64,000 bases of DNA from Myxococcales bacterium (GTDB taxonomy: Bacteria; Myxococcota; Myxococcia; Myxococcales; JAJYLH01): NCBI GenBank assembly GCA_021787845.1, contig JAJYLH010000001.1, forward strand, positions 238,736-302,735, written 5' to 3'. Both the position numbers and the translations under genes were made by a program. Positions within the stretch are counted from its first letter, which is position 1, and each line of letters starts with the position of its first letter. Of this stretch, positions 1 to 64,000 are shown one piece after another. The notes below the pieces were generated by a model that saw only the letters and a program-made list of their open reading frames with translations, did not search any database and had not been told where the DNA came from.

Positions 1-1998
1 CTGGAAGCCGCCGGTGAAATCGAGAGAGGCAGCGCCCCTGGTGAGATGGAGCGCTTCTACCTTCCATTCGTCCGCGCCGGTCATCGTCGCGTCGACAGAG
101 CCCGCCGGGAACCGCTCGCCGAAGAGCAGCGCGTTCTTCACCTTCAGGTGGGCGGCCGCGTTCAGCTCGGCGGCGGGGCCGGAGGTGGAGAGGGTGCCGC
201 TCACGAGCGCGTCCGTCCTCCCGGCGAGCTCTCCCAAGACCGGCGCGTAGCCGCGGGCGACGCCGGCGAGGTCCGAGAGGCGCGCGTCTTGAACCTGCAC
301 CGAGCCATCGAGCCGGGCGTGGTGGAACAGGTCCATCGACGCCCGTCCGCTCCAGCGACTGTGCCCGATGAGGCCGCTCGCCCGGGGAACGGTGAGGATG
401 CCGCGGCCCAGGTCCAGGTCGGCGCTCGCCTGGGCGAAGCCGAGCTGGGTCTTCATCACGCGCAGGTGGGCGATGGCCGCGTCGGCCTGGATGTCGAGGG
501 CGTCGAAGGGCCCGTGCAGCCGGCCAGCGAGGGTACCCGTTCCCCGGAGCGCGGCGCTCGCAAAGGGGCTGAAGTCCGCGAGGGAGAGGCGGGAGAAGTC
601 GTAGGCGAGGTCGAGCCCGCGCCGGGCGGAGAAATCGATGTCGCCGCGCACGTCTCCGGCGGACCCCGGAGTGGTGATGCGGGCGCCTTGGATTTCGAGC
701 CGGTCGCGGAGGATGGCGAAGCGCGCGGCGATCTTCCCCTCGCGAAAGCCGACGTACTGCTGGCGCGATTCCAGCCGCCGCCGCCAGGGACGGTCGTAGA
801 CGCCGAAATACGGAATCCGGGCGGCGAGGTCTCCTTCGAGCCGAAGGCCTCCGGGACCGGCAAAGTCCCCCCGCAGCGCCGTCGCCCCCCGCAGCTCCAG
901 GTCGACCGGCAGCCCGGGAACCCCGAGCTTCGAGAGCAGCTCGCCGAGCCTCAGCCCTTCCAGCCGTCCTTCTGCCCGCACCGAAAAGGGCGGCGCGAGG
1001 CCGACCGTGCCGGTCAGCAGGACCTTCCCGCTCGGGAACGGCATCACGAAGCGGTCGACCGAAAGCTCTTGGCTCGTCGCGTGGAGGGTGGCGTCGAAGT
1101 CGCCCGGCAGGAACGGGCCGACCTTCGCGTCGCGGACCTGGAGCGTTGCCGTTGCCCGGTAGCCCTGCCGGCCGAACGCGACCGTCGCCTGTGCCAGCGC
1201 GCTTCCCTTCAGGCCCCGGACGTTCGCCAGCAGGTGGTCGCCGAGCCGCGCGAGGTCGACCCGCACCGTCGCGCTCGCCGTCCCGCGCAGGGCGCAGACG
1301 TCGGCGAAGGTCGCTTGCGCAAAGACCGAGCCCTCCTCCGTCGCGAGGTCCAGCGACCGGATGCGCGCCGTCCGGTTCGCGAGGTCCAGGTCTCCTCGGA
1401 GGCGTGCCCGCTCGGTCGATTCTTCGCCGGTCTGATCGACGAGCCTCGCTCTTCCGACCGAGAGGTCGACCGCGAGCGTGTCGCCCTCGCCGGCGACGCG
1501 CGCGCCGATCCCCTCCGCCTGGAGCCGCCGCCGGCCCGGCAGGCGCAGGTCGACCGTGCCGCCGGTCAGGGTCACGGTCCCGATTTCCAACCGTCCCAGG
1601 TCGGGCAGGCACGGAGAGCGGGACCGCTCCGGCACTCCGTTCGCGCGCGGCGGTGTCGAGAGGTCGAGAGCGACGCGGGGCCGGTCGATTTCCACGCCGT
1701 CGACCCGGAGGCGGCCTCCGAACAGAAACCGCCGGTCGACCCGCGCCGCCAGCCGCCGCGCGGTGAACAGCGGCTGCGACGCGGGACCGATGCGCACGTC
1801 GTCGAGCACCACGGTGGCCGACAGCGGTCTCACCCGGCAGAGGCCGATCCGGACGGGCTCGGCGGAAGCATCCCGCAGCGCCGCTTCGGCTACCCGGCAC
1901 AGCTCCCGCCCTCCGACGGGCGACCGGGCGAAGAGGCCCGCCAGGACGACCACCGCCGCCGCCGAAAGCAGCATCGCCGTGAGCAGCCTGCGGGTCAT
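1..1998 (-). CDS. AsmA-family protein, N-terminal about 665 aa (C-terminus lies beyond the window's left edge)
   Basis: The minus-strand frame is open from an ATG near 1998 to position 1. It is not in the ORF track because no stop falls in the window. The translation begins MTRRLLTAMLLSAAAVVVLAGLFA (signal/TM) and continues with low-complexity AsmA/TamB-like repeats (GxLxL, DLxL motifs). Recognised by composition only. Confidence 0.5.
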   Translation of the reverse strand, partial: MTRRLLTAMLLSAAAVVVLAGLFARSPVGGRELCRVAEAALRDASAEPVRIGLCRVRPLSATVVLDDVRIGPASQPLFTARRLAARVDRRFLFGGRLRVDGVEIDRPRVALDLSTPPRANGVPERSRSPCLPDLGRLEIGTVTLTGGTVDLRLPGRRRLQAEGIGARVAGEGDTLAVDLSVGRARLVDQTGEESTERARLRGDLDLANRTARIRSLDLATEEGSVFAQATFADVCALRGTASATVRVDLARLGDHLLANVRGLKGSALAQATVAFGRQGYRATATLQVRDAKVGPFLPGDFDATLHATSQELSVDRFVMPFPSGKVLLTGTVGLAPPFSVRAEGRLEGLRLGELLSKLGVPGLPVDLELRGATALRGDFAGPGGLRLEGDLAARIPYFGVYDRPWRRRLESRQQYVGFREGKIAARFAILRDRLEIQGARITTPGSAGDVRGDIDFSARRGLDLAYDFSRLSLADFSPFASAALRGTGTLAGRLHGPFDALDIQADAAIAHLRVMKTQLGFAQASADLDLGRGILTVPRASGLIGHSRWSGRASMDLFHHARLDGSVQVQDARLSDLAGVARGYAPVLGELAGRTDALVSGTLSTSGPAAELNAAAHLKVKNALLFGERFPAGSVDATMTGADEWKVEALHLTRGAASLDFTGGFQ

Positions 1999-2092
1999 CC
2001 CCATCCACGGACGTCAACGACCAGACGTGCCGGAAACCTTCGCCGCTCGCCGATGAGCGCCGCCAGCTTCGACGTTCCCTCCCGCGGAAGCT

Positions 2093-3121
2093 TTACGCTT
2101 TTTGGGCGCCCTCGGAAAGAAAGCGCTCGAGGTCGCCCGGGTCGGCCGCCGTCCCGTTCGCTGCCGCACCCGCCGGGTCGCGGGCGGCGTTCTGGTCCCC
2201 CGCGGGTCTCGGCGCCGGCCTGGTCACCGGCGGCGCTGCTGCTTCCCGGACGACCGGCCGGGCCGCCGGATGCGCGGCCCCCGTGGGGGGCGGCTGCGCT
2301 GTCGGACCCTCGACGAGACCGAAATCGGTCGCGCAGAGCCGGACCAGGTCGGCGTTGACGAGCGACCGCTTCATCGTCGCTCCTTCGAAGAGGCAGTTGT
2401 CGCACAGGGTGTTGATCAGCCGCGGGATTCCTCCGGTGAAGCGGTGGACGGCCGCCACGGCCTCGGCGGAAAACGGCATCCTGGTCGCCCCGGCGATCTT
2501 CAGGCGGTGCTTGATGTAAGCCTCGGTCGCCTCGGCGGACAGGGGCTGGAGGCGGGTCTTCAGGCTCACCCGCTGGTCCAGGGGCGGGTCGAGCTTGAGG
2601 TGCTGCTCGAGCTCCGGCAGCCCGAAGAGCACGATCGTCAGGAGCTTGTGCTCGGGCAGCTCGAGGTTCAACAGACCGCGAAACTCCTCCATCACCTCGC
2701 GGTTCTCGAGCATCTGCGCTTCGTCGATCAGCAGGACCGCCTTGCGGCCCGACTCGTGAATCGTCAGCAGCCGCTGATAGAGCTGGCCGAGAAGGGTCAG
2801 CTTCTCGTCCGAGGGCTCTTCCACTCCGAGCTGGAGCGCGATGCGCTTCAGGAGCCACTGCGCGGTGATGCCCGAGTGGATGATGACGAGCAGAGCCGCC
2901 TCGTACTCGTCCTCCGCGAGGCTGTCCAGGAGCCGCCGGGCGAGGGTGGACTTGCCCGCCCCGACGTCGCCGACGAGGAGCGCGAGCCCTTTCGCCTGGC
3001 TCACGACGTAGGTGAGCCGCTCCAGCGCCTGCGCGTGCGAGGCGCTGTTGTAGTAGAACTGGCTGACCGGCGCGTTGGAGAATGGCTCCTGCTTCAGGCC
3101 GAAGTGTGCGAAATAGCTCAT
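2093..3121 (-). CDS. ExeA/GspA/MshM-like AAA+ ATPase (secretin or pilus assembly associated)
   Basis: 342-aa ORF with Walker A GDVGAGKST and Walker B LLIDEAQ. The N-terminus MSYFAHFGLKQEPF is typical of ExeA/MshM. The C-terminus is a Pro/Ala-rich tail with no obvious peptidoglycan-binding domain. Confidence 0.75.
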   Translation of the reverse strand: MSYFAHFGLKQEPFSNAPVSQFYYNSASHAQALERLTYVVSQAKGLALLVGDVGAGKSTLARRLLDSLAEDEYEAALLVIIHSGITAQWLLKRIALQLGVEEPSDEKLTLLGQLYQRLLTIHESGRKAVLLIDEAQMLENREVMEEFRGLLNLELPEHKLLTIVLFGLPELEQHLKLDPPLDQRVSLKTRLQPLSAEATEAYIKHRLKIAGATRMPFSAEAVAAVHRFTGGIPRLINTLCDNCLFEGATMKRSLVNADLVRLCATDFGLVEGPTAQPPPTGAAHPAARPVVREAAAPPVTRPAPRPAGDQNAARDPAGAAANGTAADPGDLERFLSEGAQKA

Positions 3122-3292
3122 CTCGGTAAGTCACCCGTCTCGTCGATCGACCGCGCTCTTCTCAAGTGTCGCCCAAGGGCCGGCCGAAGCGCCAGTTTCG
3201 TGTCCGGGTGGCTCTCGCCTGGCAAAGCGAGCGACGGCAGCCGGCCGCTCGCCGCTCTGTCGGGCGGGCAGGGCTCTGGCGCGATGGCTCGT

Positions 3293-6200
3293 TCAGAGAA
3301 AGCCGATCTTGCGGCCCTTTCTCGGGACCGCAGCCGGCGGCGCCTCGCGCGGCGGACGGGCTGGCGGCGCCAAGGCGCGATCGGTCGCCGGGACCGGGTG
3401 GACGGGCTTCGACTCGCCGCCGGTCCCGGAGACCAGCGGCCGCAGCCGCTGGGCGCGCGCCTGGGCGTCGCGAAACGCGGGGTCGGCGCGGACGATCCGC
3501 GAAAAGTGGTCGAAGGCGGCAGGGAGCTGCTCGAGCTCTTCGGCGCAGGCGCCCAACTCGTAGTGCACGGCCTTCGAGGCATCCAGCGTCAGGCCCGGCG
3601 TCTTGAGCGCGCGCTCGAAACGGTCGACCGCCGCCGCCAGGTCGCCGCGCTCCCGCTGGCAGAGCCCGAGGGCGATCAACGCATCGATGGTGCGCCGCCG
3701 GTCCTGGAGGGCCGCCTCGAGCTGCTCGATCGCGGCGTCGAACCGGCCCATCTCGAAGTAGGCGATGCCGAGGTCGTAGGCGCCCTCGACCTCGCCACCG
3801 GCCCGAGCCCGACGCGAGGCCGGGGCTCGAGTCGCCAGGGAGGAGCCCTCCAAGGTGGAGGGAGCGGCTTCGCTGGCCGCCTTGGCGGCGATCGCCTCGA
3901 AGGCACCCTCGAGCTCGTCCGCCAGGTCGGACTCGGAGGGCGTGGGATGCGCCGCGCGGCCACCCGGCTCACCGGCCGGCGGTCCGCCCGCGAGGCTCTT
4001 CTCGAGGGCGAGCGCGCGCGGATGCGTCGGGGCCTGGGCCAGCACCTGGGCGAGCGACTCGCGGGCATCGTCGCGAAGGCCCTGCTGAATCAGGAACTCG
4101 ATTTCCGCGAGATCCTCTTCGAACGAATCCGCGCCGGGCGCCTGAGGCCCGTCGCCCGGGGGGACCGCTTGCGGCTTTCGGGAGGCCTGCTGGTCGGCGG
4201 CAACGGAGCGGGTAGGCGCCGGGCCGGTCGGGCGCGGGGCCGGCGGCGAAGGCGAGGAGGGCCTCTGGTCGAACAGCGCGAACGGGTCGGGTCGAATCGG
4301 TTCGGGCCTGGGCTCGGTCCGGTGCGGGCCGGTCGCGCGGTCGAGCGCGCGGTCCACTTCGTCGTCATCGAGGTCGATCGATGGGCGCGCCGCCGGAGGC
4401 CGAGGAGCGGCGTTGTCGAGCACCACGGCCTCTTCCTTCAGGTCGTCGTCGTCCCAGGGCGTCAAGACGGGGTGCGCTTGCGCGCTCTCGGCGCTGGGAG
4501 GAATCGTCGAGCCGGTATGGATCTCGAACCCGACGTCGTCGTCTTGCGCCTCGTCGGCCGGGAGCGCTGGCGCGCTCTCGGCGCTGGGAGGAATCGTCGA
4601 GCCGGTATGGATTTCGAACCCGGCGTCGTCGTCTCGCGCCTCGTCGGCCGGGAGCGCTGGCGCGCTCTCGGCGCCGGGAGGAATCGTCGAGCCGGTATGG
4701 ATTTCGAACCCGGCGTCGTCGTCTCGCGCCGCCTCGGCCGGGAGCGCCGCCTGGCTCTCGGCGCCGGGAGGAATCGTCGAGCCGGTATGGATTTCGAACT
4801 CGGCGTCGTCGTCCAGCGCCTCGTCGGCCAAGAGCGCCGCCGCGCTCTCCATCTCGTCCGGCTCGATGATCGGATCGTCGGGACCGGCGGCGGCCAGCGC
4901 CGGATGATCGGGCGCGCGCCGGGCAAGATCGCCCGCGTACTGCTGCTCCCGTTCGCGGTCGCCCGCCGCATGCGCGAGCTCGACCATCCGCTCGAGCAGA
5001 GCGATCGCTTCGGAAGGCTTCTCCTGCCGGTCGTAGATGGTGAGGAGCCGCTCGTTGGCCGGCAGGCTCGCCGGGTCGAGCGCGAGCGCGCGGGCGATGT
5101 GCTCGGCTGCCTTCGGGACCAGGCGGAACTTCAAGAAGACATCGGTTTCGATCACCAGCTTGTCGACGCTCTCGGGTTCGGCGGCCGGTGGCGGCGCGGC
5201 CCGCGCGGGGGCGGGCGGCACGACGAGAGGGGACCCCACCGGCGAGGGCGTGAGGATGGGCGGCGCCATCGGGGAAGGCGTGAGGATGAGCGGCGCGATC
5301 GGCGAGGGCGTGAGGACGGGGCGCGCGACCGGAGAGGGCGTGACCCGAGGCGATCCATCAGGCGGCAGCACGAACGCCGGAAGCACGATCGCCTTGCCAG
5401 GAGCGGTTCCGCCCCCCGACAGGGCAGCCGCTGGCACCAACACCGGCTCGAGGCTCGCGAGCGCTTCGGTCGCTTCCGGGTCGCCGGGCGCGAGCAAGAG
5501 AATCCGGGTCAGCACCTCGCGCCGGGCCTCGCGGGCACCTTTCTCCTCGTGCACCCGCGCGAGCTCGCGCAGGACCGAGACCGTCTTCGCCGGCTGTCCG
5601 TTGTCCGTGAACGCCGCCGCGAGCAGCGACAGCGTCTGGGGGTCCTTCGGGTCGTGCCGGAAGCAGACCTGGAGCTTGTTCAGTGCCCGGCGGGGGTCCT
5701 TGCGGGCGAGATAGCTCTGCGCGAGCTCGCGGGCGACGGCTCCGTCGTCGGGCACCAGTTGGCTGATGCGCTCGAGCACCCGCAGGTGGTCCTCGGACCG
5801 CTGGTTCTTCTTGAGGTGGGCGGCGGCCTTGTCGAGCTCCTGGACCGCTTCCGGGACCATTCGCTCCCGCGCGTAGAGCTCGCCCAGCTTCACCCGGTTC
5901 GCGACGTTGTCCGGGTCGAGGTCGACCATCCGCTTGAGCGCCGACAGCGACTCCTTGACGTTTCCCGACTGGTCCTGCTGGTTGGCGACGAGCTGGTACT
6001 GCTGGGTCGCCTCGCCGATGAGCCCGAGCTGCTGGTAGAGCTGGGCGAGGCGGAGGTGGATTTCCAGGCGGTCCTCGCCCAGCTTGAGCACCTGCTTGTA
6101 GACCGACACCGCCTTGAGGAAGAAACCCTGCTCGGTGTAGCCCTGCGCGACCTTGAGCAACAGCTCGGTCGCTTCCTTCGGCCGGTTCGACTTCTGGTGG

Positions 6201-6337
6201 ATCTCCGCCAGCTTCTGCAGGGCCCGGATGTCCTTCGGGTCCGCGTCGAGGATGCGCTGGAGCTCCTTGGCCGCCTTTTCGAGCTGGCCCTTGGAGGCGA
6301 GCTTGCCCGCCGACTCGAAGATCTTGGTCTTGTCCAT
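3293..6337 (-). CDS. TPR-repeat protein with internal acidic tandem repeats (MshN/FimV-like)
   Basis: Within track ORF 3293..6436, the start is placed at the internal MDKTKIFESAGK. TPR blocks occur at both ends and a Pro-rich acidic middle contains four copies of a 31-aa repeat. It sits immediately upstream of the ExeA-like ATPase, which matches the mshN-mshM pairing. Confidence 0.65.
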   Translation of the reverse strand: MDKTKIFESAGKLASKGQLEKAAKELQRILDADPKDIRALQKLAEIHQKSNRPKEATELLLKVAQGYTEQGFFLKAVSVYKQVLKLGEDRLEIHLRLAQLYQQLGLIGEATQQYQLVANQQDQSGNVKESLSALKRMVDLDPDNVANRVKLGELYARERMVPEAVQELDKAAAHLKKNQRSEDHLRVLERISQLVPDDGAVARELAQSYLARKDPRRALNKLQVCFRHDPKDPQTLSLLAAAFTDNGQPAKTVSVLRELARVHEEKGAREARREVLTRILLLAPGDPEATEALASLEPVLVPAAALSGGGTAPGKAIVLPAFVLPPDGSPRVTPSPVARPVLTPSPIAPLILTPSPMAPPILTPSPVGSPLVVPPAPARAAPPPAAEPESVDKLVIETDVFLKFRLVPKAAEHIARALALDPASLPANERLLTIYDRQEKPSEAIALLERMVELAHAAGDREREQQYAGDLARRAPDHPALAAAGPDDPIIEPDEMESAAALLADEALDDDAEFEIHTGSTIPPGAESQAALPAEAARDDDAGFEIHTGSTIPPGAESAPALPADEARDDDAGFEIHTGSTIPPSAESAPALPADEAQDDDVGFEIHTGSTIPPSAESAQAHPVLTPWDDDDLKEEAVVLDNAAPRPPAARPSIDLDDDEVDRALDRATGPHRTEPRPEPIRPDPFALFDQRPSSPSPPAPRPTGPAPTRSVAADQQASRKPQAVPPGDGPQAPGADSFEEDLAEIEFLIQQGLRDDARESLAQVLAQAPTHPRALALEKSLAGGPPAGEPGGRAAHPTPSESDLADELEGAFEAIAAKAASEAAPSTLEGSSLATRAPASRRARAGGEVEGAYDLGIAYFEMGRFDAAIEQLEAALQDRRRTIDALIALGLCQRERGDLAAAVDRFERALKTPGLTLDASKAVHYELGACAEELEQLPAAFDHFSRIVRADPAFRDAQARAQRLRPLVSGTGGESKPVHPVPATDRALAPPARPPREAPPAAVPRKGRKIGFL
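4478..4850. repeat. Four tandem copies of a 93-bp repeat (in-frame, coding) inside the TPR gene
   Basis: The motif gctctcggcgc(t/c)gggaggaatcgtcgagccggtatggat(c/t)tcgaac recurs at about 4481, 4574, 4667 and 4760. On the minus strand it encodes the repeat DDDAGFEIHTGSTIPPGAESAPALPADEAR(D/Q). Confidence 0.85.
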
Positions 6338-6591
6338 CGGCGGCAGAAGCGTCACCTCTCGCGAGCGGGCCGTCGCCGGCGCCGCGCCAAGCGACCGGAC
6401 ATGACCTGGCAGCGCTCCCGGACACCTGGAGGGCACCCGGAAGGCCTCGGGGAGGCATCGGGGAGCCGAGGCGCCCCCACTCGAGCTTCGAGGCTAGAGG
6501 GCGACCCCGGCGCGTGTCAACAAAACGTCCGGGAAAGCAGCGGGTTCCGGTGCAGCCGCCGACCGAGGGGAGCCTGGCTGCTCGAGGGCGT

Positions 6592-7167
6592 CTAGCCGAC
6601 CGCGACCCGGGTCAGGTACTCGCCGGAGCGGGTGTCGATCTTCAGCAGGTCGCCCTCGTTGATGAACAAGGGGACCTGGACCACGTAACCGGTCTCGAGC
6701 TGCGCGGGCTTGAGGGCGCCGGAGACGGTGTCGCCGCGGACCCCTGGGTCGCACTTGGCCACGATGAGGTCGACCGCGTTCGGCAGGGTCACGCCGATGG
6801 CGCGGCCGTTGTAGAGGAGCAGCGAGACGTCGATGTTTTCCTTCAGGTAGTTGGTCGCGTCGCCCAGCTCCGTCTCGTGCAGCGAGATCTGGTCGTAGGT
6901 CCGGTTGTCCATGAAGACGTAGCCGTCGCCCTCCTTGTAGAGGTACTGCATCGTCTTCTCTTCCACGTCGGGCTTGCCCACCTTGTCGCCGCTCTTGAAG
7001 GTCGGCTCGAGCACCCGACCGGAGACCAGGCTCTTGATCTTGGTGCGGGTGAAGGCGTTGCCCTTGCCTGGCTTGACGTGCTGGAAGAACTGGACGACGA
7101 AGGGCTCGCCGTCGTAGAGGATGCGCAGGCCGTTGCGAAAGTCGCTCACATCGTACATTTCCGCCAT
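6592..7167 (-). CDS. efp: elongation factor P
   Basis: 191 aa starting MAEMYDVSDFRNGLRILYDGEPFVV, with the KPGKG loop and the conserved C-terminal domain. It is internal to track ORF 6592..7347. Confidence 0.9.
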   Translation of the reverse strand: MAEMYDVSDFRNGLRILYDGEPFVVQFFQHVKPGKGNAFTRTKIKSLVSGRVLEPTFKSGDKVGKPDVEEKTMQYLYKEGDGYVFMDNRTYDQISLHETELGDATNYLKENIDVSLLLYNGRAIGVTLPNAVDLIVAKCDPGVRGDTVSGALKPAQLETGYVVQVPLFINEGDLLKIDTRSGEYLTRVAVG

Positions 7168-7303
7168 CTCGAGGGGTCTCCTGGAAGTGAAAGATGCGTT
7201 GCTCTGGAAGCGCTCTCCGGTGGGCGCGGCGCGTTCTTCTCGAGCGCGTCCCGCCGCTGTCGCGCTCCGACGGCCGGCGTCTGGGGAAAGGTTCTCGGCA
7301 GCG

Positions 7304-7666
7304 CTACAGCTCGGCGGTGATTCTCCCCGCGTCCACCCGCAACACATAACGGGCCTTGCCTGCGTTCGCCAAGGGCTTGAGGGCCACCACCACGAAATAG
7401 TCGGGCGAGAGGGTGCGCCCCACCGCGAGCAGCTTCTCGGTGCGGATGGAAAGCTCGCTCGCCTCCCCCGCCTGGAGCTGAGAAGCCGCCTGCCGGACCT
7501 GCCCGAAGATGCTCGAGTACTCCACGATGGCCGACGTGAGGTCGACGTCCGAGAGCGGCTCGGCCTCGTGGGTTTCCACCGCGATGCCGTCGAAGCCCAT
7601 CACGCTCGCGGCGAGCGCGCCGTCGACCGACCTGCAGATGTGCTCGAGCGTCTCTCGGAAGCTCAC
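7304..7666 (-). CDS. Roadblock/LC7 (MglB-like) domain protein
   Basis: 120 aa with a GALAASVMGFDGIAVET-type motif and Roadblock secondary-structure periodicity. Confidence 0.5.
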   Translation of the reverse strand: MSFRETLEHICRSVDGALAASVMGFDGIAVETHEAEPLSDVDLTSAIVEYSSIFGQVRQAASQLQAGEASELSIRTEKLLAVGRTLSPDYFVVVALKPLANAGKARYVLRVDAGRITAEL

Positions 7667-7861
7667 CAGCCCTCCTGCTGCGCCGCTGCCCTCACGGGCT
7701 TCCCCAAGCCCGGCGGCTTCGAGGAGCCTTGGACGTTAGCCGGGAGGGCGCCGGGGCGTCAAGACGGGAAGCGCGAGGATTCGCCGGCGGCACCAAGAAA
7801 AGGAGGGCCGGGCGCGAGATCGATTCCGACGAGGCTGGGCACCCGGCGGGCGTCCGAACCG

Positions 7862-10537
7862 TCAAGGCGCCGGGATTACCGGCACGTCCGAGTCATCGAC
7901 GACCGTGTATTGCCCAGCCACCGTCGTGGCCGTCGCGATCACCGTGTCCGCGAAAGGCGCTGCGCCGGGTGCGGTGTATCCCACGAGCTCGAACGCGCCC
8001 GAGCCCAACGCCCCTCCGACCGGAATGATGTGCGTCTCCAACTTGCAGATGTGCGTCTGCTCGTCGCAGGTGGTGACGTCGGCGACCGACAGGGTGCCGA
8101 ACCCGTCGAGGTATTGGTTCGGCACGGGCGCGAGCAGCGTGACCTGGCCCTTGCCCACCACGCCCGCCCCAAAGGTGGTGGCCTGGTAAGAGGGCGCGTT
8201 GCCGTTCTCGTCCTGCCAGGTGAACTGGACCGTGGCGGACGCGCCGGGGGCCAGGGCGAGGCTCGATGGATCCGGGTTGCCGTACTTCCCATGGCTGGTC
8301 ATGAGGATGTGCCCCACCGCCCAGAGAGTCGTGTTCGCATCCCACTTGCCGTTCGGTCCGTCGTACTTGCCGTTCCCGTTCTCGTCGATGAAGAACTCGC
8401 CCGGGTCCCACTTGTTGTTGTCATTGGCGTCGATGTATGGCTCGCCTTCGTCGATGAAGTCCTCCCCTGGGTCGTACTGGCCGTTGCCGTTCGCGTCGAA
8501 GAACCCCTCCTCGCCTTGGGTGGTGACGATGAAGGTGACGAGGCCGTCACGCGGATTGCGTACCCTGGGCGACCCGTCGGCCGCCACGCAGGGGTCGTTC
8601 GGGTCTTGCGGCACCGTGAACTCGTTGGGCCAGGGCGGCACGTCCTCGGGCATGCGTGCGCCGAGCGTGGAGAGAACGTTCGTCGCCCGCCCCAGGCTCC
8701 CGTCGTCGGTCTTCGTTGGGACGGCCACCGGCAAGGGAGAAGGCGGACCGAACAGCCCGGCTTCGGTGTACCAGGTGACGACGCCCCCCGCGCCCAGCCG
8801 GTTGTTGAACCGGTCGCCTACCACTGCCGTGCAGTTCTCCTTGATGTCCGTCCACATGAAGCTGCAGTCGTTCCTCACGAGGGAGGGGATGGAGGCGTGT
8901 TCGCAGCGGACGGAGAAGTTTCGCCCATTGGCCTTGGCTCCGACGACGGCGATGGTCGAGCTCGTCGTCTCGGCGATGACCTTGCCGGTCGTGTCCTGGC
9001 CGAGGTAGGCCTGCGCGTGCACGGCGAACGTTCCCGCCGAGGTGCCGGAGTAGACGGTGAGGCTGGCCTCGCCGTTCACGCCCAGCGGCGTCTGCTGCGG
9101 GGCGAAGGAGACGCCGCAGTCGCTGTCGATGGAGAACACGAGCGTCGCTTGGCCGTTGAACGGCTGGTCGGTGGAGTCGAGAAGCTCGAACGTCAGCACC
9201 TGCTGTTCGCGAAAGCCGCTCGTCTTCACGCCCATGATGCCGAAGTCGGGGTCGTTGACGGGCGGGAGGAAGACGAGCGTTCCAGGAAGGACGATGTCGA
9301 ACGGAGTGTCGGCCCGGATGTCCGTGCCGTGGACGACCGCGCTGATCGTGCCGTTCGCCGGGCTATCGCCGGGCTGGAACCAGACGGTGGCGTCACCGTT
9401 CGCGTCGGTGGTCGCGCTCACGGTCGCGGCGAAGGTGCCGTTCGCGGCCGTCGCGAACTGACCGATGGCGCCGTCGACCGAGAAGTCTACGGTCTGGCCG
9501 AGGCCGGGAGTCTTGGTGTCGTTGGTGATGAGCGTCGCGACGACCTTGAACGGCGGGCTCTCGGCCGGAGCCCGCATCGCGGCGCGGGGCTTCACGCCCG
9601 AGTCGTCGTAGAGCGTCAGCACCAGGCTGTACTGATCTGGGCTGGGAACGTAGACATGGAACGGGACGTCCACCCGCTGCGACGTTCCCTGAAGGACCAC
9701 GGTGATCGTGCCGTTCGCCATCGTGCCGCCAGGCTTGAACCACGCGGTGGCCTTGCCCCCCACGTCGGTGGTCTCGCTCTGGGAAGCGCCATAGTCGCCG
9801 TCTGGCGTGGTGGCGAATTGGCCGATGTCGTTGTCCGCGGAGAAGACGACGGTCTGGCCAGCGCCGGGATTGCCGTGCTGGTCGGTGACGATCGCGGTGA
9901 TGCTGAACGGCGGGCCGTTGGTCAGAGCCGAGCCGGTGGTGAAGGGGAGCGGCACATCATTCGAGTCGTAGACCTCCACCGCCAGGCTGAAGGCGCCTTT
10001 CCCCGCCGTCGCGGCCGTCTTGCAAGCGCCGCTCGTCGCGTCGCAGGTGCCGCTCGCTCCGCTGGCGTCGGAGCAGGCCTTGCCGTCGCAGGCCGCCTGA
10101 CTGCAGTCCGGATGCGAGGCGTCGCAGGTCGAGGAGGTGGTCGAGCCCGTCGAGAGGGTGAACCCGACGGCGGTGGTCAACGCTTCACCGCCGATGGTGC
10201 CCGACGCCTTGACCACCGCGACGGTCCCCGTCGAGCACGTGCTGTCCTTCGTGGGGTCGCAAGCCGTGAACTTGGCCGTCGCCGTGCCGTCGCTGCCGAG
10301 GGTGACCGACGGGTGATCGACCGTTCCCTCCGTCGCCGTCAGGGTGATCTTGGCACCACTCGCGGGCGTGGTGGTCGTGCCCTCCACCGTTCGCCCGAAG
10401 ACGGTGAACGACACCTCCTTGCCCGGAGCGATGGTGTGGCCGCCCTGGACGTTGATGGTCAAGAGGTTCTGCTTGCTCACCTGGGAGCAGGCGGCGGCGA
10501 AGAGCCCGGCGGCGATGAGCGCGCGAGCGCGGAGCAT
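7862..10537 (-). CDS. large secreted/lipoprotein with Ig-like (Big) domains and thrombospondin type-3-like Ca-binding Asp repeats
   Basis: N-terminal signal with Cys (MLRARALIAAGLFAAACSQ). Repeated about 100-aa Ser/Thr/Gly-rich beta-domains follow. An acidic DxDxDGxxD cluster (FDANGNGQYDPGEDFIDEGEPYIDANDNNKWDPGEFFIDENGNGKYD) is present. Confidence 0.65.
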   Translation of the reverse strand: MLRARALIAAGLFAAACSQVSKQNLLTINVQGGHTIAPGKEVSFTVFGRTVEGTTTTPASGAKITLTATEGTVDHPSVTLGSDGTATAKFTACDPTKDSTCSTGTVAVVKASGTIGGEALTTAVGFTLSTGSTTSSTCDASHPDCSQAACDGKACSDASGASGTCDATSGACKTAATAGKGAFSLAVEVYDSNDVPLPFTTGSALTNGPPFSITAIVTDQHGNPGAGQTVVFSADNDIGQFATTPDGDYGASQSETTDVGGKATAWFKPGGTMANGTITVVLQGTSQRVDVPFHVYVPSPDQYSLVLTLYDDSGVKPRAAMRAPAESPPFKVVATLITNDTKTPGLGQTVDFSVDGAIGQFATAANGTFAATVSATTDANGDATVWFQPGDSPANGTISAVVHGTDIRADTPFDIVLPGTLVFLPPVNDPDFGIMGVKTSGFREQQVLTFELLDSTDQPFNGQATLVFSIDSDCGVSFAPQQTPLGVNGEASLTVYSGTSAGTFAVHAQAYLGQDTTGKVIAETTSSTIAVVGAKANGRNFSVRCEHASIPSLVRNDCSFMWTDIKENCTAVVGDRFNNRLGAGGVVTWYTEAGLFGPPSPLPVAVPTKTDDGSLGRATNVLSTLGARMPEDVPPWPNEFTVPQDPNDPCVAADGSPRVRNPRDGLVTFIVTTQGEEGFFDANGNGQYDPGEDFIDEGEPYIDANDNNKWDPGEFFIDENGNGKYDGPNGKWDANTTLWAVGHILMTSHGKYGNPDPSSLALAPGASATVQFTWQDENGNAPSYQATTFGAGVVGKGQVTLLAPVPNQYLDGFGTLSVADVTTCDEQTHICKLETHIIPVGGALGSGAFELVGYTAPGAAPFADTVIATATTVAGQYTVVDDSDVPVIPAP

Positions 10538-10605
10538 GGCGTCCTCCCACAGAGTCAAAGCGAGCAATCCGGGCGCGTCCGGGCCCGGTCTTCCCCAAGG
10601 CGCCG

Positions 10606-11223
10606 CTAGCCGCCCGTCGACGAGGGACAGGTCCGCCCGTCAGCCTGCCCGAGTGAGTCCAGACCGCACGTCGCGGTCGGCGACGCGCACAGCTTGAGGC
10701 ACCCAGCGCAGACCTGGACCGGGAACGTCTCGGACGCGGTCGACCAGAGCGAGCCGTCCTCGTAGTGACCCTTGAACATCACATCCACCAGGAGGCTGCC
10801 TTCGCTCTCCTGGAGGCTCGTGCCGTTGGCGCTCGTCAAGAGGCTCACCACCATGTCCAATTTGGAGCTGGGCGGGATGACCCCGGAGACCGCGACGGTC
10901 TCCGCCGGCGGCGTCGGCAGCCCGTTGTTCCCATGGAACTGCAGGACTTCCGAGTCGACGTAGGCCATGTCGGTCGTCGTCTGGTAGGCGGTCGCGTTGT
11001 CCGCAAGCTGATTGGTCAGCTCGACCCCGACCATGTACCCGGTTCCCTGGCTGGAATCGAGCAGCCCCTCCCCCACCTGCGCGCTCGTGTCCGCGGTGCA
11101 CGCCGTCGTCGTCACCTTGAGCGGGTAGAAGCCGGTGATCACCATCGGACCCGTGGCACTGGCGCACGAGACGCCTGCGGCCAGCGCCAAGAGCGCGACA
11201 CCGCGGACGAGCGAAGGTCGCAT
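10606..11223 (-). CDS. Cys-rich lipoprotein, hypothetical
   Basis: Only the C-terminal 205 codons of track ORF 10606..12723 are used. It starts MRPSLVRGVALLALAAGVSC (lipobox) after a GAGGAGAGAGAC RBS. The rest of that ORF overlaps pilQ in another frame and is an artefact. Confidence 0.5.
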   Translation of the reverse strand: MRPSLVRGVALLALAAGVSCASATGPMVITGFYPLKVTTTACTADTSAQVGEGLLDSSQGTGYMVGVELTNQLADNATAYQTTTDMAYVDSEVLQFHGNNGLPTPPAETVAVSGVIPPSSKLDMVVSLLTSANGTSLQESEGSLLVDVMFKGHYEDGSLWSTASETFPVQVCAGCLKLCASPTATCGLDSLGQADGRTCPSSTGG

Positions 11224-11285
11224 GTCTCTCTCCTCTCTTCGGTCAGCCGCCCGTCGCCCGAGGGCGGCTCCTGATGTGCCCTTCG

Positions 11286-14042
11286 TCAGGGCGCCGCCGT
11301 CTCCGTCACCACCGATTCCTCGCGGTTGACGATGTGCGGGGTGATGAAGATCAGCATTTCCGTCCGTTGGTCCGAAACACTCTTTTGCGAGAACAAACGG
11401 CCGATGAGCGGGATCTTGTCCAGGAACGGGACCCCTTTGTCGGAGAGCGAGTTCGACCGGGTGTAGATGCCGCCGATCACGGTGGTGTCGCCGTCCTTGA
11501 CCACCACCTCGGTCTGTGCCTGCCGCTGGGAGATCGCCGGCTGGCCGTTCGCGCCGGTGAACGCCGCGTCGGGCTGGTTGTTGCTCGCGTTGATCTTCAT
11601 CACGATCGAGCCATCGGCGGTGACGTGCGGGGTCACCTGGAGCTGCAACATCGCCTGCATGAAGGTGGTGTTCGTCCCCGCCGCCGAGACCTCGCTGTAG
11701 GGAATCTGCACGCCCTGGCTGATGGTGGCCGACTTGTTGTCGAGGGTGGTCACCTTCGGCGCGCTCACCGTCTTGATCGTTCCGTTGACCTCGGCCGCGC
11801 TCAAACGCAGGTTGAGCTGCGCCGCTCCTCCCGCCGACCCGAAGACGAAGCCGACGCCGCCGCCGCTCCCGGTGCCGATGGCCGTCGGGAAGTTGATGAC
11901 GAAGTTCGGGTTGGCGCTGGTCGCGCTGGTCGGCGTCTGCCCGTCGGTCGCCGCCCCCGCGACCGAGACCAGGTTCGGAAAGATGAGACCGGTGGGATTG
12001 CCGGTGGCGGGGCTCGCCTGGAGATTGCCGCCCCACTGGATGCCGACCGACTGGGTGAAAGTGCTCTGCGCCTCCACGATCCGCGCCTCGATCAGCACCT
12101 CGGGAGTCTGGGTGTCGAGCAGGTGGACGAGCTGCTCCGCCTTCGCGAGCGAGCTGACGATGTCCTTGACGACGAGCACGTTGGTCCGGGCGTCGACCGA
12201 GACCGTCCCCCGGCTCGTCAGCACGTCCTTCACCCGCGAGGCGACCTGCTCGGCGGTCGCGTAGTTCACCGGGATCAGCCGGACCTTGAGCGGCTGCCGG
12301 AGGATGTCTTCCTTCTGCTCCTCCACCGCCTGCTTCTTCTCCGCGGCGAGCGTCGCGAGCGGCGCGATGCGGATGATGTCGCCCACGTTCTCCCGGCCCA
12401 GACCCTTGGTCTTCAACACCACGTCGAGGGCCTCGTCCCACGGCACGTTGCGCAGCCGCACCGAGACCGTCCCCTTGACGTCGCTCGAGGCGACGATGTT
12501 GCGCTTCGCGATCTCCGCGATGGCCTGGATGAACTGGATGATGTCCAGGTCTTTCGCGGTGAAGTCGACCCGCCGCCCCGTGTACTCCGGCTCGGCGCGA
12601 GGCCCGGCCGCCCCCGCGTAGGCCCGCGCCTCGCCCAGGAACCCACCGGGACCGCTCCCGCCTCCCGGCGGATCGGCCTGGGCCAGCTCGACCGGACGGC
12701 GGTCGCTCTGGGTGAAGGTCCACACGATGCCCACCGACGGCCCCACCCGCATCTTCGCGAGCCGGGTGCGGACCGCGCGCGCTCCCCGCTTGAGCCCGAC
12801 GACCAGCTTCACCCCTTCGGGGACCCCCAGCGAGGCCACGTACGCCACCGGGCCGGCGAGCAGCGACGCGTCCAGCTTCCGGGCCAGTCGCTCGGGGAGA
12901 GCGGCGCCGTGCAGTAGGAGCGTATCCGTCCCCCCCGGCGCCGCCGACTGGTCGACCGCGACCTGCCGGTCGAGCACCACCACCACCCGGGTCGAGCGGC
13001 CGTGGGTCGACACGTCCAGGGAGCGTACCCGCGGCGTCCGCCCCAAGGAAGCGCTGCCGCTGCCCGGGCCCGCGGCGAGCGGCTCCTCTCGCGCCGAGGC
13101 GACCATCCGGGGAATCGCCCGGGGGTCGGAAAGCCGTCCAGCACCGAGCCGGCGCGCCAGGACCGGCGCCGGCGTCAGACCCACCTCGACGATGAGCCCG
13201 TGCCCGGTCCGGAGGATGTGGAACGGCGGGAACCGGTCGCCCCGGGCCTCGAGCACCACCCGCAGCGCCCCCTGTCGCGGGGCGACCCTCAGGGCGGTGA
13301 CGTCTCCGACCTGGCGGCGCTCGTCGCGCGTCTTGCCGGTGAACCCGGCGAGGTCCAAGGCGATGCGCCCGGGATTCTTGAGCTCCATCAGCTCGTACTT
13401 GGCGATGGGGCCGTCGCAGACGAGCTCGAGCCGCACCTTCTGGCCCGCGCGCGAAAGCCGGGCAAGGACGAGGCGCGACCCGCCCCGCACCCCTTCCGGC
13501 AGCCGGTCGACCTCGACCCGCACCACGTTGTCGCCGAGGGGCGCCGCCGGCTTGGGGCTAGGAGCGGTGGCGGCTACCGGCTGCGGTGCCGGGGTGCCCG
13601 TGAGCGAGACGACGAGGCCGGTGGGCGAAGACTGGACCTCGAACCGGGTGCCCGCCCGGACGGTGATGACCACCCGGCCGACTCGCGAGCGGGCGTCGTC
13701 GAATTGGGTCGCCTGGATGCTTTGCACGAGCCCCTGGCCGGCGATCCTGCCCGAGCGCTCGAGGGCCGTCACGTCGGCGCTGGACAGGTCGATCACGACC
13801 CGCGGCGGCTGGTCGAGCTTGAAGACGGTGAACGTCGGCTCCCGGTCGGCGATGAGCCGGACGATGCCCGTCTTCAGGGTCGCGTGGAGGTCGACTCGGG
13901 TCACCTTCGCCACCGGCGGCGGGACCTGGGCGCGCGCGGTCTGGCCGAAAGCGCCCGAGACCGAGAGAACCGCCGCGATGAGGGGCGGAAGCCCTTTCGG
14001 GCGGCGAGCGCGGAAAAAGCGCCTCATGCGGCGATCCTCCAA
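11286..14042 (-). CDS. pilQ: type IV pilus secretin PilQ (three N-terminal AMIN-like domains plus C-terminal secretin domain)
   Basis: The C-terminal secretin signature (VLIEARIVE...GGIYT...VPFLDKIPLIGRLF...MLIFITPHIV) and N-terminal AMIN-like beta-repeats are present. The alternative start MRRFF is 15 nt downstream. Confidence 0.9.
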   Translation of the reverse strand: MEDRRMRRFFRARRPKGLPPLIAAVLSVSGAFGQTARAQVPPPVAKVTRVDLHATLKTGIVRLIADREPTFTVFKLDQPPRVVIDLSSADVTALERSGRIAGQGLVQSIQATQFDDARSRVGRVVITVRAGTRFEVQSSPTGLVVSLTGTPAPQPVAATAPSPKPAAPLGDNVVRVEVDRLPEGVRGGSRLVLARLSRAGQKVRLELVCDGPIAKYELMELKNPGRIALDLAGFTGKTRDERRQVGDVTALRVAPRQGALRVVLEARGDRFPPFHILRTGHGLIVEVGLTPAPVLARRLGAGRLSDPRAIPRMVASAREEPLAAGPGSGSASLGRTPRVRSLDVSTHGRSTRVVVVLDRQVAVDQSAAPGGTDTLLLHGAALPERLARKLDASLLAGPVAYVASLGVPEGVKLVVGLKRGARAVRTRLAKMRVGPSVGIVWTFTQSDRRPVELAQADPPGGGSGPGGFLGEARAYAGAAGPRAEPEYTGRRVDFTAKDLDIIQFIQAIAEIAKRNIVASSDVKGTVSVRLRNVPWDEALDVVLKTKGLGRENVGDIIRIAPLATLAAEKKQAVEEQKEDILRQPLKVRLIPVNYATAEQVASRVKDVLTSRGTVSVDARTNVLVVKDIVSSLAKAEQLVHLLDTQTPEVLIEARIVEAQSTFTQSVGIQWGGNLQASPATGNPTGLIFPNLVSVAGAATDGQTPTSATSANPNFVINFPTAIGTGSGGGVGFVFGSAGGAAQLNLRLSAAEVNGTIKTVSAPKVTTLDNKSATISQGVQIPYSEVSAAGTNTTFMQAMLQLQVTPHVTADGSIVMKINASNNQPDAAFTGANGQPAISQRQAQTEVVVKDGDTTVIGGIYTRSNSLSDKGVPFLDKIPLIGRLFSQKSVSDQRTEMLIFITPHIVNREESVVTETAAP

Positions 14043-14085
14043 AGAGCGACGGCGGCCTCGGCCGCCGAGCTGGAGCGGCGAGACA

Positions 14086-14658
14086 TCATGGCGCCGGGCT
14101 TCCCACCACCCGTTCGTTCGAGATGGCGTGATCGGCCACTTCTTCGGCCGCGGTCTTCGGCATCTTGAGATGGAGGTACTCGTGCGAGACGGTGCCGGTC
14201 TGCTGGTCGGCGATGGTCTCGGTGATCGTCAGATCCTCCTGGCCGATGTGGCTGACCATTCCCCAGTCGCGGCCGACGAAGTCGCCCAGCCGGACGAGGT
14301 GGGCCTTCCCGGTCGGGTCCTGAATCAGCGCCTGGGGCGCGGCCGTGCCAGTCATCGTCATCTTCAGCACGAGCTGGTCCAGGTCGAACTTCTGCAGGGC
14401 TTGCAGGGGGCGACTCTCCAACGCCACGTCGTGGATGTAGCGGGTGCCGCTGGCCCCTTGGTTCGGGTTCTGGAAGGGGTCCCGCTTGCCCTTCGGGTCG
14501 TAGACGTAGAGGTCGGCAGCGGTCTCGGTGTCCGCCAGGGTGTCGTCGGCGACGGCGACCTTCTTGTGGCTCGCGGTCAACGAGCGGGTCGGCGGCAAGG
14601 TGGGCGCGCAGGCGGCGAAGGCGAGGAGCGCCGAGAGGGCGAGCTTCGGAGGCATCAT
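14086..14658 (-). CDS. pilP: type IV pilus assembly lipoprotein PilP
   Basis: 190 aa with a lipoprotein signal (LLAFAACAP). It lies between pilO and pilQ and has a PilP-like C-terminal beta-domain. Confidence 0.75.
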   Translation of the reverse strand: MMPPKLALSALLAFAACAPTLPPTRSLTASHKKVAVADDTLADTETAADLYVYDPKGKRDPFQNPNQGASGTRYIHDVALESRPLQALQKFDLDQLVLKMTMTGTAAPQALIQDPTGKAHLVRLGDFVGRDWGMVSHIGQEDLTITETIADQQTGTVSHEYLHLKMPKTAAEEVADHAISNERVVGSPAP

Positions 14659-15260
14659 CGGCGTCCCTTCTTCGCCGGCGGTGCCGGAAGGAAGCTGAAG
14701 GTGGTCACGGAGAAGGCCGCGTCGACGATGATTTTGTCGTTCTTCATCCGCGGGTTCTTGAGGTCGAGGTTCGCGACGTTGACGATCCGTTTCAGGTGCC
14801 GGAGGGCGTCGAAGAAGACCGCGATTTCCGGGTAGGCGCCGGTCGCCGACATCTGGAACGGGATCTCCGCGTAGAACTGCGCGCGCCGTTCGGCCTTGGG
14901 CTCCAAGGTGTTGATCGAAAGCCCCGCCTTCTGCGCCGTCGCGTAGACGCTCTCGATGATTTCCGGGATGTTCGCCTGCTCGGGCATCTCCGTCAGCGCC
15001 TTCTTCAGCTTCTGCTCCAACAGCTCCTTCTGGCGGCGATAGACCGGCAGGTTGTCGGCCGTCGCCTTGTCCTCGATCATCTCGTCTTCCAGGTGGCGGC
15101 TCTGCGCGATGGCGCTGTTGGTGTCGTCCCAGATGCTCGAGACGAAGAGGAAGTAGTTGCCCGCGGTCAGCCCTCCGGCGATGGCGAGGACGATCGCCAC
15201 CTTCCCCCCCAGCGGGATCCGCCGGACGAAATCCATCACCTGTTCAACCGGGGAGGCCAT
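14655..15260 (-). CDS. pilO: type IV pilus assembly protein PilO
   Basis: 201 aa with a single N-terminal TM helix and a coiled-coil region. Its position and 4-bp overlap with pilP support the call. Confidence 0.75.
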   Translation of the reverse strand: MASPVEQVMDFVRRIPLGGKVAIVLAIAGGLTAGNYFLFVSSIWDDTNSAIAQSRHLEDEMIEDKATADNLPVYRRQKELLEQKLKKALTEMPEQANIPEIIESVYATAQKAGLSINTLEPKAERRAQFYAEIPFQMSATGAYPEIAVFFDALRHLKRIVNVANLDLKNPRMKNDKIIVDAAFSVTTFSFLPAPPAKKGRR

Positions 15261-15266
15261 CGTCTC

Positions 15267-16853
15267 TCACCGTCTTGGCGTGTTCGACACGCCGCAGCTC
15301 ACCGAGAAGTCCACCGCGTCCCCCGCGGCGCGGGTCGGTCCGAGCGTGGGAGCGCTGAAGAACTTGGACCCTTCCAGCCGCTTGACGAAGCTCGCCACGT
15401 CGTCGTAGGAGGCGGCGCTCCCGGTCATGGTCGCCTTTCCCCCCTGTATCTCGAACGTCTTCAGCCACACCCGCTTCGGGATGATCGTCGACAGCTCGTC
15501 CATCACCCGCACCGGGCCGGTCCGCCCGTCCTTGAGGGTCTGGAGCACCTTGAGCTTCTGCTCGATGTTCGCTTTCTCCGCCTTGATGTTCTTGACGTCG
15601 CCGATGATGCTCTTGAGCTTCTTGATCTGAACGTTGAAGTTCTCGACCCGTTCGTGCGCCGCGTTCAGGCCCTGCTGGGTGGCGTCGTACCAGAAGTAGT
15701 TGCCGACGGCCGCCCCGAAGAAGACCAACGCGAACAACACCAGCCACTGCTTGCCGACCTCGCGCTTCTTCGAGGCGCGCACCGGCAGGAGGTTGATGTC
15801 GTCGTCGACCTTTCGCAGCGCGAGCCCGACGCCCACCGCCGACGACGGCGCGATCTCCATCAGATAGGCGGGGTCGAACTTGCGGTTGTCGATCTCGATC
15901 GCCTTGAACGGGTTGAGGATTTCGACCGGGACCCCGATGCGCTGCTCGATGATCTTGAACAGGCTCGGAATCTTCGCGGTGCCGCCCGAGAGGTAGACCT
16001 TGGAGATGCGCGCGTCCGCCGCGGTCGCGGCGTAGAAGTCCAGGCTGCGCTGAATCTCCCCCGCGAGCTGCGCGGCGACGCCCTGGATGACCCGCTCCAC
16101 CTCCTGCGGAACCACCGAGTCGGTCTCGCTCAGGTCGCCCCCGACCTTGAGCTTCTCCGCCTCGTCGTAGCTGACGTTGAGCTGCTTCTGAATCTCCTCG
16201 GTGAACTGGTTGCCGCCCATCGAGACGTCGCGGGTGAACGTCGTGACGCCCTGGGCGATGACGTTGATGTTGACGACGCTCGCGCCGACGTTGATGAGAA
16301 CCACCGTGTCGGTGTGCGAAATCTCGTAGGAGGTCTCGAACGCGCGTTGGACCGCGAAGGCGTCGACCGCGACCACCGTGGGGACGAGGCCCGCCTCCGC
16401 GATCACCGCGCTGTAGTCGTTGATCATGTCCTTCTTGGCGGCGACCAGAAGGACGTCCATGTGGCCGGTGGCGTCGTCGCCGGTGCCGAGGAGCTTGACG
16501 TCGATGTTCACGTCCTTGACGTCGAAGGGGATGTACTGCTCCGCCTCCCACTGGATCGATTCGTCCAGCTCCTCCTTCGTCATCTTCGGCAGCGAGATCT
16601 TCTTGATGATGACGCTGTGGCCGCTGATGCCCAGGGCGACGTTCTTGTTCTTGATCTTCGCCTGGGCGAACAGCTCCCGGATCGCGTCGACGATGGCCGC
16701 GCTGTTCATCAGCGCGCCGTCGACGATCGCTTCCGGCGGCAGCGGCGCCACGCCGAACGAGTCGAGGACGAAGCCGCGCTTGCTCTCCCGCAGGTGGACG
16801 AGCTTCACGCTCGAGGAGCCGATGTCGAGGCCGACCGCGAGCTTCTGCGCCAC
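15267..16853 (-). CDS. pilMN: fused PilM-PilN (actin-like ATPase PilM joined in frame to the PilN N-terminal INLLP motif, TM helix and periplasmic domain)
   Basis: Single 528-aa ORF. Residues 1 to about 350 are PilM-like (MAQKLAVGLDIGSSSVKLV...GLALRKVDD). This is followed without a stop by DINLLPVRASKKREVGKQWLVLFALVFFGAAVG and a PilN-like domain. Confidence 0.8.
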   Translation of the reverse strand: MAQKLAVGLDIGSSSVKLVHLRESKRGFVLDSFGVAPLPPEAIVDGALMNSAAIVDAIRELFAQAKIKNKNVALGISGHSVIIKKISLPKMTKEELDESIQWEAEQYIPFDVKDVNIDVKLLGTGDDATGHMDVLLVAAKKDMINDYSAVIAEAGLVPTVVAVDAFAVQRAFETSYEISHTDTVVLINVGASVVNINVIAQGVTTFTRDVSMGGNQFTEEIQKQLNVSYDEAEKLKVGGDLSETDSVVPQEVERVIQGVAAQLAGEIQRSLDFYAATAADARISKVYLSGGTAKIPSLFKIIEQRIGVPVEILNPFKAIEIDNRKFDPAYLMEIAPSSAVGVGLALRKVDDDINLLPVRASKKREVGKQWLVLFALVFFGAAVGNYFWYDATQQGLNAAHERVENFNVQIKKLKSIIGDVKNIKAEKANIEQKLKVLQTLKDGRTGPVRVMDELSTIIPKRVWLKTFEIQGGKATMTGSAASYDDVASFVKRLEGSKFFSAPTLGPTRAAGDAVDFSVSCGVSNTPRR

Positions 16854-17148
16854 TGCCCTCTCCTCAAAACGCCCGGCCGTCTCGCCATCGGCCTGGCCGC
16901 CCCCTCAAACGGCGGGGCTCCGTCCCGGTGATTTCGCTCCCCCTCGACCAGGAGCGCCTCCCGAGCGCGAGAGGCGATGTTACACTGCGGCCGAAGCGCC
17001 CTCCAAGTTTTCGACCGCCACAGAGCCTGCTTTTGTGGGCGCATGGAGGCTTGCGGCGCACCCCTGACGACCCACGACGAAAGACGATGCTAGGACGGCG
17101 AGCGGCCTTGGCAAGAAAACGGCCGCCTCTCGTTCTTGGGAGCCCTCG

Positions 17149-17913
17149 ATGGATCTCGCGCTTTCTGGAAAGGTGGCGGTGGTCTGTGGCGCGAGCCGCG
17201 GCATCGGACGAGCGACCGCCTCGGCGCTCGCCCAGGAAGGATGCCGGCTCGTGCTCGCCGCGCGCGGCACGGGCCCGCTCGACGCGCTCGCCGAGGAGCT
17301 GTCTCGGTCCGGCGTCGAGGTCGAGGCGGTGGGCGTCGACCTCACGAGCGAGGCGGGACCGCAAACGCTCATCGGCAGGGCTCTCGCCAGGTTCGGAGGG
17401 GTCGACGTGCTCGTCAACCTGGTCGGCGGCAGCTCCGGCGGGAGCTTCGAGGCGAACACCCTCGCCGATTTCGAGCAAGGCTTCGCCCGCAACTTCTGGC
17501 CGGCGTTGAAGGCGAGCAAGGCCGCTCTAGAAGCCCTGATCCGCTCCCGGGGGGCCGTGATCCACGTCGGGTCGATCTGGGGTCGCGAGGCGGGCGGTCC
17601 TGTCGCCTACAACGTCGCGAAGGCGGCGCTCGTCAGCTTGACCAAGGCGATGGGCCAGGACCTCGCGCCCCACGGCGTGCGCTGCGTCGGGGTCCTGCCG
17701 GGCAGCATCCTCCATCCGGGCGGCTCCTGGGACCGCCGACTGAAAGCGGACCCGGAGGGCGTCACCCGGTGGATGAAGCAGGAAATCCCCGCCGGCCGCT
17801 TCGGCACCGCCGAGGAGGTCGCCCACGTCATCGCCTTCCTCGCGAGCGAAAGAGCGAGCTGGATCACCGGCAGCGTGGTCGTCGTCGACGGCGGGCAGAG
17901 CCGGATGTTCTAG
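17149..17913 (+). CDS. SDR-family oxidoreductase (3-oxoacyl-ACP reductase-like)
   Basis: GASRGIGRA Rossmann motif, and a catalytic Y near position 153 (YNVAKAA). Confidence 0.85.
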   Translation: MDLALSGKVAVVCGASRGIGRATASALAQEGCRLVLAARGTGPLDALAEELSRSGVEVEAVGVDLTSEAGPQTLIGRALARFGGVDVLVNLVGGSSGGSFEANTLADFEQGFARNFWPALKASKAALEALIRSRGAVIHVGSIWGREAGGPVAYNVAKAALVSLTKAMGQDLAPHGVRCVGVLPGSILHPGGSWDRRLKADPEGVTRWMKQEIPAGRFGTAEEVAHVIAFLASERASWITGSVVVVDGGQSRMF

Positions 17914-18506
17914 GCGGGAGCGCTCTCGTCTTCCGGGTCGCCTCCGAGCAGCTCGTCGACCTTGAGCTCGACCGCGTCGAAGGGCTCGGCCCGGACTTTC
18001 TGGCCCCGGTGGGCGGTGAGCACGAGCGCATAGCTCAGGTCGGTGTGGCGCAGCACTTCGAGCGTGCCCGCAGCCGGATCGACGATCCAGTAGTGGGGTA
18101 TCCCCGCCTTGAAGTAGGTCTCGAGCTTCTCGACCCGGTCGCGGTCCGCATTCGAAGGGGAGAGGATTTCGCAGACCCAGTCGGGCGGCAGCTCAATGAG
18201 CTTGGAGCGTGGCGGCTCGGGCATCCGCTCGCGTCGGTAGCCGCAGATGTCCGGCCGGTAGACCTCGCGGCCGAGTCGGATGTCGAGTTCGGTGAAGAAC
18301 CACCATCCGCCAGGGAGGCGGCCACCCGGTCGGCGAGCAAACAGATGGCCGACGTGCCGGTCGATCCCGCTTTGCGCCAAGGAGTGCTCGGGCAGCGGCG
18401 CGGCTTTCTCGACGATGGTCCCGCGGATGAGCTCGATGCGTTCCTCGCGCTCGGCTTTCGCCAGGAACTCCTCGATCGTCACCTCGCGTCGGGTCGCGGT
18501 AGACAT
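17910..18506 (-). CDS. Uma2-family (DUF820) putative endonuclease, paralog 1
   Basis: 198 aa with PDWVCEILSPSNADRDRVEKLETYFKAGIPHYWIVDP, characteristic of the Uma2/DUF820 PD-(D/E)xK-like family. Confidence 0.7.
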   Translation of the reverse strand: MSTATRREVTIEEFLAKAEREERIELIRGTIVEKAAPLPEHSLAQSGIDRHVGHLFARRPGGRLPGGWWFFTELDIRLGREVYRPDICGYRRERMPEPPRSKLIELPPDWVCEILSPSNADRDRVEKLETYFKAGIPHYWIVDPAAGTLEVLRHTDLSYALVLTAHRGQKVRAEPFDAVELKVDELLGGDPEDESAPA

Positions 18507-18552
18507 GCCTAGATTATGGACCTTTTCTCCGCGGGGGCGACGGCCATGCGGC

Positions 18553-19914
18553 TCACCTGTCGTCGCCCGGCTCGCGAGAAATGCGCGACGCGAGGATCTC
18601 CTCGAGACGTTCCTTGAGCCGCCTCTCCTCCCCGTTCTCGCCCAGCTCGACGTAGCGCCGCCCCCGCAGCTCGTCCGGCAGGTACTCCTCGGGCACGTAG
18701 TTCCCGGCGAAGTTGTGGGGATACTTGTAGCCGCCGCCGTAGCCGAGCTTCTCCATCAGCGCCGTCGGAGCGTTGCGGATGTGCAGCGGCACCTCGAGAG
18801 CGCCCTGGTCCACCACGTCCTTGCGCGCGGCGGCGTAGGCCTTCAAGGCGGCGTTCGACTTCGGCGCGAGGGCGAGATACGTCACCGCCATCGACATGGG
18901 CAGCACCGCTTCCGGTAAGCCCACGAGCTCGGCGGCGTGGAAGGCGTCGAGCGCGATGGAGAGCGCGCGCGGGTCGGCGTTCCCGATGTCCTCGCCGGCG
19001 AAGATCACCATCCGCCGGAGCAGGAACCGCGTCGGCTCTCCCGCCTCCAGCATTCTAACCATATAATAAATCGCCGCATCGGGGTCGGACCCGCGCATCG
19101 ACTTGATGAACGCGCTCGCCAGGTTGTAGTGCTCCTCGCCCTGCTTGTCGTAGCGCAACGACCGCTGCTGGAGCGCGTCTTCGGCGTCGGACAGCTCGAT
19201 CCGTGGAGGAGCCCCGGAGCGCTCTCGGATAAGCGCAGCGCTATCGGCAATCTCCAGCGCTACCAACCCCCGCCGGGCGTCGCCGTCGGACCTGCGGGCG
19301 ATGAAATCGAGCGCCTGCGGGTCCGCCTCCACGCGATCGTTCGCGAGCCCCCGCGGATCGGCCAGTGCTCGCTCCAAGAGCGCGCGGATGTCCGTCTCGT
19401 CGAGCGGCTTGAGCACAAACACCCGCGCCCGCGACAAGAGCGGCGCGTTCACCTCGAAGGACGGGTTCTCGGTGGTGGCGCCGATGAGCGTGACGATGCC
19501 GCGCTCGACGTGCGGCAGGAGCGCGTCCTGCTGCGCCTTGTTGAAGCGGTGGATCTCGTCGACGAAGAGGAGCGTCCGCCGCCGCTCCATCGCCCGCCGC
19601 TCGCGGGCCTTTTCCACCACCTCCCGGATGTCCTTGACCCCGGAGAGGACGGCGGAGAGCTGGACGAACTCGGCCTGGGTGTGGTGGGCGATGAGCCGAG
19701 CGAGAGTGGTCTTGCCCACCCCTGGGGGCCCCCAGAGAATCATCGACGGCACCCGGTCCGCCTCGATGGCGCTCCTCAGGAGCGTTCCTGGTCCGACGAG
19801 GTGGTCCTGCCCCACGAGCTCGTCGAGCGTGCGCGGCCGGAGCCGCTCGGCCAGCGGCAAGAGGTTCGGGTCGCGCTCGGCGGCATGCTCGAAGAGGTCC
19901 ACCAGCCGCTTCAT
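18553..19914 (-). CDS. rarA: replication-associated recombination protein A (AAA ATPase RarA/MgsA)
   Basis: Internal start MKRLVDLF of track ORF 18553..20577. Walker A GPPGVGKTT, LLFVDEIHRFNKAQQD, and the conserved C-terminal MgsA domain are present. Confidence 0.85.
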   Translation of the reverse strand: MKRLVDLFEHAAERDPNLLPLAERLRPRTLDELVGQDHLVGPGTLLRSAIEADRVPSMILWGPPGVGKTTLARLIAHHTQAEFVQLSAVLSGVKDIREVVEKARERRAMERRRTLLFVDEIHRFNKAQQDALLPHVERGIVTLIGATTENPSFEVNAPLLSRARVFVLKPLDETDIRALLERALADPRGLANDRVEADPQALDFIARRSDGDARRGLVALEIADSAALIRERSGAPPRIELSDAEDALQQRSLRYDKQGEEHYNLASAFIKSMRGSDPDAAIYYMVRMLEAGEPTRFLLRRMVIFAGEDIGNADPRALSIALDAFHAAELVGLPEAVLPMSMAVTYLALAPKSNAALKAYAAARKDVVDQGALEVPLHIRNAPTALMEKLGYGGGYKYPHNFAGNYVPEEYLPDELRGRRYVELGENGEERRLKERLEEILASRISREPGDDR

Positions 19915-19959
19915 AAGCAAATCGCGCGCTTCTGGAAAGCTGCTAGCCTCCCTCGCGCG

Positions 19960-20805
19960 ATGCGGACGGTGGCGCTCATCCCGAAGCGTTCCAAGCCCGA
20001 GGCGGTGGCCCTCGCCGAGAAGGTGGCCGACTGGCTGATCGAACGGGGCATGGCCGTCCTGAGCGAGGACGCCTTCGCCGTGCGGGGGACGACACCGGTG
20101 CCGGGCTCCGCCCTCGCCCAGGCCGCCGACCTGGTGGTGGTGCTCGGCGGCGACGGCACGCTCCTGCACGCGGCGCGGCTCACGAGCGGCCACGAGGTGC
20201 CGATTCTCGGCGTCAACTACGGCTCGCTCGGCTTCATGACCGACGTGCCGCGCGAGAAAACCTTCGAGGCGCTGGAGCACACCCTCGCCGGCCGTTACAC
20301 GCTGGAGAAGCGCACCAAGCTCTCGGTCGAAATCGTTCGCGGCGACAAGACCATCCATGCCGGCGAGGTCCTGAACGACGCGGTGATCGCCAAGACCGCC
20401 CTCGCCCGCATCGCCGACCTGGAAACGAACGTCGCCGGCGGCTACCTCGCCACCTTCCGCGCCGACGGGGTGATCATCTCGACGCCCACCGGCTCCAGCG
20501 CCTACTCGCTCGCGGCAGGGGGACCGCTCCTGCACCCCGGCGTGCGAGCGATCGTGGTCACGCCCATCTGCCCGCACACCTTCACCCAGCGGCCCATCGT
20601 GCTGCCCGAGGACGTCCCCATCGAGCTGAAGCTCCTGAGCGACGACGAGATGTTCGCGACCCTCGACGGCCAGAGCGGCCTGCCGCTCAAGCGTAGCGAC
20701 CGGGTGCTCGTGCGCCGCTCACCGACCGGCATCGTCCTCGTGCGCTCGGACCAGGCGAGCTACTTCGCGGTCTTGCGCAACAAGCTGCGCTGGGGCGAGC
20801 GCTAG
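19960..20805 (+). CDS. nadK: NAD+ kinase
   Basis: 281 aa with the GGDGTLL motif, NYGSLGF, and TPTGSSAYSLAAGGP. It is divergent from rarA with a 45-bp spacer. Confidence 0.9.
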   Translation: MRTVALIPKRSKPEAVALAEKVADWLIERGMAVLSEDAFAVRGTTPVPGSALAQAADLVVVLGGDGTLLHAARLTSGHEVPILGVNYGSLGFMTDVPREKTFEALEHTLAGRYTLEKRTKLSVEIVRGDKTIHAGEVLNDAVIAKTALARIADLETNVAGGYLATFRADGVIISTPTGSSAYSLAAGGPLLHPGVRAIVVTPICPHTFTQRPIVLPEDVPIELKLLSDDEMFATLDGQSGLPLKRSDRVLVRRSPTGIVLVRSDQASYFAVLRNKLRWGER

Positions 20806-20901
20806 AGGCGGTCCGGCCCCTCTCTTTCGATCTCTTCGCGGGCCGACTTCGCATAGTCTTCGTGCCATGCGCGGCTCGGCGCCACGCGTGAGGGCTTCGA
20901 G

Positions 20902-21270
20902 ATGGGCGAGACCGCTCCCGACAACCGTGTGACCCGCGTGGAGAAGCCCTGGGGACACGAGCTCGTCTGGGCGCACACCGAACGCTACGTGGGAAAAATC
21001 CTGCACATCCGCGCCGGCGAACGGCTGAGCCTCCAGTTCCATCGGGTGAAGGACGAGACCATCCACGTCCAGTCGGGTGAGCTCTCGTTCGTGGTCGACG
21101 AGAACGGCGCGCTGACCGAACGCCAGCTCCATCCCGGCGAGAGCTACCGCATCCGTCCGGGCACCCGGCACCGGATGATCGCGACCACCGATTGCGACGT
21201 CCTGGAAGCCTCGACGCCGGAGCTCGACGACGTGGTGCGCTTGGACGACCGGTACGGCCGCGCCGGCTGA
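20902..21270 (+). CDS. cupin-domain protein
   Basis: 122 aa with the two cupin His motifs (HxH...E...H pattern: WGHELVWAH ... RHRMIAT). Confidence 0.55.
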   Translation: MGETAPDNRVTRVEKPWGHELVWAHTERYVGKILHIRAGERLSLQFHRVKDETIHVQSGELSFVVDENGALTERQLHPGESYRIRPGTRHRMIATTDCDVLEASTPELDDVVRLDDRYGRAG

Positions 21271-21297
21271 CGACACCCTCCCCGCGAACGGCGCCAG

Positions 21298-22653
21298 CTA
21301 CTTGTCGCTGAGCATGAAGCGCGGATCGGCGAGTTGCTTCTCGGCGAACTGCGCCGCTGGTGTCCCCGGGAAGCGCTGCAGGACCTGGGTGTAGAGCCGC
21401 TTGGCGCCAGATTGATCGCGCATCCGCTCGTCCAACACCCGGCCGGCGATCACCAGCGCCTTCGCGGAATCCCCCCCGTCGCCGCGACCGGCCGCGAGGA
21501 GCGCCGTCATCGCCAGCGCCAGCTCATTCTGGCTCGCCGCCGCCTGGCCGCACCGGAGCAGAACCGAGGGCGAAATCGGCTCCTGCCCCTTGGCAACGCT
21601 CCGGTAAAGGCTGAGCGCTGCCGCCACTTCGCGCTGGTCGAGCAGCGCCACGAGCTGCGACTCGACGGAGGCCGTCGGAACCGGAGCCGGAGCCGGTTCG
21701 GCCGGCTTCTCGGGAGCGCTGTCCTCGGGCGTCGGCGCTTCCGGATCCCCGAGGTCGACGAGCGCGTCCTCCGCCTCGCCGAACCCGAGCTCCTCCGGGT
21801 GGAGCCAGCCCGCCTGCCCCAACAACAAGAACGTCGCGTAGGCACCGTAGCTCGCCAGCACCGCGACCACGAACCCCTCGAACCGGCCCGCGGGGAGCGC
21901 CCAGCCGAGGAGGAACGCGACGAGGAAGCTGCCCCCGGCGAAGAGGGATATCCAGCCGTACTCCCGCGGAAATCGACGAACCGGGAAGAGCGCATGGACG
22001 GGGTTGAAGAGCTTGCTCCATTCGGTCGTGCGGGCGGCGTGGAGGAGCATCAGCGGCATGGTCCCCACCGCGAAGAGCGACGCGAGCCAGAACGTCGGCG
22101 CCGTCGCCAGGCGCAGCGCGAGCGAGCGGGCGGAAACGCTCGCGCCTTTCAGCGCGAAGCCCTCGATTCCAATCAGCAGCGCGAGGGTCGGGAGCGCCGC
22201 CGCCGCCAACACCCGCGCGAGCGGCATCACCACCTCGTCCATCGCTTCGGCCGGCGCCGGCCACTCGAACGGCTCGTCCTCGGCGGTCGCCCGCAAGAGC
22301 CTGAGGCCGAGGGACAGCGTGATCGTCAAGGCGACGGCCGACACGAGGAAGGCGAGCGGCAGCGAGCTCGCGGCGAGGAAGGCGAGGAAGAAGAGCAGCG
22401 CGGTCACCGCCGTCGAGACCGACACCCGCGGATGGGTCAGCGGGCCGAGCGCGGCCAACCGGAGGCGGTCGAGGAAGCGATGGAGCTGCGCTCGGGGTTT
22501 GCGCAGCAGCTCGGCGTCTTCACCGTCGGCCGGACAGCGGAAGCGCATCCGGGGGCCGCGCTGCCGGCGCACGTGCGACGCGCACTTCGGGCCGCATTTC
22601 GGGCAGACCCAGGCGGCCGGCGCTTGGCACACGCTGCAGGGCGCGAGCTCCAT
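21298..22653 (-). CDS. membrane protein with an N-terminal zinc ribbon and a C-terminal TPR-like domain, hypothetical
   Basis: CSVCQ...CPKCGPKC...RCP Cys pairs, at least 6 predicted TM helices, and a helical TPR-like C-terminus. Start chosen at MELAPCSV inside track ORF 21298..22716. Confidence 0.45.
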   Translation of the reverse strand: MELAPCSVCQAPAAWVCPKCGPKCASHVRRQRGPRMRFRCPADGEDAELLRKPRAQLHRFLDRLRLAALGPLTHPRVSVSTAVTALLFFLAFLAASSLPLAFLVSAVALTITLSLGLRLLRATAEDEPFEWPAPAEAMDEVVMPLARVLAAAALPTLALLIGIEGFALKGASVSARSLALRLATAPTFWLASLFAVGTMPLMLLHAARTTEWSKLFNPVHALFPVRRFPREYGWISLFAGGSFLVAFLLGWALPAGRFEGFVVAVLASYGAYATFLLLGQAGWLHPEELGFGEAEDALVDLGDPEAPTPEDSAPEKPAEPAPAPVPTASVESQLVALLDQREVAAALSLYRSVAKGQEPISPSVLLRCGQAAASQNELALAMTALLAAGRGDGGDSAKALVIAGRVLDERMRDQSGAKRLYTQVLQRFPGTPAAQFAEKQLADPRFMLSDK

Positions 22654-22708
22654 GAAAAGAGAATAGCGCGAACCACTGCCGTCCAAGAACGCGCCGCATC
22701 GGAGATGT

Positions 22709-22972
22709 CCGCTCATCCCGAGCGCGGTCGATGGATGGGCGTCGCCGCAGAGAACCGCTCGTCCCTCGTCCTTCGACTGGCGGTAGCGCGGGGCTTGCGC
22801 CCGCTACCCAAGCCATGGGGCGGGGGCTTGTCCTCCGCCGCGACAGGAGCCGACTTCTCGAGCACGGCGGGGACAAGCCCCCGCCCGACAGATCTGGTTC
22901 GGTCACAGAATCTTCGCGCGGCGACAAGATTCTGCGGCTCAGTGGATCACGATGACCGCTCGGGATGAGCGG
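22709..22972. other. 264-bp element bounded by 16-bp perfect terminal inverted repeats with nested hairpins (MITE-like or structured RNA)
   Basis: Left arm CCGCTCATCCCGAGCG (22709-22724) is the exact reverse complement of CGCTCGGGATGAGCGG (22957-22972). Inside are a 16-bp perfect inverted repeat (GGGGCGGGGGCTTGTCC at about 22816-22832 with GGACAAGCCCCCGCCC at about 22871-22886), a 9-bp inverted repeat (CAGAATCTT-N11-AAGATTCTG at about 22906-22934), and GGTAGCG...CGCTACC at about 22782-22808. Confidence 0.6.
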
Positions 22973-23045
22973 TTCTTCCGCTACGAGAAGGATTCTGTTT
23001 GGACAGGAGTGAGCGCGAACCTCCGGCCGAGGGGCCGGCCGGACC

Positions 23046-23846
23046 TCAGCGCGCTGGCGGTGGGAGGCGGTAGAAACGGCGGGCGTTCTCGGCCGTCATC
23101 TCCGCGAGCTCTTCGGCGGCGATGCCCCTCACCTGCGCGAGCGCCTCGAGCGTGCGGGCGACGAACGCCGGCTCGTTGCGCTGGCCGCGATGTGGAACCG
23201 GAGCGAGGTAGGGCGAGTCGGTCTCGACGAGAAGTCGGTCGAGCGGGACGAGCTTCGCCGCCTCGCGCAGCTCACCGGCGGCCCGGAAGGTGAGGATTCC
23301 CGAGAACGAAATCCACAGACCGCGGTCCAGGTAGGCCCGCGCGGCGGCGCGATCTCCCGTGAAGCAGTGGACGACCGCGCCCGCTGGGGGGACCCCGGCC
23401 TCGTCCAGGATGCGGCAGGTGTCCTGGTCCGCCTCGCGGGTGTGGATGAGGAGCGGCTTGCCCGCTTCGTGCGCGAGGCGGTTGAAGTGCCGAAAGCCCT
23501 CGGCTTGAGCGTCGCGCGGCGAGTGATCGTAGTGGTAGTCGAGACCGGTCTCGCCGACCGCCACCACTTCCGGTCGCCGGCAAAGCTCATCGACGGCGCT
23601 CCAGTCCGCCTTCGGGGCGGCCGCGACGTCGTGCGGGTGGATGCAGACCGCGGGCGAGAAGAGAGGGCGATTCGTCGCCGCGAGCCGGAGGGCGCGCTCG
23701 GCGGAAGCGGCCCCCTCCTTCTCGCGCCAGAGGCCGACGAGAACCATGTGCTCGACGCCGGCCGCGATCGCCCGTGCCACCACCTGGTCGCGGTCCCCAT
23801 CGAACTCGGCGGAATCGATGTGGCAGTGCGAGTCGATCAGCCGCAT
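23046..23846 (-). CDS. tatD: TatD-family metal-dependent DNase/hydrolase
   Basis: Starts MRLIDSHCHID. Has HxH, the GETGLDYHY motif, and ETDSPYL. It is internal to track ORF 23046..24062. Confidence 0.85.
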   Translation of the reverse strand: MRLIDSHCHIDSAEFDGDRDQVVARAIAAGVEHMVLVGLWREKEGAASAERALRLAATNRPLFSPAVCIHPHDVAAAPKADWSAVDELCRRPEVVAVGETGLDYHYDHSPRDAQAEGFRHFNRLAHEAGKPLLIHTREADQDTCRILDEAGVPPAGAVVHCFTGDRAAARAYLDRGLWISFSGILTFRAAGELREAAKLVPLDRLLVETDSPYLAPVPHRGQRNEPAFVARTLEALAQVRGIAAEELAEMTAENARRFYRLPPPAR

Positions 23847-24775
23847 GGGACGAAGACCTCCGCGGGATGGGCGTGACGCAGCGCCGCCGCGAGGCGGACG
23901 CGACGGGCGACGCGACCGAGCTCCGTTTCTCGTTCGCAGTGCGCGGGCGCGACGAGCGCTGCCCGTTCCCAGTCGATTTGGAAGAGTCCCCGGAGAATCT
24001 CGCCCGCGACGTGCGGGTCGGTGTCGACGTGCTGCGCGAGGGCCTCTTGCGCTCCCGGCCACCAGGAGCGGTCGACGCGCGTCAGCGCGAGCAGCGCCGA
24101 CTCCCGCAGGTAGTCGGTCGAATCCTGCGCCACCTCTTCCACCAGCGACCGCCCGTCCCCCGGCAGCGCTGCCGCCAACTTCACGATCAGCATCGGCCGC
24201 TCTTCGGCCCGTTTTTTGCGCGCCCGCGCGAGCACGTGCGCGCGCGCCCCCGCGTCTCCCTGGGCGGCGAGGTAGAGCGCTGCGAGCCCCCGTTCGAACG
24301 GCGGAGCGAAAATCGACCGGAAGATCTGCCTTGCCATCTCGGCAAAGCGTGGATCGTCCAGCTCGAAGAGCGACTGGAGCGCGTCAAACCGAAATTGCTT
24401 CTCGGCAGCGAGCGCCACGAGCTTCTCCTCCGCCCTTCGATCGCCGGCGTAGGCGAGGCCGTCAGCGGCCACCGCGGCGACGCCGAGGTCGGAATCCGCG
24501 AGCTTGCGAAAGAGGAGGTCGCGCCGCCCACGCCAGGGACATCCGGCGAGCGCCGCCACCGCCGCCAGTCGCACGCCCGGCACTTGGTCGTCGGCGAGCT
24601 GGTCGAGGAGCGGGAGGGTCTCTTTCGGAGCGCCGGTCGCCGCAATGAACTTTGCTGCAGCGCCACGGGTGATCGGCTGCGGAGCTGCACTATACTGCCG
24701 GGCCTCCTCGAAGGCCTGCGAAAGGCGATCGGGCGGGACCTCGTCCAGCGCTGGCAGCTCCGGGTCTTTGGCCAC
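23837..24775 (-). CDS. HEAT/PBS-lyase-like repeat protein
   Basis: 312 aa of repeated helical pairs (VRLAAVAALAG / LGVAAVAADGLAYAGD). It overlaps the tatD start by 10 nt and abuts the metG stop. Confidence 0.55.
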   Translation of the reverse strand: MAKDPELPALDEVPPDRLSQAFEEARQYSAAPQPITRGAAAKFIAATGAPKETLPLLDQLADDQVPGVRLAAVAALAGCPWRGRRDLLFRKLADSDLGVAAVAADGLAYAGDRRAEEKLVALAAEKQFRFDALQSLFELDDPRFAEMARQIFRSIFAPPFERGLAALYLAAQGDAGARAHVLARARKKRAEERPMLIVKLAAALPGDGRSLVEEVAQDSTDYLRESALLALTRVDRSWWPGAQEALAQHVDTDPHVAGEILRGLFQIDWERAALVAPAHCERETELGRVARRVRLAAALRHAHPAEVFVPCG

Positions 24776-26812
24776 CTACTTCACCCGCGCGCCCGGCGCC
24801 ACGTCGGCCGGCACCTCGGTGACCGATAGCCCTCTTGCTCCTCCGCCCGCGGCCAGGACCATGCCTTGGGAGACGAACTCGGTCTTCCCGATTTTCATCG
24901 TCCGGGGCGCGAGGTTCGCGACCACCACCACCGACTTGCCGACGAGATCTTCCGGTCGGTAGGCATTGGCGATGCCGGCGCCGATGGTCCGGGGCGTCCC
25001 CTCGCCCAGATCGACGGAGAGCCTCAGCATCTTCTCCGACTTCGGAATCGCCTCCGCCGCGAGGATCTTTCCGACCCGCAGGTCGGCCTTCATGAAGTCG
25101 TCGAAGGTCATCTCGGCGGCCATCGGCGCGGCTGGCTCGGCGGCAGCGCTCACGGCGACCGGAGCCGCTTCCTTGGGGGCGAAGAGCTTCTCCAAGGCGC
25201 CGGCCTCGATGGGTGGCAGGAGCGGTGCCGGGGTACCGATCTCGTGCCTCTCGAGGTTGAAAGCGACGCCGTCATCCCAGTTCTTCGGTCGCACGTTGAT
25301 CTGCGCGAATAGCTCTTCCGCAACCTTGGGGACGATTGGCTGAAGCATGGTTCCAAGGGCTTTCAGAACGTTCGCAAGCAACGTGACGTCCGCCAACGCC
25401 ACGTCGGGGTCTGTCTTGAAAGTCTTGAACGGAGCGTGGCTCTGCATGTACGCGTTGGCCCAGAGTCCCATCGCCTCGATCTGCTGGACAGCGTACCTGT
25501 AGTTCAAGGTCTTGAAGCCCCGAAGGGCATTCCCGCAAGTCTCGGCGAGTGATGCCCGCGTGTCCGGCTCGATCGTCAGCGCGCCAATACGCCCGCTGAA
25601 TCGGGTCTTGACGAAGGAAAGAACTCTATTGGCAAGATTTCCCACGTTGTTGACGAGCTGCGAGTTGACGCGGTTCTTCAGCTCGTCGAGCGAGAATTCG
25701 ATGTCGTCAAGGGACGGTCCCAGGTTCGCCGCGAGGTAGTAGCGCAGGTACGCCGGGTCGAGGGCGTCCAGCCATTCGCGTGCGGTGATCATCCGGCCGC
25801 GAGACTTCGACATCTTCGCGCCGCCCAGGTTGAGCATGCCGTGGACGTGAACCTTCGTCGGGCGCGCGAGCCCGGCGGCGTGGAGCATGGCCGGCCAGAA
25901 GAGCGCGTGGAAGTAGACGATGTCCTTGCCGATGACGTGGACGACCTCGCCGTCGTCCGAATGCTCGCTGGTTCCTGTCCACCAGTGTCCGAGTTCCTGC
26001 CCACGCGCCTTCGCCTCGGTCTCGGCCGCGCTGATGTAGCCGATGGGCGCGTCGAGCCAGACGTAAAAATACTTGCCCGGTTGGTCAGGAATCTCGAAGC
26101 CGAAATAGGGGCCGTCGCGCGAGATGCACCAGTCCTGCAGCCCCTCGTCGATCCAGCGGGTGACGTAGTTGCGGACCTCCGGCTGTAGCGCCGGTGAGCT
26201 GGAGTACTCCCGCAGGAAGGGAGCGAAACCGCTCAGCTTGACGAACAGGTGCGTCGACTCTTTGCGCACGGGCCTGTTGCGGCAGAGGACGCAATACGGC
26301 TCCTCCAGATCGATCGGCTGGTACGTCTTGTTGCAGTTCTCGCAGACGTCGCCGTACTGGTCCCTCGCCTTGCACGAAGGACAGATGCCCTTGACGAATC
26401 GATCGGGCAGGAACCGCTGGTCATTCTCGCAATAGAATTGTTCGAGCGGCTTCTCGAAGACGTGCCCGCCCGCCTTCAGGCTGGCGTAGATGCGCTCGGC
26501 CCAGCGGCGGTTCTCCTCGGTGTTGGTGGACGAGTAGAGGTCGAACGAGACTTGGAAATCGCGGAAGTCGCGCTCGTGCTCGGTCCGATAGCGCTCGACC
26601 ATCACTGCCGGTTCGAGGCCCTGTTTCTTCGCGTTCACCTCGATGGGCGTTCCATGGGTATCGGCAGCGCAGACGTAGAGCACGTCGCGCCCGAGGAGCC
26701 GATTGAAGCGCGCGTAGATGTCGCTCTGGATGTTCTCGACCAGGTGCCCCAGGTGGATGGGGCCGTTGGCGTAGGGCAGGGCGCTGGTGAGTAGCAGCGG
26801 TCTCGAGGACAT
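24776..26812 (-). CDS. metG: methionyl-tRNA synthetase (with a C-terminal EMAP-like tRNA-binding domain)
   Basis: Starts MSSRPLLLTSALPYANGPIHLGHL (HIGH motif). KMSKS is present. The C-terminal domain (KILAAEAIPKSEKMLRLSVDLGEG) is a tRNA-binding fold. Confidence 0.92.
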   Translation of the reverse strand: MSSRPLLLTSALPYANGPIHLGHLVENIQSDIYARFNRLLGRDVLYVCAADTHGTPIEVNAKKQGLEPAVMVERYRTEHERDFRDFQVSFDLYSSTNTEENRRWAERIYASLKAGGHVFEKPLEQFYCENDQRFLPDRFVKGICPSCKARDQYGDVCENCNKTYQPIDLEEPYCVLCRNRPVRKESTHLFVKLSGFAPFLREYSSSPALQPEVRNYVTRWIDEGLQDWCISRDGPYFGFEIPDQPGKYFYVWLDAPIGYISAAETEAKARGQELGHWWTGTSEHSDDGEVVHVIGKDIVYFHALFWPAMLHAAGLARPTKVHVHGMLNLGGAKMSKSRGRMITAREWLDALDPAYLRYYLAANLGPSLDDIEFSLDELKNRVNSQLVNNVGNLANRVLSFVKTRFSGRIGALTIEPDTRASLAETCGNALRGFKTLNYRYAVQQIEAMGLWANAYMQSHAPFKTFKTDPDVALADVTLLANVLKALGTMLQPIVPKVAEELFAQINVRPKNWDDGVAFNLERHEIGTPAPLLPPIEAGALEKLFAPKEAAPVAVSAAAEPAAPMAAEMTFDDFMKADLRVGKILAAEAIPKSEKMLRLSVDLGEGTPRTIGAGIANAYRPEDLVGKSVVVVANLAPRTMKIGKTEFVSQGMVLAAGGGARGLSVTEVPADVAPGARVK

Positions 26813-26925
26813 CGTTCGCTCCCTTCGGGCTCGTTCGCCGCGCCGCTCGACGTTCGGGATGAGCGGTGCGAGAACGTGGACCGCTCCAGAACCACGGACT
26901 GCGGTGCGGCGCAACAAGAGCGAAT

Positions 26926-28449
26926 CTAGGGCGTGTCGGCCGGCGGCGCTCCGGCTCCCCCTTCGGGGTCCCCGCCGGCACCGCTTCCGCCAGGCCGATG
27001 ATGGCGGCGGCGCCGGTGATGGCGACCGCTCTTGGCGGGCGCCGGTGCTTCGGGGCTCTTCGCTCCCGCCGGCGGATGCGCCTCGGCCGCGCCCGCCGCC
27101 GGTTTCGCCTCCGGCCTCGCCTTCTGCGGCGTGGGCTCCACTTCCGGGGTCGCCGGAAGCCGGCGGGGGCGGGGCAGCGGCGGCGCGGACTTCGCTTCGG
27201 CGGCGATGGGCGGCGTGCCGGCGTCCCCTTCGAGCGGCGTCGCCGGGTGGGCCCGCGGATGGTGCGATCCCCGGCGCGGTCGAGGTGGCCCCGGCCGATC
27301 GGTCGCGTTCGGGGGGAGGCTCGCTGCTGCCGGCCCTCCGCGCGCGCTCTCGACCGGCGCCCGCGGGTCCCTCGGCATTCCAGGAGCGCCTCCATGAGGC
27401 TTGAGCGCTGCCGGAGATCGGCTCTGCTCATGCCGAGAAGATGCGCTCCCGGGTGGCGACGGTTCGGTTGGCGCCGATCGCCCCTGGGCCCGCAGGGGAG
27501 CTGCTGCGGCGGGAAGGCCCTCGGCGCTGGTCGCGACGGTACGGGGAGCGGCTGCCCTCCCGGAATCCTCCTGCGCTCCTGTCGTCACCGGAGCCGGCGT
27601 GCCGAGCGGAGAGATCTCCGTGGCCGGCAGCTCGACCGACTCGCCGCCGACCAGGACCCGTACCGTTCCCCGCAGCGCGTACACGTCGACGACCTTCCCC
27701 ACGCCGCGCGGGCAGGTCACCTGCTTGCCGATTTTCGGCAGGCCCTTGCGCAGGTCCTTGTACGTCGCCTGTTCGTAGGCGAGGCAGCACAAGAGCCGCC
27801 CGCAGACGCCGGTGACGCTCTGCGGGTTGAGCGCGAGCCCCTGGTCCTTCGCCATCTTGATGCTGACCGGGGCGAATGCCCGCATCCAGGAGGAGCAGCA
27901 GGTTTCGCGCCCGCAGGGGCCGAGGGCGCCGAGAATCTTCGCCTCGTCGCGCGGGCCGACCACCCGCATCTCGACCCGCGTCCGCAGCCGCTGCGCGAGA
28001 TCCCGCACCAGCGTGCGGAAGTCGACCCGCTCCTCGCTCGCGAAATAGAAGGTCACCTTCTCGTTCGAGTGCGCCCAGTCGGCCGCGATCAGCTTGATGT
28101 CGAGCTTGAGCTGGCGGGCCCGGGTCGCGCAGAAGACGAGCGCCTCCCGTTCATTCTCGCGATGGGACTTCTCCCGCGAGAGGTCCCGTTCGGTCGCCAC
28201 GCGCACGACGCGGGCGCTCGGCGTCGAGGACCGCGCGCGCAGGGGCTCGGGCTGTGGCGTTCCCACCGTCCAGCCGAGCGCCTCGCCGTGCTCGGTCGGG
28301 ACGACCACCCGGGTGCCGTGGGGGAGCTCGAGCGCGCCCGCGTCGAACTCTTGAACCGTCGCGGCCGCGCGGCGCAGTTGCACGCTGACGAACCGGCGCG
28401 GCGCCGGCTCGCTCGGGCTGGTTTCCTCGGTCGGCGCTGGTTCGCTCAC
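26926..28449 (-). CDS. PSP1 C-terminal-domain protein (RicT/YaaT-like) with a long Pro/Ala-rich C-terminal extension
   Basis: PSP1 core (LVFCATRARQLKLDIKLIAADWAHSNEKVTFYFASEERVDFRTLVRDLAQRLRTRVEMR ... CGRETCC). No in-frame ATG precedes the domain, so a GTG start (VSEPAPTEE) with an upstream GGAGACGAG is proposed; the start is uncertain. Confidence 0.55.
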   Translation of the reverse strand: MSEPAPTEETSPSEPAPRRFVSVQLRRAAATVQEFDAGALELPHGTRVVVPTEHGEALGWTVGTPQPEPLRARSSTPSARVVRVATERDLSREKSHRENEREALVFCATRARQLKLDIKLIAADWAHSNEKVTFYFASEERVDFRTLVRDLAQRLRTRVEMRVVGPRDEAKILGALGPCGRETCCSSWMRAFAPVSIKMAKDQGLALNPQSVTGVCGRLLCCLAYEQATYKDLRKGLPKIGKQVTCPRGVGKVVDVYALRGTVRVLVGGESVELPATEISPLGTPAPVTTGAQEDSGRAAAPRTVATSAEGLPAAAAPLRAQGRSAPTEPSPPGSASSRHEQSRSPAALKPHGGAPGMPRDPRAPVESARGGPAAASLPPNATDRPGPPRPRRGSHHPRAHPATPLEGDAGTPPIAAEAKSAPPLPRPRRLPATPEVEPTPQKARPEAKPAAGAAEAHPPAGAKSPEAPAPAKSGRHHRRRRHHRPGGSGAGGDPEGGAGAPPADTP

Positions 28450-28712
28450 CGCTTCTGGCTCGTCTCCCTCGGGGGAGCGAACCTCTTTATCGCCACCTGG
28501 CAGCCGGCACCACTGGAATCTCAAATGGCGGCGAGCCGTCGGGCGCTGGCGAGCTGGAACCGAATCATCGGAACGGTCCCGCGCCCCTCGTTCCGGCTCG
28601 TCCTGAACGCTCTCGGGCGGGCGGGAACCCGAGCCCGTCGCCGTTCGACTGCGCCGAGGGTGAGCGGTCCAGGACGGCGTGGCCCGTGCCCGGTCGTTCC
28701 CTCCCCGGCCAC

Positions 28713-29165
28713 CTAGCGCGTGCCGGAGTTGGTCCAGACCATCCGCTCGAGGCCGGTGCTCTTGAACCCCCGCCGGCCGAGATAGTCGCGCGCCGTTCCG
28801 AGGCTCGCGCACAGCTCGACCTGCTTGCAGCCGAGCATGCGGGCGCGGGCGAGCGCGCGCTCGAGCAGTTCGCTGCCGATGCCGCGGCGCCGCATCGGCT
28901 CGGTGACGACGAGCGAGTCGATGTACGCCGCGCGGCCGCCGACCTCCAGGGTCGGCCGGTGTGCGAGCGCGACGAGGCCGACCCCCCGGTCGAGGGGGTC
29001 GACCGCGAGCAGGACTTCGATTTCCGGGTGCGAGACGATCCACGACAGCGCGCTCGACTGCTCGGAAACCGCAATCGCGATACCCAGCTCGCCCAGCAGG
29101 CGGTAGATCGAATCGCGGTCCCCCCGACGGGCCTGGCGAACCTTGATGCCGTCGGGCAGCGGCAT
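28713..29165 (-). CDS. GNAT-family N-acetyltransferase
   Basis: 150 aa with the acetyl-CoA motif RRRGIGSELLERA. Confidence 0.7.
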   Translation of the reverse strand: MPLPDGIKVRQARRGDRDSIYRLLGELGIAIAVSEQSSALSWIVSHPEIEVLLAVDPLDRGVGLVALAHRPTLEVGGRAAYIDSLVVTEPMRRRGIGSELLERALARARMLGCKQVELCASLGTARDYLGRRGFKSTGLERMVWTNSGTR

Positions 29166-29216
29166 GAGCGCCTCCCTTGCCTCGACGCGAAGGGTAGGCA
29201 GGCGCCACGGGGCGGG

Positions 29217-30326
29217 TCAATTTTTTCGTGCCCTGGCGCTCTCGCCGATCACCTCGTCGAGGGTCTGCCCCCGTTCGCGAAGCTTTCGCGCGAGCCCGCG
29301 GCTCAGCGCTCGGACGAACGTCGGGCCTTCGTAGATGAGGCCCGTGTAGATCTCGACCAGGCTGGCGCCGGCGCGAAACAGCTCCCAGGCGTCTTCCGCC
29401 GAGAGAACGCCACCGCTGCCGATGACCAGGAGCCGTCCCCCGCTGCGGGAGTACACCCGCTCGACCACCGCGCGCGCCCGGGACGCGAGCGGCGCGCCGG
29501 AGAGCCCGCCTGGGCCGCAGCGCTGCACCTTGTCGGGAGCGGTCACGAGCCCTTCGCGGGAGGTGGTGGTGTTGGTCGCAATCACCCCGGCGAGGCCCAG
29601 GTCGAGCGCGAGGTCGACCACGTCGTCCACCTCCGGGTCCAAGAGGTCTGGCGCGATCTTCACGAGCACCGGGAGCGGTTCGGCCCCTCGTTTCTTGGCG
29701 AGGGCGGCGTTCTGGCGGGTGATCGCCCCGAGCAGCCCGCGCAGCTCATCCTTCGCCTGGAGGTCGCGCAGCCCTGCGGTGTTGGGGGAGCTGACGTTCA
29801 CCGCGAAATAGGTCGCGAACGGCCAGAGGCGCTCGAGGCTCTCCACGTAGTCGCCGGCCGCCTCCGCGTTGGGCGTCGCCTTCGACTTGCCGATGTTGAC
29901 GCCGAGCACGGTCCGGCTCCGCGCCCGCGCGAGCGCTCTCGCCATCGCCTGCGCGCCCAGGTTGTTGAAGCCGAAGCGGTTGACGAGGGCCCGGTCGGCC
30001 GGAAGCCGGAAGAGCCGCGGGCGGGGGTTGCCCGGCTGCGGCCGAGCGGTGACGGTGCCGACCTCGACGAAGGAGAAGCCCAGCGCCGACAGGGCGTCGA
30101 ACCACCGCGCGTCCTTGTCGAACCCGGCCGCGAGGCCGATGGGGCTGGCGAGCTCGCGCCCGAAGCGGCGGACCCGCAGGACCGGCTCGCGCGGGAAGAG
30201 CCGCCAGCGCACGAGCGCCCGGACGCAGGGCAGGCGCATCGAGAAGGCGAAGAGCGCCATGGCGAAGCGGTGGGCGCGCTCGGCGTCCAGGCAGAACAGG
30301 AGCGGTCTCAGGAAGCGTCGCCACAT
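29217..30326 (-). CDS. pyrD: dihydroorotate dehydrogenase (quinone), class 2
   Basis: GLAAGFDKD, NRFGFNN, GVNIGKSK, the FMN-binding GVIATNTT, and the catalytic Ser region are present. Start chosen at MWRRF. Confidence 0.9.
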   Translation of the reverse strand: MWRRFLRPLLFCLDAERAHRFAMALFAFSMRLPCVRALVRWRLFPREPVLRVRRFGRELASPIGLAAGFDKDARWFDALSALGFSFVEVGTVTARPQPGNPRPRLFRLPADRALVNRFGFNNLGAQAMARALARARSRTVLGVNIGKSKATPNAEAAGDYVESLERLWPFATYFAVNVSSPNTAGLRDLQAKDELRGLLGAITRQNAALAKKRGAEPLPVLVKIAPDLLDPEVDDVVDLALDLGLAGVIATNTTTSREGLVTAPDKVQRCGPGGLSGAPLASRARAVVERVYSRSGGRLLVIGSGGVLSAEDAWELFRAGASLVEIYTGLIYEGPTFVRALSRGLARKLRERGQTLDEVIGESARARKN

Positions 30327-30365
30327 CGGCCGGTGCCTGGTCATGGGGAGAGGCAGCGCTCTTGC

Positions 30366-30860
30366 TCACTCCACGGCCAGATCCTTGAGCATGATCAGCG
30401 CGTCTTCGCCGTCTTCCTGGTAGTAGCGCCGCCGGACGCCGACCTCGCGATAGCCGAGGCTCCCGTAGAGCTTGAGCGCTGCCGTATTGGAGCGGCGCAC
30501 TTCCAGGGTCGACAGCCGGGCGCCGTGGCGGTGGCCGTGCGCCTCGGCCTCGAGCATCAGGGTTCGGCCCGCGCCCCGGCGGCGGAAAGCGGGGTCGGTC
30601 GCGACGTTCAGGACGTGCAGCTCGTCGTGCACGAGCCAGAAGACGATGTAGCCGACGATTCGCTCGACCAGGTCCAGCGGCGCGAGGCCCGCGCGCTCCA
30701 CCGCCAGCACTGCCCGCGACCAGTCGTGCTCGAGCTCGCGTCGCATCAGCTCGAAGCTCCAGGGATGCCGGTGCGCGCTCGACTCGATCCGCATCACCTC
30801 GTCGAGGTCCAAGACGCGCATCGGCCGCAGGTGGACCTCGTGGAGGGCGCGCGCGCTCAT
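30366..30860 (-). CDS. rimI: ribosomal-protein-alanine N-acetyltransferase-like GNAT
   Basis: 164 aa with the RRRGAGRTLM acetyl-CoA loop and overall RimI-like length and organisation. Confidence 0.65.
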   Translation of the reverse strand: MSARALHEVHLRPMRVLDLDEVMRIESSAHRHPWSFELMRRELEHDWSRAVLAVERAGLAPLDLVERIVGYIVFWLVHDELHVLNVATDPAFRRRGAGRTLMLEAEAHGHRHGARLSTLEVRRSNTAALKLYGSLGYREVGVRRRYYQEDGEDALIMLKDLAVE

Positions 30861-31571
30861 CTACCGCGACCCGTTCTTCGAGGCCCCGCTCTCCGAGGCG
30901 GAGACGGTGCCCGACAGCGGCGTGTCCAATCCGGGCTGGTCCAGGTCGCGAAGGATGCGGACGCGGGCGCGCGCGCGCACGTCGCGCACGAACGCGCGCG
31001 CGAGGCGGCGAAACTTCTCCTTCCAGAGCCGCGCCCGGATGTCGCCCGCCGCCTGGTCGAAGGTCGAGCCGTCGAAGTCCGCCCGGTGCAGCAGGTAGAA
31101 GGCGCGCACCTCGACGTCGGTGGGCCGCGACGCGAGCCGGAAGCGGCCGGCGAGGTAGCGCTCCACCCGGAGGTTGCGGCGGACGATGCCCGCGAGCATC
31201 GAGGGGTCGACGTCGAAGTCGGCCAGGAACTCGGCCAGCTCCTTGGGCCCCAGCCGGTCGCCGAGGTCCGACACCGCTGCCGCCACCTCGGACATCGACA
31301 GCGCGAAGACCTGCAACCGCTCGGCCTGCTCGTAGACGACGAGCCGGTCGATCAACCGGTCGAGCGCGGCCTTGAGCTCCGCGTTCGACATCGGCATCTG
31401 GAGGGTAGGACCGCCCTCGTCCAAGGCGCGCATCAGCCGCGCCTCCACCTCGAGCTGCGAGAGGAGAATCGGCCGGTTGTCGACCACCGCCACCACCTCG
31501 TCGGCGAGCTGCGGGGCCGCGCGCGCGAGGGCGGGCGGGACGAGGGCGATGAGGAAGAAGAGCCGGGCCAC
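30861..31571 (-). CDS. SurA-N-terminal-domain-like periplasmic chaperone, hypothetical
   Basis: Signal peptide MARLFFLIALVPPALARA followed by VVAVVDNRPILLSQLE, a SurA-N-type start. It has no PPIase domain. Confidence 0.4.
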   Translation of the reverse strand: MARLFFLIALVPPALARAAPQLADEVVAVVDNRPILLSQLEVEARLMRALDEGGPTLQMPMSNAELKAALDRLIDRLVVYEQAERLQVFALSMSEVAAAVSDLGDRLGPKELAEFLADFDVDPSMLAGIVRRNLRVERYLAGRFRLASRPTDVEVRAFYLLHRADFDGSTFDQAAGDIRARLWKEKFRRLARAFVRDVRARARVRILRDLDQPGLDTPLSGTVSASESGASKNGSR

Positions 31572-31622
31572 GACCCGAGAGCTTAAGGCGTCCGCCGCGG
31601 GCGAACGAACGGCCGCGAGGAC

Positions 31623-32378
31623 CTAGGCCTTCTTCGCCCGCTCGATGAACGGCTGGATGAGCTCCATCGGCAAGGGGAAGATGGTGGTCGAGTTGTTGTC
31701 GGTGGCGATCTCCGCCAGGGTCTGCAAGTACCTGAGCTGGAGCGCTCCTGGGCTCGCGGTGATGCGGTCGGCCGCCTGGCTGAGCTTCTCGGCCGCCTGC
31801 AACTCGCCCTCGGCGGCGATGACCTTGGCCCGCCGCTCGCGCTCGGCCTCGGCCTGCGAGGCCATCGACCGCTGCATCTCCGGGGGGATGTCCACCGTCT
31901 TCACCTCGACGTTGGACACCTTGATCCCCCAGGGCTCGGTCTGGTTGTCGATGATCTCCTGGAGGATGTGGTTGACCTTCTCCCGGCTCGCGAGAAGCTC
32001 GTCGAGGTCGTGCTGGCCGAGAACGCTGCGGAGGGTCGTCTGGCCGAGCTGGCTCGTCGCGTAGAGGTAGTTCTCCACCTGGATCACCGCCTTGTCCGCC
32101 TGCACCACCCGGAAGTAGAGGACCGCGTTCACCTTGATGGAGACGTTGTCCTTGGTGATGACGTCCTGCGGCGGCACGTCGCGGGCGATGGTGCGCAGGT
32201 CGACGACCACCAGCCGGTCGACGAAGGGGATGATCCACTTCGGGCCGGCGGTCTTGTTGCCGACGTAGCGGCCGAGCCGGAAGACGACGCCGGTCTCGTA
32301 CTCGTTGATGACGCGAAAGCCCTTGACGAACAAGAGGACGAGCAAGGCGAGCGGGATCAAGATGCCGAGGGGACCCAT
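31623..32378 (-). CDS. SPFH/band-7 (stomatin-like) membrane protein
   Basis: N-terminal TM helix followed by [16 protein letters not shown] and an SPFH core with a coiled-coil tail. Confidence 0.85.
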
Positions 32379-32688
32379 GACGACTCCGAAAAAGGGGTGA
32401 CGACCCCACCTTGCGGGTGGTTGAGGCCAGGGCCTTCTAGCACTTCGGACGGGGCCGTGGGGCGCTCTTGGACGCCTTCGGGCGGGTCGCGGGCGCCTTT
32501 CGAGGCCGGGCGCCCCGGGGTCTCGCCACCGGGGCCGGCGGGGTGGACGCCGGGCCGGAGACGAAGAAAGCTGTTTTCAAGGCGCGCGGGATGGCCTATA
32601 GGTGGCGACCTTCCGGCGACGGGGCCGGCAATCGACGGCGCGACTCTTTGGCGAGCGCGCGGTTTCACTCAAAGGAGAGAGGAACAAG

Positions 32689-33036
32689 ATGGCGAAGGCA
32701 GCGGCAAAGACCGGCGTGAAGAAAGCGAGCGGCAAGCTGACGAAGGCGGGGCTCATCACCGCCATCGCCGACCAGCTCGGCGAGGAGACCTCCCGCAAGC
32801 AGGTCAAGAGCGTTCTCGAGACCCTCACGGACATCGGCCACAAGGAGCTGAAGAAGAGCGGCATCTTCGTCCTTCCGGGCTTCGCGAAGTACGTGGTGGT
32901 CAAGCGGCCGGCGAGGCCGGCGCGCGAGGGCATCAACCCGTTCACCAAGGAGAAGACGACGTTCGCGGCGAAGCCGGCGACCAAGGTCGTGCGCGCCCGC
33001 CCGGTGAAGGCCCTCAAGGACGCGATCCAGGGCTAG
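32689..33036 (+). CDS. HU-family DNA-binding protein with Lys/Ala-rich terminal extensions
   Basis: Starts MAKAAAKTGVKKASGKLTKAGLITAIADQLGE; the HU fold includes GFGKF-equivalent FVLPGFAKYVVVKRPAR. An AAAGGAGAGAGG RBS lies upstream. The core is internal to track ORF 32602..33036. Confidence 0.85.
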   Translation: MAKAAAKTGVKKASGKLTKAGLITAIADQLGEETSRKQVKSVLETLTDIGHKELKKSGIFVLPGFAKYVVVKRPARPAREGINPFTKEKTTFAAKPATKVVRARPVKALKDAIQG

Positions 33037-33098
33037 GGCTTGCGGTAGCGCTCCCGGTCACCAGGACCGGAGCGGCTGAACAGAACGGCTGATGAGAC

Positions 33099-33146
33099 CG
33101 TGGTGGCTTCGGGCGCTCAGGCTCGAAGCCACCATGCGTTTCTCCT
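33099..33146 (+). terminator. putative intrinsic terminator after the HU gene
   Basis: GTGGTGGCTTCG-N12-CGAAGCCACCA hairpin followed by TGCGTTTCTCCTCT. It lies between convergent genes. Confidence 0.35.
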
Positions 33147-33412
33147 CTCCACGAGGCGTGCCGCGCCTCGAGAATCAGCCTTCACCGGCTTTCCGGTTCG
33201 CATGGCGCGGGCTGACGCTCCGCGACCCAAACCGCAGGATGGGTGAGGCGGAGCCCATCACCTGGGCGCTCGCGGGAGACGATGGGCTCCGCTGCCGCTC
33301 CGCTCATCCGACGAGACGGCGCGCCGGGCCGAGAGTCTGCGGCGGCACGAGGGTCTTGCGGCTCAGGAGATCAGTTGCCTCGAGCGCTGAACCTGAGCGA
33401 ACCCGAAGCCCA

Positions 33413-35350
33413 TCAGCCTTCTTCGAGACGCGCCTGGACCTCGGCCCACCGTTCGTAGAGCGCTTCCAGCTCCGCCCGGGCGCTCCGGTAGGCCGACAGG
33501 TGCGGCTTCGCCCGCTCGAAGTCGGCGAAGAGCTCCGGGGTGGCGAGGGCGGCCTCGGATTCCTTCGCGACCCGCTCCAGCTCGGCGATGCGGCGCTCCA
33601 GCCGGGCGACCTCCTCGCGCAGAGGCCGCTCGCGAGCGCTCCTGGCCTGCCGCGCCTCTGCCTCCAGGCGTTTGCGCTCCTTCTCACCTGCGGCGGCCCG
33701 GCTCGGCGTCTGGCTCCCGCCCGGCGGGAGCGCAGCCGGCCCCTGGAGGCGCAGGTGGCTCCAGTAGTCGTCCAGGTTCCCCGGCCACTCGTGCACCCGC
33801 CGGTCCTTCACCTCCCAGGTCCTGGTCGCGAGCTGGTTGACGAAGGAGAGGTTGTGGGACACGAAGACGAGCGTGCCGCCGTAGTCCGCGAGCGCGCGGA
33901 TGAGGGCCTCCGAGGAGTCCAGGTCGAGGTGGTTCGTCGGCTCGTCCATCAGGAGCAGGTTCGAGGGCACGACGAGGAGCCGCGCCAGCGCGACCCGCGC
34001 CCGCTCGCCGCCCGAAAGAACGGAGATCGTCTTGTCGACGTCGTCGCCGGAGAACAGGAACGCGCCGAGGACGCCGCGGACGAAGGAAGGTGGCTTGTCC
34101 GGAACGAGCTGAGCGATTTCGTCGAGAACGGTCTTCATCGGGTCGAGCTGGGCGGAGTGGTGCTGCGCGAAATAGCCGATGGAGACGTGGGGTCCCGGAG
34201 CGACGGCGCCCGCGTCGGGCACGAGCTCTCCGGCGGCGATTCTGAGGAGCGTCGTCTTCCCCGCGCCGTTGGCCCCGACGATGGCGATGCGCTCGCCGCG
34301 CAAGACCTTGAGCGAGAGGCCCTCGAACACCACGTGGCCGCCGAAGCGGTGCCCGACGGCCTCGAGCCGCAGCACCTCGCGGCCGGAGCGCGCCACCTCG
34401 GGGAATCGGAACTGGACGGTCTTGCGCTCCGCGAGCGTCTCGATCCGCTCCTCGCGCTCGAGCATCCTCTCCCGGCTCTGGACCTGCCTCGCCTTGGTCG
34501 CCTTGGCGCGAAAGCGCTCGATGAAGGCTTCGGTCTCCGCCCGCTTCTTCGCCTGCCGCTCGGCCCGGCTCCGCAGTTGCTCCGCCTCCCGGGAGCGCTG
34601 CTGCCGATAGGCGTCGTAGTCGCCCGGGTAGCTGCGCAGCCCTTCCGGCTCGAAGGAGAGGACCCGCGCGATCTGCCGGTTCAGGAAGTCCCGGTCGTGG
34701 CTGACGAGAACGATGGCGTGACGGGTCTTCTGGAGGAATTCGTCGAACCAGGCGAGGCTCGGCACGTCCAGGTGGTTCGTCGGCTCGTCGAGCAGGAGCA
34801 GGTCCGGATCGGTCAAGAGGAGACCGGCGAGGGCGGCCCGCATCTTCCAGCCTCCCGAGAGCTCTCCCGTGGGGCGTTCGAGCTCACCGGGACCGAAGCC
34901 GAGTCCCAGCAGAATCTCCTCCGCGCGATGGCGTCCGAACCGGGCGTCGAAGTGCGCCAGGAGGTCCTCGAGGTCGGCGAGCCGCTGCGCCAGGTCGAGC
35001 TGCTCGGCTTCATCGGTCTCGGTCAGTAGCGCCGCTTCTATCTCCTCGTGCTCGGTGGTGAGCTTCAACCGGCCCGGAACCTGCCGCATCACCGCCTCGG
35101 CGAGTGGCCCGTCGGGAACGTTCGACAGCTCCTGCGGCAGGTAGGCGACACGGGTGCCGCTCACCCGCTGCACCTCGCCGGAGTCGGGCTCCAGCTCGCC
35201 CGCGAGCAGGCGCAGGAGCGTCGATTTGCCGGCGCCGTTCGGGCCGACGAGCCCGACGCGGTCGGTCGGGGACAGCGCGAACGACTCCTCGTCGAGCAGG
35301 ATCTTCGGACCGTGACGCACGCTGAGCGCCTGGGCGAAGACGAGGCTCAT
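33413..35350 (-). CDS. ABC-F family ATPase (two tandem ABC domains, no TMD)
   Basis: Two Walker A sites (GPNGAGKST, GANGAGKTT), two LSGG signatures and a C-terminal coiled coil. Confidence 0.85.
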   Translation of the reverse strand: MSLVFAQALSVRHGPKILLDEESFALSPTDRVGLVGPNGAGKSTLLRLLAGELEPDSGEVQRVSGTRVAYLPQELSNVPDGPLAEAVMRQVPGRLKLTTEHEEIEAALLTETDEAEQLDLAQRLADLEDLLAHFDARFGRHRAEEILLGLGFGPGELERPTGELSGGWKMRAALAGLLLTDPDLLLLDEPTNHLDVPSLAWFDEFLQKTRHAIVLVSHDRDFLNRQIARVLSFEPEGLRSYPGDYDAYRQQRSREAEQLRSRAERQAKKRAETEAFIERFRAKATKARQVQSRERMLEREERIETLAERKTVQFRFPEVARSGREVLRLEAVGHRFGGHVVFEGLSLKVLRGERIAIVGANGAGKTTLLRIAAGELVPDAGAVAPGPHVSIGYFAQHHSAQLDPMKTVLDEIAQLVPDKPPSFVRGVLGAFLFSGDDVDKTISVLSGGERARVALARLLVVPSNLLLMDEPTNHLDLDSSEALIRALADYGGTLVFVSHNLSFVNQLATRTWEVKDRRVHEWPGNLDDYWSHLRLQGPAALPPGGSQTPSRAAAGEKERKRLEAEARQARSARERPLREEVARLERRIAELERVAKESEAALATPELFADFERAKPHLSAYRSARAELEALYERWAEVQARLEEG

Positions 35351-35430
35351 GCCCCGCCCTTAACATGGGCCGCGCCGGGCGCGCTGCTGCTTGACGCCAG
35401 CCGAGGCGCCGCGCTATCTCGACCTCCAGC

Positions 35431-35516
35431 GCCGGAGTGGCGGAACGGTAGACGCGCCGGACTCAAAATCCGGTACCCGCAAGGGTGTGTGGGTTCGATT
35501 CCCTCCTCCGGTACCA
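35431..35516 (+). tRNA. tRNA-Leu (anticodon CAA), CCA encoded
   Basis: GCCGGAGTGGCGGAACGGTAGACGCGCCGGACTCAAAATCCGGTACCCGCAAGGGTGTGTGGGTTCGATTCCCTCCTCCGGTACCA. The anticodon stem is CCGGA/TCCGG with loop CTCAAAA, and the long variable arm is typical of Leu. Coordinates are accurate to about 1 nt. Confidence 0.85.
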
Positions 35517-35647
35517 ATTCCGCGCCAGCCCTTTCGTAGACCGACGCCGGTCTCGGCCAGCGAAAGGGCTATCGTTTCGCTCGAAGCGGAGGGTCGGCCG
35601 GCCGTCGTCCAGAGAGCCGGAAGCCCGCTGGGTGGAGCGTCGCGGCG

Positions 35648-36454
35648 ATGGACCTGCGTCTCTACGCGCATCGCGGGGCGTCGCGGCGCCTGCCGGAGAA
35701 CACGCTGCCGGCGTTCGAGCGGGGCCTTTCCGACGGCGCGACCGCGCTCGAGCTGGACGTGCATCGAACGGCGGATGGCGCGGTGGTCGTGTCGCACGAC
35801 GCGGACGGACGCCGGATGGCGGGCACGGCGCAGTCGATCGCGGCGACGCCGCTGGATGCGCTCCGCCGCTGGGACGCGGGCTGGGGCTTCGTCGACCGGG
35901 CCGGGGGGCGCCCCTTCGCCGGGCAGGGCTTCACGATTCCCACGTTCGAAGAGGTGTTGCAGGCCTTTCCAGCGACGCCGCTGAATGTCGACCTCAAGGA
36001 TCCCGACGCGCGGCTCGTGCGGTCGGCCGTCGAGCTCGTCGCGCGCGCGGGCGCGGACGCGCGGGTGACGCTCGCGAGCTTCGAGGGAGCGAATCTCGCG
36101 GAGGTCCGGCGGCTGGGCTATCGGGGGCCGGCAGCGCTGTCGCCCAACGCGGCGCGCTGGCTGGTGCTCGCCCCGCGATGGCTGTCGACCCTGGTTCGGC
36201 CCCGCGGCGACGCGCTTGAGGTGCCGCCGCGGACGGGGCGCTTCCGGCTCGACCGGCCGAAGCTGATTGCCCAGGCCCATGCGCTCGGCCTCCGGGTCGA
36301 CTTCTGGGTCGTCGACGATCCGGCGCAGGCGAGGCAGCTCTGGACCGCGGGCGCCGACGGAATCGTGACCAACGATCCGGCCGCGATCGCACCGGTCTTC
36401 CAGGAGCAACGCGCCGCCCGCGATCGCGCCAGAACGGGGGGACCCGCCGGCTAG
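35648..36454 (+). CDS. glycerophosphodiester phosphodiesterase family protein
   Basis: HRG motif (AHRGASRRLPENTLPAFE), E...D...H catalytic pattern, and DFWVVDD near the C-terminus. Confidence 0.8.
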   Translation: MDLRLYAHRGASRRLPENTLPAFERGLSDGATALELDVHRTADGAVVVSHDADGRRMAGTAQSIAATPLDALRRWDAGWGFVDRAGGRPFAGQGFTIPTFEEVLQAFPATPLNVDLKDPDARLVRSAVELVARAGADARVTLASFEGANLAEVRRLGYRGPAALSPNAARWLVLAPRWLSTLVRPRGDALEVPPRTGRFRLDRPKLIAQAHALGLRVDFWVVDDPAQARQLWTAGADGIVTNDPAAIAPVFQEQRAARDRARTGGPAG

Positions 36455-37293
36455 CGCTCGGGCATCACCAGGCCCGCGAGGCCTTGTTTCGACGCGGCGG
36501 ATGCGCGCAGGCCGTCGGCTTCGACCTTCTTCGCGAAGTGACCGACGCGCACCCGGTAGTACCGTCCCTTGCCGGGGATTTGCGCGGTCACGACGTAGGC
36601 CGGGTAGCCATCCGCCACCAGCTTTCCCGCGAGCTTCTCCGCCTCGGCGATGCTCGGCGACGCACCGAACTGAACGCACCAGGAGCGTTGTTTCGGGCCT
36701 CCCGCGGGGGCGGCGGCGCTGGCGGCCGAACGGAGGGCGGGAGCGGTGTGGATCGGCGTCACCGCTGCCGGTGGCAGAGAGGCGGGCTTGGCCGGCGCGG
36801 CCGCTGTGACGACCGCAGGCGCGGCGACGTCTGCGGCCCGGTGGACGGCAGCGGTCTCGGAGGGTGCCGCGGGGGCCTTGGGCGTCGGGACGAGCGGAGG
36901 GGTCAACGTCCACGGCGGGGTGGGCGGGGAGGCGGTGGCCACGCGGTCCGGCGCTGGCTTGGCCGGCGGCGCTTTCGAGACGCGGTGGTCAGCAGGATTG
37001 GTCTTGCGGGGCGCTGGCGGCCAGGAGGCGGCCACCGCGTTCGGGTCGCCCTTCACGAGCGTCTGCTGGAAGGTAAAACCGGTGTCGGAAAGCGAAGGCG
37101 CTGCCGGCCGGTCATCGAGCTGCTTCAAGTCCGACGCGGTCGGCGTCGAAGGCGGCGCGGAGGCGAGCCGCTGCCCGAACCCGACGCCCAAGGCGAACAC
37201 GACCGCCAGCGCGATGAGCGAGCCGGTGAGGATGCCGGTGACTTGGCGGCGGTCGAGGGAAATCTCGATGGGGTCGTTGGCGCGCGACGACAT
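36451..37293 (-). CDS. SPOR-domain protein (Pro-rich linker, single TM)
   Basis: C-terminal SPOR fold (WCVQFGASPSIAEAEKLAGKLVADGYPAYVVTAQIPGKGRYYRVRVGHFAKKVEADG). Start chosen at MSSRAND. Confidence 0.7.
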   Translation of the reverse strand: MSSRANDPIEISLDRRQVTGILTGSLIALAVVFALGVGFGQRLASAPPSTPTASDLKQLDDRPAAPSLSDTGFTFQQTLVKGDPNAVAASWPPAPRKTNPADHRVSKAPPAKPAPDRVATASPPTPPWTLTPPLVPTPKAPAAPSETAAVHRAADVAAPAVVTAAAPAKPASLPPAAVTPIHTAPALRSAASAAAPAGGPKQRSWCVQFGASPSIAEAEKLAGKLVADGYPAYVVTAQIPGKGRYYRVRVGHFAKKVEADGLRASAASKQGLAGLVMPER

Positions 37294-37375
37294 GAGCCCA
37301 AGCTGCTCCAGAAAGACCGCCCACACTGTATCCGCGCGGCTCGCCCGCTCAAGTTTTCTTCTCGCGCCGAGGCTT

Positions 37376-38197
37376 TCACCCCCGCCGCCGCAGACCGAGC
37401 AGCTCCCGCGCCTCGTCGGGGGTCGCCAGCTCCCGCCCGAGCTCGCCGGCGATTCTCCGGGCCTCGGCGCACAGCTCCCAGGACCCGCGCGCCAGAACGC
37501 CCTTGCGCAGGTAGATGTTGTCTTCGAGCCCCACGCGAGCGTTCCCGCCGAGCGAGAGCGCTAGCCGCACCATGGAGAGCTGGTGCCGGCCGACCCCGGC
37601 GATGCCGAACGTCGACCCGGCCGGCAGCTCGCTGGCGAAGAGCCGCACCCGCGCCTCGCTCGGTTGCATCCCGCCCTTGACGCCGAGCACGAATTGGACG
37701 TGGAAGGGGCGCGTCAGAAGACCTTCTTTTTCGAGAATCAGCGCGTTGTCCAAGTGCCCCAGCTCGTACAGCTCGAGCTCCGGCGTCACGCCCGCGTCGC
37801 GGATCAATGCGGCCATCCGCCGGAGCAAGGGGAACGGGTTCTCGAAGACTTCGTCGCCGAAGTTCAGGCTCCCGCAGTTGAGCGTCGCCATCTCCGGTTT
37901 GAGCGAGACCGGTTGCCCGCGCTCCTCAGCCGTCATTCCCACCGCGCCGCCGGTCGAGGTCTGAATGACGACGTCGGTGCGCTTCTGGATTTCCTCGATG
38001 GCGCGGGCGAACAGCTCGGTGCGCTGGGAGGGCCGGCCGTCCGGCTCGCGCACGTGCAGGTGGACGATGGCCGCCCCTTGCTCGCGACACCTGGCCGCCT
38101 CGATGCCGATTTCTTCGGCGGTAATCGGCAGGTTCGGGTTCTGCGCGCGCGTCGTTTCCGCGCCGACGATGGCCGCGGTGAGGATGGGCTGGGTCAT
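37376..38197 (-). CDS. kce: 3-keto-5-aminohexanoate cleavage enzyme-like (BKACE/DUF849 family)
   Basis: 273 aa matching the Kce signature blocks (PILTAAIVGAETTRAQNPNLPIT, IVHLHVREPDGRPSQR, STGGAVG, KPEMATLNCGSLNFGD, HVQFVLGVKGGM, ATPDEARELLGL) and the TIM-barrel Zn ligands. Confidence 0.8.
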   Translation of the reverse strand: MTQPILTAAIVGAETTRAQNPNLPITAEEIGIEAARCREQGAAIVHLHVREPDGRPSQRTELFARAIEEIQKRTDVVIQTSTGGAVGMTAEERGQPVSLKPEMATLNCGSLNFGDEVFENPFPLLRRMAALIRDAGVTPELELYELGHLDNALILEKEGLLTRPFHVQFVLGVKGGMQPSEARVRLFASELPAGSTFGIAGVGRHQLSMVRLALSLGGNARVGLEDNIYLRKGVLARGSWELCAEARRIAGELGRELATPDEARELLGLRRRG

Positions 38198-38251
38198 GGA
38201 TTCTCCGCGCTACACGAATGCGATCCAGGTAAGCGAGAGCGCTGGCGATCG

Positions 38252-38692
38252 TCAGGGGGGCCCCGAGGGGGCGGCGAGCCGCTGCTTGTCCTTCGGCACC
38301 ACGCAGGTGCCGACCGCCCGGCAGACGACGACCGGCTCCGCGAGCACCTCGGCGGCGCTGTCGGAGAGCTCGGGACGCGGCCGAACGACCTTGCGCGCCT
38401 CGAACCGCATCTCCCGCGACGTGTTGCCGATCCGCACGATCTCCCCGCCGACTTCCAGGTAGTCGCCGGCGAAGACCGGAGCGAGAAACTCGACCTGCGA
38501 GTAGGCCCGGAAGAGCCCCTCGTCGCCGTCCAGGCGGATGAGCAGCTCGGTCGCGACGTCGCCGAAGAGCGCGAGCACGCGGGCGCCGTCGACGAGGTTC
38601 CCCCCGTAGTGCGCGTCGGCCTGGCTCAGGCGCAGGCGAAGAAGAGCGGTCGGCATCGCGCTGGGCATGGCCCGAGAAGATGCACCGGGCAC
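38252..38692 (-). CDS. hotdog-fold protein (possible 3-aminobutyryl-CoA ammonia-lyase Kal-like or thioesterase)
   Basis: About 135-146 aa with a hotdog-like central helix/beta pattern ([38 protein letters not shown]). The function is inferred from its position just upstream of kce. Confidence 0.45.
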
Positions 38693-38722
38693 GCGCGTCC
38701 CGCAATGGCGCCGAGCTCCGGT

Positions 38723-40168
<1,446 letters not shown>

Positions 40169-40270
40169 CGGCCGCAGCTCGTCGCCGCTCGTCACCGCCG
40201 TCGTCGGGCTCATCTGCGGCGAGCATAGCGGAAGACGCGCAGCGGCGGGAGGCGCCTGCGGCCCGCCCGA

Positions 40271-40308
40271 CGGATCGGACCGATCGGTCGGATCGGTCGG
40301 ATCGGACT
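40271..40308. repeat. palindromic intergenic repeat, copy 1 (core GACCGATCGGTC)
   Basis: cggatcggaccgatcggtcggatcggtcggatcggac, about 37 nt 3' of the thiC stop. Confidence 0.8.
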
Positions 40309-40344
40309 GGCCGCTTGCCGGCGCGCGAAAGTCCGGCCAGCCGA

Positions 40345-41817
<1,473 letters not shown>

Positions 41818-42465
41818 TCAGCCCTTCGGGCGGCGGCGCTTCGGCTTCTTAGGAGCGGACTCGGGCTTCGGCACCGCTCCCGCCAGGTCCGCCGGCCACA
41901 ACAGGTCGAGGTCGAGCTCGATCGCGTCGAACGGCTGCGCGCGGACCTTGCCGCCTTCGCTGAAGAACGACCGCTGGGCCCATTTTCCGCGGGCCAGCTC
42001 CCAGACGGTCAGCGTCTTCTCCAATGGCTCGAGGAACCACAGCCAACGCACGCCATGGCGCGCGTAGTACGGCATTTTCTCGACACGGTCGTAACGTTTC
42101 GTCGAGGGCGAGAGAACCTCGCATACCCAGTCGGGTACTACGCGAATAGGCTCGTCTGGGGATTGTGCGGCGAAGCGCTCGCGCTTCCATCCGGCAACAT
42201 CGGGGTCGGCCTCATCGCCCGGCTCCAACTCGACGCCTGGCTCAACCAAGATGACCCAGCCTCCAGGACCACTGACACCGAGGTCGAACCCGGAGTCGAT
42301 CAGTGTTCCGAGCCGCGCCTCAGCGTGCGAGTGACGTGGGCGAGGACGCGGGCTGACGTGCAACTCGCCGTCGAGAATCTCGCCGACCACGTTTTCGGGA
42401 AGAGACTCGAACACGGCGCGAACCGTGCGGGCGACCTTGCGCACGGCGGCAGTGGACGACCGCAT
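41818..42465 (-). CDS. Uma2-family (DUF820) putative endonuclease, paralog 2
   Basis: 215 aa with PDWVCEVLSPSTKRYDRVEKMPYYARHGVRWLWFLEP; it is a clear paralog of 17910..18506. Confidence 0.7.
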   Translation of the reverse strand: MRSSTAAVRKVARTVRAVFESLPENVVGEILDGELHVSPRPRPRHSHAEARLGTLIDSGFDLGVSGPGGWVILVEPGVELEPGDEADPDVAGWKRERFAAQSPDEPIRVVPDWVCEVLSPSTKRYDRVEKMPYYARHGVRWLWFLEPLEKTLTVWELARGKWAQRSFFSEGGKVRAQPFDAIELDLDLLWPADLAGAVPKPESAPKKPKRRRPKG

Positions 42466-42501
42466 CTGACGCCTCCGTCTCGAAGAATAGCGCGAGGTCG
42501 C

Positions 42502-44661
42502 CTACTTCGTCTGAATCCGCGCCAAGTCCGCGATGGGCGCGAAGAGCTGCTGGACCTCGCGCACGAGCCGCAGGCGATTCTGCTTGATCGCCGGATCTTC
42601 GGCCATCACCAGCACCTGGTCGAAGAAGAGGTCGACGGCCGGCCGTAGCTCTGCGAGGGCCAAGAGCGCTCTCGTGTAGTCGCCCGAGCGCACGGCCGCT
42701 TCCACCTGGGCTCGGGCAGCGCTGGTGGCCTGCTGGAGCGCTTCCTCCGGGGGGTCGCGAAAGAGCGTCGGATCGACGGGCCCGGGCACCAGGTCCTTCG
42801 CCTGCTTGGTGATGATGTTCGAAGCTCGCGCGAAGGCGACCGCGATCGACTTGAAGTCGCTGCGCTGGGTCATCTGATTCAGCGCATGGCCTCGTCGATA
42901 AGCGTCGGTAATGTCATCGAACCCCGCGGCCAGCACCGCCTCGACGATGTCGGGCGGCCAGAACCCCTTGAGCTCACCCGATCGGAAGTTGCTCCAGTCG
43001 GCCTTGAGCCGGCCGCGGAAGAAGTCGAGCACCTGCGCTTTCGCTTCCCCGCGGTCCAGGAGCTCGGGCTTCGGCTTTCGCTCCTTGCCGTCCTTGTCCT
43101 TCTTCGGCTCCGGTGGCGGCAGCTTCTCGAACCGGTGGTAATGGTGCTCGAGAGCGGTGTCGAGGAGCGCAGAGAGGCTCAGCCGATACTCTTTGTCGAT
43201 GACGATGCGGATGATGCCCAGGCAGGCGCGGCGCAGGGCGAAGGGGTCGTTGGCGCCGGTGGGCGATTTCCCGATGGCGAAGATGCCGCTGATGGTGTCG
43301 AGCCGGTCGGCGATGCCGACGATGGCGCCGAGGTCGCCGGTCGGAAGCCCATCGGCGGCGCTCCTGGGGAGGTAATGCTCGAAGATGCCCGCCGCGACCT
43401 CGTCGCGCTCGCCATCGTGCCGTGCGTACTCGCGGCCCATCACCCCCTGGAGGTCGGGAAATTCGCCCACCATGCCGCACGTCAGGTCGGCCTTGCACAA
43501 GGTCGCGGTGCGCTCGACCGCGTCGAGGTCCTCGCGGCCGATCGCCCGGGCGATTTCCTTCGACAGGTGCAGGATCCGTTCGGTCTTGTCGAAGACGCTC
43601 CCGAGCTTTTCCTGAAACGTCACGCGTCTGAGGTCGCTCACGCGTGACGCGAGCGTGCGCGCGCGATCCTCGTCGAAGAAGAAGCGCGCATCGGCGAGCC
43701 GCGCTCGCAAGACCCGTTCGTAGCCCCGGCGGGAAACGCTGTCGTCTTTCACCGGCGTGTTGGCGATGGCGACGAAGCGTGGCAGGAGCTTTCCGTCAGC
43801 GCTCTCGATGGACGCGTACTTCTGGTGGCCGCGCATCTCGCTCACCAGCACCTCGCGCGGCATGTCGAGCGCGTCGGCGCCGAACGAGCCGAGCACGCCC
43901 GTCGGCCACTCCACGAGCCCGCAGAGCGTGTCGACGAGCTCCGGATCCTCGACCCGCCGGCCGCCCGCTTCGGCCGCGAGCCGGTCGATCTCCGCGACGA
44001 TGCGCTCCCGCCTCTCGGCAACGCTGCCGAGCACCTTCGCCTCCCGCAGCTTCGGGAGGTAGTCGGCGATGCCGCCAAACTGCACCGGTCCCGGCGAGAG
44101 GAAGCGGTGCCCCCGGCTGAGGCCGGTCGCGGCGACGTCGCCGAACTCGACCGGCACCACCTCGCCGCCGAAGACCGCGACGATCCACCGCACCGGTCTC
44201 GGAAAGCCCACCGACTCGTTCCCCCAGCGCATCAACTTGCGGTTCTCGCTCGCCTTCTGGATGAGGCGCTGGAAGAGGTCCGGCAAGAGCCCGAAGGTCG
44301 GTTGCCCGGCGACCTTGCGACGCGCGACGAGGCGACCGTTCTCGCGCTCGAGCTCGGCGATCGCGACGCCCCACTTGCGCGCGAAGCCCTCGGCGGCCTT
44401 GGTCGGGCGGCCCTCGGCGTCGAACGCGCTCTGGAGCGCCGGACCTTCGCCGCGCTCTTCGACGTCCTCGGCCCGGTCGGCCACGTCCTCGACGAGCAGC
44501 GCGAGCCGCCGCGGCGTGCCGTGCGCCTGCGCTTCCCCGTGGCGGATGCGCAGCCGCTTGGCTTCCTCGCGCCAGGCCGACTCAAGCGCTCGTAGCGCCG
44601 GGACGATGAACGACGCCGGCAGCTCCTCGCAGCCGAGCTCGAAGATCAGTTCCGATGGCAT
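42502..44661 (-). CDS. glyS: glycyl-tRNA synthetase beta subunit
   Basis: Starts MPSELIFELGCEELPA and has the conserved GlyS core and a C-terminal anticodon-binding domain. The track ORF extends upstream into the repeat element. Confidence 0.9.
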   Translation of the reverse strand: MPSELIFELGCEELPASFIVPALRALESAWREEAKRLRIRHGEAQAHGTPRRLALLVEDVADRAEDVEERGEGPALQSAFDAEGRPTKAAEGFARKWGVAIAELERENGRLVARRKVAGQPTFGLLPDLFQRLIQKASENRKLMRWGNESVGFPRPVRWIVAVFGGEVVPVEFGDVAATGLSRGHRFLSPGPVQFGGIADYLPKLREAKVLGSVAERRERIVAEIDRLAAEAGGRRVEDPELVDTLCGLVEWPTGVLGSFGADALDMPREVLVSEMRGHQKYASIESADGKLLPRFVAIANTPVKDDSVSRRGYERVLRARLADARFFFDEDRARTLASRVSDLRRVTFQEKLGSVFDKTERILHLSKEIARAIGREDLDAVERTATLCKADLTCGMVGEFPDLQGVMGREYARHDGERDEVAAGIFEHYLPRSAADGLPTGDLGAIVGIADRLDTISGIFAIGKSPTGANDPFALRRACLGIIRIVIDKEYRLSLSALLDTALEHHYHRFEKLPPPEPKKDKDGKERKPKPELLDRGEAKAQVLDFFRGRLKADWSNFRSGELKGFWPPDIVEAVLAAGFDDITDAYRRGHALNQMTQRSDFKSIAVAFARASNIITKQAKDLVPGPVDPTLFRDPPEEALQQATSAARAQVEAAVRSGDYTRALLALAELRPAVDLFFDQVLVMAEDPAIKQNRLRLVREVQQLFAPIADLARIQTK

Positions 44662-44751
44662 CCGTTGGCTCCAGGGGACGAACTTGGCGGCGATATCTAC
44701 GTCGGAAGGACCCGTGCGCGCACGGTTTTTCGCGGAGCCGGAGCGGCTCCC

Positions 44752-44800
44752 TAATCCGATCAGACCGATCCGTCGGATCGGACCGATCGGTCTCACCCGA
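44752..44800. repeat. palindromic intergenic repeat, copy 2
   Basis: cctaatccgatcagaccgatccgtcggatcggaccgatcggtctcacc. It is almost identical to copy 4. Confidence 0.8.
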
Positions 44801-44869
44801 CCCGCGACCGGCGTGCGGCGACCTCGCAACCGCCTTCGACCGCCGCTTGGTTGTTGGCCTTCGCCGGTT

Positions 44870-45274
44870 TCAGAACAGCGCTTCGACCAGGCGGTTGAGC
44901 AGCGCGGTCGCCTCCGGCGCGAAGAGCGCCAGCGGAACGGCGACCGAGAGCCCTGTCGCCAAGCTCGCCCGCGGCCGCCCGGCCGGTCGGCTTCCGCCGT
45001 GGCGGACCGCTTCCAGGAGCACGCCGGTGGTCCCGGCGAACACGAGCGCTGCCGCCGGGGGAGCGCCCGCCACGACGAACGACGCGAAGAGCAAGGCGGC
45101 GGCGAGGAGGTTCACCAGGTCGCGCAGGTTCGACGCCCAGCGAGAGCGCGCCTCGCGGGCGCGCAAGCGGAAGGCGACCGACTGGAGCTGCACGAAGACG
45201 ACCACGGCGCCGGCGACCACGAACGTCGCCAGCGTCCGCGCGACCACGTCGAGCGCTCGGGCGGAGCCCAACAT
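44870..45274 (-). CDS. small hypothetical membrane protein
   Basis: 134 aa with 3 predicted TM helices (LATFVVAGAVVVFV, LVNLLAAALLFASFVVAG, LSVAVPLALFA). The call is weak. Confidence 0.35.
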   Translation of the reverse strand: MLGSARALDVVARTLATFVVAGAVVVFVQLQSVAFRLRAREARSRWASNLRDLVNLLAAALLFASFVVAGAPPAAALVFAGTTGVLLEAVRHGGSRPAGRPRASLATGLSVAVPLALFAPEATALLNRLVEALF

Positions 45275-45332
45275 CCGAGCACGATCTACCCACCGCGCGG
45301 GGCCGGCGCCAACCGTGTTATTCGAGGGAGCC

Positions 45333-45875
45333 ATGTCTCGTTCGGCGCTCGTCCTTCTTCTCCTGTGCGCGTGCATCGAGCGGCCGCAGTCTCCCCGGGC
45401 CCAGGCGCAGCTCATCGACCGGTCGCGGCTGGGCGGCGTCGTGCTCGCGCGGGCGCCGGCGGTGGCGCATCCGGTGGGCGCCATCTTCAACGGCGAAATC
45501 GAGCTCGTCGGCTACGACGTCTCGCCTGAGCCGGCCCGGCGAGGGGCGCCGGTGCTGGTCACCTTCTACTGGCGGGCGCTCGACGAGGTCAGCGACGACT
45601 GGAAGGTCTTCGTCCACCTGGAGAACGCGGCGAGCGGGATGTCGCGGATCATCGCGGACCACTGGCCGGCCCAAGGGCGGTACCACACGAACTGGTGGCG
45701 CAAGGGCGACGTCGTGAAGGACGAGTGGACGTTCTTCGCGCCAGTCGCGGTCGACCAGGTCGAGGTGTGGACGGGCTTCTACATCGGCGACCTGCGCTTG
45801 GCGCTGTCGAATCCCGGTCGCGGCTCGACGGACGGCCAGAATCGGGTCCGGGTGGGGACCATCCAACTACGGTAG
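45333..45875 (+). CDS. hypothetical lipoprotein
   Basis: MSRSALVLLLLCACIERPQ signal/lipobox with a GAGGGAG RBS upstream; the rest is a Trp-rich beta-type sequence. Confidence 0.5.
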   Translation: MSRSALVLLLLCACIERPQSPRAQAQLIDRSRLGGVVLARAPAVAHPVGAIFNGEIELVGYDVSPEPARRGAPVLVTFYWRALDEVSDDWKVFVHLENAASGMSRIIADHWPAQGRYHTNWWRKGDVVKDEWTFFAPVAVDQVEVWTGFYIGDLRLALSNPGRGSTDGQNRVRVGTIQLR

Positions 45876-45953
45876 CGCTCGGCCATTTGACAGCACCCCG
45901 GCCACGGCTTCATCGTGCCTTCCCGCGTTTTTTCTGTGCCGGGAGCCCCAACG

Positions 45954-48900
45954 ATGACCGCACACCACATTCTCGGATCCTGGCCCCGCGCGGGCCGCTG
46001 GCGCGCCTTGGCCGTGGTCGCGCTCCTGGTCGCGGCGGGCGCCTGCGACTGCAACGGCACCAAGCTGAACCAGGCGTCGACCGGCGTCACGCTGGTCGAT
46101 CCGCCGGGAACGCCCGACCAGATCGAGCGGACCATCGACTTCGGCACGGTGACGGTCGAGACGCTGCACACGCACGAAATCGTGCTGCGAAACGACGGCA
46201 CGGTGTCGGCGCGCATCACCAAGGTGCAGCTCATCACGCACAACACGGACGTCTACCTGACGAACACCAATCCGCTCCCGCTGCTCCAGACGAAAGAGAC
46301 CTTCACGATGGAAGTGCGGTGGCTGCCGGCGGCGGTCGAGACCTTGAGCGGGCAAGTCGTGATCGAGACCGATTCGCCCTCGACGCCGAAGTACCTCATC
46401 GACCTCAAAGGGAAGGCGGCGACGACGAAGATCGACGTCTGCTCGACCGACCAGAACGGCAAGGAAATCTGCGTCAGCACGGCGCCCGGCGGCCATCTCG
46501 TGGTGCCGCTCGGGTCGGCGAGGCCGGGCACCACCGCGCAAAAGCCGCTCGTGATCAAGGACCTGGGCGACGCGACCTTGACGGTGACTCGGGTCGCGCC
46601 GACGTCGGCGACGACGACCGAAATCACGACCGTCGCGGCGGCCGGCGTCAACCCGCGTTCGGACGGCTCGTTCGACGTCGCCGCGCAGAAGAGCGCCACC
46701 TACGACGTGAACTTCAAGCCGATCATCGGCGGTCCGGTCGACGGGTTCATCGAGATCCTGAGCGATGATCCGAACCAGCCGCAGATTCTGGTCGAGGTGA
46801 CCGCGATGGGCGACGCGGCGCACCTGTGCGTCGTGCCGAGCTCTTTGTCCCTCGACTTCGGCGACGTGAACGTGGGCACGACCGCGCACGCGCCGGCGCC
46901 GGGCATCGAGCTGTCGAGCTGCGGAACCGAGCCGGTCACCATCTACAAGCTCGCGCTCCTGAACCCCGACAATGCGCCGGACGTGTTCGGGATGTCGGGC
47001 ACGCCGAGCCTGCCGGCGACGCTCAACCCCGGCGACAAGATCGACCTCGACATGACCTACTCGCCGACCGCGATGGAGGATGACGACGGGCAGCTCAACA
47101 TCTGGATTCACGACCCGACCGCGGCGAACGCCTCGCTCAAGCAGGACGGGTGGGTGACGCTGCACGGCCGGGGCGTCGAATGTCTGCTCCAGGCGGTCCC
47201 GAACCCGGTCGACTTCGGAGACGTGCCGGTGGCGGCGGGCTCGACCGCGGTGCGGACGGTCAGCGTGCGGGCGGTCGGGTCGGGCGAGTGCCAGATCACC
47301 GATGCGAGGATGCCGAACGCGCCCTTCGCGGTGGTGAAGGCGCCGACCCTGCCGTTGACGCTGCCGCCGGGGCAGACGACGACCTACCAGGTCTCGTTCA
47401 CGCCGACGAGCACGGGCCAGGCGACGGACAAGCTCTCCCTCGTCGACAGCGCCGGCACTCTGGACATCGACCTCATCGGCAACGGGGCGCAAGCGCCGCC
47501 GTGCGACCTCGTCGCGCAGCCGCCGAGCGTCACCTTCGCGAACGCCTCGACCGGTTCGAGCACCACGCAGAACGTGATCGTCAAGAACATCGGGTCGAGC
47601 GACTGCGACATCCGGCAGGGCGGCATGACCGCGAGCTCGTCCCCGGACTTCACCGCGACGATTCCCGGCGGCATCGGGGCCTCGGTCCCGGCTGGCGGCA
47701 CGATGACGGTTCCGGTGACCTTCAAGCCGACCACTTCGGGCACCGCGACCGGCACGCTGGAAATCGTCTACGACGACCCGAACACCTGCTCTGGCTTCAA
47801 CTGCGGGCCGTGCATGGGGCCGCCGCTCCCCTGCACCGGTCCTAAGCTCGACGTGCCGATTCAGGGTGGCACGCTCGCGCCGGCGATCTGCATCTATCCG
47901 ACGGAGCTCGACTGGAGTTCGGTGGCGCCCGGCAACTCGGCGCCGCGCTCGTTCACCATCACCTCCTGCGGGGCGGGAGCGCTCGCGCTCAACGGCATCA
48001 CCCTCGCCGCCGGCTCTTCGCGCGCGTTCGAGGTGACGCAGATGGTGCAGGGCACCGGTCCGACCGCCTTGACGCTTCCGACCTACCTCGACGCGGGGAA
48101 GACGGCGACCGTCACCGTCACCTACTCGCCGACGACCAACGGTGGCGACTTCGGGCGGGTGACGGTGCTCAACGGCGACCCCTCGAACCCCTCGGCAGCG
48201 GTCAAGCTCGTCGGCAACGCTTCCAACGTCTGCGACACCGAGCTCTCCTGCAACGAGACCAAGCTGTCGTTCCCGGTGATGGAGGAGGGCCGCACCGCCG
48301 CGATGAGCCTCGTCTGCTACAACGCGGGCTCGCAGCCAGCGACCATCACGAGCGCGACCTTCGCGAGCGGCACGAGCGGCGAGTTCTCGGTGACCGCGGG
48401 ACGCCTGCCGGTAACGGTGCCGCCCGGCGGGACCATCCGGTTGACGGTGAGCTACACGCCGCAAGACGTGGGTAGCGACTCGGGCGAGCTGGACATCCAG
48501 GGCGCGTGCGACCCGGTGGCGATCGCCCTCGACGGCGCGGGCAAGGCGCCGGACTATCCGGCCTGCGAGCCGCCGCGGGTCTTCAACCCGCAGGTCAAGT
48601 GGTCCTGGAACGGGCAGGGGGCCTTGCAGCCCGGATCGAACAACGTCGAAATGGGACCCATCGTGGTCAACCTGGAAGACACCAACGGCGACGGGAAGAT
48701 CGACGAGAACGACATCCCCGACGTGGTCTTCGCGACCTGTTCCGGTCAGACCTGCTGCATCAACTGCATGAACATCTCGGGCGGGAGCTTCGCGCAGACG
48801 GACTTCGCGGGAAAGGCGATGCTCCGCGCGGTCAGCGGGAAGAGCGGTCAGACGTTGTGGACGGCGGTCGACCCGACCGGCAAGCCCTACGACCTGACGG

Positions 48901-50063
48901 CCGAGACGCAGATCGCGGCGGCGGACCTGGACGGCGACAACCTGCCCGACATCATCGCGGTGGGCTACAGCTTCCACCCGGGCACCGGCAACAACGGCAT
49001 GGATGGCAAGTACGCGAGCGGCCACCTTCTCGTGTTCGATCACACCGGCAAGCTCGAGTTCCAGACCGACCTGTGGACTGGCGACCCGAACGACGGCGAG
49101 CTGGGCAGCGGCCCCACGATAGCGGACCTGGACGGCACCGGCAGTCCGGTGATCATGTTCGAGCGCACCCTCTTCAACTCGGACGGGACCAAGCGCTTCG
49201 ACGTCAAGTACTCCGGAGACGACGGGCACGACGGCTTCCCGATCATCACGCCCATCGACGACAGCGGGAAGGCCAGCATCCTCTACGGCGGCTACGCCTA
49301 CAACGCCGACGGCAGCCTGAAGTGGCAGGCGAAGGGCGTCACCGGGGCGATGGACATGGTCCTCGACGTCGACGGCGACGGGAAGCCGGAAGTGGTGATG
49401 CGCACCGCCCCGGACACCTTCGAGGTGGTCGACGGCGCTACCGGTCAGCTCAAGTACGGTCCGTTCACCTGGACCATTCCGGACAGCATCTGCTCGGCGC
49501 CGATGGCGGCGGCGGACGTCAACGGCGACGGAAAGCCCGAAATCATCATCCCCTCGGGCGACTTCGTGCACGTGTTCAACCCGGTGACCGGCCAGGAGCT
49601 GTGGAAGGCTCCGGTCCACGACTACGGCGACCAGTGCGGCGCCTCGGGCTCCGCCGCCTTCGACTTCCAGGGCGACGGGCACTACGACGTCGTCTACCAC
49701 GACACCGACCACATGTACGTCTTCAACGGCCGCAACGGGCAGACGCTCTACGAGGCCGACCGTTCGAGCTCGACGCTCCTCGAGACGCCGGTCATCGCCG
49801 ACGTCGACAACGACGGGCACGCCGACCTGGTGATGACCAACGAAAACGGCGTTTCGCCGATCCCGACCGGCATCTCCGGCATCCAGGTGCTCTCGAACGA
49901 GGGCAACGACTGGCCGGCGACCCGGCGCATCTGGAACGAGCACGAGTACCACCAGAGCAACGTGAACGAGAACGACACCGTGCCCCGGGTCGAGCTGCCG
50001 AGCTGGAAGACCAACAACAACTGGCGGGCGCAGCCGCCCTTGTGCAAGAAGACGGCCCAGTGA
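45954..50063 (+). CDS. giant cell-surface lipoprotein with multiple repeated beta-sandwich domains and a C-terminal FG-GAP/VCBS-like beta-propeller
   Basis: Lipobox LLVAAGACDC. There are at least 8 repeats of about 95 aa carrying D/NFG(D/T)V.VG, conserved Cys pairs and a TxT...Y pattern (choice-of-anchor-D/ASH-like). The C-terminus has DxDGDG calcium-binding blade motifs (DLDGDNLPD, DVDGDGKPE, DVNGDGKPE, DFQGDGHYD, DVDNDGHAD). Confidence 0.7.
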   Translation: MTAHHILGSWPRAGRWRALAVVALLVAAGACDCNGTKLNQASTGVTLVDPPGTPDQIERTIDFGTVTVETLHTHEIVLRNDGTVSARITKVQLITHNTDVYLTNTNPLPLLQTKETFTMEVRWLPAAVETLSGQVVIETDSPSTPKYLIDLKGKAATTKIDVCSTDQNGKEICVSTAPGGHLVVPLGSARPGTTAQKPLVIKDLGDATLTVTRVAPTSATTTEITTVAAAGVNPRSDGSFDVAAQKSATYDVNFKPIIGGPVDGFIEILSDDPNQPQILVEVTAMGDAAHLCVVPSSLSLDFGDVNVGTTAHAPAPGIELSSCGTEPVTIYKLALLNPDNAPDVFGMSGTPSLPATLNPGDKIDLDMTYSPTAMEDDDGQLNIWIHDPTAANASLKQDGWVTLHGRGVECLLQAVPNPVDFGDVPVAAGSTAVRTVSVRAVGSGECQITDARMPNAPFAVVKAPTLPLTLPPGQTTTYQVSFTPTSTGQATDKLSLVDSAGTLDIDLIGNGAQAPPCDLVAQPPSVTFANASTGSSTTQNVIVKNIGSSDCDIRQGGMTASSSPDFTATIPGGIGASVPAGGTMTVPVTFKPTTSGTATGTLEIVYDDPNTCSGFNCGPCMGPPLPCTGPKLDVPIQGGTLAPAICIYPTELDWSSVAPGNSAPRSFTITSCGAGALALNGITLAAGSSRAFEVTQMVQGTGPTALTLPTYLDAGKTATVTVTYSPTTNGGDFGRVTVLNGDPSNPSAAVKLVGNASNVCDTELSCNETKLSFPVMEEGRTAAMSLVCYNAGSQPATITSATFASGTSGEFSVTAGRLPVTVPPGGTIRLTVSYTPQDVGSDSGELDIQGACDPVAIALDGAGKAPDYPACEPPRVFNPQVKWSWNGQGALQPGSNNVEMGPIVVNLEDTNGDGKIDENDIPDVVFATCSGQTCCINCMNISGGSFAQTDFAGKAMLRAVSGKSGQTLWTAVDPTGKPYDLTAETQIAAADLDGDNLPDIIAVGYSFHPGTGNNGMDGKYASGHLLVFDHTGKLEFQTDLWTGDPNDGELGSGPTIADLDGTGSPVIMFERTLFNSDGTKRFDVKYSGDDGHDGFPIITPIDDSGKASILYGGYAYNADGSLKWQAKGVTGAMDMVLDVDGDGKPEVVMRTAPDTFEVVDGATGQLKYGPFTWTIPDSICSAPMAAADVNGDGKPEIIIPSGDFVHVFNPVTGQELWKAPVHDYGDQCGASGSAAFDFQGDGHYDVVYHDTDHMYVFNGRNGQTLYEADRSSSTLLETPVIADVDNDGHADLVMTNENGVSPIPTGISGIQVLSNEGNDWPATRRIWNEHEYHQSNVNENDTVPRVELPSWKTNNNWRAQPPLCKKTAQ

Positions 50064-51004
50064 GCATCGACCGCGCGGGGCTCTCGGCGCAGCTCGCTCA
50101 CACGCTTAGCGAGACCGCTCTCGCTGGGCTCGCGTCGCCGCGGCGGGGGAAGGTGCGGGACGTCTACCGGCTCGACGCCGAGCGGCTCCTCCTCGTCGCG
50201 ACCGACCGGGTGAGCGCGTTCGACCGGGTGCTGACCACCATCCCCTTCAAGGGCGAAATCCTCACCGGCCTCTCGCACGCCTGGTTCGAGCGCACGCGCG
50301 ACATCGCGCGAAATCACCTGCTCGAACGGCCCGACCCGGCGGCGCTCGTCGTGCGCTCTCTCTCGCCGGTGCCGGTCGAGGTGGTAGTCCGCGGCTTTCT
50401 CGCCGGGTCGATCGCGCGGGACTACGCGGCGGGGAAGCGGGAGCTGTACGGGCTCAGGCTGCCGGACGGCATCGCTCCCGGGGAGCGTCTCGACCCGCCG
50501 CTCGTGACGCCGACGACCAAGGAAGAGGTCGGCACCCACGATCGGCCGGTGAGCGAGACCGAGGTGGTGGCGCGCGGCCTCGTGCCCGCCGGGACCTGGG
50601 CCGAGATCCGGGAGAAGGCGCTCGCGCTCTTCGAGGCCGGCCAGGCGTGGGCGAGAGCGCACGGGCTCGAGCTGGTCGACACCAAGTACGAGTTCGGGCT
50701 GGACCGGGCGGGAAGCGTCTGGCTCATCGACGAGGTCCACACGCCGGACTCGTCGCGCTACTGGCGGCAAACGCCGCAAGGTCCGCAGGCGCTCGACAAG
50801 GAGTTCCTGCGCCAGTGGCTCCTTTCGCGCGGCTGGAAAGGCGACGGGCCGCCGCCCGAGATTCCGGACTCGACGCGGGTCGACCTCGCCCAACGCTACG
50901 CCGAGCTCTTCGAGACGCTCGAGGGACGCCCGCCGCCGCTCGCCGTCGGCGCGAGCCGGGACCGGCTGGAGCAGAACCTGCGCCGCGCGGGCCTCATCGC
51001 GTAG
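50060..51004 (+). CDS. purC: phosphoribosylaminoimidazole-succinocarboxamide (SAICAR) synthase
   Basis: RRGKVRDVYRL...LLLVATDRVSAFD and the conserved PurC core. There is no in-frame ATG, so a GTG start overlapping the upstream TGA (GTGA) is proposed. It is internal to track ORF 48506..51004. Confidence 0.8.
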   Translation: MSIDRAGLSAQLAHTLSETALAGLASPRRGKVRDVYRLDAERLLLVATDRVSAFDRVLTTIPFKGEILTGLSHAWFERTRDIARNHLLERPDPAALVVRSLSPVPVEVVVRGFLAGSIARDYAAGKRELYGLRLPDGIAPGERLDPPLVTPTTKEEVGTHDRPVSETEVVARGLVPAGTWAEIREKALALFEAGQAWARAHGLELVDTKYEFGLDRAGSVWLIDEVHTPDSSRYWRQTPQGPQALDKEFLRQWLLSRGWKGDGPPPEIPDSTRVDLAQRYAELFETLEGRPPPLAVGASRDRLEQNLRRAGLIA

Positions 51005-51070
51005 CGGGCTTCGCCACCTCGCGGGTATCGGCATCCGTGGGTGCGCCCTCTTCGCCGCGCGAAGGGGCCG

Positions 51071-51100
51071 ACGGGACCGATCGGACCGATCGGTCCGACC
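51071..51100. repeat. palindromic intergenic repeat, copy 3
   Basis: acgggaccgatcggaccgatcggtccgacc (14-bp palindrome GGACCGATCGGTCC), about 67 nt 3' of the purC stop. Confidence 0.8.
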
Positions 51101-51150
51101 GGCGGCAGAGAAGGGCCCGAACCTCGAGCGAGCCGGAGAGCACGTCAGCT

Positions 51151-51861
51151 ATGTTCCCTGAGGGTCGACCTGCGGAGCGCGCGATGGCCGATGCGGTGGG
51201 CAAGAGCGGTCCCGAAAAGCGGCGGGACGTCCGGGTAGCGGCACGGCTGTCGGTGCACTACCGGATGGAGGGCATCGAGAACCTGCTCGAGTGGTACTCG
51301 GCGAACATCTCCTACAACGGCATCTTCATCGTCACGACCCGGCAGCCGCCGGTCGGCTCCGAAGTCTGGTTCGACCTGCGGACCGCGGGCGACGTGGTCG
51401 CTTTCGAAGGAAGCGGCATCGTCCGGTGGGTGCGGCCGGACACCGGCAGCGACGCCCTCCCGCCCGGAATCGGCCTCGAGTTCACCAGCCTGACCGGGGA
51501 GAACCGCCGCCGGGTCCGGGACCTGGTCGACAGCTTCCTCGCCCAGGTCGCCGCGGGAGTCGAGCCGCCGCGGCCGACCACCCGCGACATCGCCGGCCCG
51601 GTTAGCAGCAGCCCAGCCGCTCTGCTACCGTGGACGGAGCCGGAGAAGGCCGAGGCCGGGGTGGCGCCGGGCGCGTCGAAACCGGTGCCCTCGCCGCCGC
51701 CGATGCCGGCCGTGTCGACGCCGGCGCCACCGACAACCCCCGTGTCGACGCCGCCATCGCCGACGGCGCCGCCCCAACTCGCCGGGAGCACGGCCGTGCT
51801 GGCGCTCCTCTTCGGCGCCGCGCTCGTCGCCCTCGTCCTCTACGCCATCCTGCGCAAGTGA
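51151..51861 (+). CDS. PilZ-domain protein with Pro-rich linker and C-terminal transmembrane anchor
   Basis: RxxxR (KRRDVRV) and D/NxSxxG (NISYNGIFI) PilZ motifs. Followed by a PxxP-rich spacer and a terminal hydrophobic helix (AVLALLFGAALVALVLYAIL) ending RK. Confidence 0.65.
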   Translation: MFPEGRPAERAMADAVGKSGPEKRRDVRVAARLSVHYRMEGIENLLEWYSANISYNGIFIVTTRQPPVGSEVWFDLRTAGDVVAFEGSGIVRWVRPDTGSDALPPGIGLEFTSLTGENRRRVRDLVDSFLAQVAAGVEPPRPTTRDIAGPVSSSPAALLPWTEPEKAEAGVAPGASKPVPSPPPMPAVSTPAPPTTPVSTPPSPTAPPQLAGSTAVLALLFGAALVALVLYAILRK

Positions 51862-52793
51862 GCGCCGCCCGCGGCCGGTTCGCGCCGTCGCCGACCGGCG
51901 ACCTGCACCTGGGCAATGCCCGGACCGCGCTTCTCGCCTGGCTCGATGCGCGCTCGCAAGGTGGCGTCTTCGTCTTGCGGATGGAGGACCTCGACCCGCA
52001 GCGCTCCAGGCCAGCGGCAGCCGTGCAGATCCTCGACGACTTGAAGTGGCTGGGGCTCGACTGGGAGGAGGGCCCGGACCTCGGCGGCGCTTTCGCCCCC
52101 TACGAGCAGTCGCGGCGCGCGGAGATCTACCGCGTGGCCGTCGAGCGGCTCCTCGACGACGGAAGAGCCTTTCGCTGCAGTTGCTCGCGCGCGGACGTTG
52201 CGCGCGCGGCGGGCGCGCCGCACGCGAGCGAGGAGGGCGCGCGCTATCCTGGAACGTGCCGGGCGGGACCGGCGCAGCCCGGCGGGCCGACGGCGGTCCG
52301 CCTCCGGGTCGACGCTGGCAGCGTGTCGTTCGTCGATCGGGTCGCGGGAGCGCAATCGTTCGACGTGGCGGCGGCGGGCGACTTCGTCATGCAGCGGGCC
52401 GATGGGGTCGCCGCCTACCAGCTCGCGGTCGCGGTCGACGACGCGGCGATGGGGATTACGCGGGTGGTGCGGGGCGATGACCTGCTCTCGTCGACGCCGC
52501 GGCAGCTTCTGGTCTATCGCGCGCTGGGTCTTCCTCCGCCGGAATTCGCGCACGTGCCGCTGCTCGTCGGCGCCGACGGCCAGCGGCTGGCCAAGCGAGG
52601 AGGAGCGCTCGCGCTCGGCGCGCTTCGGGCGCGCGGGGTGCGGCCGGAGCGCCTGGTCGGGTGGCTCGCGGCCACGGCCGGGGTGGGCGACGGCCAGGCG
52701 GCCCAGCCGGGCGAGCTCGTGGCCGGGTTTCGGATCGATCGCGTGGTTCGAGAGCCTGCCGTGGTAACCGAAAGCGCTCTCGCCGAGCTATAG
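51858..52793 (+). CDS. gluQ: glutamyl-Q tRNA(Asp) synthetase
   Basis: GRFAPSPTGDLHLGN (HIGH-like) and a truncated GluRS catalytic core with no anticodon-binding domain. The GTG start overlaps the PilZ gene stop (GTGA). Confidence 0.8.
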   Translation: MSAARGRFAPSPTGDLHLGNARTALLAWLDARSQGGVFVLRMEDLDPQRSRPAAAVQILDDLKWLGLDWEEGPDLGGAFAPYEQSRRAEIYRVAVERLLDDGRAFRCSCSRADVARAAGAPHASEEGARYPGTCRAGPAQPGGPTAVRLRVDAGSVSFVDRVAGAQSFDVAAAGDFVMQRADGVAAYQLAVAVDDAAMGITRVVRGDDLLSSTPRQLLVYRALGLPPPEFAHVPLLVGADGQRLAKRGGALALGALRARGVRPERLVGWLAATAGVGDGQAAQPGELVAGFRIDRVVREPAVVTESALAEL

Positions 52794-52993
52794 GGGTGGC
52801 GGCCGGGCGAACGTGGCTCGAGCGGTGCCCGCCGCGGCAACCGGGAGCCGGAGAAAGAGGCGGCGCCGCTCGTTCACCCCCCAATCGATTCCCGCTCGCC
52901 GGCAAAGGGCGGCGCGCAGGCACCTTGCGAGCGCGCGCGAGCGCATGCTACTTGCGCCGGCGCGATCGGCCCTCTTCTGACGAGGAACTTCGA

Positions 52994-53737
52994 ATGTCTG
53001 GCCACAACCGATGGACCAAGATCAAGCACAAGAAGGAGGCGATGGGCGCCACCAAGGGCGCCGCCTTCACCAAGATTTCTCGGGAGCTCACGGTGTCCGC
53101 GCGCATCGGTGGCGGCGACCCGGACAACAACTTCCGCCTGCGCGCGGCCATCGACGCGGCGAGAGCCGTGAACATGCCGGGCGATACGCTCCAGCGCGCC
53201 ATCAAGAAGGGCACCGGCGAGCTCGAAGGCGTGGCCTACGAAGAGCTGCGCTACGAGGGCTACGGGCCGAGCGGCATCGCGGTCATCGTCGAGTGCGTCA
53301 CCGACAACAAGAACCGCACCGCGAGCGAAATCCGCAGCCTCTTCTCCAAGGGCGGCGGGAACCTGGGCGAGTCGGGGAGCGTCAACTTCCTCTTCGACCG
53401 CAAGGGCGTCGTCGAGGTCAAGGCGGGCCCCTCCGAGGACCAGGTGATGGAGGCGGCGCTGGAGGCGGGCGCCGAGGACGTGGTCGACGCCGGCGAAGAC
53501 GGTTTCGAGGTGCGGTGCGACACCGGGGCGACGTTCCAGGTGGCCGAGGCGCTGTCGAAGAAGGGCTTCAAGCTGGGCGAAACCAAGGTCCGGTTCCTCC
53601 CGCTCAACACCATCGCGCTCGACGCCGAGGCGACCCACAAGGCGCTGCGGCTCTTGAACAACCTCGAAGACTGCGATGACGTGCAGTCGGTCTACTCGAA
53701 CGCGGACTTCGACGAGGCGGCGCTGGATGAGGAGTAG
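52994..53737 (+). CDS. yebC: YebC/PmpR-family transcriptional regulator
   Basis: 247 aa starting MSGHNRWTKIKHKK, with conserved YebC blocks throughout. Confidence 0.9.
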   Translation: MSGHNRWTKIKHKKEAMGATKGAAFTKISRELTVSARIGGGDPDNNFRLRAAIDAARAVNMPGDTLQRAIKKGTGELEGVAYEELRYEGYGPSGIAVIVECVTDNKNRTASEIRSLFSKGGGNLGESGSVNFLFDRKGVVEVKAGPSEDQVMEAALEAGAEDVVDAGEDGFEVRCDTGATFQVAEALSKKGFKLGETKVRFLPLNTIALDAEATHKALRLLNNLEDCDDVQSVYSNADFDEAALDEE

Positions 53738-54130
53738 GAGCGCTCCCGGAAGGCGAAATCGAAGCGGGACCCGCGGGTGGCCGGGTGGGGTATTGTTCTA
53801 ATAATAGACCTTGCCCACCCGCTCGACACACCTGGAGCCGGACTCGGAGCCGGACGCGTGAATGTCCGGGTCGGGCACGACGTCCCGGGGAAATCCGGAC
53901 CCTTCCGTGTCCGGCTCCAACGTCTGGGAGGGTGTCAACCGGATAGGCATGGACTAGACAAGCCGTGGTTCCGGGCCTCTGGCTCGGATCCCGGCAAGAC
54001 GCCGGGCACTGCGATCATCGTCCGGTCGCTCTGGGTGCACCTGGGCACTGACGTGTCCGACTCCATTTCTCCTCGAGGTGTCCGGCTCCCCTTCCGGCTG
54101 GGCGTGGTGGTCGTGGTCCTCTCTCGTCCC

Positions 54131-54628
54131 ATGCGCGTTCTCGGCATCGACCCCGGCACTCGGCATTGCGGCTTCGGCGTCGTCGAGGTCCGTTCCGGGT
54201 CGCGCCTCGTCCACATCGCGCACGGGGTGATCTCGCCCAGGCCGTCGGACCCGCTGGAGCTGAGGCTGGGCGCGATCTTCGACGGGCTCTCCGAGGTCGT
54301 GCGCGACCACGCGCCGACCGCCTGCTCCGTCGAGGAGGTCTTCTTTGCCGCGAACGTGAAGAGCGCGCTGACGCTCGGTCACGCCCGCGGGGTCGCGCTG
54401 CTCGTCGCCGCGCGCGCGGGCCTGGCCGTGAACGCCTACCCGCCGGCGGTCATCAAACAGGCCGTGGTCGGCACCGGCCGCGCGGAAAAATCGCAGGTCG
54501 CGCGGATGGTCTCGGTTATCCTCGGCCTGCCGCCGATCGAACGCTCCGACGCCTCCGACGCCCTCGCCATCGCCATCACCCACGCGACCCGCGGCGGCGT
54601 TCCCACCCTGCTCTCGCCGAGGCCCTGA
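54131..54628 (+). CDS. ruvC: crossover junction endodeoxyribonuclease RuvC
   Basis: Starts MRVLGIDPGTRHCGFGVVE, with the catalytic DASDALAIA motif. Confidence 0.9.
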   Translation: MRVLGIDPGTRHCGFGVVEVRSGSRLVHIAHGVISPRPSDPLELRLGAIFDGLSEVVRDHAPTACSVEEVFFAANVKSALTLGHARGVALLVAARAGLAVNAYPPAVIKQAVVGTGRAEKSQVARMVSVILGLPPIERSDASDALAIAITHATRGGVPTLLSPRP

Positions 54629-54629
54629 C

Positions 54630-55238
54630 ATGATCGCCTACCTGCGCGGCCAGCTTCTGGAGAAAGCCCCGGACGGGGTGGTCGTCGACGTCCACGGCGT
54701 CGGCTACAAGGTCGCGCTCTCGCAAAGCTCGCTCAAGGCGCTGCCGGACGCCGGCGCTCCCGTGGAGCTGCGCATCCACACCCACGTGCGCGAGGACGCC
54801 ATCCTCCTGTTCGGCTTCACCTCTCCCGAGGAGCAGGAGCTCTTCGGACACCTGACGACGGTCAGTGGCGTGGGGCCCAAGCTCGCGTTGAACATCCTCT
54901 CGGGCCTGCCGGCACCGGACCTCGCGCACGCCATCGCGAGCAACGACCTGGCACGGCTGACCAAGCTCTCCGGCGTCGGGAAGAAGACCGCCGAGCGGCT
55001 GGTGGTCGAGCTCGCGGACCGGCTGAAGACGAGTGCGCTCCTGCTCAGAGGGACCGCAAGCGCCAAGCCGAAGGCGAAGGCGGCCGGCGACGACCTGGTC
55101 AGCGCGCTCACGAACCTGGGCTACCGGCCGGCCGACGCGGAGCGGGCGGCGAGCGCGGCGCGGGAGAGCCATCCCGACGCCGAGCTGGCGGAGCAGGTCC
55201 GTGTCGCGTTGCAGATGTTGCTCGCGAAGGCGGTCTGA
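54630..55238 (+). CDS. ruvA: Holliday junction branch-migration protein RuvA
   Basis: Starts MIAYLRGQL, with the HhH motifs GVGPKLA and GVGKKTAERL. Confidence 0.9.
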   Translation: MIAYLRGQLLEKAPDGVVVDVHGVGYKVALSQSSLKALPDAGAPVELRIHTHVREDAILLFGFTSPEEQELFGHLTTVSGVGPKLALNILSGLPAPDLAHAIASNDLARLTKLSGVGKKTAERLVVELADRLKTSALLLRGTASAKPKAKAAGDDLVSALTNLGYRPADAERAASAARESHPDAELAEQVRVALQMLLAKAV

Positions 55239-55270
55239 CGAGCCGAGCATGGTAGGCTTTCGCCGCTCCG

Positions 55271-56311
55271 ATGCCTGACGCCCTCGCCTCCGAACCGCCC
55301 CGCGAAATCGACGCGACCGCGCTGGGCGACGACGTCCAGTTCGACCGGTCGCTGCGGCCGCGCACCTTCGAGGACTACGTCGGGCAGCCGGCGCTGGTGG
55401 CGAACCTCAAGGTCTTCGTCCAGGCGGCGCGGCGGCGGGGCGAGCCGCTCGACCACGTGCTGTTCTGCGGCCCGCCGGGTCTCGGGAAGACGAGCCTCGC
55501 CCACGTCATCGCCCACGAGTTGGGGGCGGACCTCCAGGTCACCAGCGGCCCTGCCGTGGAGCGCAAGGGCGACCTGGCGGGCATCCTGACCAACTTGAAG
55601 AAGGGCGACGTCCTCTTCATCGACGAGATCCATCGGCTCAACCCGGCCATCGAGGAAAATCTCTATCCGGCGATGGAAGACTTCGTCTTCGACCTGGTGA
55701 TCGGCGAGGGGCCGGGCGCGCGCAACATGAAGCTGCCGCTCCAGCCGTTCACGCTGGTCGGCGCGACCACGAGGACCGGGCTCTTGACCGGCCCGTTGCG
55801 CGACCGCTTCGGCATCGTCAACCGGCTCGAGTACTACGCGCCCGAAGAGCTCGCGCGGATCGTCACCCGGTCGGCGCAGATTCTGAGCATCGAGCTCGAC
55901 CCGTCCGGCGCCGAGGAAATCGCCCGCCGCTCCCGGGGCACGCCGCGCATCGCGAACCGGCTCCTCCGGCGGGTACGCGATTTCGCCGAGGTCGAGGGCA
56001 ACGGCGTCGTCAGCCGGGCGATGGCCGACCGTGCCTTGGGGCGCCTTGAGGTCGACGCGCGCGGGCTCGACCCGATGGACCGGAAAATCCTCCGCACCAT
56101 CTGCGACAAGTTCGGGGGGGGTCCGGTAGGGCTGGAGACCATCGCCAGCGCTGTCGGAGAGCAGGCGGACACGGTCGAGGACGTGTACGAGCCGTTCCTC
56201 TTGCAGGAAGGCTTCATCCACCGGACGCCGCGGGGCCGGGTGGCGACGCCGCGCGCGTTCGAGCACCTGGGCCTGCGGCCGCCGCAGCCGAACCAGGGCG
56301 CGATGTTCTAG
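55271..56311 (+). CDS. ruvB: Holliday junction DNA helicase RuvB
   Basis: [12 protein letters not shown], Walker [16 protein letters not shown], and the RuvB C-terminal winged-helix domain. Confidence 0.95.
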
Positions 56312-56394
56312 GTCGGCTGCCCAGGGGGTAGCCGTGACCGCTCTTGCTCACCCGTGCTGGGGGCGGCCTGCGGGTGCCCTCGACCCGAAGCCAT

Positions 56395-56445
56395 TCGCGA
56401 TCAGACCGATCCGTCCGATCCGACCGATCGGTCCGATCCTCGCGT
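56395..56445. repeat. palindromic intergenic repeat, copy 4
   Basis: cgcgatcagaccgatccgtccgatccgaccgatcggtccgatcctcgcg, lying between the convergent ruvB and lon stops. Confidence 0.8.
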
Positions 56446-56471
56446 GCGTCGGAAAGCGGCCTTGACGCCGT

Positions 56472-58922
<2,451 letters not shown>

Positions 58923-59140
58923 CTTGTCTCCTCGGGAAACGGCGAGGCGTGGGGGCGCACGAGCCGTCCGGCGTGAGGCCAACCGGAAACATAGCCGCGT
59001 TCGCGCTTCCTGCAAGACTTCGACTGGAAAGGTTTCCCTTCGTTGCGCAGGCGGGCGTCCGGCCGCACCGTCACAACCGCCGCCCCCTGGTCGGGCGCCG
59101 AAGGTTCCCGAACGCTTTCGAGGGAGGACGAGACAAGGCG

Positions 59141-60463
59141 ATGCGCAGGGTCGTCCGGGTCGCCAGCGCCGCGGCGCTCGTTGCCGTCCTCTCCTGCCAG
59201 GACCAGGTCTTCGAGCCAGTCAAGAACGGGCTCGTCGCCTCCGCCGATTTGGAGGGCGACGTCCGGGTGACGACGAAAGCCGACCTCCTCTTCGTCATCG
59301 ACGACTCCGCCTCGATGGCGGGCGAGCAGGACAAGCTCGCCCAAGGCTTCCCGGCGCTGCTCCAGAAGCTCGACCAGCTCGACCCGCCGGTCGACTACCG
59401 GCTCGCGGTCCTCACCACCTCGGTCGACGAGCGGTTCGGTCCCTGCGACCCGACCGATCCGCAGGCGCCGGACATCTGCTCGGCGGAGTTCGGCGGAACC
59501 GGTTTCGCCTGCGAGGCCGGCGCGTGCGTCAAGCGCTTCCCCGACCGCGCCGGGCACCTCTTCGCCGCGCCCGGAAACCCGGCCGTGCTCGACAGCGCCG
59601 ACTACTCGCCGCCCGAGCTCGCGACGCTCTTCGCCCAGAACGTCCACGTGGGGCTCGAGGGCTCCAGCCAAGAGCAACCGCTACGGGCCTTCGAGACCGC
59701 TCTCGACTCCGGTGGCCTCGCCGGCTTCTTGCGCGACGACGCCCGGCTCGTCCTCTTCATCGCCTCCGACGAGGACGACTGCTCCGACTCGACCGGGAAG
59801 TTCCTCGCCTACACCGACCAGAACGGCACCTTCACCGACCAGTGCGCCGAGGCCTCGGCCCGCGGCACCGGCCAGCTCGACTCCGTTTCCGCTTTCGAGC
59901 AGCGGCTCCGGTCGCTCGAGGCGGGCGGGAAAGCGCGCGAGGTGGCCGCCGGCGCTGTCGTGGGGCTCGACCCCGCCACCCAGCAGCCCGCGACCTGCAC
60001 CGACCCGGCCTGCGCCCAGCGCTGTCAGGGGGCCGCCACCGCTGCCGCCTGCCAGCAGCAGTGCCAGGGAGCGTTACGGCCGACCCTGTGCGAGAGCGAT
60101 TGCGTGGACCAGTGCGTCGCCTTCTGCGGCTCCCACGTCCCGGGCCGGCGCATCGCCCGGCTCGTGCGCGACCTGGGCGGCCCGGTGTCGTCCATCTGCG
60201 AGCCCGACTTCGGTCCGGCGCTCGCGCGCCTCGCCCGGGTGATCGGGATTCCCACTTCGCTCGACCTGCCCAGCGTTCCCGGCGACGACCGGGCCTTCTT
60301 CTTCACCGTCACCCGCGCCGGCCGCACCCTCGATTGCGCGATGGGCCGCGACTTCACCCTCGACCGCACGAGCGACCCGCCGGAAATGACCATCGAAAAG
60401 AGCGGCGCCTGCCGGCTGATGCCGGGCGACCATTGGTCGATTCGCTACCTGGCGGCGCCCTGA
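59141..60463 (+). CDS. vWA-domain lipoprotein, Cys-rich
   Basis: MRRVVRVASAAALVAVLSCQ lipobox with a GAGGGAGGACGAG RBS. MIDAS motif LLFVIDDSASM. The C-terminal half is Cys-rich with CQ..C repeats. Confidence 0.55.
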   Translation: MRRVVRVASAAALVAVLSCQDQVFEPVKNGLVASADLEGDVRVTTKADLLFVIDDSASMAGEQDKLAQGFPALLQKLDQLDPPVDYRLAVLTTSVDERFGPCDPTDPQAPDICSAEFGGTGFACEAGACVKRFPDRAGHLFAAPGNPAVLDSADYSPPELATLFAQNVHVGLEGSSQEQPLRAFETALDSGGLAGFLRDDARLVLFIASDEDDCSDSTGKFLAYTDQNGTFTDQCAEASARGTGQLDSVSAFEQRLRSLEAGGKAREVAAGAVVGLDPATQQPATCTDPACAQRCQGAATAAACQQQCQGALRPTLCESDCVDQCVAFCGSHVPGRRIARLVRDLGGPVSSICEPDFGPALARLARVIGIPTSLDLPSVPGDDRAFFFTVTRAGRTLDCAMGRDFTLDRTSDPPEMTIEKSGACRLMPGDHWSIRYLAAP

Positions 60464-60472
60464 CGGAGCCGG

Positions 60473-61693
60473 TCACTTCTTCGGGTTGGAACCGCCGTGA
60501 GGCGCTTTCTTGGGTGCGATGGCGGTCACGGTCACCGTCACCGGAGGCGGCGCCGCGGTGGGCGCGAGCTTGCCCGCCTCCGCTTCCTCCGCCATCGAAA
60601 GCTGCGCCACCCGGAACGTCTGGTAGGCCGCGAGGCTTCCGTGGATGGTCAGCGTCGCGACCATCCCGTGCGAGGTGGTCCCGTCGTTCAGGTTCCAGGC
60701 GGTCGAGTCGGCCTCGCCCGGGTTCAGGTAGAGGCGCGGGACGAAGGCGCCCTCCCGAATCAGGTTCGAGTCGAGGTCGGTCGCGCGCCCGCCCGCCTCC
60801 AGGATGTTCGCGGCGACGCCGAAGGGCACCGGGTGGGTGCGCAGGAAGGCCGTCAGGTTCCAGTCGCCGGCGTTGCCGTCCTTGAACGCGTCGATCGCCT
60901 CGTGCCCGTGGCCGTAGGGCTCCGCGTGGCTCAGGAGCACCACCGGCTGCGTCGCCGCGGCGATGATGGGAGCAAGAGCGCTCACGTCCTCCTTGAAGTA
61001 CTGGCACCCGGCCGGACCCTGGTTGAGAAAGCGGGCGTCGTAGTAGCCGGGCAGGCTCACCACCGACGCGGCGCCGAAGCGGACGAGGCGGATCCGGGTC
61101 ATGTCGACGACGTTCGGGTACTTCGCGTGGAGGGCGTCCAGCGCCGAGCGGAACGCGGTCCGGCCCTCGTGGTTCCCCGGAATCACCAGCACCGGGAGCC
61201 CGCTCTTCGCCAGCGGCTCCACCGTGCCCATCGTCTCCTCGCGGCTGTCGCCGGTGTCGCCAGCGACGAGAATCGCTTGCGCCTTCGCGTCGGCGAAGAA
61301 CTTCAAGTAGCGCTGGTCGTTGAAGAGGTTCTCGCCGGTCGGCTCCATCAGGTTCGCGAGGACGCCGAAGACGATCTCGCGACTCTGGTCGGGCTCGGTC
61401 AGGGTGAGCGTCGCCCCCTGCTGCCGAAAGGTGCGACCGTCGACCTTCACCTCGGTCGCGGGACCGCTCTCGGTGAAGGGGCCGACGCAGTCGGGCGCGC
61501 TCTGGCCCGAGACGCTGGCGGGCGCGCCGGGAGGCGCCGGAATCGCTGCCGAGGGGGTCGCCGCGGGCGTCGGGGTCACGGTCTTCGGCGCCGGAGCCGG
61601 CGATCGGGAGGTCCTCTGGCAGCCGAGAGCGCTGCCGAAGGCCAGGAGGGCGAACGCGAGAAGGGTCGAGCGAACGCGGGGACTCGGCGACAT
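60473..61693 (-). CDS. calcineurin-like metallophosphoesterase lipoprotein
   Basis: Lipobox LLAFGSALGC; GDTGD and GNHE phosphoesterase motifs; Pro/Thr-rich N-terminal linker. Confidence 0.65.
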   Translation of the reverse strand: MSPSPRVRSTLLAFALLAFGSALGCQRTSRSPAPAPKTVTPTPAATPSAAIPAPPGAPASVSGQSAPDCVGPFTESGPATEVKVDGRTFRQQGATLTLTEPDQSREIVFGVLANLMEPTGENLFNDQRYLKFFADAKAQAILVAGDTGDSREETMGTVEPLAKSGLPVLVIPGNHEGRTAFRSALDALHAKYPNVVDMTRIRLVRFGAASVVSLPGYYDARFLNQGPAGCQYFKEDVSALAPIIAAATQPVVLLSHAEPYGHGHEAIDAFKDGNAGDWNLTAFLRTHPVPFGVAANILEAGGRATDLDSNLIREGAFVPRLYLNPGEADSTAWNLNDGTTSHGMVATLTIHGSLAAYQTFRVAQLSMAEEAEAGKLAPTAAPPPVTVTVTAIAPKKAPHGGSNPKK

Positions 61694-61858
61694 GGCTTCC
61701 TTCTTCGCTCCTGCTTCAGCGCGCCTCTACTCTTGGTGCGCCGCGAGAGAGACCGACGACCGGAGAATCCCGAACGGCCGGCTCTTCGGAGCGGCCGGCA
61801 CTATACCACTCGCCGCTCGCTCGCCTTGTAGTGCCCCGAAGCGAGCCGCTTCCCGCGT

Positions 61859-63601
61859 CTAGCGGCCGTCGAAGATCTGGAAGACCACCCGCGAACGACC
61901 GTCTTCGGAGGCGGTCGCGAACGCCCGCCCGCCGTGCGCCTCAGCCGCGAGCCGGACGAAGTGCAACCCGAGCCCGTGCGCGTCCAGCCCGCCCGCCGCT
62001 GCCGGCGTGAACTTGCGAAACAGCTCCTCGCGCTGCTCGGGCGGCAGCGCCGGCCGCGCGTCGGTCACCTCGATCACCAGAAGCCGGTTCACGACGGACG
62101 AGCGAACCGACACCCGGCCGCCCGCCCCCGTCGCCCGCACCGCGTTCGCCACCAGGTTGCGCACCGCCCGCCCGACGATCTGCCCGTCGAGCGGATAGGT
62201 CCCGTCGGCGAGGTCGAGGTCGATCCCCACCTCCCGCCGCCGCGCCTCCGGCGCGATCTGCTGGACCGCGGTCTCCACGAGGAGCTTGAGCGCTGACGCT
62301 CGGCGGACGCACGGCATCCGGCCTTCCTGGAGGCGCGCGATGTCGAGCAGGTTCGTCACCAGGTCGATCACCGTGCGCAAGGACTTGCGGCTCTCCTCGA
62401 GGGAGGCGTCGAGAGCCTGGTCCGACCGCTCCGACGAGCCGATGGATTCCAGGTTGACGAGCGCAGCGGTCAACGGGTTTCTCAGGTCGTGGACGAGGAG
62501 GTTCGAGAGCGTGTCCTTCGCCCGGGCCGTCTGCTCGAGGCGCGCGCGCTGGTCGGCGAGGTTCCGGTAGGCACGGGCGTTCGCGAGCGCGGGCGCCAGG
62601 TGCGCCGCCGCCTTCTCGACGAGCGTGCGCTCTTCCTCGTCGAGCGGCTCGCCGGCCGCGGCGCCGACCAGAAGCACGCCCGTCACGTCCGGCCCGGCCA
62701 CGAGCGGCACCGCCAGCACCGAGACCAGGCCCAGCTCGGCGAGCTGCCGGTCCGCCGGCTCCAACGACCGGCGCAAATCGACCTCGTGGATCGTTCGCCC
62801 GGTGGCGACCGCCCGGTCGAGCAGGTCCCCCGGCGAATGGGGCAACCGCAGCGGCTCCCCGGGACCGCCGCCGGTGACCGGCAGCGTGAGCCGCAGCGAC
62901 CGTTCGGGGCCGTCGGGCGCGCCTTCGGCGGCCGCGAACGCCGCCCGAGGGATTTCCGCCGACAGCCGACTCCTGAACGCCTGCCAGACATGCGCCGGGT
63001 CGAGCGATTGCGCGACGGCTTCCGCCAGCGCGCAGACCGCCGCGCTCCGACGCCGCTCAGCGGCCGCCCGCGAGGCGAGCCGTGCCTCCTCCAGGACGAG
63101 CGCCACCGACTGGCCCACCCGCTCGATGAATCGAAGCGCCTCGCCGTCTGGCGGCGCCAGCGCGAGCACCTGGCAGAAGGGAACCTGCGACACGGTAGCC
63201 GCGGCCAGGCTCGCCGGGTCGAGCGCGGCTTCCGTCGCGATGGTCCTTGCGAGGTCGACGCCGGCGCCCGCCATCACGGTCAGCCGTCGGCGGTGCAAGG
63301 CTTGGAGCCTCCCGTGCGCCCCCGCGACCAAGAGCGTGTGCCCGTCGGGCTCCGCCACGACCAGCGCGAGCCCCTCCGCCCCGGCGGCCTCGCACAGCCT
63401 CCGGGCGATGCGTTCCTGCGCGTCGAGCGCCCGCTGATCGGCGATGAGGCCCTCGAGGAAGCGCACGATCCCCTCGGCGCCGGCGCGAGAATCCAGGGTG
63501 GGAAGGGAAGGCATCGTGCCCACCGAGAGCGGTGCCGGCAAGCCCACGTCCGAACGTGTCGTCGCACCGCCGATACGCCGCCGCGGGTCGTGGTTGCCCA
63601 T
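61859..63601 (-). CDS. GAF-domain sensor histidine kinase
   Basis: Two GAF-like regions, an H-box (LVHDLRNPLTA) and an HATPase_c G-box (GLGLHFVRLAAEAHGG). Start chosen at MGNHDP, which has a GGTGAGGAG RBS; the alternative start MPSLPT is at 63514. Confidence 0.7.
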   Translation of the reverse strand: MGNHDPRRRIGGATTRSDVGLPAPLSVGTMPSLPTLDSRAGAEGIVRFLEGLIADQRALDAQERIARRLCEAAGAEGLALVVAEPDGHTLLVAGAHGRLQALHRRRLTVMAGAGVDLARTIATEAALDPASLAAATVSQVPFCQVLALAPPDGEALRFIERVGQSVALVLEEARLASRAAAERRRSAAVCALAEAVAQSLDPAHVWQAFRSRLSAEIPRAAFAAAEGAPDGPERSLRLTLPVTGGGPGEPLRLPHSPGDLLDRAVATGRTIHEVDLRRSLEPADRQLAELGLVSVLAVPLVAGPDVTGVLLVGAAAGEPLDEEERTLVEKAAAHLAPALANARAYRNLADQRARLEQTARAKDTLSNLLVHDLRNPLTAALVNLESIGSSERSDQALDASLEESRKSLRTVIDLVTNLLDIARLQEGRMPCVRRASALKLLVETAVQQIAPEARRREVGIDLDLADGTYPLDGQIVGRAVRNLVANAVRATGAGGRVSVRSSVVNRLLVIEVTDARPALPPEQREELFRKFTPAAAGGLDAHGLGLHFVRLAAEAHGGRAFATASEDGRSRVVFQIFDGR

Positions 63602-64000
63602 GGTGCTCCTCACCCCGCGTTTCGCGATTCTGCCAAAGCCGGGCGGCGATGAGCGCGAAATCGCCCTGGCCGCGCCTGGCGCCGGCCGGGTCGGCGATTC
63701 GCCGAGCGCGCGGCTGCTGGGGTCTGGGGATGTCCCGGAGCGCCGCATCCTCCTCATCCTCCTCGACGGGCCGAGCGAAAGAGGGGCGCACCTGTCCATC
63801 GAGCCAGGGGCGCCGGCCGGGCATCGCGGCGGTCTGCTGCTGCCGTCGGAGAACCGGGATCCCTGGCGCCTGCCGCTCGAACGCCCAGCGTGGCCCGGCA
63901 CCATCGACCTTCCGATTCTGGTGCGACAGGTGATTTCGACTCGCCGGTGGCGTTGCAGCTAGCCGGCTGCGGTCTCACCAAACGTGAGCGCTGCCAATGG

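Follow-up and report, generated by a model that had tools for sequence, protein, structure and literature searches.

The genes that follow pilMNOPQ in an uncultured Myxococcota genome very probably form several functional units in a conserved neighbourhood

Do the genes that follow pilMNOPQ in one direction constitute a single accessory module of the pilus secretin, or a neighbourhood of separate units? The question is raised by positions 1 to 16,853 of a 64,000-nt stretch of DNA (the window) from an uncultured Myxococcota genome of ~70% GC. GC3 frame analysis, the ORF listing and Pfam and NCBIfam scans find 11 co-directional minus-strand genes that fill this region from pilMN to the left edge (Table 1). 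The original prediction had read them as a possible module for secretin assembly or pilus-associated adhesion, in an arrangement that it did not recognise as described; the gene content that it listed is close to what we find, the coordinates of its ExeA-like gene are exact, and its interpretation is partly supported. The array very probably represents several functional units in a conserved neighbourhood, not a single secretin-accessory module, and we are equally confident that the 17-kb row is the orthologue of Myxococcus xanthus MXAN_5776 to MXAN_5763. The row is mostly ordinary, save for four local features that may be new, i.e., a Cys-rich lipoprotein family, a Big_1 lipoprotein, a pilM-pilN fusion and a conserved ATPase. 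The gene at the left edge, first called AsmA-family, is specifically tamB: Logan contig L081, identical to the window over 4509 nt (0 mismatches), encodes the full TamB of 1332 aa with DUF748, TamB_N and TamB domains, followed by a gene for a 1044-aa POTRA/Omp85 (TamA-like) protein just outside the window. The hydrophobic N-terminal segment of TamB (residues 1-29), a member of the AsmA/TamB superfamily, is its membrane anchor.

Table 1. Features of the pilMN-to-tamB row and its upstream border
Feature	Position	Strand	Remarks
SDR gene	17149..17913	+	next gene upstream of pilMN
sigma-70-like promoter match	17087..17114	-	upstream of pilMN; consensus scan, 9/12 matches; weak evidence
fused pilM-pilN, 528 aa	15267..16853	-	Pfam and NCBIfam
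pilO	14655..15260	-	Pfam PilO 9e-34; 4-nt overlap with pilP
pilP lipoprotein	14086..14658	-	Pfam PilP; lipobox LAFAAC
pilQ secretin, 913 aa	11286..14027	-	Pfam Secretin, AMIN (2 stretches), Secretin_N, STN
Cys-rich lipoprotein, 205 aa	10606..11223	-	lipobox AAGVSC; MXAN_5771 position, directly after pilQ
Big_1 lipoprotein, 891 aa	7862..10537	-	lipobox LFAAAC; Pfam Big_1 Ig-like domains
mglC orthologue, 120-aa Roadblock/LC7	7304..7666	-	MglA/MglB/RomR polarity module
efp, elongation factor P	6592..7167	-	Pfam EFP_N, EFP, Elong-fact-P_C; housekeeping gene
sgmX orthologue, 1014 aa	3293..6337	-	N- and C-terminal TPR blocks, disordered middle with tandem repeats
tandem repeat inside sgmX	4470..4849	-	Tandem Repeats Finder: 90-nt unit, 4.2 copies, 92% matches
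ExeA-family AAA+ ATPase, 342 aa, soluble	2093..3121	-	Pfam AAA_22 1.7e-23; positional orthologue of MXAN_5765
tamB, first 666 of 1332 codons	1..1998	-	Pfam DUF748; continues beyond the left edge of the window

In M. xanthus DK1622, MXAN_5776-MXAN_5763 comprise pilMNOPQ, MXAN_5771, mglC, efp, accBC, sgmX and the genes for an ATPase (MXAN_5765), TamB (MXAN_5764) and an Omp85 protein (MXAN_5763). The window shares these genes, their order and strand, the key residues of MglC and the architecture of SgmX. It differs from M. xanthus in the fusion of pilM with pilN, in the Big_1 gene inserted between the MXAN_5771-like gene and mglC, and in lacking accB/accC between efp and sgmX. Moreover, 17 contiguous genes, MXAN_5772-5788, make up the pil locus of M. 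xanthus (10.64898/2026.08.28.747804), whereas no other pil genes were found near pilMNOPQ in the window. The arrangement is already described and not novel, contrary to the original prediction, since the TPR-(ATPase)-tamB-tamA operon and the synteny of Bdellovibrio with MXAN_5763-5766 were published in 2014 (PMC3983030).

The junctions had been described as short or overlapping, which holds for just five out of ten (-4 to 68 nt); the remaining five measure 94, 136, 171, 195 and 254 nt and leave space in which separate promoters are possible. Gaps of 136-254 nt stand ahead of mglC, efp, sgmX and the ATPase gene and are thus compatible with several transcription units. The consensus scan for sigma-70-like promoters returned one site in the region, against 0.5 expected. 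Judging from the gap sizes and from M. xanthus, we infer four units, with functions transferred by orthology from experiments in M. xanthus and Bdellovibrio. The first, pilMN-pilO-pilP-pilQ, would encode the T4aP alignment subcomplex and the secretin, and the two lipoprotein genes are probably co-transcribed with it (gaps of 38-68 nt). The second would be mglC, for a cytoplasmic Roadblock protein that in M. xanthus has RomR and MglB as binding partners and modulates front-rear reversals of polarity, and the third efp, for a translation factor; a housekeeping gene within the row does not fit the single module first proposed. The fourth, sgmX-ATPase-tamB-tamA, would correspond to a putative operon known from M. 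xanthus, in which SgmX would act as a cytoplasmic MglA-GTP effector that recruits PilB to the leading pole and activates pili. TamB and the Omp85 protein would form a TAM-like envelope-biogenesis pair, and pilus-dependent motility in M. xanthus does not require the soluble ExeA-family AAA+ ATPase.

Within the first unit, the fused PilMN protein consists of a PilM_2 domain (8-348), an INLLP motif at 353, a membrane helix (~366-389) and a PilN domain (449-521), and no stop codon interrupts the junction, ...GLALRKVDDD-INLLPVRASKKRE. Close relatives keep pilM and pilN as separate genes, one of them (L082) with a stop and a 27-nt spacer between the two, and the same fusion was found in the independent contig P0122/L091. 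The fusion has no counterpart in M. xanthus and may be new. A natural fusion of PilM-like and PilN-like parts is GspL of the T2SS, which likewise combines a cytoplasmic actin-like domain, one membrane helix and a periplasmic ferredoxin-like domain, and PilMN gives a weak Pfam T2SSL match. Unlike GspL, the window sequence joins a true PilM (TIGR01175, 276 bits) to a true PilN, and the PilN part retains the INLLP PilM-binding motif.

The Cys-rich lipoprotein belongs to a conserved and apparently unstudied family, which may be new, with 60 representatives in a search of 1.84e9 proteins. The family HMM matches the post-pilQ ORF in all 41 Myxococcia loci compared (M. xanthus, E 6.5e-30), the family also follows pilQ in the close relative L082, and the gap to pilQ is as small as 10 nt (M. 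xanthus). The AF2 model (pLDDT 91.4) predicts an Ig-like beta-sandwich with a disulfide-rich tail, and Cys42, Cys186 and Cys199 are invariant. The Big_1 lipoprotein had been described as an Ig-like/thrombospondin-3 Ca-binding protein. The Ig-like part stands, as does a conserved motif, GEExFxDxNGNGxYDxGExFxDxGEPYxDxNxN, that is Ca-binding in appearance, but Pfam finds no thrombospondin type-3 domain even at E<=1 and Big_1 is the sole domain found. This protein has no M. xanthus counterpart and may likewise be a new feature; it is absent at its position in the 41 Myxococcia loci examined and has no match in the comparison set of 80 loci (L001-L080). Its relatives stand directly after pilQ in L086, L089, L158, L163 and L166, which represent at least four other lineages, several of them distant, with a small lipoprotein between pilQ and the relative in four of the five; the order in L089 is ponA-pilMNOPQ-X-aroK-aroB, where X stands for what follows pilQ.

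These findings lend some support to the idea that surface genes belong to the pilus locus. Both lipoproteins, each with a lipobox, could serve the T4aP secretin as accessories in the outer membrane or at the surface (e.g., in adhesion, anchoring or gating), the Cys-rich Ig-like one conserved and the large Big_1/Invasin-like one optional, with the genes from mglC onwards divided into units as above. The recurrent position of the Cys-rich family and the pil linkage of 5 of about 43 other Big_1 contexts, far above a random-gene expectation of ~5e-4 (our rough estimate, not computed), favour such a role. However, most Big_1 family members are not beside pil genes, including the closest homologue P0242 (66%) and high-GC matches of 37-47% identity, and a quick NJ tree places the window protein apart from the other pil-linked members. 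Furthermore, no sequence similarity links the Cys-rich family to the small lipoproteins of other lineages, the fold search returned generic Ig-like matches only, and the literature search found no phenotype data for MXAN_5771. We therefore regard an accessory role of both lipoproteins as a tentative alternative, with the odds against it.

The existence of several units in one neighbourhood draws on the comparison with 80 Myxococcota loci, all of one class, Myxococcia (M. xanthus is L035). The co-directional order mglC, efp, sgmX, ATPase gene occurs in 43/43 loci whose upstream flank measures 7 kb or more, mglC and sgmX holding the same positions in each, and the ATPase gene is followed by tamB and then tamA in 58/58 loci whose downstream flank measures 6 kb or more. 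Since the order recurs in all related loci with sufficient flank, it is not due to chance. pilP/pilQ lie upstream in every locus whose flank extends that far, and the block from pilQ through the ATPase gene to tamB-tamA is kept in Myxococcus, Corallococcus, Pyxidicoccus, Archangium, Hyalangium, Anaeromyxobacter and many MAGs, so the linkage passed the synteny test proposed with the original prediction. With all 80 loci in one class, common ancestry, not selection, may account in part for the conserved order. Taken further, the neighbourhood would be functionally meaningless beyond pilMNOPQ and sgmX, and its order a frozen accident within that class; efp is a housekeeping gene, accB/accC stand between efp and sgmX in M. 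xanthus and aroQ/pepP do so in L166, thus the middle of the block resembles an ordinary housekeeping cluster. We consider this improbable, because the order persists in genomes whose proteins retain no more than 25-50% identity, mglC follows pilQ and a lipoprotein also in the low-GC contig L166, and TPR-tamB-tamA linkage occurs outside Myxococcia in Bdellovibrio and Bacteriovorax (PMC3983030).

Two of the genes beyond the lipoproteins have a link to the pilus, though not as secretin-assembly or adhesion factors. MglC aligns over residues 1-120 with M. xanthus MglC (PDB 7ct3/7cy1, E 7e-33), which belongs to the polarity module (PMC4719450); it retains F25, D26 and I28 and gives a weak Pfam Robl_LC7 match. 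The TPR protein has as its top NCBIfam match NF052243, 'type IV pili formation protein SgmX' (E 7e-133), at 445 bits far under the equivalog cut-off of 1800 bits. Pfam TPR matches lie at both ends, and only these blocks align with M. xanthus, the N-terminal at about 50% identity and the C-terminal at 31% over 309 aa, an alignment that takes in the terminal RK(I/V)G(F/Y)L. By best match, architecture (length, TPR layout, C-terminal tail) and position, it is identified as SgmX; with a score under the cut-off and only two alignable blocks, functional equivalence with the M. xanthus protein is inferred. The acidic repeats noted in this protein are real, each 90-nt unit encoding 30 aa. SgmX, a cytoplasmic effector of MglA-GTP, switches pili on (PMC7668184, PMC7519303). 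Neither protein has a signal peptide or membrane helix, and as cytoplasmic regulators they are not factors of secretin assembly or adhesion.

A similar linkage is the Bdellovibrio bacteriovorus operon bd2492-bd2494-bd2495 for a TPR partner of MglA, TamB and TamA, which is co-transcribed and syntenic with MXAN_5763-5766 (Milner et al. 2014, PMC3983030). As in the present row, the TPR gene leads, joined by tamB and an Omp85 gene with several POTRA domains, and its product is an MglA partner required for T4P-dependent behaviour. Unlike in the window, no ExeA-family ATPase gene separates it from tamB, and the TPR protein has only 353 aa. TamA is essential in Bdellovibrio, whereas M. xanthus with transposon insertions in MXAN_5765-5761 developed without defect (10.64898/2026.08.28.747804). 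A mimA suppressor mutation lies in the 5'UTR of the putative operon Mxan_5766-63, and inactivation of mxan_5765 or mxan_5764 did not affect S-motility (PMC7668184); nor did deletion of MXAN_5763-5765 affect T4aP-dependent motility (10.1101/2024.03.11.584430).

The ATPase shares with Aeromonas ExeA an N-terminal AAA+ domain (AAA_22; here residues 1-270) with Walker A GxxGxGKS/T and Walker B DEAQ, and carries the N-terminal EPF motif typical of the ExeA/GspA/MshM AAA_22 family; its AF2 model matches the folds of ORC/Cdc6/TnsC. ExeA (GspA), however, is a 60-kDa inner-membrane protein defined by a transmembrane helix, a periplasmic peptidoglycan-binding domain and the partner ExeB (GspB) (PMC4098917), while the window protein has neither a hydrophobic segment nor a peptidoglycan-binding domain, ends in a disordered Pro-rich linker and a short conserved C-terminal helix (DLxEIDRYLxGL), and has no ExeB-like neighbour. 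In the MSHA locus of Vibrio, an ExeA-family ATPase gene (mshM) also adjoins a TPR gene (mshN), and the locus includes a pilus secretin gene, but in the window the two genes come in the opposite order, at a distance of five genes (about 8 kb) from pilQ. For the TPR protein the proposed analogy breaks down: MshN is reportedly homologous to TadD, a protein indispensable for assembling the Tad secretin (10.1101/576694), whereas SgmX has no signal peptide and acts in the cytoplasm. No MshM- or MshN-specific model matched in the NCBIfam scan. Although the family membership of the ATPase, its high conservation and its constant linkage to tamB-tamA in the block of pilQ, together with the speculation by Milner et al. 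that PilQ assembly might depend in some way on the activity of TamAB (PMC3983030), are compatible with a module in which ATPase, MshN-like TPR protein and AsmA/TamB help PilQ to reach the outer membrane and assemble there, such a module is very improbable, because the ATPase lacks the defining features of ExeA, the M. xanthus mutants retain motility that needs assembled PilQ, and the Bdellovibrio operon exists without the ATPase.

An ExeA-like ATPase is also paired with a TPR protein in XrtA/PEP-CTERM systems (TIGR03015 and PrsT, TIGR02917). These models are the top match of the window ATPase (201 bits, cut-off 324.5) and the second-best of SgmX (91 bits, cut-off 312.2), both well under the cut-offs, and the locus has no XrtA or PEP-CTERM genes. 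The ATPase is conserved as strongly as EF-P, which is 55-71% identical in related loci, yet it has no known phenotype, and this feature may be new. Such conservation implies an important function, which the division into several units leaves unexplained: the ATPase is 57-71% identical to its homologues in the 80 Myxococcia loci, 64% to the M. xanthus counterpart, with metagenomic homologues reaching 79%.

The main value of our analysis is corrective, since the supposed undescribed secretin-accessory module corresponds to a well-studied neighbourhood of M. xanthus that includes MglC and SgmX. Raw ORF lists were full of spurious frames because the window has about 70% GC; coding frames were chosen by third-position GC, and the products were then scanned against Pfam and NCBIfam. 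Positions 1..16853 are filled by eleven genes, every one on the minus strand. The original prediction had the coordinates and most of the labels right, but it erred in three details: half of the junctions, described as short or overlapping, are 94-254 nt long; the thrombospondin type-3 domain assigned to the large surface protein is not found by Pfam, even at E<=1; and the gene labelled as AsmA-family is tamB.

Genes of the array in the window, and gene orders in other loci that carry a relative of the Big_1 lipoprotein
Sequence	Feature	Coordinates	Strand	Remark
Window	tamB	1..1998	-	5' half only
Window	ExeA-family AAA_22 ATPase	2093..3121	-	
Window	TPR protein	3293..6337	-	1014 aa
Window	efp	6592..7167	-	
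Window	Roadblock protein	7304..7666	-	120 aa
Window	Big_1 lipoprotein	7862..10537	-	891 aa
Window	Cys-rich lipoprotein	10606..11223	-	205 aa
Window	pilQ	11286..14027	-	
Window	pilP	14086..14658	-	
Window	pilO	14655..15260	-	
Window	fused pilM-pilN	15267..16853	-	528 aa
L086	pilMNOPQ, 201-aa lipoprotein, Big_1			
L089	ponA / pilMNOPQ / Big_1 / aroK aroB	2976..11638		JGI metagenome contig
L158, L163	Big_1 relative directly after pilQ			two loci related to each other
L166	pilQ, lipoprotein, Big_1, TPR, Roadblock/MglC-like, aroQ, pepP	1..9823		JGI metagenome contig, GC 0.49

With an alignment of ATPase homologues, 80 loci were retrieved from the species representatives of GTDB; all belong to Myxococcota, among them M. 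xanthus, Corallococcus, Pyxidicoccus, Archangium, Hyalangium and Anaeromyxobacter. Synteny was counted by tblastn with the window proteins. The genes mglC, efp, sgmX and the ATPase gene are co-directional and in that order in all 43 loci with at least 7 kb of upstream sequence, tamB is followed by tamA in 58 of the 58 loci with at least 6 kb downstream, and pilP and pilQ are found upstream in each locus whose flank extends that far. The synteny that the original prediction proposed to test across Myxococcota is thus real and does not break after pilQ. In M. xanthus (L035) the succession pilQ, a 230-aa ORF, mglC, efp, accB, accC, sgmX and the ATPase gene matches MXAN_5772 to MXAN_5765. In its middle part, the block behaves like a housekeeping cluster of variable content. 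The accB and accC genes of M. xanthus lie between efp and sgmX (L035 4562..6620); efp and sgmX adjoin directly, with a gap of about 250 nt, in the window (6338..6591), in its close relative L082 and in two other Myxococcia loci (L001 and L011); and aroQ and pepP lie in this zone in the metagenome contig L166.

The block has already been described in papers on M. xanthus and Bdellovibrio, and so the arrangement is not new. Mercier et al. 2020 identified MXAN_5766 as SgmX, at the head of a putative operon of four genes with the mimA suppressor mutation in its 5'UTR, and found that inactivation of mxan_5765 or mxan_5764 has no effect on S-motility (PMC7668184). In the work of Potapova et al. 2020, SgmX was shown to bind MglA-GTP and to promote the formation of pili (PMC7519303). 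According to Oklitschek et al. 2024, MXAN_5763-5765 co-occur with SgmX and their deletion is without impact on T4aP-dependent motility (10.1101/2024.03.11.584430), and in a 2026 Tn-seq preprint insertions in MXAN_5765-5761 caused no developmental defect (10.64898/2026.08.28.747804). The deletion phenotype proposed as a test for the ExeA-like gene is therefore in essence already published for M. xanthus, with motility unaffected. For Bdellovibrio, Milner et al. 2014 showed co-transcription of the TPR gene bd2492 with genes resembling tamB and tamA, and speculated that TamAB might influence PilQ assembly (PMC3983030).

The ATPase belongs to the AAA_22/ExeA type (Pfam AAA_22, 1.7e-23), with conserved Walker A and B motifs and the N-terminal EPF motif, and its homologues carry the source names "ExeA family protein" or "general secretion pathway protein A". 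ExeA itself, a 60-kDa ATPase of the inner membrane, has a transmembrane helix as well as a peptidoglycan-binding domain in the periplasm, and works together with ExeB (PMC4098917). The window protein shares the AAA_22 domain, whereas the other features of ExeA/GspA are absent: no 19-aa stretch has a Kyte-Doolittle hydropathy above 1.6, there is no PG_binding match in Pfam, and no ExeB/GspB partner gene adjoins the ATPase gene, which is flanked by sgmX and tamB both in the window and in every related locus. In the AlphaFold2 model an AAA+ core (1-270) is followed by a disordered Pro-rich linker and one short conserved C-terminal helix; structurally it resembles the AAA+ folds of ORC/Cdc6/TnsC/MuB in general, and a sequence search of the PDB gave weak TnsC matches only. 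This domain architecture argues against the proposed role in ExeA-type secretin assembly, and so, indirectly, do the published genetics, as the M. xanthus mutants keep T4P-dependent motility.

The analogy with mshN/mshM of the MSHA pilus locus survives as a family-level resemblance, and ExeA-like ATPases tend to sit beside TPR proteins. The best NCBIfam model for the ATPase is the XrtA/PEP-CTERM ATPase (TIGR03015), and PrsT is the second-best for the TPR protein; the ATPase matches at the family level (AAA_22/TIGR03015), with no MshM-specific model among its matches. MshN is reported to be homologous to TadD, without which the Tad secretin cannot assemble (10.1101/576694), whereas the TPR protein of the array best matches the cytoplasmic SgmX, with no signal peptide or lipobox; it is not an envelope TPR partner of the TadD/MshN type, and on this side the analogy does not hold. 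The observation behind the original prediction was confirmed and its interpretation only in part: the synteny holds and, going by orthology, two of the genes encode genuine pilus regulators, but the block is known and is very probably not a secretin-assembly module.

The first of these regulators is the Roadblock protein, which aligns with M. xanthus MglC (PDB 7ct3/7cy1) over residues 1-120 to 1-120 (phmmer, E 7e-33). It reads ...VMGFDGIAV..., with F25, D26 and I28 identical to 7ct3; these residues were mutagenesis targets in M. xanthus MglC (McLoon et al. 2016, PMC4719450). MglC is an orphan paralogue of MglB in the Myxococcus polarity module, and the window protein would accordingly bind RomR and MglB directly and localise at the lagging pole. 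The second is the TPR protein, whose best NCBIfam family, by a wide margin, is NF052243, "type IV pili formation protein SgmX" (E 7e-133). Its score of 445 bits is far below the equivalog cut-off of 1800 bits because only the N-terminal third (profile positions 1-338) aligns well. The cut-off was presumably set on close Myxococcaceae relatives, and it is an annotation threshold, not a biological criterion. TPR matches in Pfam at 8-292 and 847-961 flank a long non-TPR region, and no signal peptide, lipobox or hydrophobic segment was found in the protein, as in the architecture of SgmX (about 1,000-1,060 aa, cytoplasmic, with N- and C-terminal TPR blocks; PMC7519303). The C-terminal block is 31% identical to M. 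xanthus SgmX, including the last residues RK(I/V)G(F/Y)L, and in 43/43 loci, M. xanthus included, the gene lies directly upstream of ATPase-tamB-tamA and downstream of mglC-efp. As an SgmX, the protein would bind MglA-GTP and stimulate PilB at the pole and the formation of T4P. The window sgmX contains a tandem array at 4470..4849 (-) with 4.2 copies of a 90-nt unit (92% matches) encoding acidic 30-aa units. Another one, at 5236..5343 (-), has 3.6 copies of a 30-nt unit and is Pro-rich. Both are in-frame and lie in the disordered non-TPR middle of the protein, and the high identity of the repeats suggests that the arrays expanded recently.

We propose that the array is a conserved neighbourhood of several units, not one module. 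The first would be the pilMNOPQ operon, probably read through into both lipoprotein genes (gaps 38-68 nt), the second mglC, the third efp, and the fourth an sgmX-ATPase-tamB-tamA operon. This putative division follows from the sizes of the gaps and from what is published on the M. xanthus 5'UTR, and MglC, SgmX and TamAB are assigned the functions of their M. xanthus and Bdellovibrio orthologues. When 1..17300 was scanned for promoter and terminator consensus sequences, there was a single promoter-like site, upstream of pilMN, and terminator-like sites occurred at the shuffle expectation with zero in the intergenic gaps; in this genome of 70% GC the scan is uninformative. Minimum-free-energy folds of the gaps gave GC-rich hairpins and no clear intrinsic terminators, and an Rfam search of the array had no match.

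The remaining leads are the post-pilQ lipoproteins, the PilM-PilN fusion and the over-conserved ATPase, each directly testable in M. xanthus genetics. As a tentative joint reading, which we regard as rather unlikely, the two lipoproteins could be an unrecognised outer-membrane or surface accessory of the T4aP secretin, while the ATPase may couple SgmX/MglA to TamB-Omp85. The candidate accessory pair would consist of the Ig-like Cys-rich lipoprotein, present in every Myxococcia locus examined, and the large Big_1/Invasin-like lipoprotein.

The gap between pilQ and mglC is filled in every related locus by an ORF for a lipoprotein of 180-265 aa with 5-9 cysteines. Neither tblastn nor pairwise BLASTP gave a counterpart of the window Cys-rich lipoprotein in related loci, and the pairwise BLASTP with the ORF after pilQ in M. 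xanthus fell short of significance (E 0.17); because of this, the gene was first taken for part of a lineage-specific insertion. That reading is rejected by a family HMM, which shows orthology with the post-pilQ ORFs: built from the 60 representatives of the family found in an exhaustive HMMER search, it matches 41 of the 41 post-pilQ ORFs, M. xanthus included (E 6.5e-30). The AlphaFold2 model (pLDDT 91) has an Ig-like beta-sandwich and a Cys-rich tail. A PDB fold search with it returned generic Ig-like sandwiches only (TRAP-beta, RhoGDI, ApaG; TM about 0.4), and therefore gives no functional hint. Our literature search found no publication mentioning the M. xanthus lipoprotein MXAN_5771. A lipoprotein family that is always encoded beside pilQ is a modest lead, and one that can be tested in M. 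xanthus genetics.

The Big_1 lipoprotein, which has a Ca-binding-like GEPYxDxNxN motif, is absent from all 41 Myxococcia loci (tblastn) and from the close relative L082. Only 8 homologues were found by a word-indexed search, and a pattern scan of metagenomes gave 352 relatives of its core. Most relatives are not pil-linked, including the nearest homologue (66%, contigs L084/L085). Directly after pilQ, relatives are encoded in five loci (L086, L089, L158, L163 and L166) from at least four other distant lineages. Such contexts make up 5 of about 43 others; for a random gene beside pil genes we would expect roughly 5e-4, which is our own uncomputed estimate. The relative in L089 (P0248) is a 595-aa lipoprotein encoded directly between pilQ and aroK, inserted into a ponA / pilMNOPQ / aroK-aroB layout that occurs in proteobacteria such as Pseudomonas. 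Besides pilQ, the L166 locus encodes two lipoproteins, one of 189 aa and a Big_1/Invasin_D3 one of 776 aa, as well as a 358-aa TPR protein and a Roadblock protein 33% identical to the window MglC; the pilQ-lipoprotein-Big_1-mglC order therefore has a counterpart in a lineage that is very different. The small post-pilQ lipoproteins of L086, L158, L163 and L166 have no detectable relation to the Cys-rich family. A quick NJ tree, built on the core region of a MAFFT alignment, placed the window Big_1 protein with non-linked high-GC paralogues, apart from the other pil-linked members, and the association with pilQ may therefore have arisen more than once. The repeated settlement of this family behind pilQ in unrelated bacteria is likewise a modest lead.

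The ATPase is 57-71% identical to its homologues in the 80 loci, as compared with 55-71% for EF-P and far above the tblastn values of SgmX, MglC, PilQ, TamB and TamA, and its alignment has more than 100 invariant columns. It is thus under an EF-P-like constraint, yet the published M. xanthus mutants have no motility or developmental phenotype. This conservation and the constant position between sgmX and tamB point to the possibility that it couples an SgmX/MglA cue to TamB-Omp85. Such coupling may run through the C-terminal peptide DLxEIDRYLxGL, which is conserved and preceded by the variable Pro-rich linker, with the modelled helix possibly docking on a TPR domain.

The domains PilM_2, PilN, PilO, PilP and Secretin+AMIN are encoded in that order (Pfam), as in the T4aP PilMNOPQ alignment/secretin subcomplex. 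PilM and PilN are not separate polypeptides: a single ORF runs through the junction (...GLALRKVDDD-INLLPVRASKK...) with no stop. In L082 a stop codon and a 27-nt spacer separate pilM from pilN; both are missing in the window, and their loss joins the PilM C-terminus to the INLLP motif of PilN. Nearly all other close PilM homologues have about 352 aa. The fusion is rare but real, because it also occurs in an independent metagenomic contig (protein P0122 on L091, 81% identical). Its layout resembles that of GspL of the T2SS, and a natural PilM-PilN fusion mimicking GspL is also a modest lead.

The Logan contig L081 shares an identical stretch of 4509 nt with the window and continues beyond the window's left edge, so that it encodes TamB in full (1332 aa), a 1044-aa POTRA/Omp85 protein, a 298-aa protein and a glycosyltransferase. 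The full-length TamB has hydrophobic residues 1-29, DUF748 and the PF04357 TamB domain, in line with the TamB type of N-terminal membrane anchor, long beta-rich body in the periplasm and C-terminal TamB/DUF490 domain. The Omp85 gene (L081 6507..9641) overlaps the tamB stop, and for its product the BamA model gives a far higher score (255 bits, cut-off 297) than the TamA model (65 bits, cut-off 625); "TamA" may therefore be a loose label for the Omp85 protein of Myxococcota and Bdellovibrio. The Bdellovibrio homologue has been called TamA-like, with 7 POTRA domains (PMC3983030). At 1044 aa, the Omp85 partner of TamB is unusually long.

Upstream, the array is bordered by a divergent gene for a short-chain dehydrogenase, which the relatives L082 and L091 have as well. 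Further upstream (window 16854..23000) lie genes for an MgsA/RarA-type AAA+ protein, a cupin and a TPR protein. No pilA, pilB, pilC or pilT was seen within the 64-kb window, and pilMNOPQ thus stands apart from the other pilus genes; the remainder of the window (17-64 kb) is housekeeping, without other pil genes. The gene at 45915..50063 (+), unrelated to the array, encodes a protein of 1382 aa that combines ASH/HYDIN-like Ig domains with FG-GAP repeats and is probably another large surface protein.

Follow-up and report, generated by a model that had tools for sequence, protein, structure and literature searches.

A probable natural pilM-pilN fusion gene in a type IVa pilus operon of a Myxococcales bacterium

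In its canonical form, PilM of type IVa pilus (T4aP) machines is a soluble cytoplasmic protein with a gene of its own, and the N-terminal INLLP of a separate PilN is the peptide that binds it. In the window analysed here, a 64,000-nt stretch of Myxococcales DNA with a GC content of 69.6% and with homologues whose names point to the Myxococcota, a single 528-aa open reading frame (ORF) on the minus strand (15267-16853) spans both proteins, which raises the question of whether pilM and pilN have really become one gene or have been falsely merged by a sequencing or assembly error. The gene comprises 528 codons and a TGA stop codon (15267-15269), and its GTG start codon (16851-16853) lies a few bases downstream of a Shine-Dalgarno-like GAGGAGAGGG (16856-16865, minus strand, as read from the sequence). 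An identical 528-aa protein, P0001, was found in NCBI/ENA-derived collections.

That PilM and PilN share one ORF, as the earlier note had claimed, was borne out by the ORF list, by Pfam and NCBIfam and by contiguous matches to sequences in the PDB. Pfam PilM_2 (PF11104) covers residues 8-348 (E 3e-81, 273 bits versus a cut-off of 27), NCBIfam TIGR01175 (pilM) covers residues 3-349 along profile positions 2-348 of 348 (276.1 bits versus a cut-off of 133), and Pfam PilN (PF05137) covers residues 449-521 (E 3.9e-16, 59.3 bits versus a cut-off of 22.8). In a PDB sequence search, Myxococcus xanthus PilM (3jc8_Ma) matched residues 4-352 (E 1.5e-157) and M. xanthus PilN (3jc8_Na) matched residues 353-496 (E 1.4e-41), the two matches being contiguous and in the same frame, so that homology is unbroken on either side of the junction. 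The PilM and PilN of the M. xanthus 3JC8 model are the closest characterised homologues, with PilM 67% identical and the same pilM-N-O-P-Q gene order.

From the N-terminus, the minus-strand gene encodes a PilM actin-like ATPase-fold domain that ends in a conserved GLALR (residues 1-347, 15813-16853; delimited by TIGR01175, the 3JC8 match and AF2/Foldseek), a five-residue linker, K348-V-D-D-D352 (15798-15812; defined from the junction translations of 83 loci, an L001/L082 DNA alignment and a linker survey), and the INLLP motif (residues 353-357, 15783-15797), which aligns to the INLLP of 5eou_A. The basic residues RASKKREVGKQ, which face the cytoplasm, precede a predicted transmembrane (TM) helix (W370-Y389, 15687-15746), which was recognised as a hydrophobic sequence within a longer AF2 helix. 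It is followed by a periplasmic coiled-coil segment of PilN (residues 390-442, 15528-15686), supported by the AF2 helix running unbroken to residue 442 and by the 3jc8_Na match, and by the PilN periplasmic ferredoxin-like core (residues 447-522, 15288-15515), supported by PF05137 and by AF2 alpha/beta elements with pLDDT 84-90.

The junction itself (15783-15815, minus strand) falls in the 15790-15830 range named beforehand. It translates without a stop as ...GLALRK-VDDD-INLLPVRASKKREVGKQ-WLVLFALVFFGAAVGNYFWY..., so that the canonical stop after GLALRK is missing. No canonical in-frame ATG, GTG or TTG occurs in the junction sequence between the end of PilM and INLLP, and the first one past PilM is the GTG at V358. 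Because this codon follows the motif, a separate PilN bearing INLLP could not be started from a canonical codon. Among relatives, pilM was closed by a stop and followed by a spacer and then by an M(M)IR start of pilN in all 156 loci where both genes could be located (82 others in the junction survey, comprising GTDB loci and L082/L083, and 74 scorable metagenome loci), with spacers of 3 to more than 60 nt; an identical junction split into two genes, for which the earlier note had advised looking, was not seen in these comparisons. The nearest PilM, P0003, is a separate protein with 86% identity, and the nearest PilN proteins in a junction-centred protein search are separate proteins of 178-181 aa with at most 60% identity. 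This search returned separate PilNs only, and P0001 and P0002, the two fused proteins of this clade, were themselves also absent from its matches. To judge from the loci compared, close relatives seldom carry the fusion. The two genes of Myxococcus and its relatives are parted by a stop, a spacer and an MMIR start, and it is these elements that are deleted in the window. A small in-frame deletion probably gave rise to the fused gene, taking out the pilM stop, the short spacer between the genes and pilN codons one to three (M-I-R).

Selected read-through from pilM into pilN was also considered and rejected. It had been hinted at by pilN lying in the frame of pilM at 80 of 82 separate-gene loci, a pattern that stems from the use of the fused query in ranking these loci; with a PilM-only query against JGI metagenomes, 25 of 74 loci (34%) were in frame, as expected by chance.

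The second fused gene encodes P0002 (530 aa), carried at locus L001 on a 4.4-kb contig of an independent assembly (Logan run SRR22388057). It has the same PilM-PilN fusion and the same N-terminus, MAQKLAVGLDIGSS, and is 81% identical to the window protein in amino acids and 80% in nucleotides; both genes have an SDR gene upstream and pilO downstream. The two junctions, GLALRKLGDDE-INLLP in P0002 and GLALRKVDDD-INLLP in the window, differ by 3 nt, that is, by one whole codon. These observations bear directly on the possibility that a lost stop or an indel falsely merged two genes, for which it could be said that none of the 156 related loci is fused and that artefactual 'fusions' do exist in databases. 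One of these, P0371, was rejected as a fusion, since it reads through a frameshift and contains nonsense stretches. Two more, P0005 (453 aa) and P0081 (432 aa), have both Pfam domains but are missing the C-terminal end of PilM and the N-terminal end of PilN; they come from an SRC source only, with no contig, and were treated as internally deleted chimeras and not counted. At the junction in the window, however, the stop, spacer and start are cleanly deleted in frame, unlike in a point error, the homology on both sides is unbroken, and the same architecture recurs in a different organism as well as in many other lineages, some of them represented by long contigs. Since the two genes are 20% diverged and differ by one codon at the junction, a systematic error common to both assemblies is very unlikely, and we regard a sequencing or assembly artefact as a whole as very unlikely too.

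The substitution pattern points in the same direction. With a dS of about 0.56 between the two fused genes, dN/dS is 0.27 overall, 0.15 in PilM, 0.28 in the junction and TM region and 0.44 in PilN; by these ratios both halves of the fused gene are under purifying selection, and low dN/dS at this dS and at 80% nucleotide identity indicates that the frame has been kept through substantial divergence. It is conceivable that the fusion, though real, marks an allele in decay or without function, in lineages whose type IV pili are being lost, considering that it is limited to two sequences in its clade (the window gene and P0002) and that PilN has diverged faster than PilM (59% versus 92% identity between the two fused genes, with the higher dN/dS). 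We consider this very improbable: every segment has a dN/dS well below 1, conservation extends to INLLP, to the TM helix and to the nucleotide-binding glycines and aspartate of PilM, and PilN is the faster-evolving partner in separate-gene relatives as well. The genes 3' of the fused gene are, moreover, intact and tightly packed. On the minus strand, pilO (14655-15260; Pfam PilO, E 9e-34) begins with an ATG 6 nt past the stop of the fused gene, pilP (14086-14658; Pfam PilP, E 5.4e-17) shares 4 nt with the end of pilO, and gaps or overlaps between genes through pilP are no larger than 6 nt. The pilQ secretin gene follows (11286-14042), with Pfam Secretin, AMIN (two stretches), Secretin_N and STN domains. 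The fused gene therefore adjoins pilO, pilP and an AMIN-domain pilQ, in the order of the type IVa PilMNOPQ subcomplex. No second, separate pilM or pilN was found within the 64-kb window, and no pilin, PilB/T or PilC was found among about 20 long ORFs scanned within it.

Taken together, the gene is very probably a genuine and recent in-frame pilM-pilN fusion that makes one bitopic inner-membrane protein. Its product would consist of a cytoplasmic PilM, the five-residue linker, INLLP, the TM helix, a periplasmic coiled coil and the ferredoxin-like domain of PilN. Such a protein would fill the jobs of both PilM and PilN in the PilMNOPQ alignment/assembly subcomplex, with its PilN part pairing with PilO in the periplasm and its PilM part lying under the membrane in contact with PilB, PilT and PilC. 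This function in pilus assembly is putative, as is any selective advantage of the fusion.

The earlier note had asked whether this was a genuine lineage-specific fusion or an artefact. P0002 with its one-codon difference and purifying selection favour a genuine fusion, but it is not unique to the lineage. Bradymonadia are among the other lineages in which PilM-PilN fusion proteins (520-608 aa) were found, with about 47 proteins carrying PF11104 and PF05137 among the 120 matches listed, some of them on contigs of up to 1.19 Mb, and with at least eight full-length fused representatives in the top 150 of a HMMER scan of 1.84 billion proteins. One of them, MFZ4734881.1 (581 aa), is named as a Bradymonadia PilM, and the database label of the fused proteins is 'PilM' alone. 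They resemble the window protein in having PF11104 followed by PF05137 and in the style of the junction, GLxLR, six residues and INLLP, but differ from it in an overall identity of just 37-53% and in their position in the PilM tree; many also have an insertion in the PilN periplasmic domain. The GLxLR-to-INL linker is six residues long in 32 of 47 fused proteins with a matched junction, with many different linker sequences, and that of the window, at five residues, is the shortest among the fusions surveyed, one residue below any other. INL is kept in the natural fusions, and N354 and L355 are invariant among ten of them. Variants of INLLP that may reflect decay of the motif, such as HINLLR, EINLDP and AINLMA, were seen in some fusions. 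In a neighbour-joining tree of PilM domains, the window protein and P0002 are nested inside separate-gene PilMs and the fusions of other lineages are placed apart from this clade, implying separate fusion events. This rough PilM tree suggests that fusions arose independently several times. Within the literature collection covered, phrase searches found no papers describing natural T4aP PilM-PilN fusions.

A protein of similar build is known from type II secretion, where GspL (PulL/EpsL) has been described as PilM and PilN naturally fused into one protein (PMC10191384, PMC6325625). GspL, like the window protein, is a single polypeptide with a cytoplasmic PilM-like actin fold, one TM helix and a periplasmic PilN-like ferredoxin fold, and its periplasmic domain pairs with GspM, the homologue of PilO. 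Unlike GspL, the window protein keeps INLLP, and its gene belongs to a pilMNOPQ operon whose secretin has AMIN domains and has no gsp neighbours. Pfam T2SSL (PF05134) matched marginally (26.0 bits versus a cut-off of 25.5; residues 58-175, profile positions 37-145 of 231), far below the score of PilM_2, and the protein thus falls outside GspL. By sequence it is a T4aP PilM joined to a T4aP PilN; the fusion is recent and arose independently, and the protein is no orthologue of GspL. Nor does it belong to the Amuc_1101 family of long PilM-like proteins (NCBIfam NF045709, 608 positions): this profile aligned to residues 2-477, reaching into the TM/coiled-coil region, at 224.2 bits versus a cut-off of 650. 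An engineered counterpart also exists in the crystallised Pseudomonas aeruginosa PilM:PilN(1-12) chimera 5EOU, a single chain that runs from the C-terminus of PilM into INLLP (...LRSFDSSGMARINLLPWR). Its alignment with the window protein extends across the junction, but it is artificial, has a nine-residue connection instead of five, and is devoid of the TM and periplasmic parts of PilN.

How INLLP meets PilM within one chain was approached by structure prediction. An alignment of fused, PilM-only and PilN-only sequences (A1) was dropped, as 108 residues of every PilN had been misplaced under PilM, and an AF2 run on a PilM-only alignment (A2), with pLDDT of about 52 at the junction and below 50 at residues 358-370, was superseded by a run on a fusion-rich alignment (A5). 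The latter gave a mean pLDDT of 87.6, with about 90 in the PilM domain and 78 over residues 351-360, and one continuous helix through residues 359-442. In Foldseek comparisons the model scored TM 0.90 to 3jc8_Ma, 0.92 to 2ych_A (2.5 Å) and 0.86 to the PilN-bound 5eou_B (3.1 Å), and 0.73-0.77 to the unbound PilM structures 5eox, 5eoy and 5eq6 (4.6-5.2 Å); it is thus nearer to PilN-bound PilM (2ych_A, 5eou_B) than to unbound PilM. As a model this fits docking of INLLP in cis without being proof of it, and the most likely place of INLLP is still the PilM groove, probably that of its own chain.

In an alternative arrangement of the same real fusion, INLLP would bind in trans to the PilM of the neighbouring protomer and yield a daisy-chained cytoplasmic ring. 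The very short linker, of five residues here and six in most natural fusions, would suit this, the M. xanthus machine has been modelled with PilM and PilN in a 12-mer ring (PMC8389850), and a monomer AF2 model is blind to the difference between cis and trans. On the other hand, the engineered single-chain 5EOU serves the field as a PilM:PilN complex, the monomer model has a junction pLDDT of about 78 and the PilM domain in the PilN-bound shape, and the repeated convergence on a six-residue linker suits a fixed intramolecular geometry at least equally well; we therefore think docking in trans unlikely. A more speculative reading, to which we give still less credence, takes the fusion as one of several occasions on which the event behind GspL was repeated independently in nature, with a five-residue tether that may preclude relaxed docking in cis and leave PilM either strained in a permanent 'PilN-bound' state or bound in trans. 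If either held, cycles of PilM-PilN association and dissociation would not be needed for pilus extension and retraction, and if INLLP bound in trans, the PilM ring would be covalently daisy-chained.

Returning to the preferred reading, a recent in-frame fusion with INLLP probably docked in cis, the tether would link PilM permanently to the membrane and fix the ratio of synthesis strictly at 1:1. The mechanistic proposal of the earlier note, a tethered INLLP and a fixed 1:1 ratio, is reasonable, and models of the M. xanthus machine already have PilM and PilN at 1:1. The retention of INLLP after tethering and the convergence of independent fusions on a six-residue linker suggest that the contact between peptide and groove is still needed for structure or allostery and not solely as a membrane anchor.

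The kind of protein is already known, given the recurrent joins elsewhere and the GspL-like architecture; the picture of the T4aP machine is unchanged, and the importance of the finding is modest. With database labels of 'PilM' only, automated inventories would count pilN as missing in organisms that carry such fusions. The fusions also show, in lineages living today, a simple genetic route to a GspL-type protein, the loss of stop, spacer and start through a deletion that keeps the frame. The structural study by McCallum et al. (2016), as summarised in PMC6325625, suggests that PilN binding alters the shape of P. aeruginosa PilM and its choice of partner, raising the question of whether the PilM-PilN contact is dynamic during extension and retraction. 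A natural single-chain PilM-PilN offers a ready-made test of that dynamic contact, and if single-chain proteins support pilus function, PilM need never leave PilN or the membrane.

The pilM-pilN gene is a single 528-aa ORF on the minus strand (15267..16853) that ends, in the ORF listing, with a TGA stop at 15267-15269 and begins, as read from the sequence, at a GTG with GAGGAGAGGG just 5′ of it. Pfam places PilM_2 at residues 8-348 (E 3e-81) and PilN at residues 449-521 (E 3.9e-16), and the NCBIfam profile TIGR01175 (pilM) is covered over its whole length (276 bits; cut-off 133). In a PDB sequence search, PilM and PilN of the Myxococcus xanthus machine model 3JC8 align to residues 4-352 (3jc8_Ma, E 1.5e-157) and 353-496 (3jc8_Na, E 1.4e-41), respectively. 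The earlier note's description of PilM and PilN in one ORF at these coordinates is thus correct. The two halves are joined through GLALR-KVDDD-INLLPVRASKKREVGKQ, followed by a hydrophobic stretch (W370-Y389). Between the PilM end and INLLP (residues 353-357), the peptide by which separate PilN proteins bind PilM, the frame contains no ATG, GTG or TTG. A PilN of its own that kept the motif whole therefore could not start canonically, and no second pilM or pilN copy was found within the 64-kb window. On the same strand follow, by Pfam, pilO (14655-15260; its ATG 6 nt past the TGA of the fused ORF), pilP (14086-14658) and the AMIN-domain secretin gene pilQ (11286-14042). The halves qualify as PilM and as PilN, and the operon as a T4aP PilMNOPQ cluster.

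The earlier note had allowed for a frameshift or assembly artefact. A word-indexed search of ~5.8 billion proteins, followed by locus retrieval, recovered a 530-aa homologue (P0002) from an independent assembly (Logan, SRR22388057, locus L001), which is 81% identical to the window protein from end to end and is flanked alike, by an upstream short-chain dehydrogenase (SDR) gene on the opposite strand and by pilO downstream. Its junction reads GLALRKLGDDE-INLLP, and the junction DNA of the two differs by exactly one codon plus several substitutions. The two genes share 80% nucleotide identity (dS ~0.56, Nei-Gojobori), and dN/dS by the same method is 0.27 overall, 0.15 in the PilM part, 0.28 across the junction and TM helix, and 0.44 in the PilN part. 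A frame that stays open while the genes diverge this far, and a junction indel of one whole codon, are what a functional fused gene would be expected to show, and the fusion is accordingly judged genuine. Public collections also hold false PilM-PilN 'fusions', which would inflate counts made from domain architecture only: P0371 was rejected as a frameshifted read-through with long, arginine/serine-rich segments of out-of-frame nonsense, and P0005 and P0081 as internally deleted chimeras running from mid-PilM to mid-PilN, found only in the SRC source.

Close relatives keep the genes apart. Among the 120 best PilM matches, 116 (74-86% identity) are separate proteins of 347-359 aa, the other four being two fused genes and two chimeras; the 120 best PilN matches (≤60% identity) are separate proteins, mostly of 178-181 aa. 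Loci were compared from 80 GTDB species representatives, from P0004, the most similar separate PilM on a long contig (83%), and from 80 JGI metagenome loci retrieved with a PilM-only query. Whether relatives carry a stop and start at the junction, as the earlier note had asked, is answered by all 156 scorable loci in which both genes were located: each has a pilM stop, a spacer of 3 to >60 nt and a pilN start at M(M)IR-INLLP, which the window lacks. Gene order around the nearest separate-gene locus (L082) matches that of the window. Relative to the separate loci, PilM's last residue or so, the stop, the spacer and the PilN M-I-R are all lost, which amounts to one in-frame deletion. pilN lies in the frame of pilM in 80 of 82 separate-gene loci (L002-L083), with very variable spacers; this bias was rejected as biology and attributed to ranking by the fused query, since the unbiased PilM-only sample (L084-L163) gives the chance value of 25 of 74 (34%). 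With two sequences known, the fusion is rare in its own clade.

Fusions also occur in other lineages. When the whole fused protein was run by HMMER exhaustively against 1.84 billion cluster representatives, the best 150 matches included at least eight full-length fusions that align across the PilM/PilN junction: P0241 (581 aa), P0242 (555), P0244 (560), P0248 (586), P0250 (556), P0256 (550), P0258 (558) and P0316 (580). A profile of ten fusions (alignment A4) returned, among the matches listed, ~47 proteins of 520-608 aa with both PF11104 and PF05137, from NCBI, JGI, ENA and Logan sources and on contigs of up to 1.19 Mb; the named ones, from Bradymonadia, Myxococcota and 'Pseudomonadota' MAGs, are annotated just as 'type IV pilus assembly protein PilM'. 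In a rough neighbour-joining tree of PilM domains, the window protein and P0002 form a small clade, sister to the separate-gene P0003 and inside a larger separate-gene group, a fused clade from Bradymonadia sits within other separate-gene PilMs, and more fused groups are scattered elsewhere. This separation suggests several independent fusion events, of which the window and Bradymonadia clades are the best supported; the fusion in the window clade would on this tree have arisen independently of the others. Several distant fused proteins (P0241, P0248, P0256 and P0316) have in common an insertion of ~25-35 residues in the PilN periplasmic domain (alignment columns ~505-535; e.g. ...RRWNPDWDPKRLW...), absent from the window protein and separate PilNs.

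In the 47 fused proteins matching the pattern, the linker, counted from the conserved GLxLR at the PilM end to the INL of the PilN motif, is 6 residues long in 32, with varied sequences (KTGDFR, QVGDGR, RADDAH, KDNDGR, CMDDEE, SPTDSG, HEEDEN, TIGDSH, KLGDDE), 11-19 residues in 14, and 5 residues (KVDDD) in the window protein only. In relatives with separate genes, 5-7 residues follow LR in PilM and 3-4 precede INLLP in PilN, and the engineered P. aeruginosa PilM:PilN(1-12) chimera 5EOU uses a 9-residue connection (SFDSSGMAR) against the window's five. In the ten aligned fusions N354 and L355 never vary and I353 and P357 hardly do; the motif is partly decayed in some more divergent fusions (HINLLR, EINLDP, AINLMA). 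Convergence on a short fixed linker, together with retention of the motif, argues for a PilM C-terminus positioned near where the bound peptide begins, and for a peptide-groove contact that would remain in use once the two are tethered.

An AlphaFold2 model based on PilM-only sequences aligned with the two close fusions reached a mean pLDDT of 78.5, with ~52 at the junction and <50 over residues 358-370, and one from the fusion-rich alignment A5 reached 87.6 (pTM 0.70), with 78 at residues 351-360 and 73 at 361-370. In the A5 model a helix runs unbroken from 359 to 442 through the juxtamembrane, TM and coiled-coil segments, and residues 447-522 form a well-defined alpha/beta PilN core. By Foldseek against the PDB, its PilM part matches PilN-bound PilM (2ych_A, TM 0.92, 2.5 Å; 5eou_B, TM 0.86, 3.1 Å, the alignment extending to 361 columns) better than unbound PilM (5eox, 5eoy and 5eq6; TM 0.73-0.77, 4.6-5.2 Å), and the first model gives the same ordering. 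The predicted PilM part is thus closer to PilN-bound than to unbound PilM, which fits, indirectly and in a monomer model, docking of INLLP in cis; binding of INLLP to a neighbouring protomer, which such a model does not tell apart from cis docking, is the less likely alternative.

The T2SS proteins GspL/PulL/EpsL are described in the literature as a naturally occurring PilM-PilN fusion (PMC10191384; PMC6325625; also PMC4471445, PMC3724824), an architecture that the single chain would reproduce functionally. Identity with GspL was rejected, the T2SSL match being partial and marginal (26.0 bits vs 25.5) and the context a pil cluster, as was membership of the Amuc_1101 family (224 bits against a cut-off of 650). 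By its sequence the protein belongs to PilM/PilN, and by analogy it would work like GspL; the architecture itself is already present in many public sequences, with GspL as textbook analogue and 5EOU as engineered precedent. The single chain would be inserted with PilM on the cytoplasmic side, in keeping with the basic sequence RASKKREVGKQ ahead of the TM helix. In the M. xanthus and P. aeruginosa machines PilN pairs with PilO, and PilP links to PilQ; by analogy, the periplasmic PilN domain would pair with PilO and connect via PilP to PilQ. The fusion would fix 1:1 co-translation of PilM and PilN and make the membrane attachment of PilM permanent, while the INLLP peptide probably stays in the PilM groove.

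The surrounding genes offer further observations. Between pilQ and efp lies a 901-aa ORF (7862-10567, -) whose sole Pfam match is one bacterial Ig-like Big_1 domain; it may encode a protein of the surface or periplasm that goes with the pilus operon. On the strand of the pil genes, efp is followed downstream by a 1047-aa multi-TPR protein (3293-6436, -), a 342-aa AAA_22 ATPase (2093-3121, -) and a large ORF with a weak DUF748 match running off the window (1-2013, -); the ATPase/TPR pair recalls, as a presumed likeness, ExeA/MshM-MshN-type accessory pairs. The SDR gene, syntenic in L001 and L082, sits between the pil operon and an adjoining gene for a Uma2-family putative endonuclease (17910-18506, -; E 3.9e-30). 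At 18553-20805, two antisense ORFs overlap almost completely, one of 674 aa (-) with an AAA+ P-loop GPPGVGKTT (RarA/MgsA-like) and one of 622 aa (+) with an NAD-kinase-like GGDGTLL motif, both motifs being read from sequence only and lying C-terminally. The actual genes are probably shorter and arranged 5′ end to 5′ end, and high GC is the likely source of the long overlaps as an artefact. The 1382-aa product at 45915-50063 (+), in which several ASH/HYDIN-type Ig-like domains are combined with DUF1573 and FG-GAP repeats, is a large protein that is probably secreted or located at the surface. The ORFs at 56401-58992 (-, 863 aa) and 21298-22716 (-, 472 aa) have no Pfam match at E ≤ 1e-5, and show high GC3 and coding-like composition.

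In the literature searched we found no paper discussing natural T4aP PilM-PilN fusions, so their recurrence with a 6-residue linker may be a small unreported point. Because pipelines label the fused proteins 'PilM' only, pilN will seem to be missing from such genomes. The natural fusions could also be a useful means of asking whether PilM ever has to dissociate from PilN.

Follow-up and report, generated by a model that had tools for sequence, protein, structure and literature searches.

The window analysed here, a 64-kb stretch of DNA, carries housekeeping genes recognised by Pfam (pilM/N/O/Q, efp, metG, pyrD, thiC, glyS, ruvC/B and lon), and its gene content, with the type IV pilus genes pilM/N/O/Q and ASH/DUF1573 proteins, is presumably that of a myxobacterium. 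Within it, metG, a HEAT-repeat gene and tatD overlap or abut one another and are followed, after a spacer, by a gene encoding a putative membrane protein with a zinc ribbon (hereafter ZnR), whose C-terminus yields a weak TPR match (E ~2e-3) below the Pfam cutoff (Table 1). All the genes surrounding the element described below lie on the minus strand. An earlier reading made from the letters alone (the sequence-only reading) had placed a palindrome-rich feature between the tatD stop codon and the ZnR start, and we recovered the same location on the minus strand, with tatD ending at 23046 and the ATG of ZnR at 22653. Pfam scans of the neighbouring genes and of the remaining ORFs in the 64-kb window revealed no transposase, RAYT or reverse transcriptase.

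Table 1. Features of the tatD-ZnR spacer and its surroundings (positions in the window).
Feature	Position	Strand	Description
metG	24776-26917	minus	
HEAT-repeat gene	23837-24775	minus	
tatD	23046-23846	minus	Pfam TatD_DNase, E 2e-84
tatD-ZnR spacer	22654-23045		392 nt
ZnR, putative membrane-protein gene	ATG at 22653	minus	451 aa, N-terminal zinc ribbon
GC-rich hairpin	23022-23043	minus	UCCGGCCG-GCCCCU-CGGCCGGA; pre-existing, just past the tatD stop
Whole redefined element	22674-23011		338 bp
Left 9-bp direct repeat	22665-22673		AGCGCGAAC; putative target-site duplication, 10 bp counting C22674
Right 9-bp direct repeat	23012-23020		AGCGCGAAC; perfect copy
Left outer terminal inverted repeat	22674-22686		CACTGCCGTCCAA; 13 nt
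Right outer terminal inverted repeat	22999-23011		TTGGACAGGAGTG; reverse complement of CACTCCTGTCCAA
Complete 36-nt hairpin unit	22708-22743	+	stem CATCC/GGATG, loop GAGCGCGGTCGA; first 16 nt approximately the left arm (22709-22724)
Degenerate third copy of the arm motif	22751-22765	+	AGAACCGCTCGTCCC; alternative partner of the right arm, 14/15
Hairpin H3	22782-22808		GGTAGCG...CGCTACC stem; inner GGC-GCAA-GCC stem-loop (minus strand), GCAA tetraloop
Hairpin H2	22818-22886		69 nt; 16-bp perfect inverted repeat, REPIN-like inverted doublet
Hairpin H1	22906-22934		9-bp perfect stem CAGAATCTT/AAGATTCTG, 11-nt loop
Truncated inverted hairpin unit	22939-22973	-	outer 16-17 nt kept (22957-22972); loop and 3' stem degenerated

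The sequence-only reading had described the feature as a 264-bp unit delimited by 16-bp perfect terminal inverted repeats and enclosing further palindromes. The outer repeat is present as described, CCGCTCATCCCGAGCG at 22709-22724 matching 22957-22972 exactly in reverse complement across a gap of 232 nt, and the inner 16-bp repeat also pairs at all 16 positions (GGGCGGGGGCTTGTCC at 22818-22833 with 22871-22886), its spacer being 37 nt and not the 38 first given. These two are the longest perfect inverted repeats in the 64-kb window at gaps of up to 400 nt, against a chance expectation, from block shuffles, of 0.05 repeats of at least 16 bp per 64 kb. The two smaller stems were likewise found at the positions assigned to them, a 9-bp repeat pairing 22906-22914 with 22926-22934 across an 11-nt loop, and a 7-bp stem pairing GGTAGCG (22782-22788) with CGCTACC (22802-22808). 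The right arm of the outer repeat has two possible partners, 22709-22724 and 22751-22765.

The enclosed sequence is non-coding. Third-position GC content shows no frame preference, staying at 0.64-0.68 in each of the six frames of the element compared with 0.82-0.96 in the genes of the window, in line with the original observation that no protein-like ORF lies there, and a search of 5.8 billion proteins with the concatenated stop-free frames of the element returned no similar protein at E <= 10.

The proposal that the 264 bp constitute a full unit with the 16-bp arms as its termini was not sustained. That segment is flanked by GAGATGT and TTCTTCC, with no target-site duplication, and a transposon-like signature is instead found 35-39 nt outside it, where imperfect 13-nt terminal inverted repeats (CACTSCYGTCCAA, matched at 11 of 13 positions) are abutted on both sides by a perfect 9-bp direct repeat. 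No other direct repeat in the 64 kb has an inverted repeat next to it in this way, and shuffled sequence yields the configuration 0.08 times per window. When only the two short flanks of the 264-bp unit were shuffled, the 9-bp direct repeat alone was obtained with P = 0.011, and its combination with a neighbouring 11/13 inverted repeat in none of 200,000 trials. The two ends of the element can be aligned with each other over ~85 nt if indels are allowed, an alignment that contains the perfect 16-mer in subterminal position. Because a perfect 9-bp repeat abuts the 13-nt termini, and because the spacer that remains on their removal is collinear with an empty site in a relative (see below), we place the limits of the element at 22674-23011, for a length of 338 bp. 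An affinity with IS630/Tc1 elements, whose Tc1 ends we take the termini to resemble, was considered and rejected, there being no TA duplication.

Homology searches across 5.8 billion proteins identified only two homologues of ZnR, with 52% and 42% identity. The locus of the closer one (L001) preserves the metG-HEAT-tatD-ZnR order, with ZnR 52% and tatD 72% identical, and is the only relative found in which tatD and ZnR are adjacent. Its spacer measures 39 nt, against 392 nt in the window. Subtracting 22674-23011 and one copy of the direct repeat from the latter leaves ~45 nt that are collinear with the spacer of the relative in the order stop codon, GC-rich hairpin, CGCG.TAT.CT and ATG; the hairpin occupies the same post-tatD position in the relative, and in the window the element directly adjoins its 3' side. 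At five other metG-HEAT-tatD loci, retrieved through the HEAT protein (best identity 68%), genes other than ZnR follow tatD and no element-like sequence was detected; nor did a search with the covariance model introduced below recover the 36-nt hairpin unit at any of the related loci. Relative to L001, the window thus carries an insertion in the tatD-ZnR spacer.

We then asked how many copies of the element can be found. The window holds no second copy, either by blastn at word size 7 or by mismatch searches with both 16-mers and the termini, and neither the 338-bp element nor its termini were detected across 185,579 species represented by one genome each, a collection that does not include the host genome. 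Two pattern scans of JGI metagenomes, one requiring both arms with a gap and the other a terminus plus an arm, gave zero matches; blastn of the whole spacer against plasmids and phages produced chance matches or none, and in IMG/VR neither the termini nor the H2 arm matched beyond chance. The protein search described above, which would also have registered spurious ORFs on sister copies, was likewise empty. The scans of genome and metagenome collections demanded exact matches to conserved blocks. Since no second 338-bp copy was found, multi-copy status, a defining feature of MITEs, is unproven.

Assembly data bear on the same point. Contigs assembled from k-mers that run from unique sequence across the boundary of an element argue against the presence of several near-identical copies, as expected from the way de Bruijn graphs are resolved. 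Two such contigs from the same organism in the Logan collection match the window exactly, one (L041) over 19540-22780 and the other (L034) over 22753-25936, so that each crosses one boundary of the element from unique flank, and the source contig, 417 kb long, covers the whole element. The host would thus appear to lack several near-identical copies, whereas diverged ones are still possible. The break between the two contigs inside the element was entertained as a sign of a repeat and set aside: their 28-nt overlap fits a gap in read coverage rather than a branch in the graph.

A search for exact occurrences of the arm yielded, for the most part, one match each in unrelated genomes and viral contigs; a subset of these matches extends over ~30 nt as CCGC-TCATCCC-GAGCG(NN)GTCGA-GGGAYG. 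A genome scan with GANGNNCCGCTCATCCCGAGCG gave 30 single matches in unrelated genomes, most of them matches to the pattern only and a few of them true hairpin units, and a scan with CCGAGCGAAGTCGAGGG gave 40 viral stretches, several with two to four copies on one strand. The unit so defined comprises a 5' flank, CCGYTC, and a 6-bp covarying stem closed by a 12-nt loop with the invariant form GAGCG-NN-GTCGA; the stem occurs in variants such as CGTCCC/GGGACG, CGTGTC/GACACG, CGTTTC/GAAAC, CATCTT/AAGATC, CGTATC/GATACG and CGTGCC/GGCACG. In an alignment of 43 distinct units, 89.5% of cells were paired and 41 cells were changed on both sides, a level reached by none of 500 shuffles, and sliding the register of the alignment lowered the scores greatly. 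The 43 units had been selected for pairing, and an unselected control was used against this bias: among 42 loop matches whose stems were left free by the search patterns, 27 formed at least five of the six pairs, compared with ~3% expected in random sequence.

The units are carried by Polymorphobacter, Sphingobium, a Chthoniobacterales MAG (Verrucomicrobiota), a Chloroflexi MAG and phage contigs. They usually form head-to-head doublets of ~75 nt in which the CCGYTC ends point outward and the units are typically 0-30 nt apart. Doublets flank the major-capsid gene of one phage contig (L082), another lies 8 nt past the stop of an IclR gene on a Sphingobium megaplasmid, and phage portal and terminase genes are separated by single units on the same strand, which run antisense to both. 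Rfam searches at ten loci bearing the unit revealed nothing, and literature searches with the sequence of the unit and with related peptides uncovered nothing relevant.

A covariance model of the unit (R1), built with the window sequence left out, recognises only one stretch of the window with significance, 22708-22743 of the plus strand, at 30.9 bits and E 2e-5 for 64 kb, where the window unit aligns with the model in full as CCGCU-CAUCC(C)-GAGCGCGGUCGA-(U)GGAUG. For the inverted partner at 22939-22973 the model gives only 13.3 bits (E 0.45). One arm of the outer repeat belongs to this hairpin family and the other is its decayed inverted partner, which indicates that the 16-bp "terminal inverted repeats" correspond to the outer half of each unit in a head-to-head doublet.

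Three further hairpins occupy the interval between the two units. In H3, GGTAG forms a REP-like head on either strand, and each arm of H2 is itself a small hairpin, GGCGGGG-GCTTGT-CCCCGCC, the arms being preceded by GTCG. In sequence, H2 and H3 resemble, and do no more than resemble, the REPs tabulated by Nunvar et al. in their Table 1, among them GTGGGAGGGGGCTTGCCCCCGAT of P. fluorescens and GGTAGCGCCGGGCCATGCCCGGCG (PMC2817692), and the doublet architecture of REPINs (PMC3116915). None of H1, H2 and H3 recurred in the window or at the other loci examined.

With a confidence just above even, we interpret the region as a MITE-like non-autonomous transposon, or, equally well, the remnant of an internally deleted IS, that carries a patchwork of palindromic modules. 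The strong predicted fold of the spacer (z = -7.9 against shuffles on the mRNA-sense strand) is also in its favour. The sequence-only reading had weighed a MITE against a structured RNA; the MITE is the better of the two, with terminal inverted repeats and a 9-bp duplication lying further out than supposed, and the parts of that proposal which did not stand are the 264-bp unit, which has no duplication, and the arms as ends, which are subterminal. The dispersed copies that it named as a test were not found in the collections searched. Besides the lack of a second copy and the contigs that cross the boundaries, two observations count against the MITE-like interpretation: no parent IS was identified, and REP-like modules such as those of the interior normally spread without target-site duplications.

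In the sequence of events that this interpretation suggests, a tatD-ZnR spacer originally of ~45 nt would have received the element immediately 3' of the post-tatD hairpin. The 13-nt termini CACTSCYGTCCAA would have been the sites recognised by a DDE-type transposase supplied in trans; this enzyme would have cut AGCGCGAAC with a 9-bp stagger, and repair of the cut would have generated the flanking direct repeat. The cargo would have consisted of two head-to-head 36-nt units, of which one is intact and one decayed, with three REP/REPIN-like hairpins between them. Since the genes form a co-directional string and the orthologous spacer is 39 nt long, the element is probably co-transcribed with the operon, and its transcript would be expected to adopt a very stable multi-branch stem. 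Such a stem could attenuate read-through from tatD to ZnR or form a processing or stabilising site for RNase III/E, effects for which Correia, ERIC and REP elements offer analogues (PMC10969869), and the element may in this way decouple the ZnR membrane-protein gene from the metG-HEAT-tatD transcript. If the MITE-like interpretation is right, the length of the tatD-ZnR spacer is due to selfish DNA made up of palindromes and not to a riboswitch or a small-RNA gene, which is mostly a point of annotation.

The arm motif is of wider interest, as a compact hairpin that is seemingly uncurated and absent from Rfam. We tentatively suggest, at a confidence well short of even, that the 36-nt unit, with its invariant loop on a freely covarying stem of 4-6 bp, represents an undescribed family, occurring as singles and doublets common to several phyla and to phages and either recognised by a conserved protein or mobilised by an enzyme, and that the 338-bp transposon carries and spreads it. 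If the unit turns out to be a binding site for some protein or a mobile unit of a new REP-like kind, it would constitute a testable small element shared by phages and hosts, and also a useful annotation marker, given the spurious ORFs that it seeds. Related low-GC variants of the unit presumably give rise to spurious ORF peptides that are well known, and annotators may therefore have met it informally.

A different origin, which we consider unlikely while giving it some weight, is that a BIME-like cluster grew in place 3' of tatD, its REP/REPIN modules having been inserted one after another by a single-strand transposase of the HUH/RAYT type and its outer repeats being incidental. Such a history would suit an extragenic site at the 3' end of a gene, the arms that derive from a head-to-head doublet of a unit which elsewhere forms ~75-nt doublets past gene ends without target-site duplication, and the likeness of the H2 inverted doublet and the GGTAG heads of H3 to REPs (PMC2817692) and to REPIN architecture (PMC3116915). 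It would leave the pairing of direct repeat and terminal inverted repeat to chance, which the shuffles make extremely improbable. Moreover, REP families are species-restricted, with a GT(A/G)G head, an associated RAYT gene and tens to hundreds of copies per genome (PMC3116915, PMC3337134, PMC2817692), whereas no module recurs in the 64-kb window and no RAYT was seen there, and the window units stand 195 nt apart rather than the 0-30 nt of typical doublets.

Less probable again is that the locus is, whatever its origin, a selected structured RNA, acting as a leader, a processing site or an attenuator in the tatD-ZnR transcript or as a small RNA. The spacer folds with -214.7 kcal/mol, at z = -7.9 relative to shuffles on the minus (mRNA-sense) strand as against z = -4.9 on the plus strand; three perfect stems persist beside imperfect outer ends, the right arm can choose between the partners at 22709-22724 and 22751-22765, and single units elsewhere are intergenic and consistently antisense to the flanking genes, as is the window unit, all of which is consistent with an RNA function. 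Perfect inverted repeats are, however, equally expected of young mobile DNA, and the asymmetry of G-U versus A-C pairs in the hairpin family is mixed and singles out neither strand. The sequence-only reading had proposed a conserved leader or 3' RNA and a check against Rfam; this role finds no support, the element being absent from the orthologous junction and from the five related loci, and the check matched no structured-RNA family, the spacer giving only chance matches of the miRNA-hairpin type at E <= 10 and the whole window a single tRNA-Leu gene at the gathering threshold. No sigma-70-like promoter and no canonical terminator pattern occur within the spacer, and no homologue was found that could lend covariation support to the large fold.

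In myxobacterial retrons, a1/a2 inverted repeats surround a region with a long hairpin. That the locus is an orphan msr/msd template of this kind is extremely improbable, the geometry of 16-bp repeats around 232 nt with a long central hairpin being all that speaks for it, and we reject it because Pfam identifies no reverse transcriptase next to it or in the window, while orthologues of the downstream gene lack the element, Rfam gives no msr match, and the target-site duplication, the outer repeats and the family membership of the arm would be left unexplained.

Set against known systems, the MITE-like element shares with retron msr/msd loci a region of ~230 nt that contains a long hairpin and is enclosed by inverted repeats, and departs from them in having a flanking duplication and outer repeats but no reverse transcriptase or msr match. 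The likeness to REP, REPIN and BIME sequences (PMC3116915, PMC3337134, PMC2817692) extends to the GC-rich inverted hairpin doublets just past gene ends and, for the arm unit, to the arrangement in doublets and to a stem that covaries while the rest of the unit is conserved. Unlike REPs, the modules of the window are present at one copy per 64 kb with no RAYT in the window, and the 12-nt loop of the arm unit is invariant, while the unit itself has no GTAG head and spans phyla and phages; unlike REPINs, which leave no target-site duplication, the element is flanked by a 9-bp repeat. Within the family of the 36-nt unit, the window pair is arranged head to head with its CCGYTC ends outward, as are the doublets of Sphingobium and phages, but its members are 195 nt apart, the second has decayed past its first 17 nt, and both are enclosed by a larger element that has a target-site duplication at its sides.

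Compared with bacterial MITEs, the element is known as one copy, has no identified parent IS, possesses short and imperfect terminal inverted repeats (11/13) with the perfect repeats subterminal, and contains a mosaic of independent hairpins instead of a simple fold-back. Like MITEAba12, Correia/NEMIS and ERIC (PMC10969869, PMC6382973), it is small, non-coding and intergenic, with terminal inverted repeats and a target-site duplication, here of 9 bp, and at 338 bp with no transposase ORF it falls within the ~50-800 bp size range of MITEs. The folded hairpins of Correia and ERIC have been shown to be RNase targets or attenuators (PMC10969869; PMC6382973) and, by analogy, the element, which is probably co-transcribed and has a predicted long hairpin, may likewise be an RNase target or attenuator. 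Taken as a whole, it is an ordinary kind of element, a MITE- or REP-like mosaic that is unusually single-copy.

The 16-nucleotide right arm of the MITE-like element has two possible partners and can thus form two mutually exclusive closing helices. Pairing with the left arm is complete (16/16), and pairing of 22962-22976 with an internal near-copy of the arm, located 46 nt downstream of the left arm (22751-22765), involves 14 of 15 positions, or all 15 on the plus strand if a G-U pair is counted. A further arm copy with a single mismatch, CCGCTCATCCCGAACG, lies on the minus strand close to the 5' end of the metG ORF (26851-26866); because it scores just 8.8 bits with the covariance model of the hairpin unit, it is probably a chance occurrence. 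Across the window, two 15-bp perfect inverted repeats rank next in length after the element's own.

Immediately upstream of the ATG of the zinc-ribbon membrane-protein gene, on the minus strand (22656-22690), TTGGAC at the element terminus lies 15 nt upstream of TATTCT, which ends 6 nt ahead of the ATG. In L001, a relative with the same gene order, TATCCT occupies a near-equal position, ending 7 nt ahead of the ATG. Together, TTGGAC and TATTCT could form a weak, hybrid promoter from which a leaderless mRNA would be transcribed; the scan for promoters returned no call at this site. A 42%-identical orthologue of the zinc-ribbon gene on contig L002 (also L003) resides in a different gene context and is preceded by a non-coding spacer of ~290 nt (9707-10000 in L002), which holds direct and inverted repeats of its own (GTGAGTCAC...; agcccctgaaNcagtgagt, twice) with no sequence relation to the window's element.

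Elsewhere in the window, no TPP riboswitch reached the Rfam gathering score, despite the presence of thiC. The region upstream of metG contains a 617-aa plus-strand ORF with atypical codon-position GC and no domain match. The co-occurrence of PilM and PilN domains in a single ORF suggests a fused PilM-PilN protein; pilO and pilQ, the latter encoding a secretin that carries an AMIN domain, come next.

Features of the window and occurrences of the hairpin unit on other contigs
Feature	Sequence	Position	Strand	Remark
PilM and PilN domains	window	15267-16904	minus	one ORF
Region upstream of metG	window	27428-28712		~1.3 kb, without Pfam-supported gene
thiC	window	40345-41817	minus	
Uma2-family ORF	window	41818-42501		adjoins thiC start
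15-bp perfect inverted repeat	window	5558-5572/5717-5731		
15-bp perfect inverted repeat	window	36875-36889/37180-37194		
Hairpin unit	L082	182-247 and 1439-1507		
Hairpin unit	L094	293-4001		
Hairpin unit	L042			
Hairpin unit	L097			
Hairpin unit	L114	1501-1567		Sphingobium plasmid NZ_CP016453.1

The 36-nt hairpin unit, in which the GAGCG-NN-GTCGA loop is invariant and the stem covaries, is found repeatedly on phage contigs and also in bacteria belonging to several phyla. No Rfam family corresponds to it, and a literature search by sequence found no paper. Two arrangements are observed: head-to-head doublets, as on both sides of a phage capsid gene or, at another site, 8 nt past the stop of an IclR gene, and same-strand singles between the portal and terminase genes of phages.
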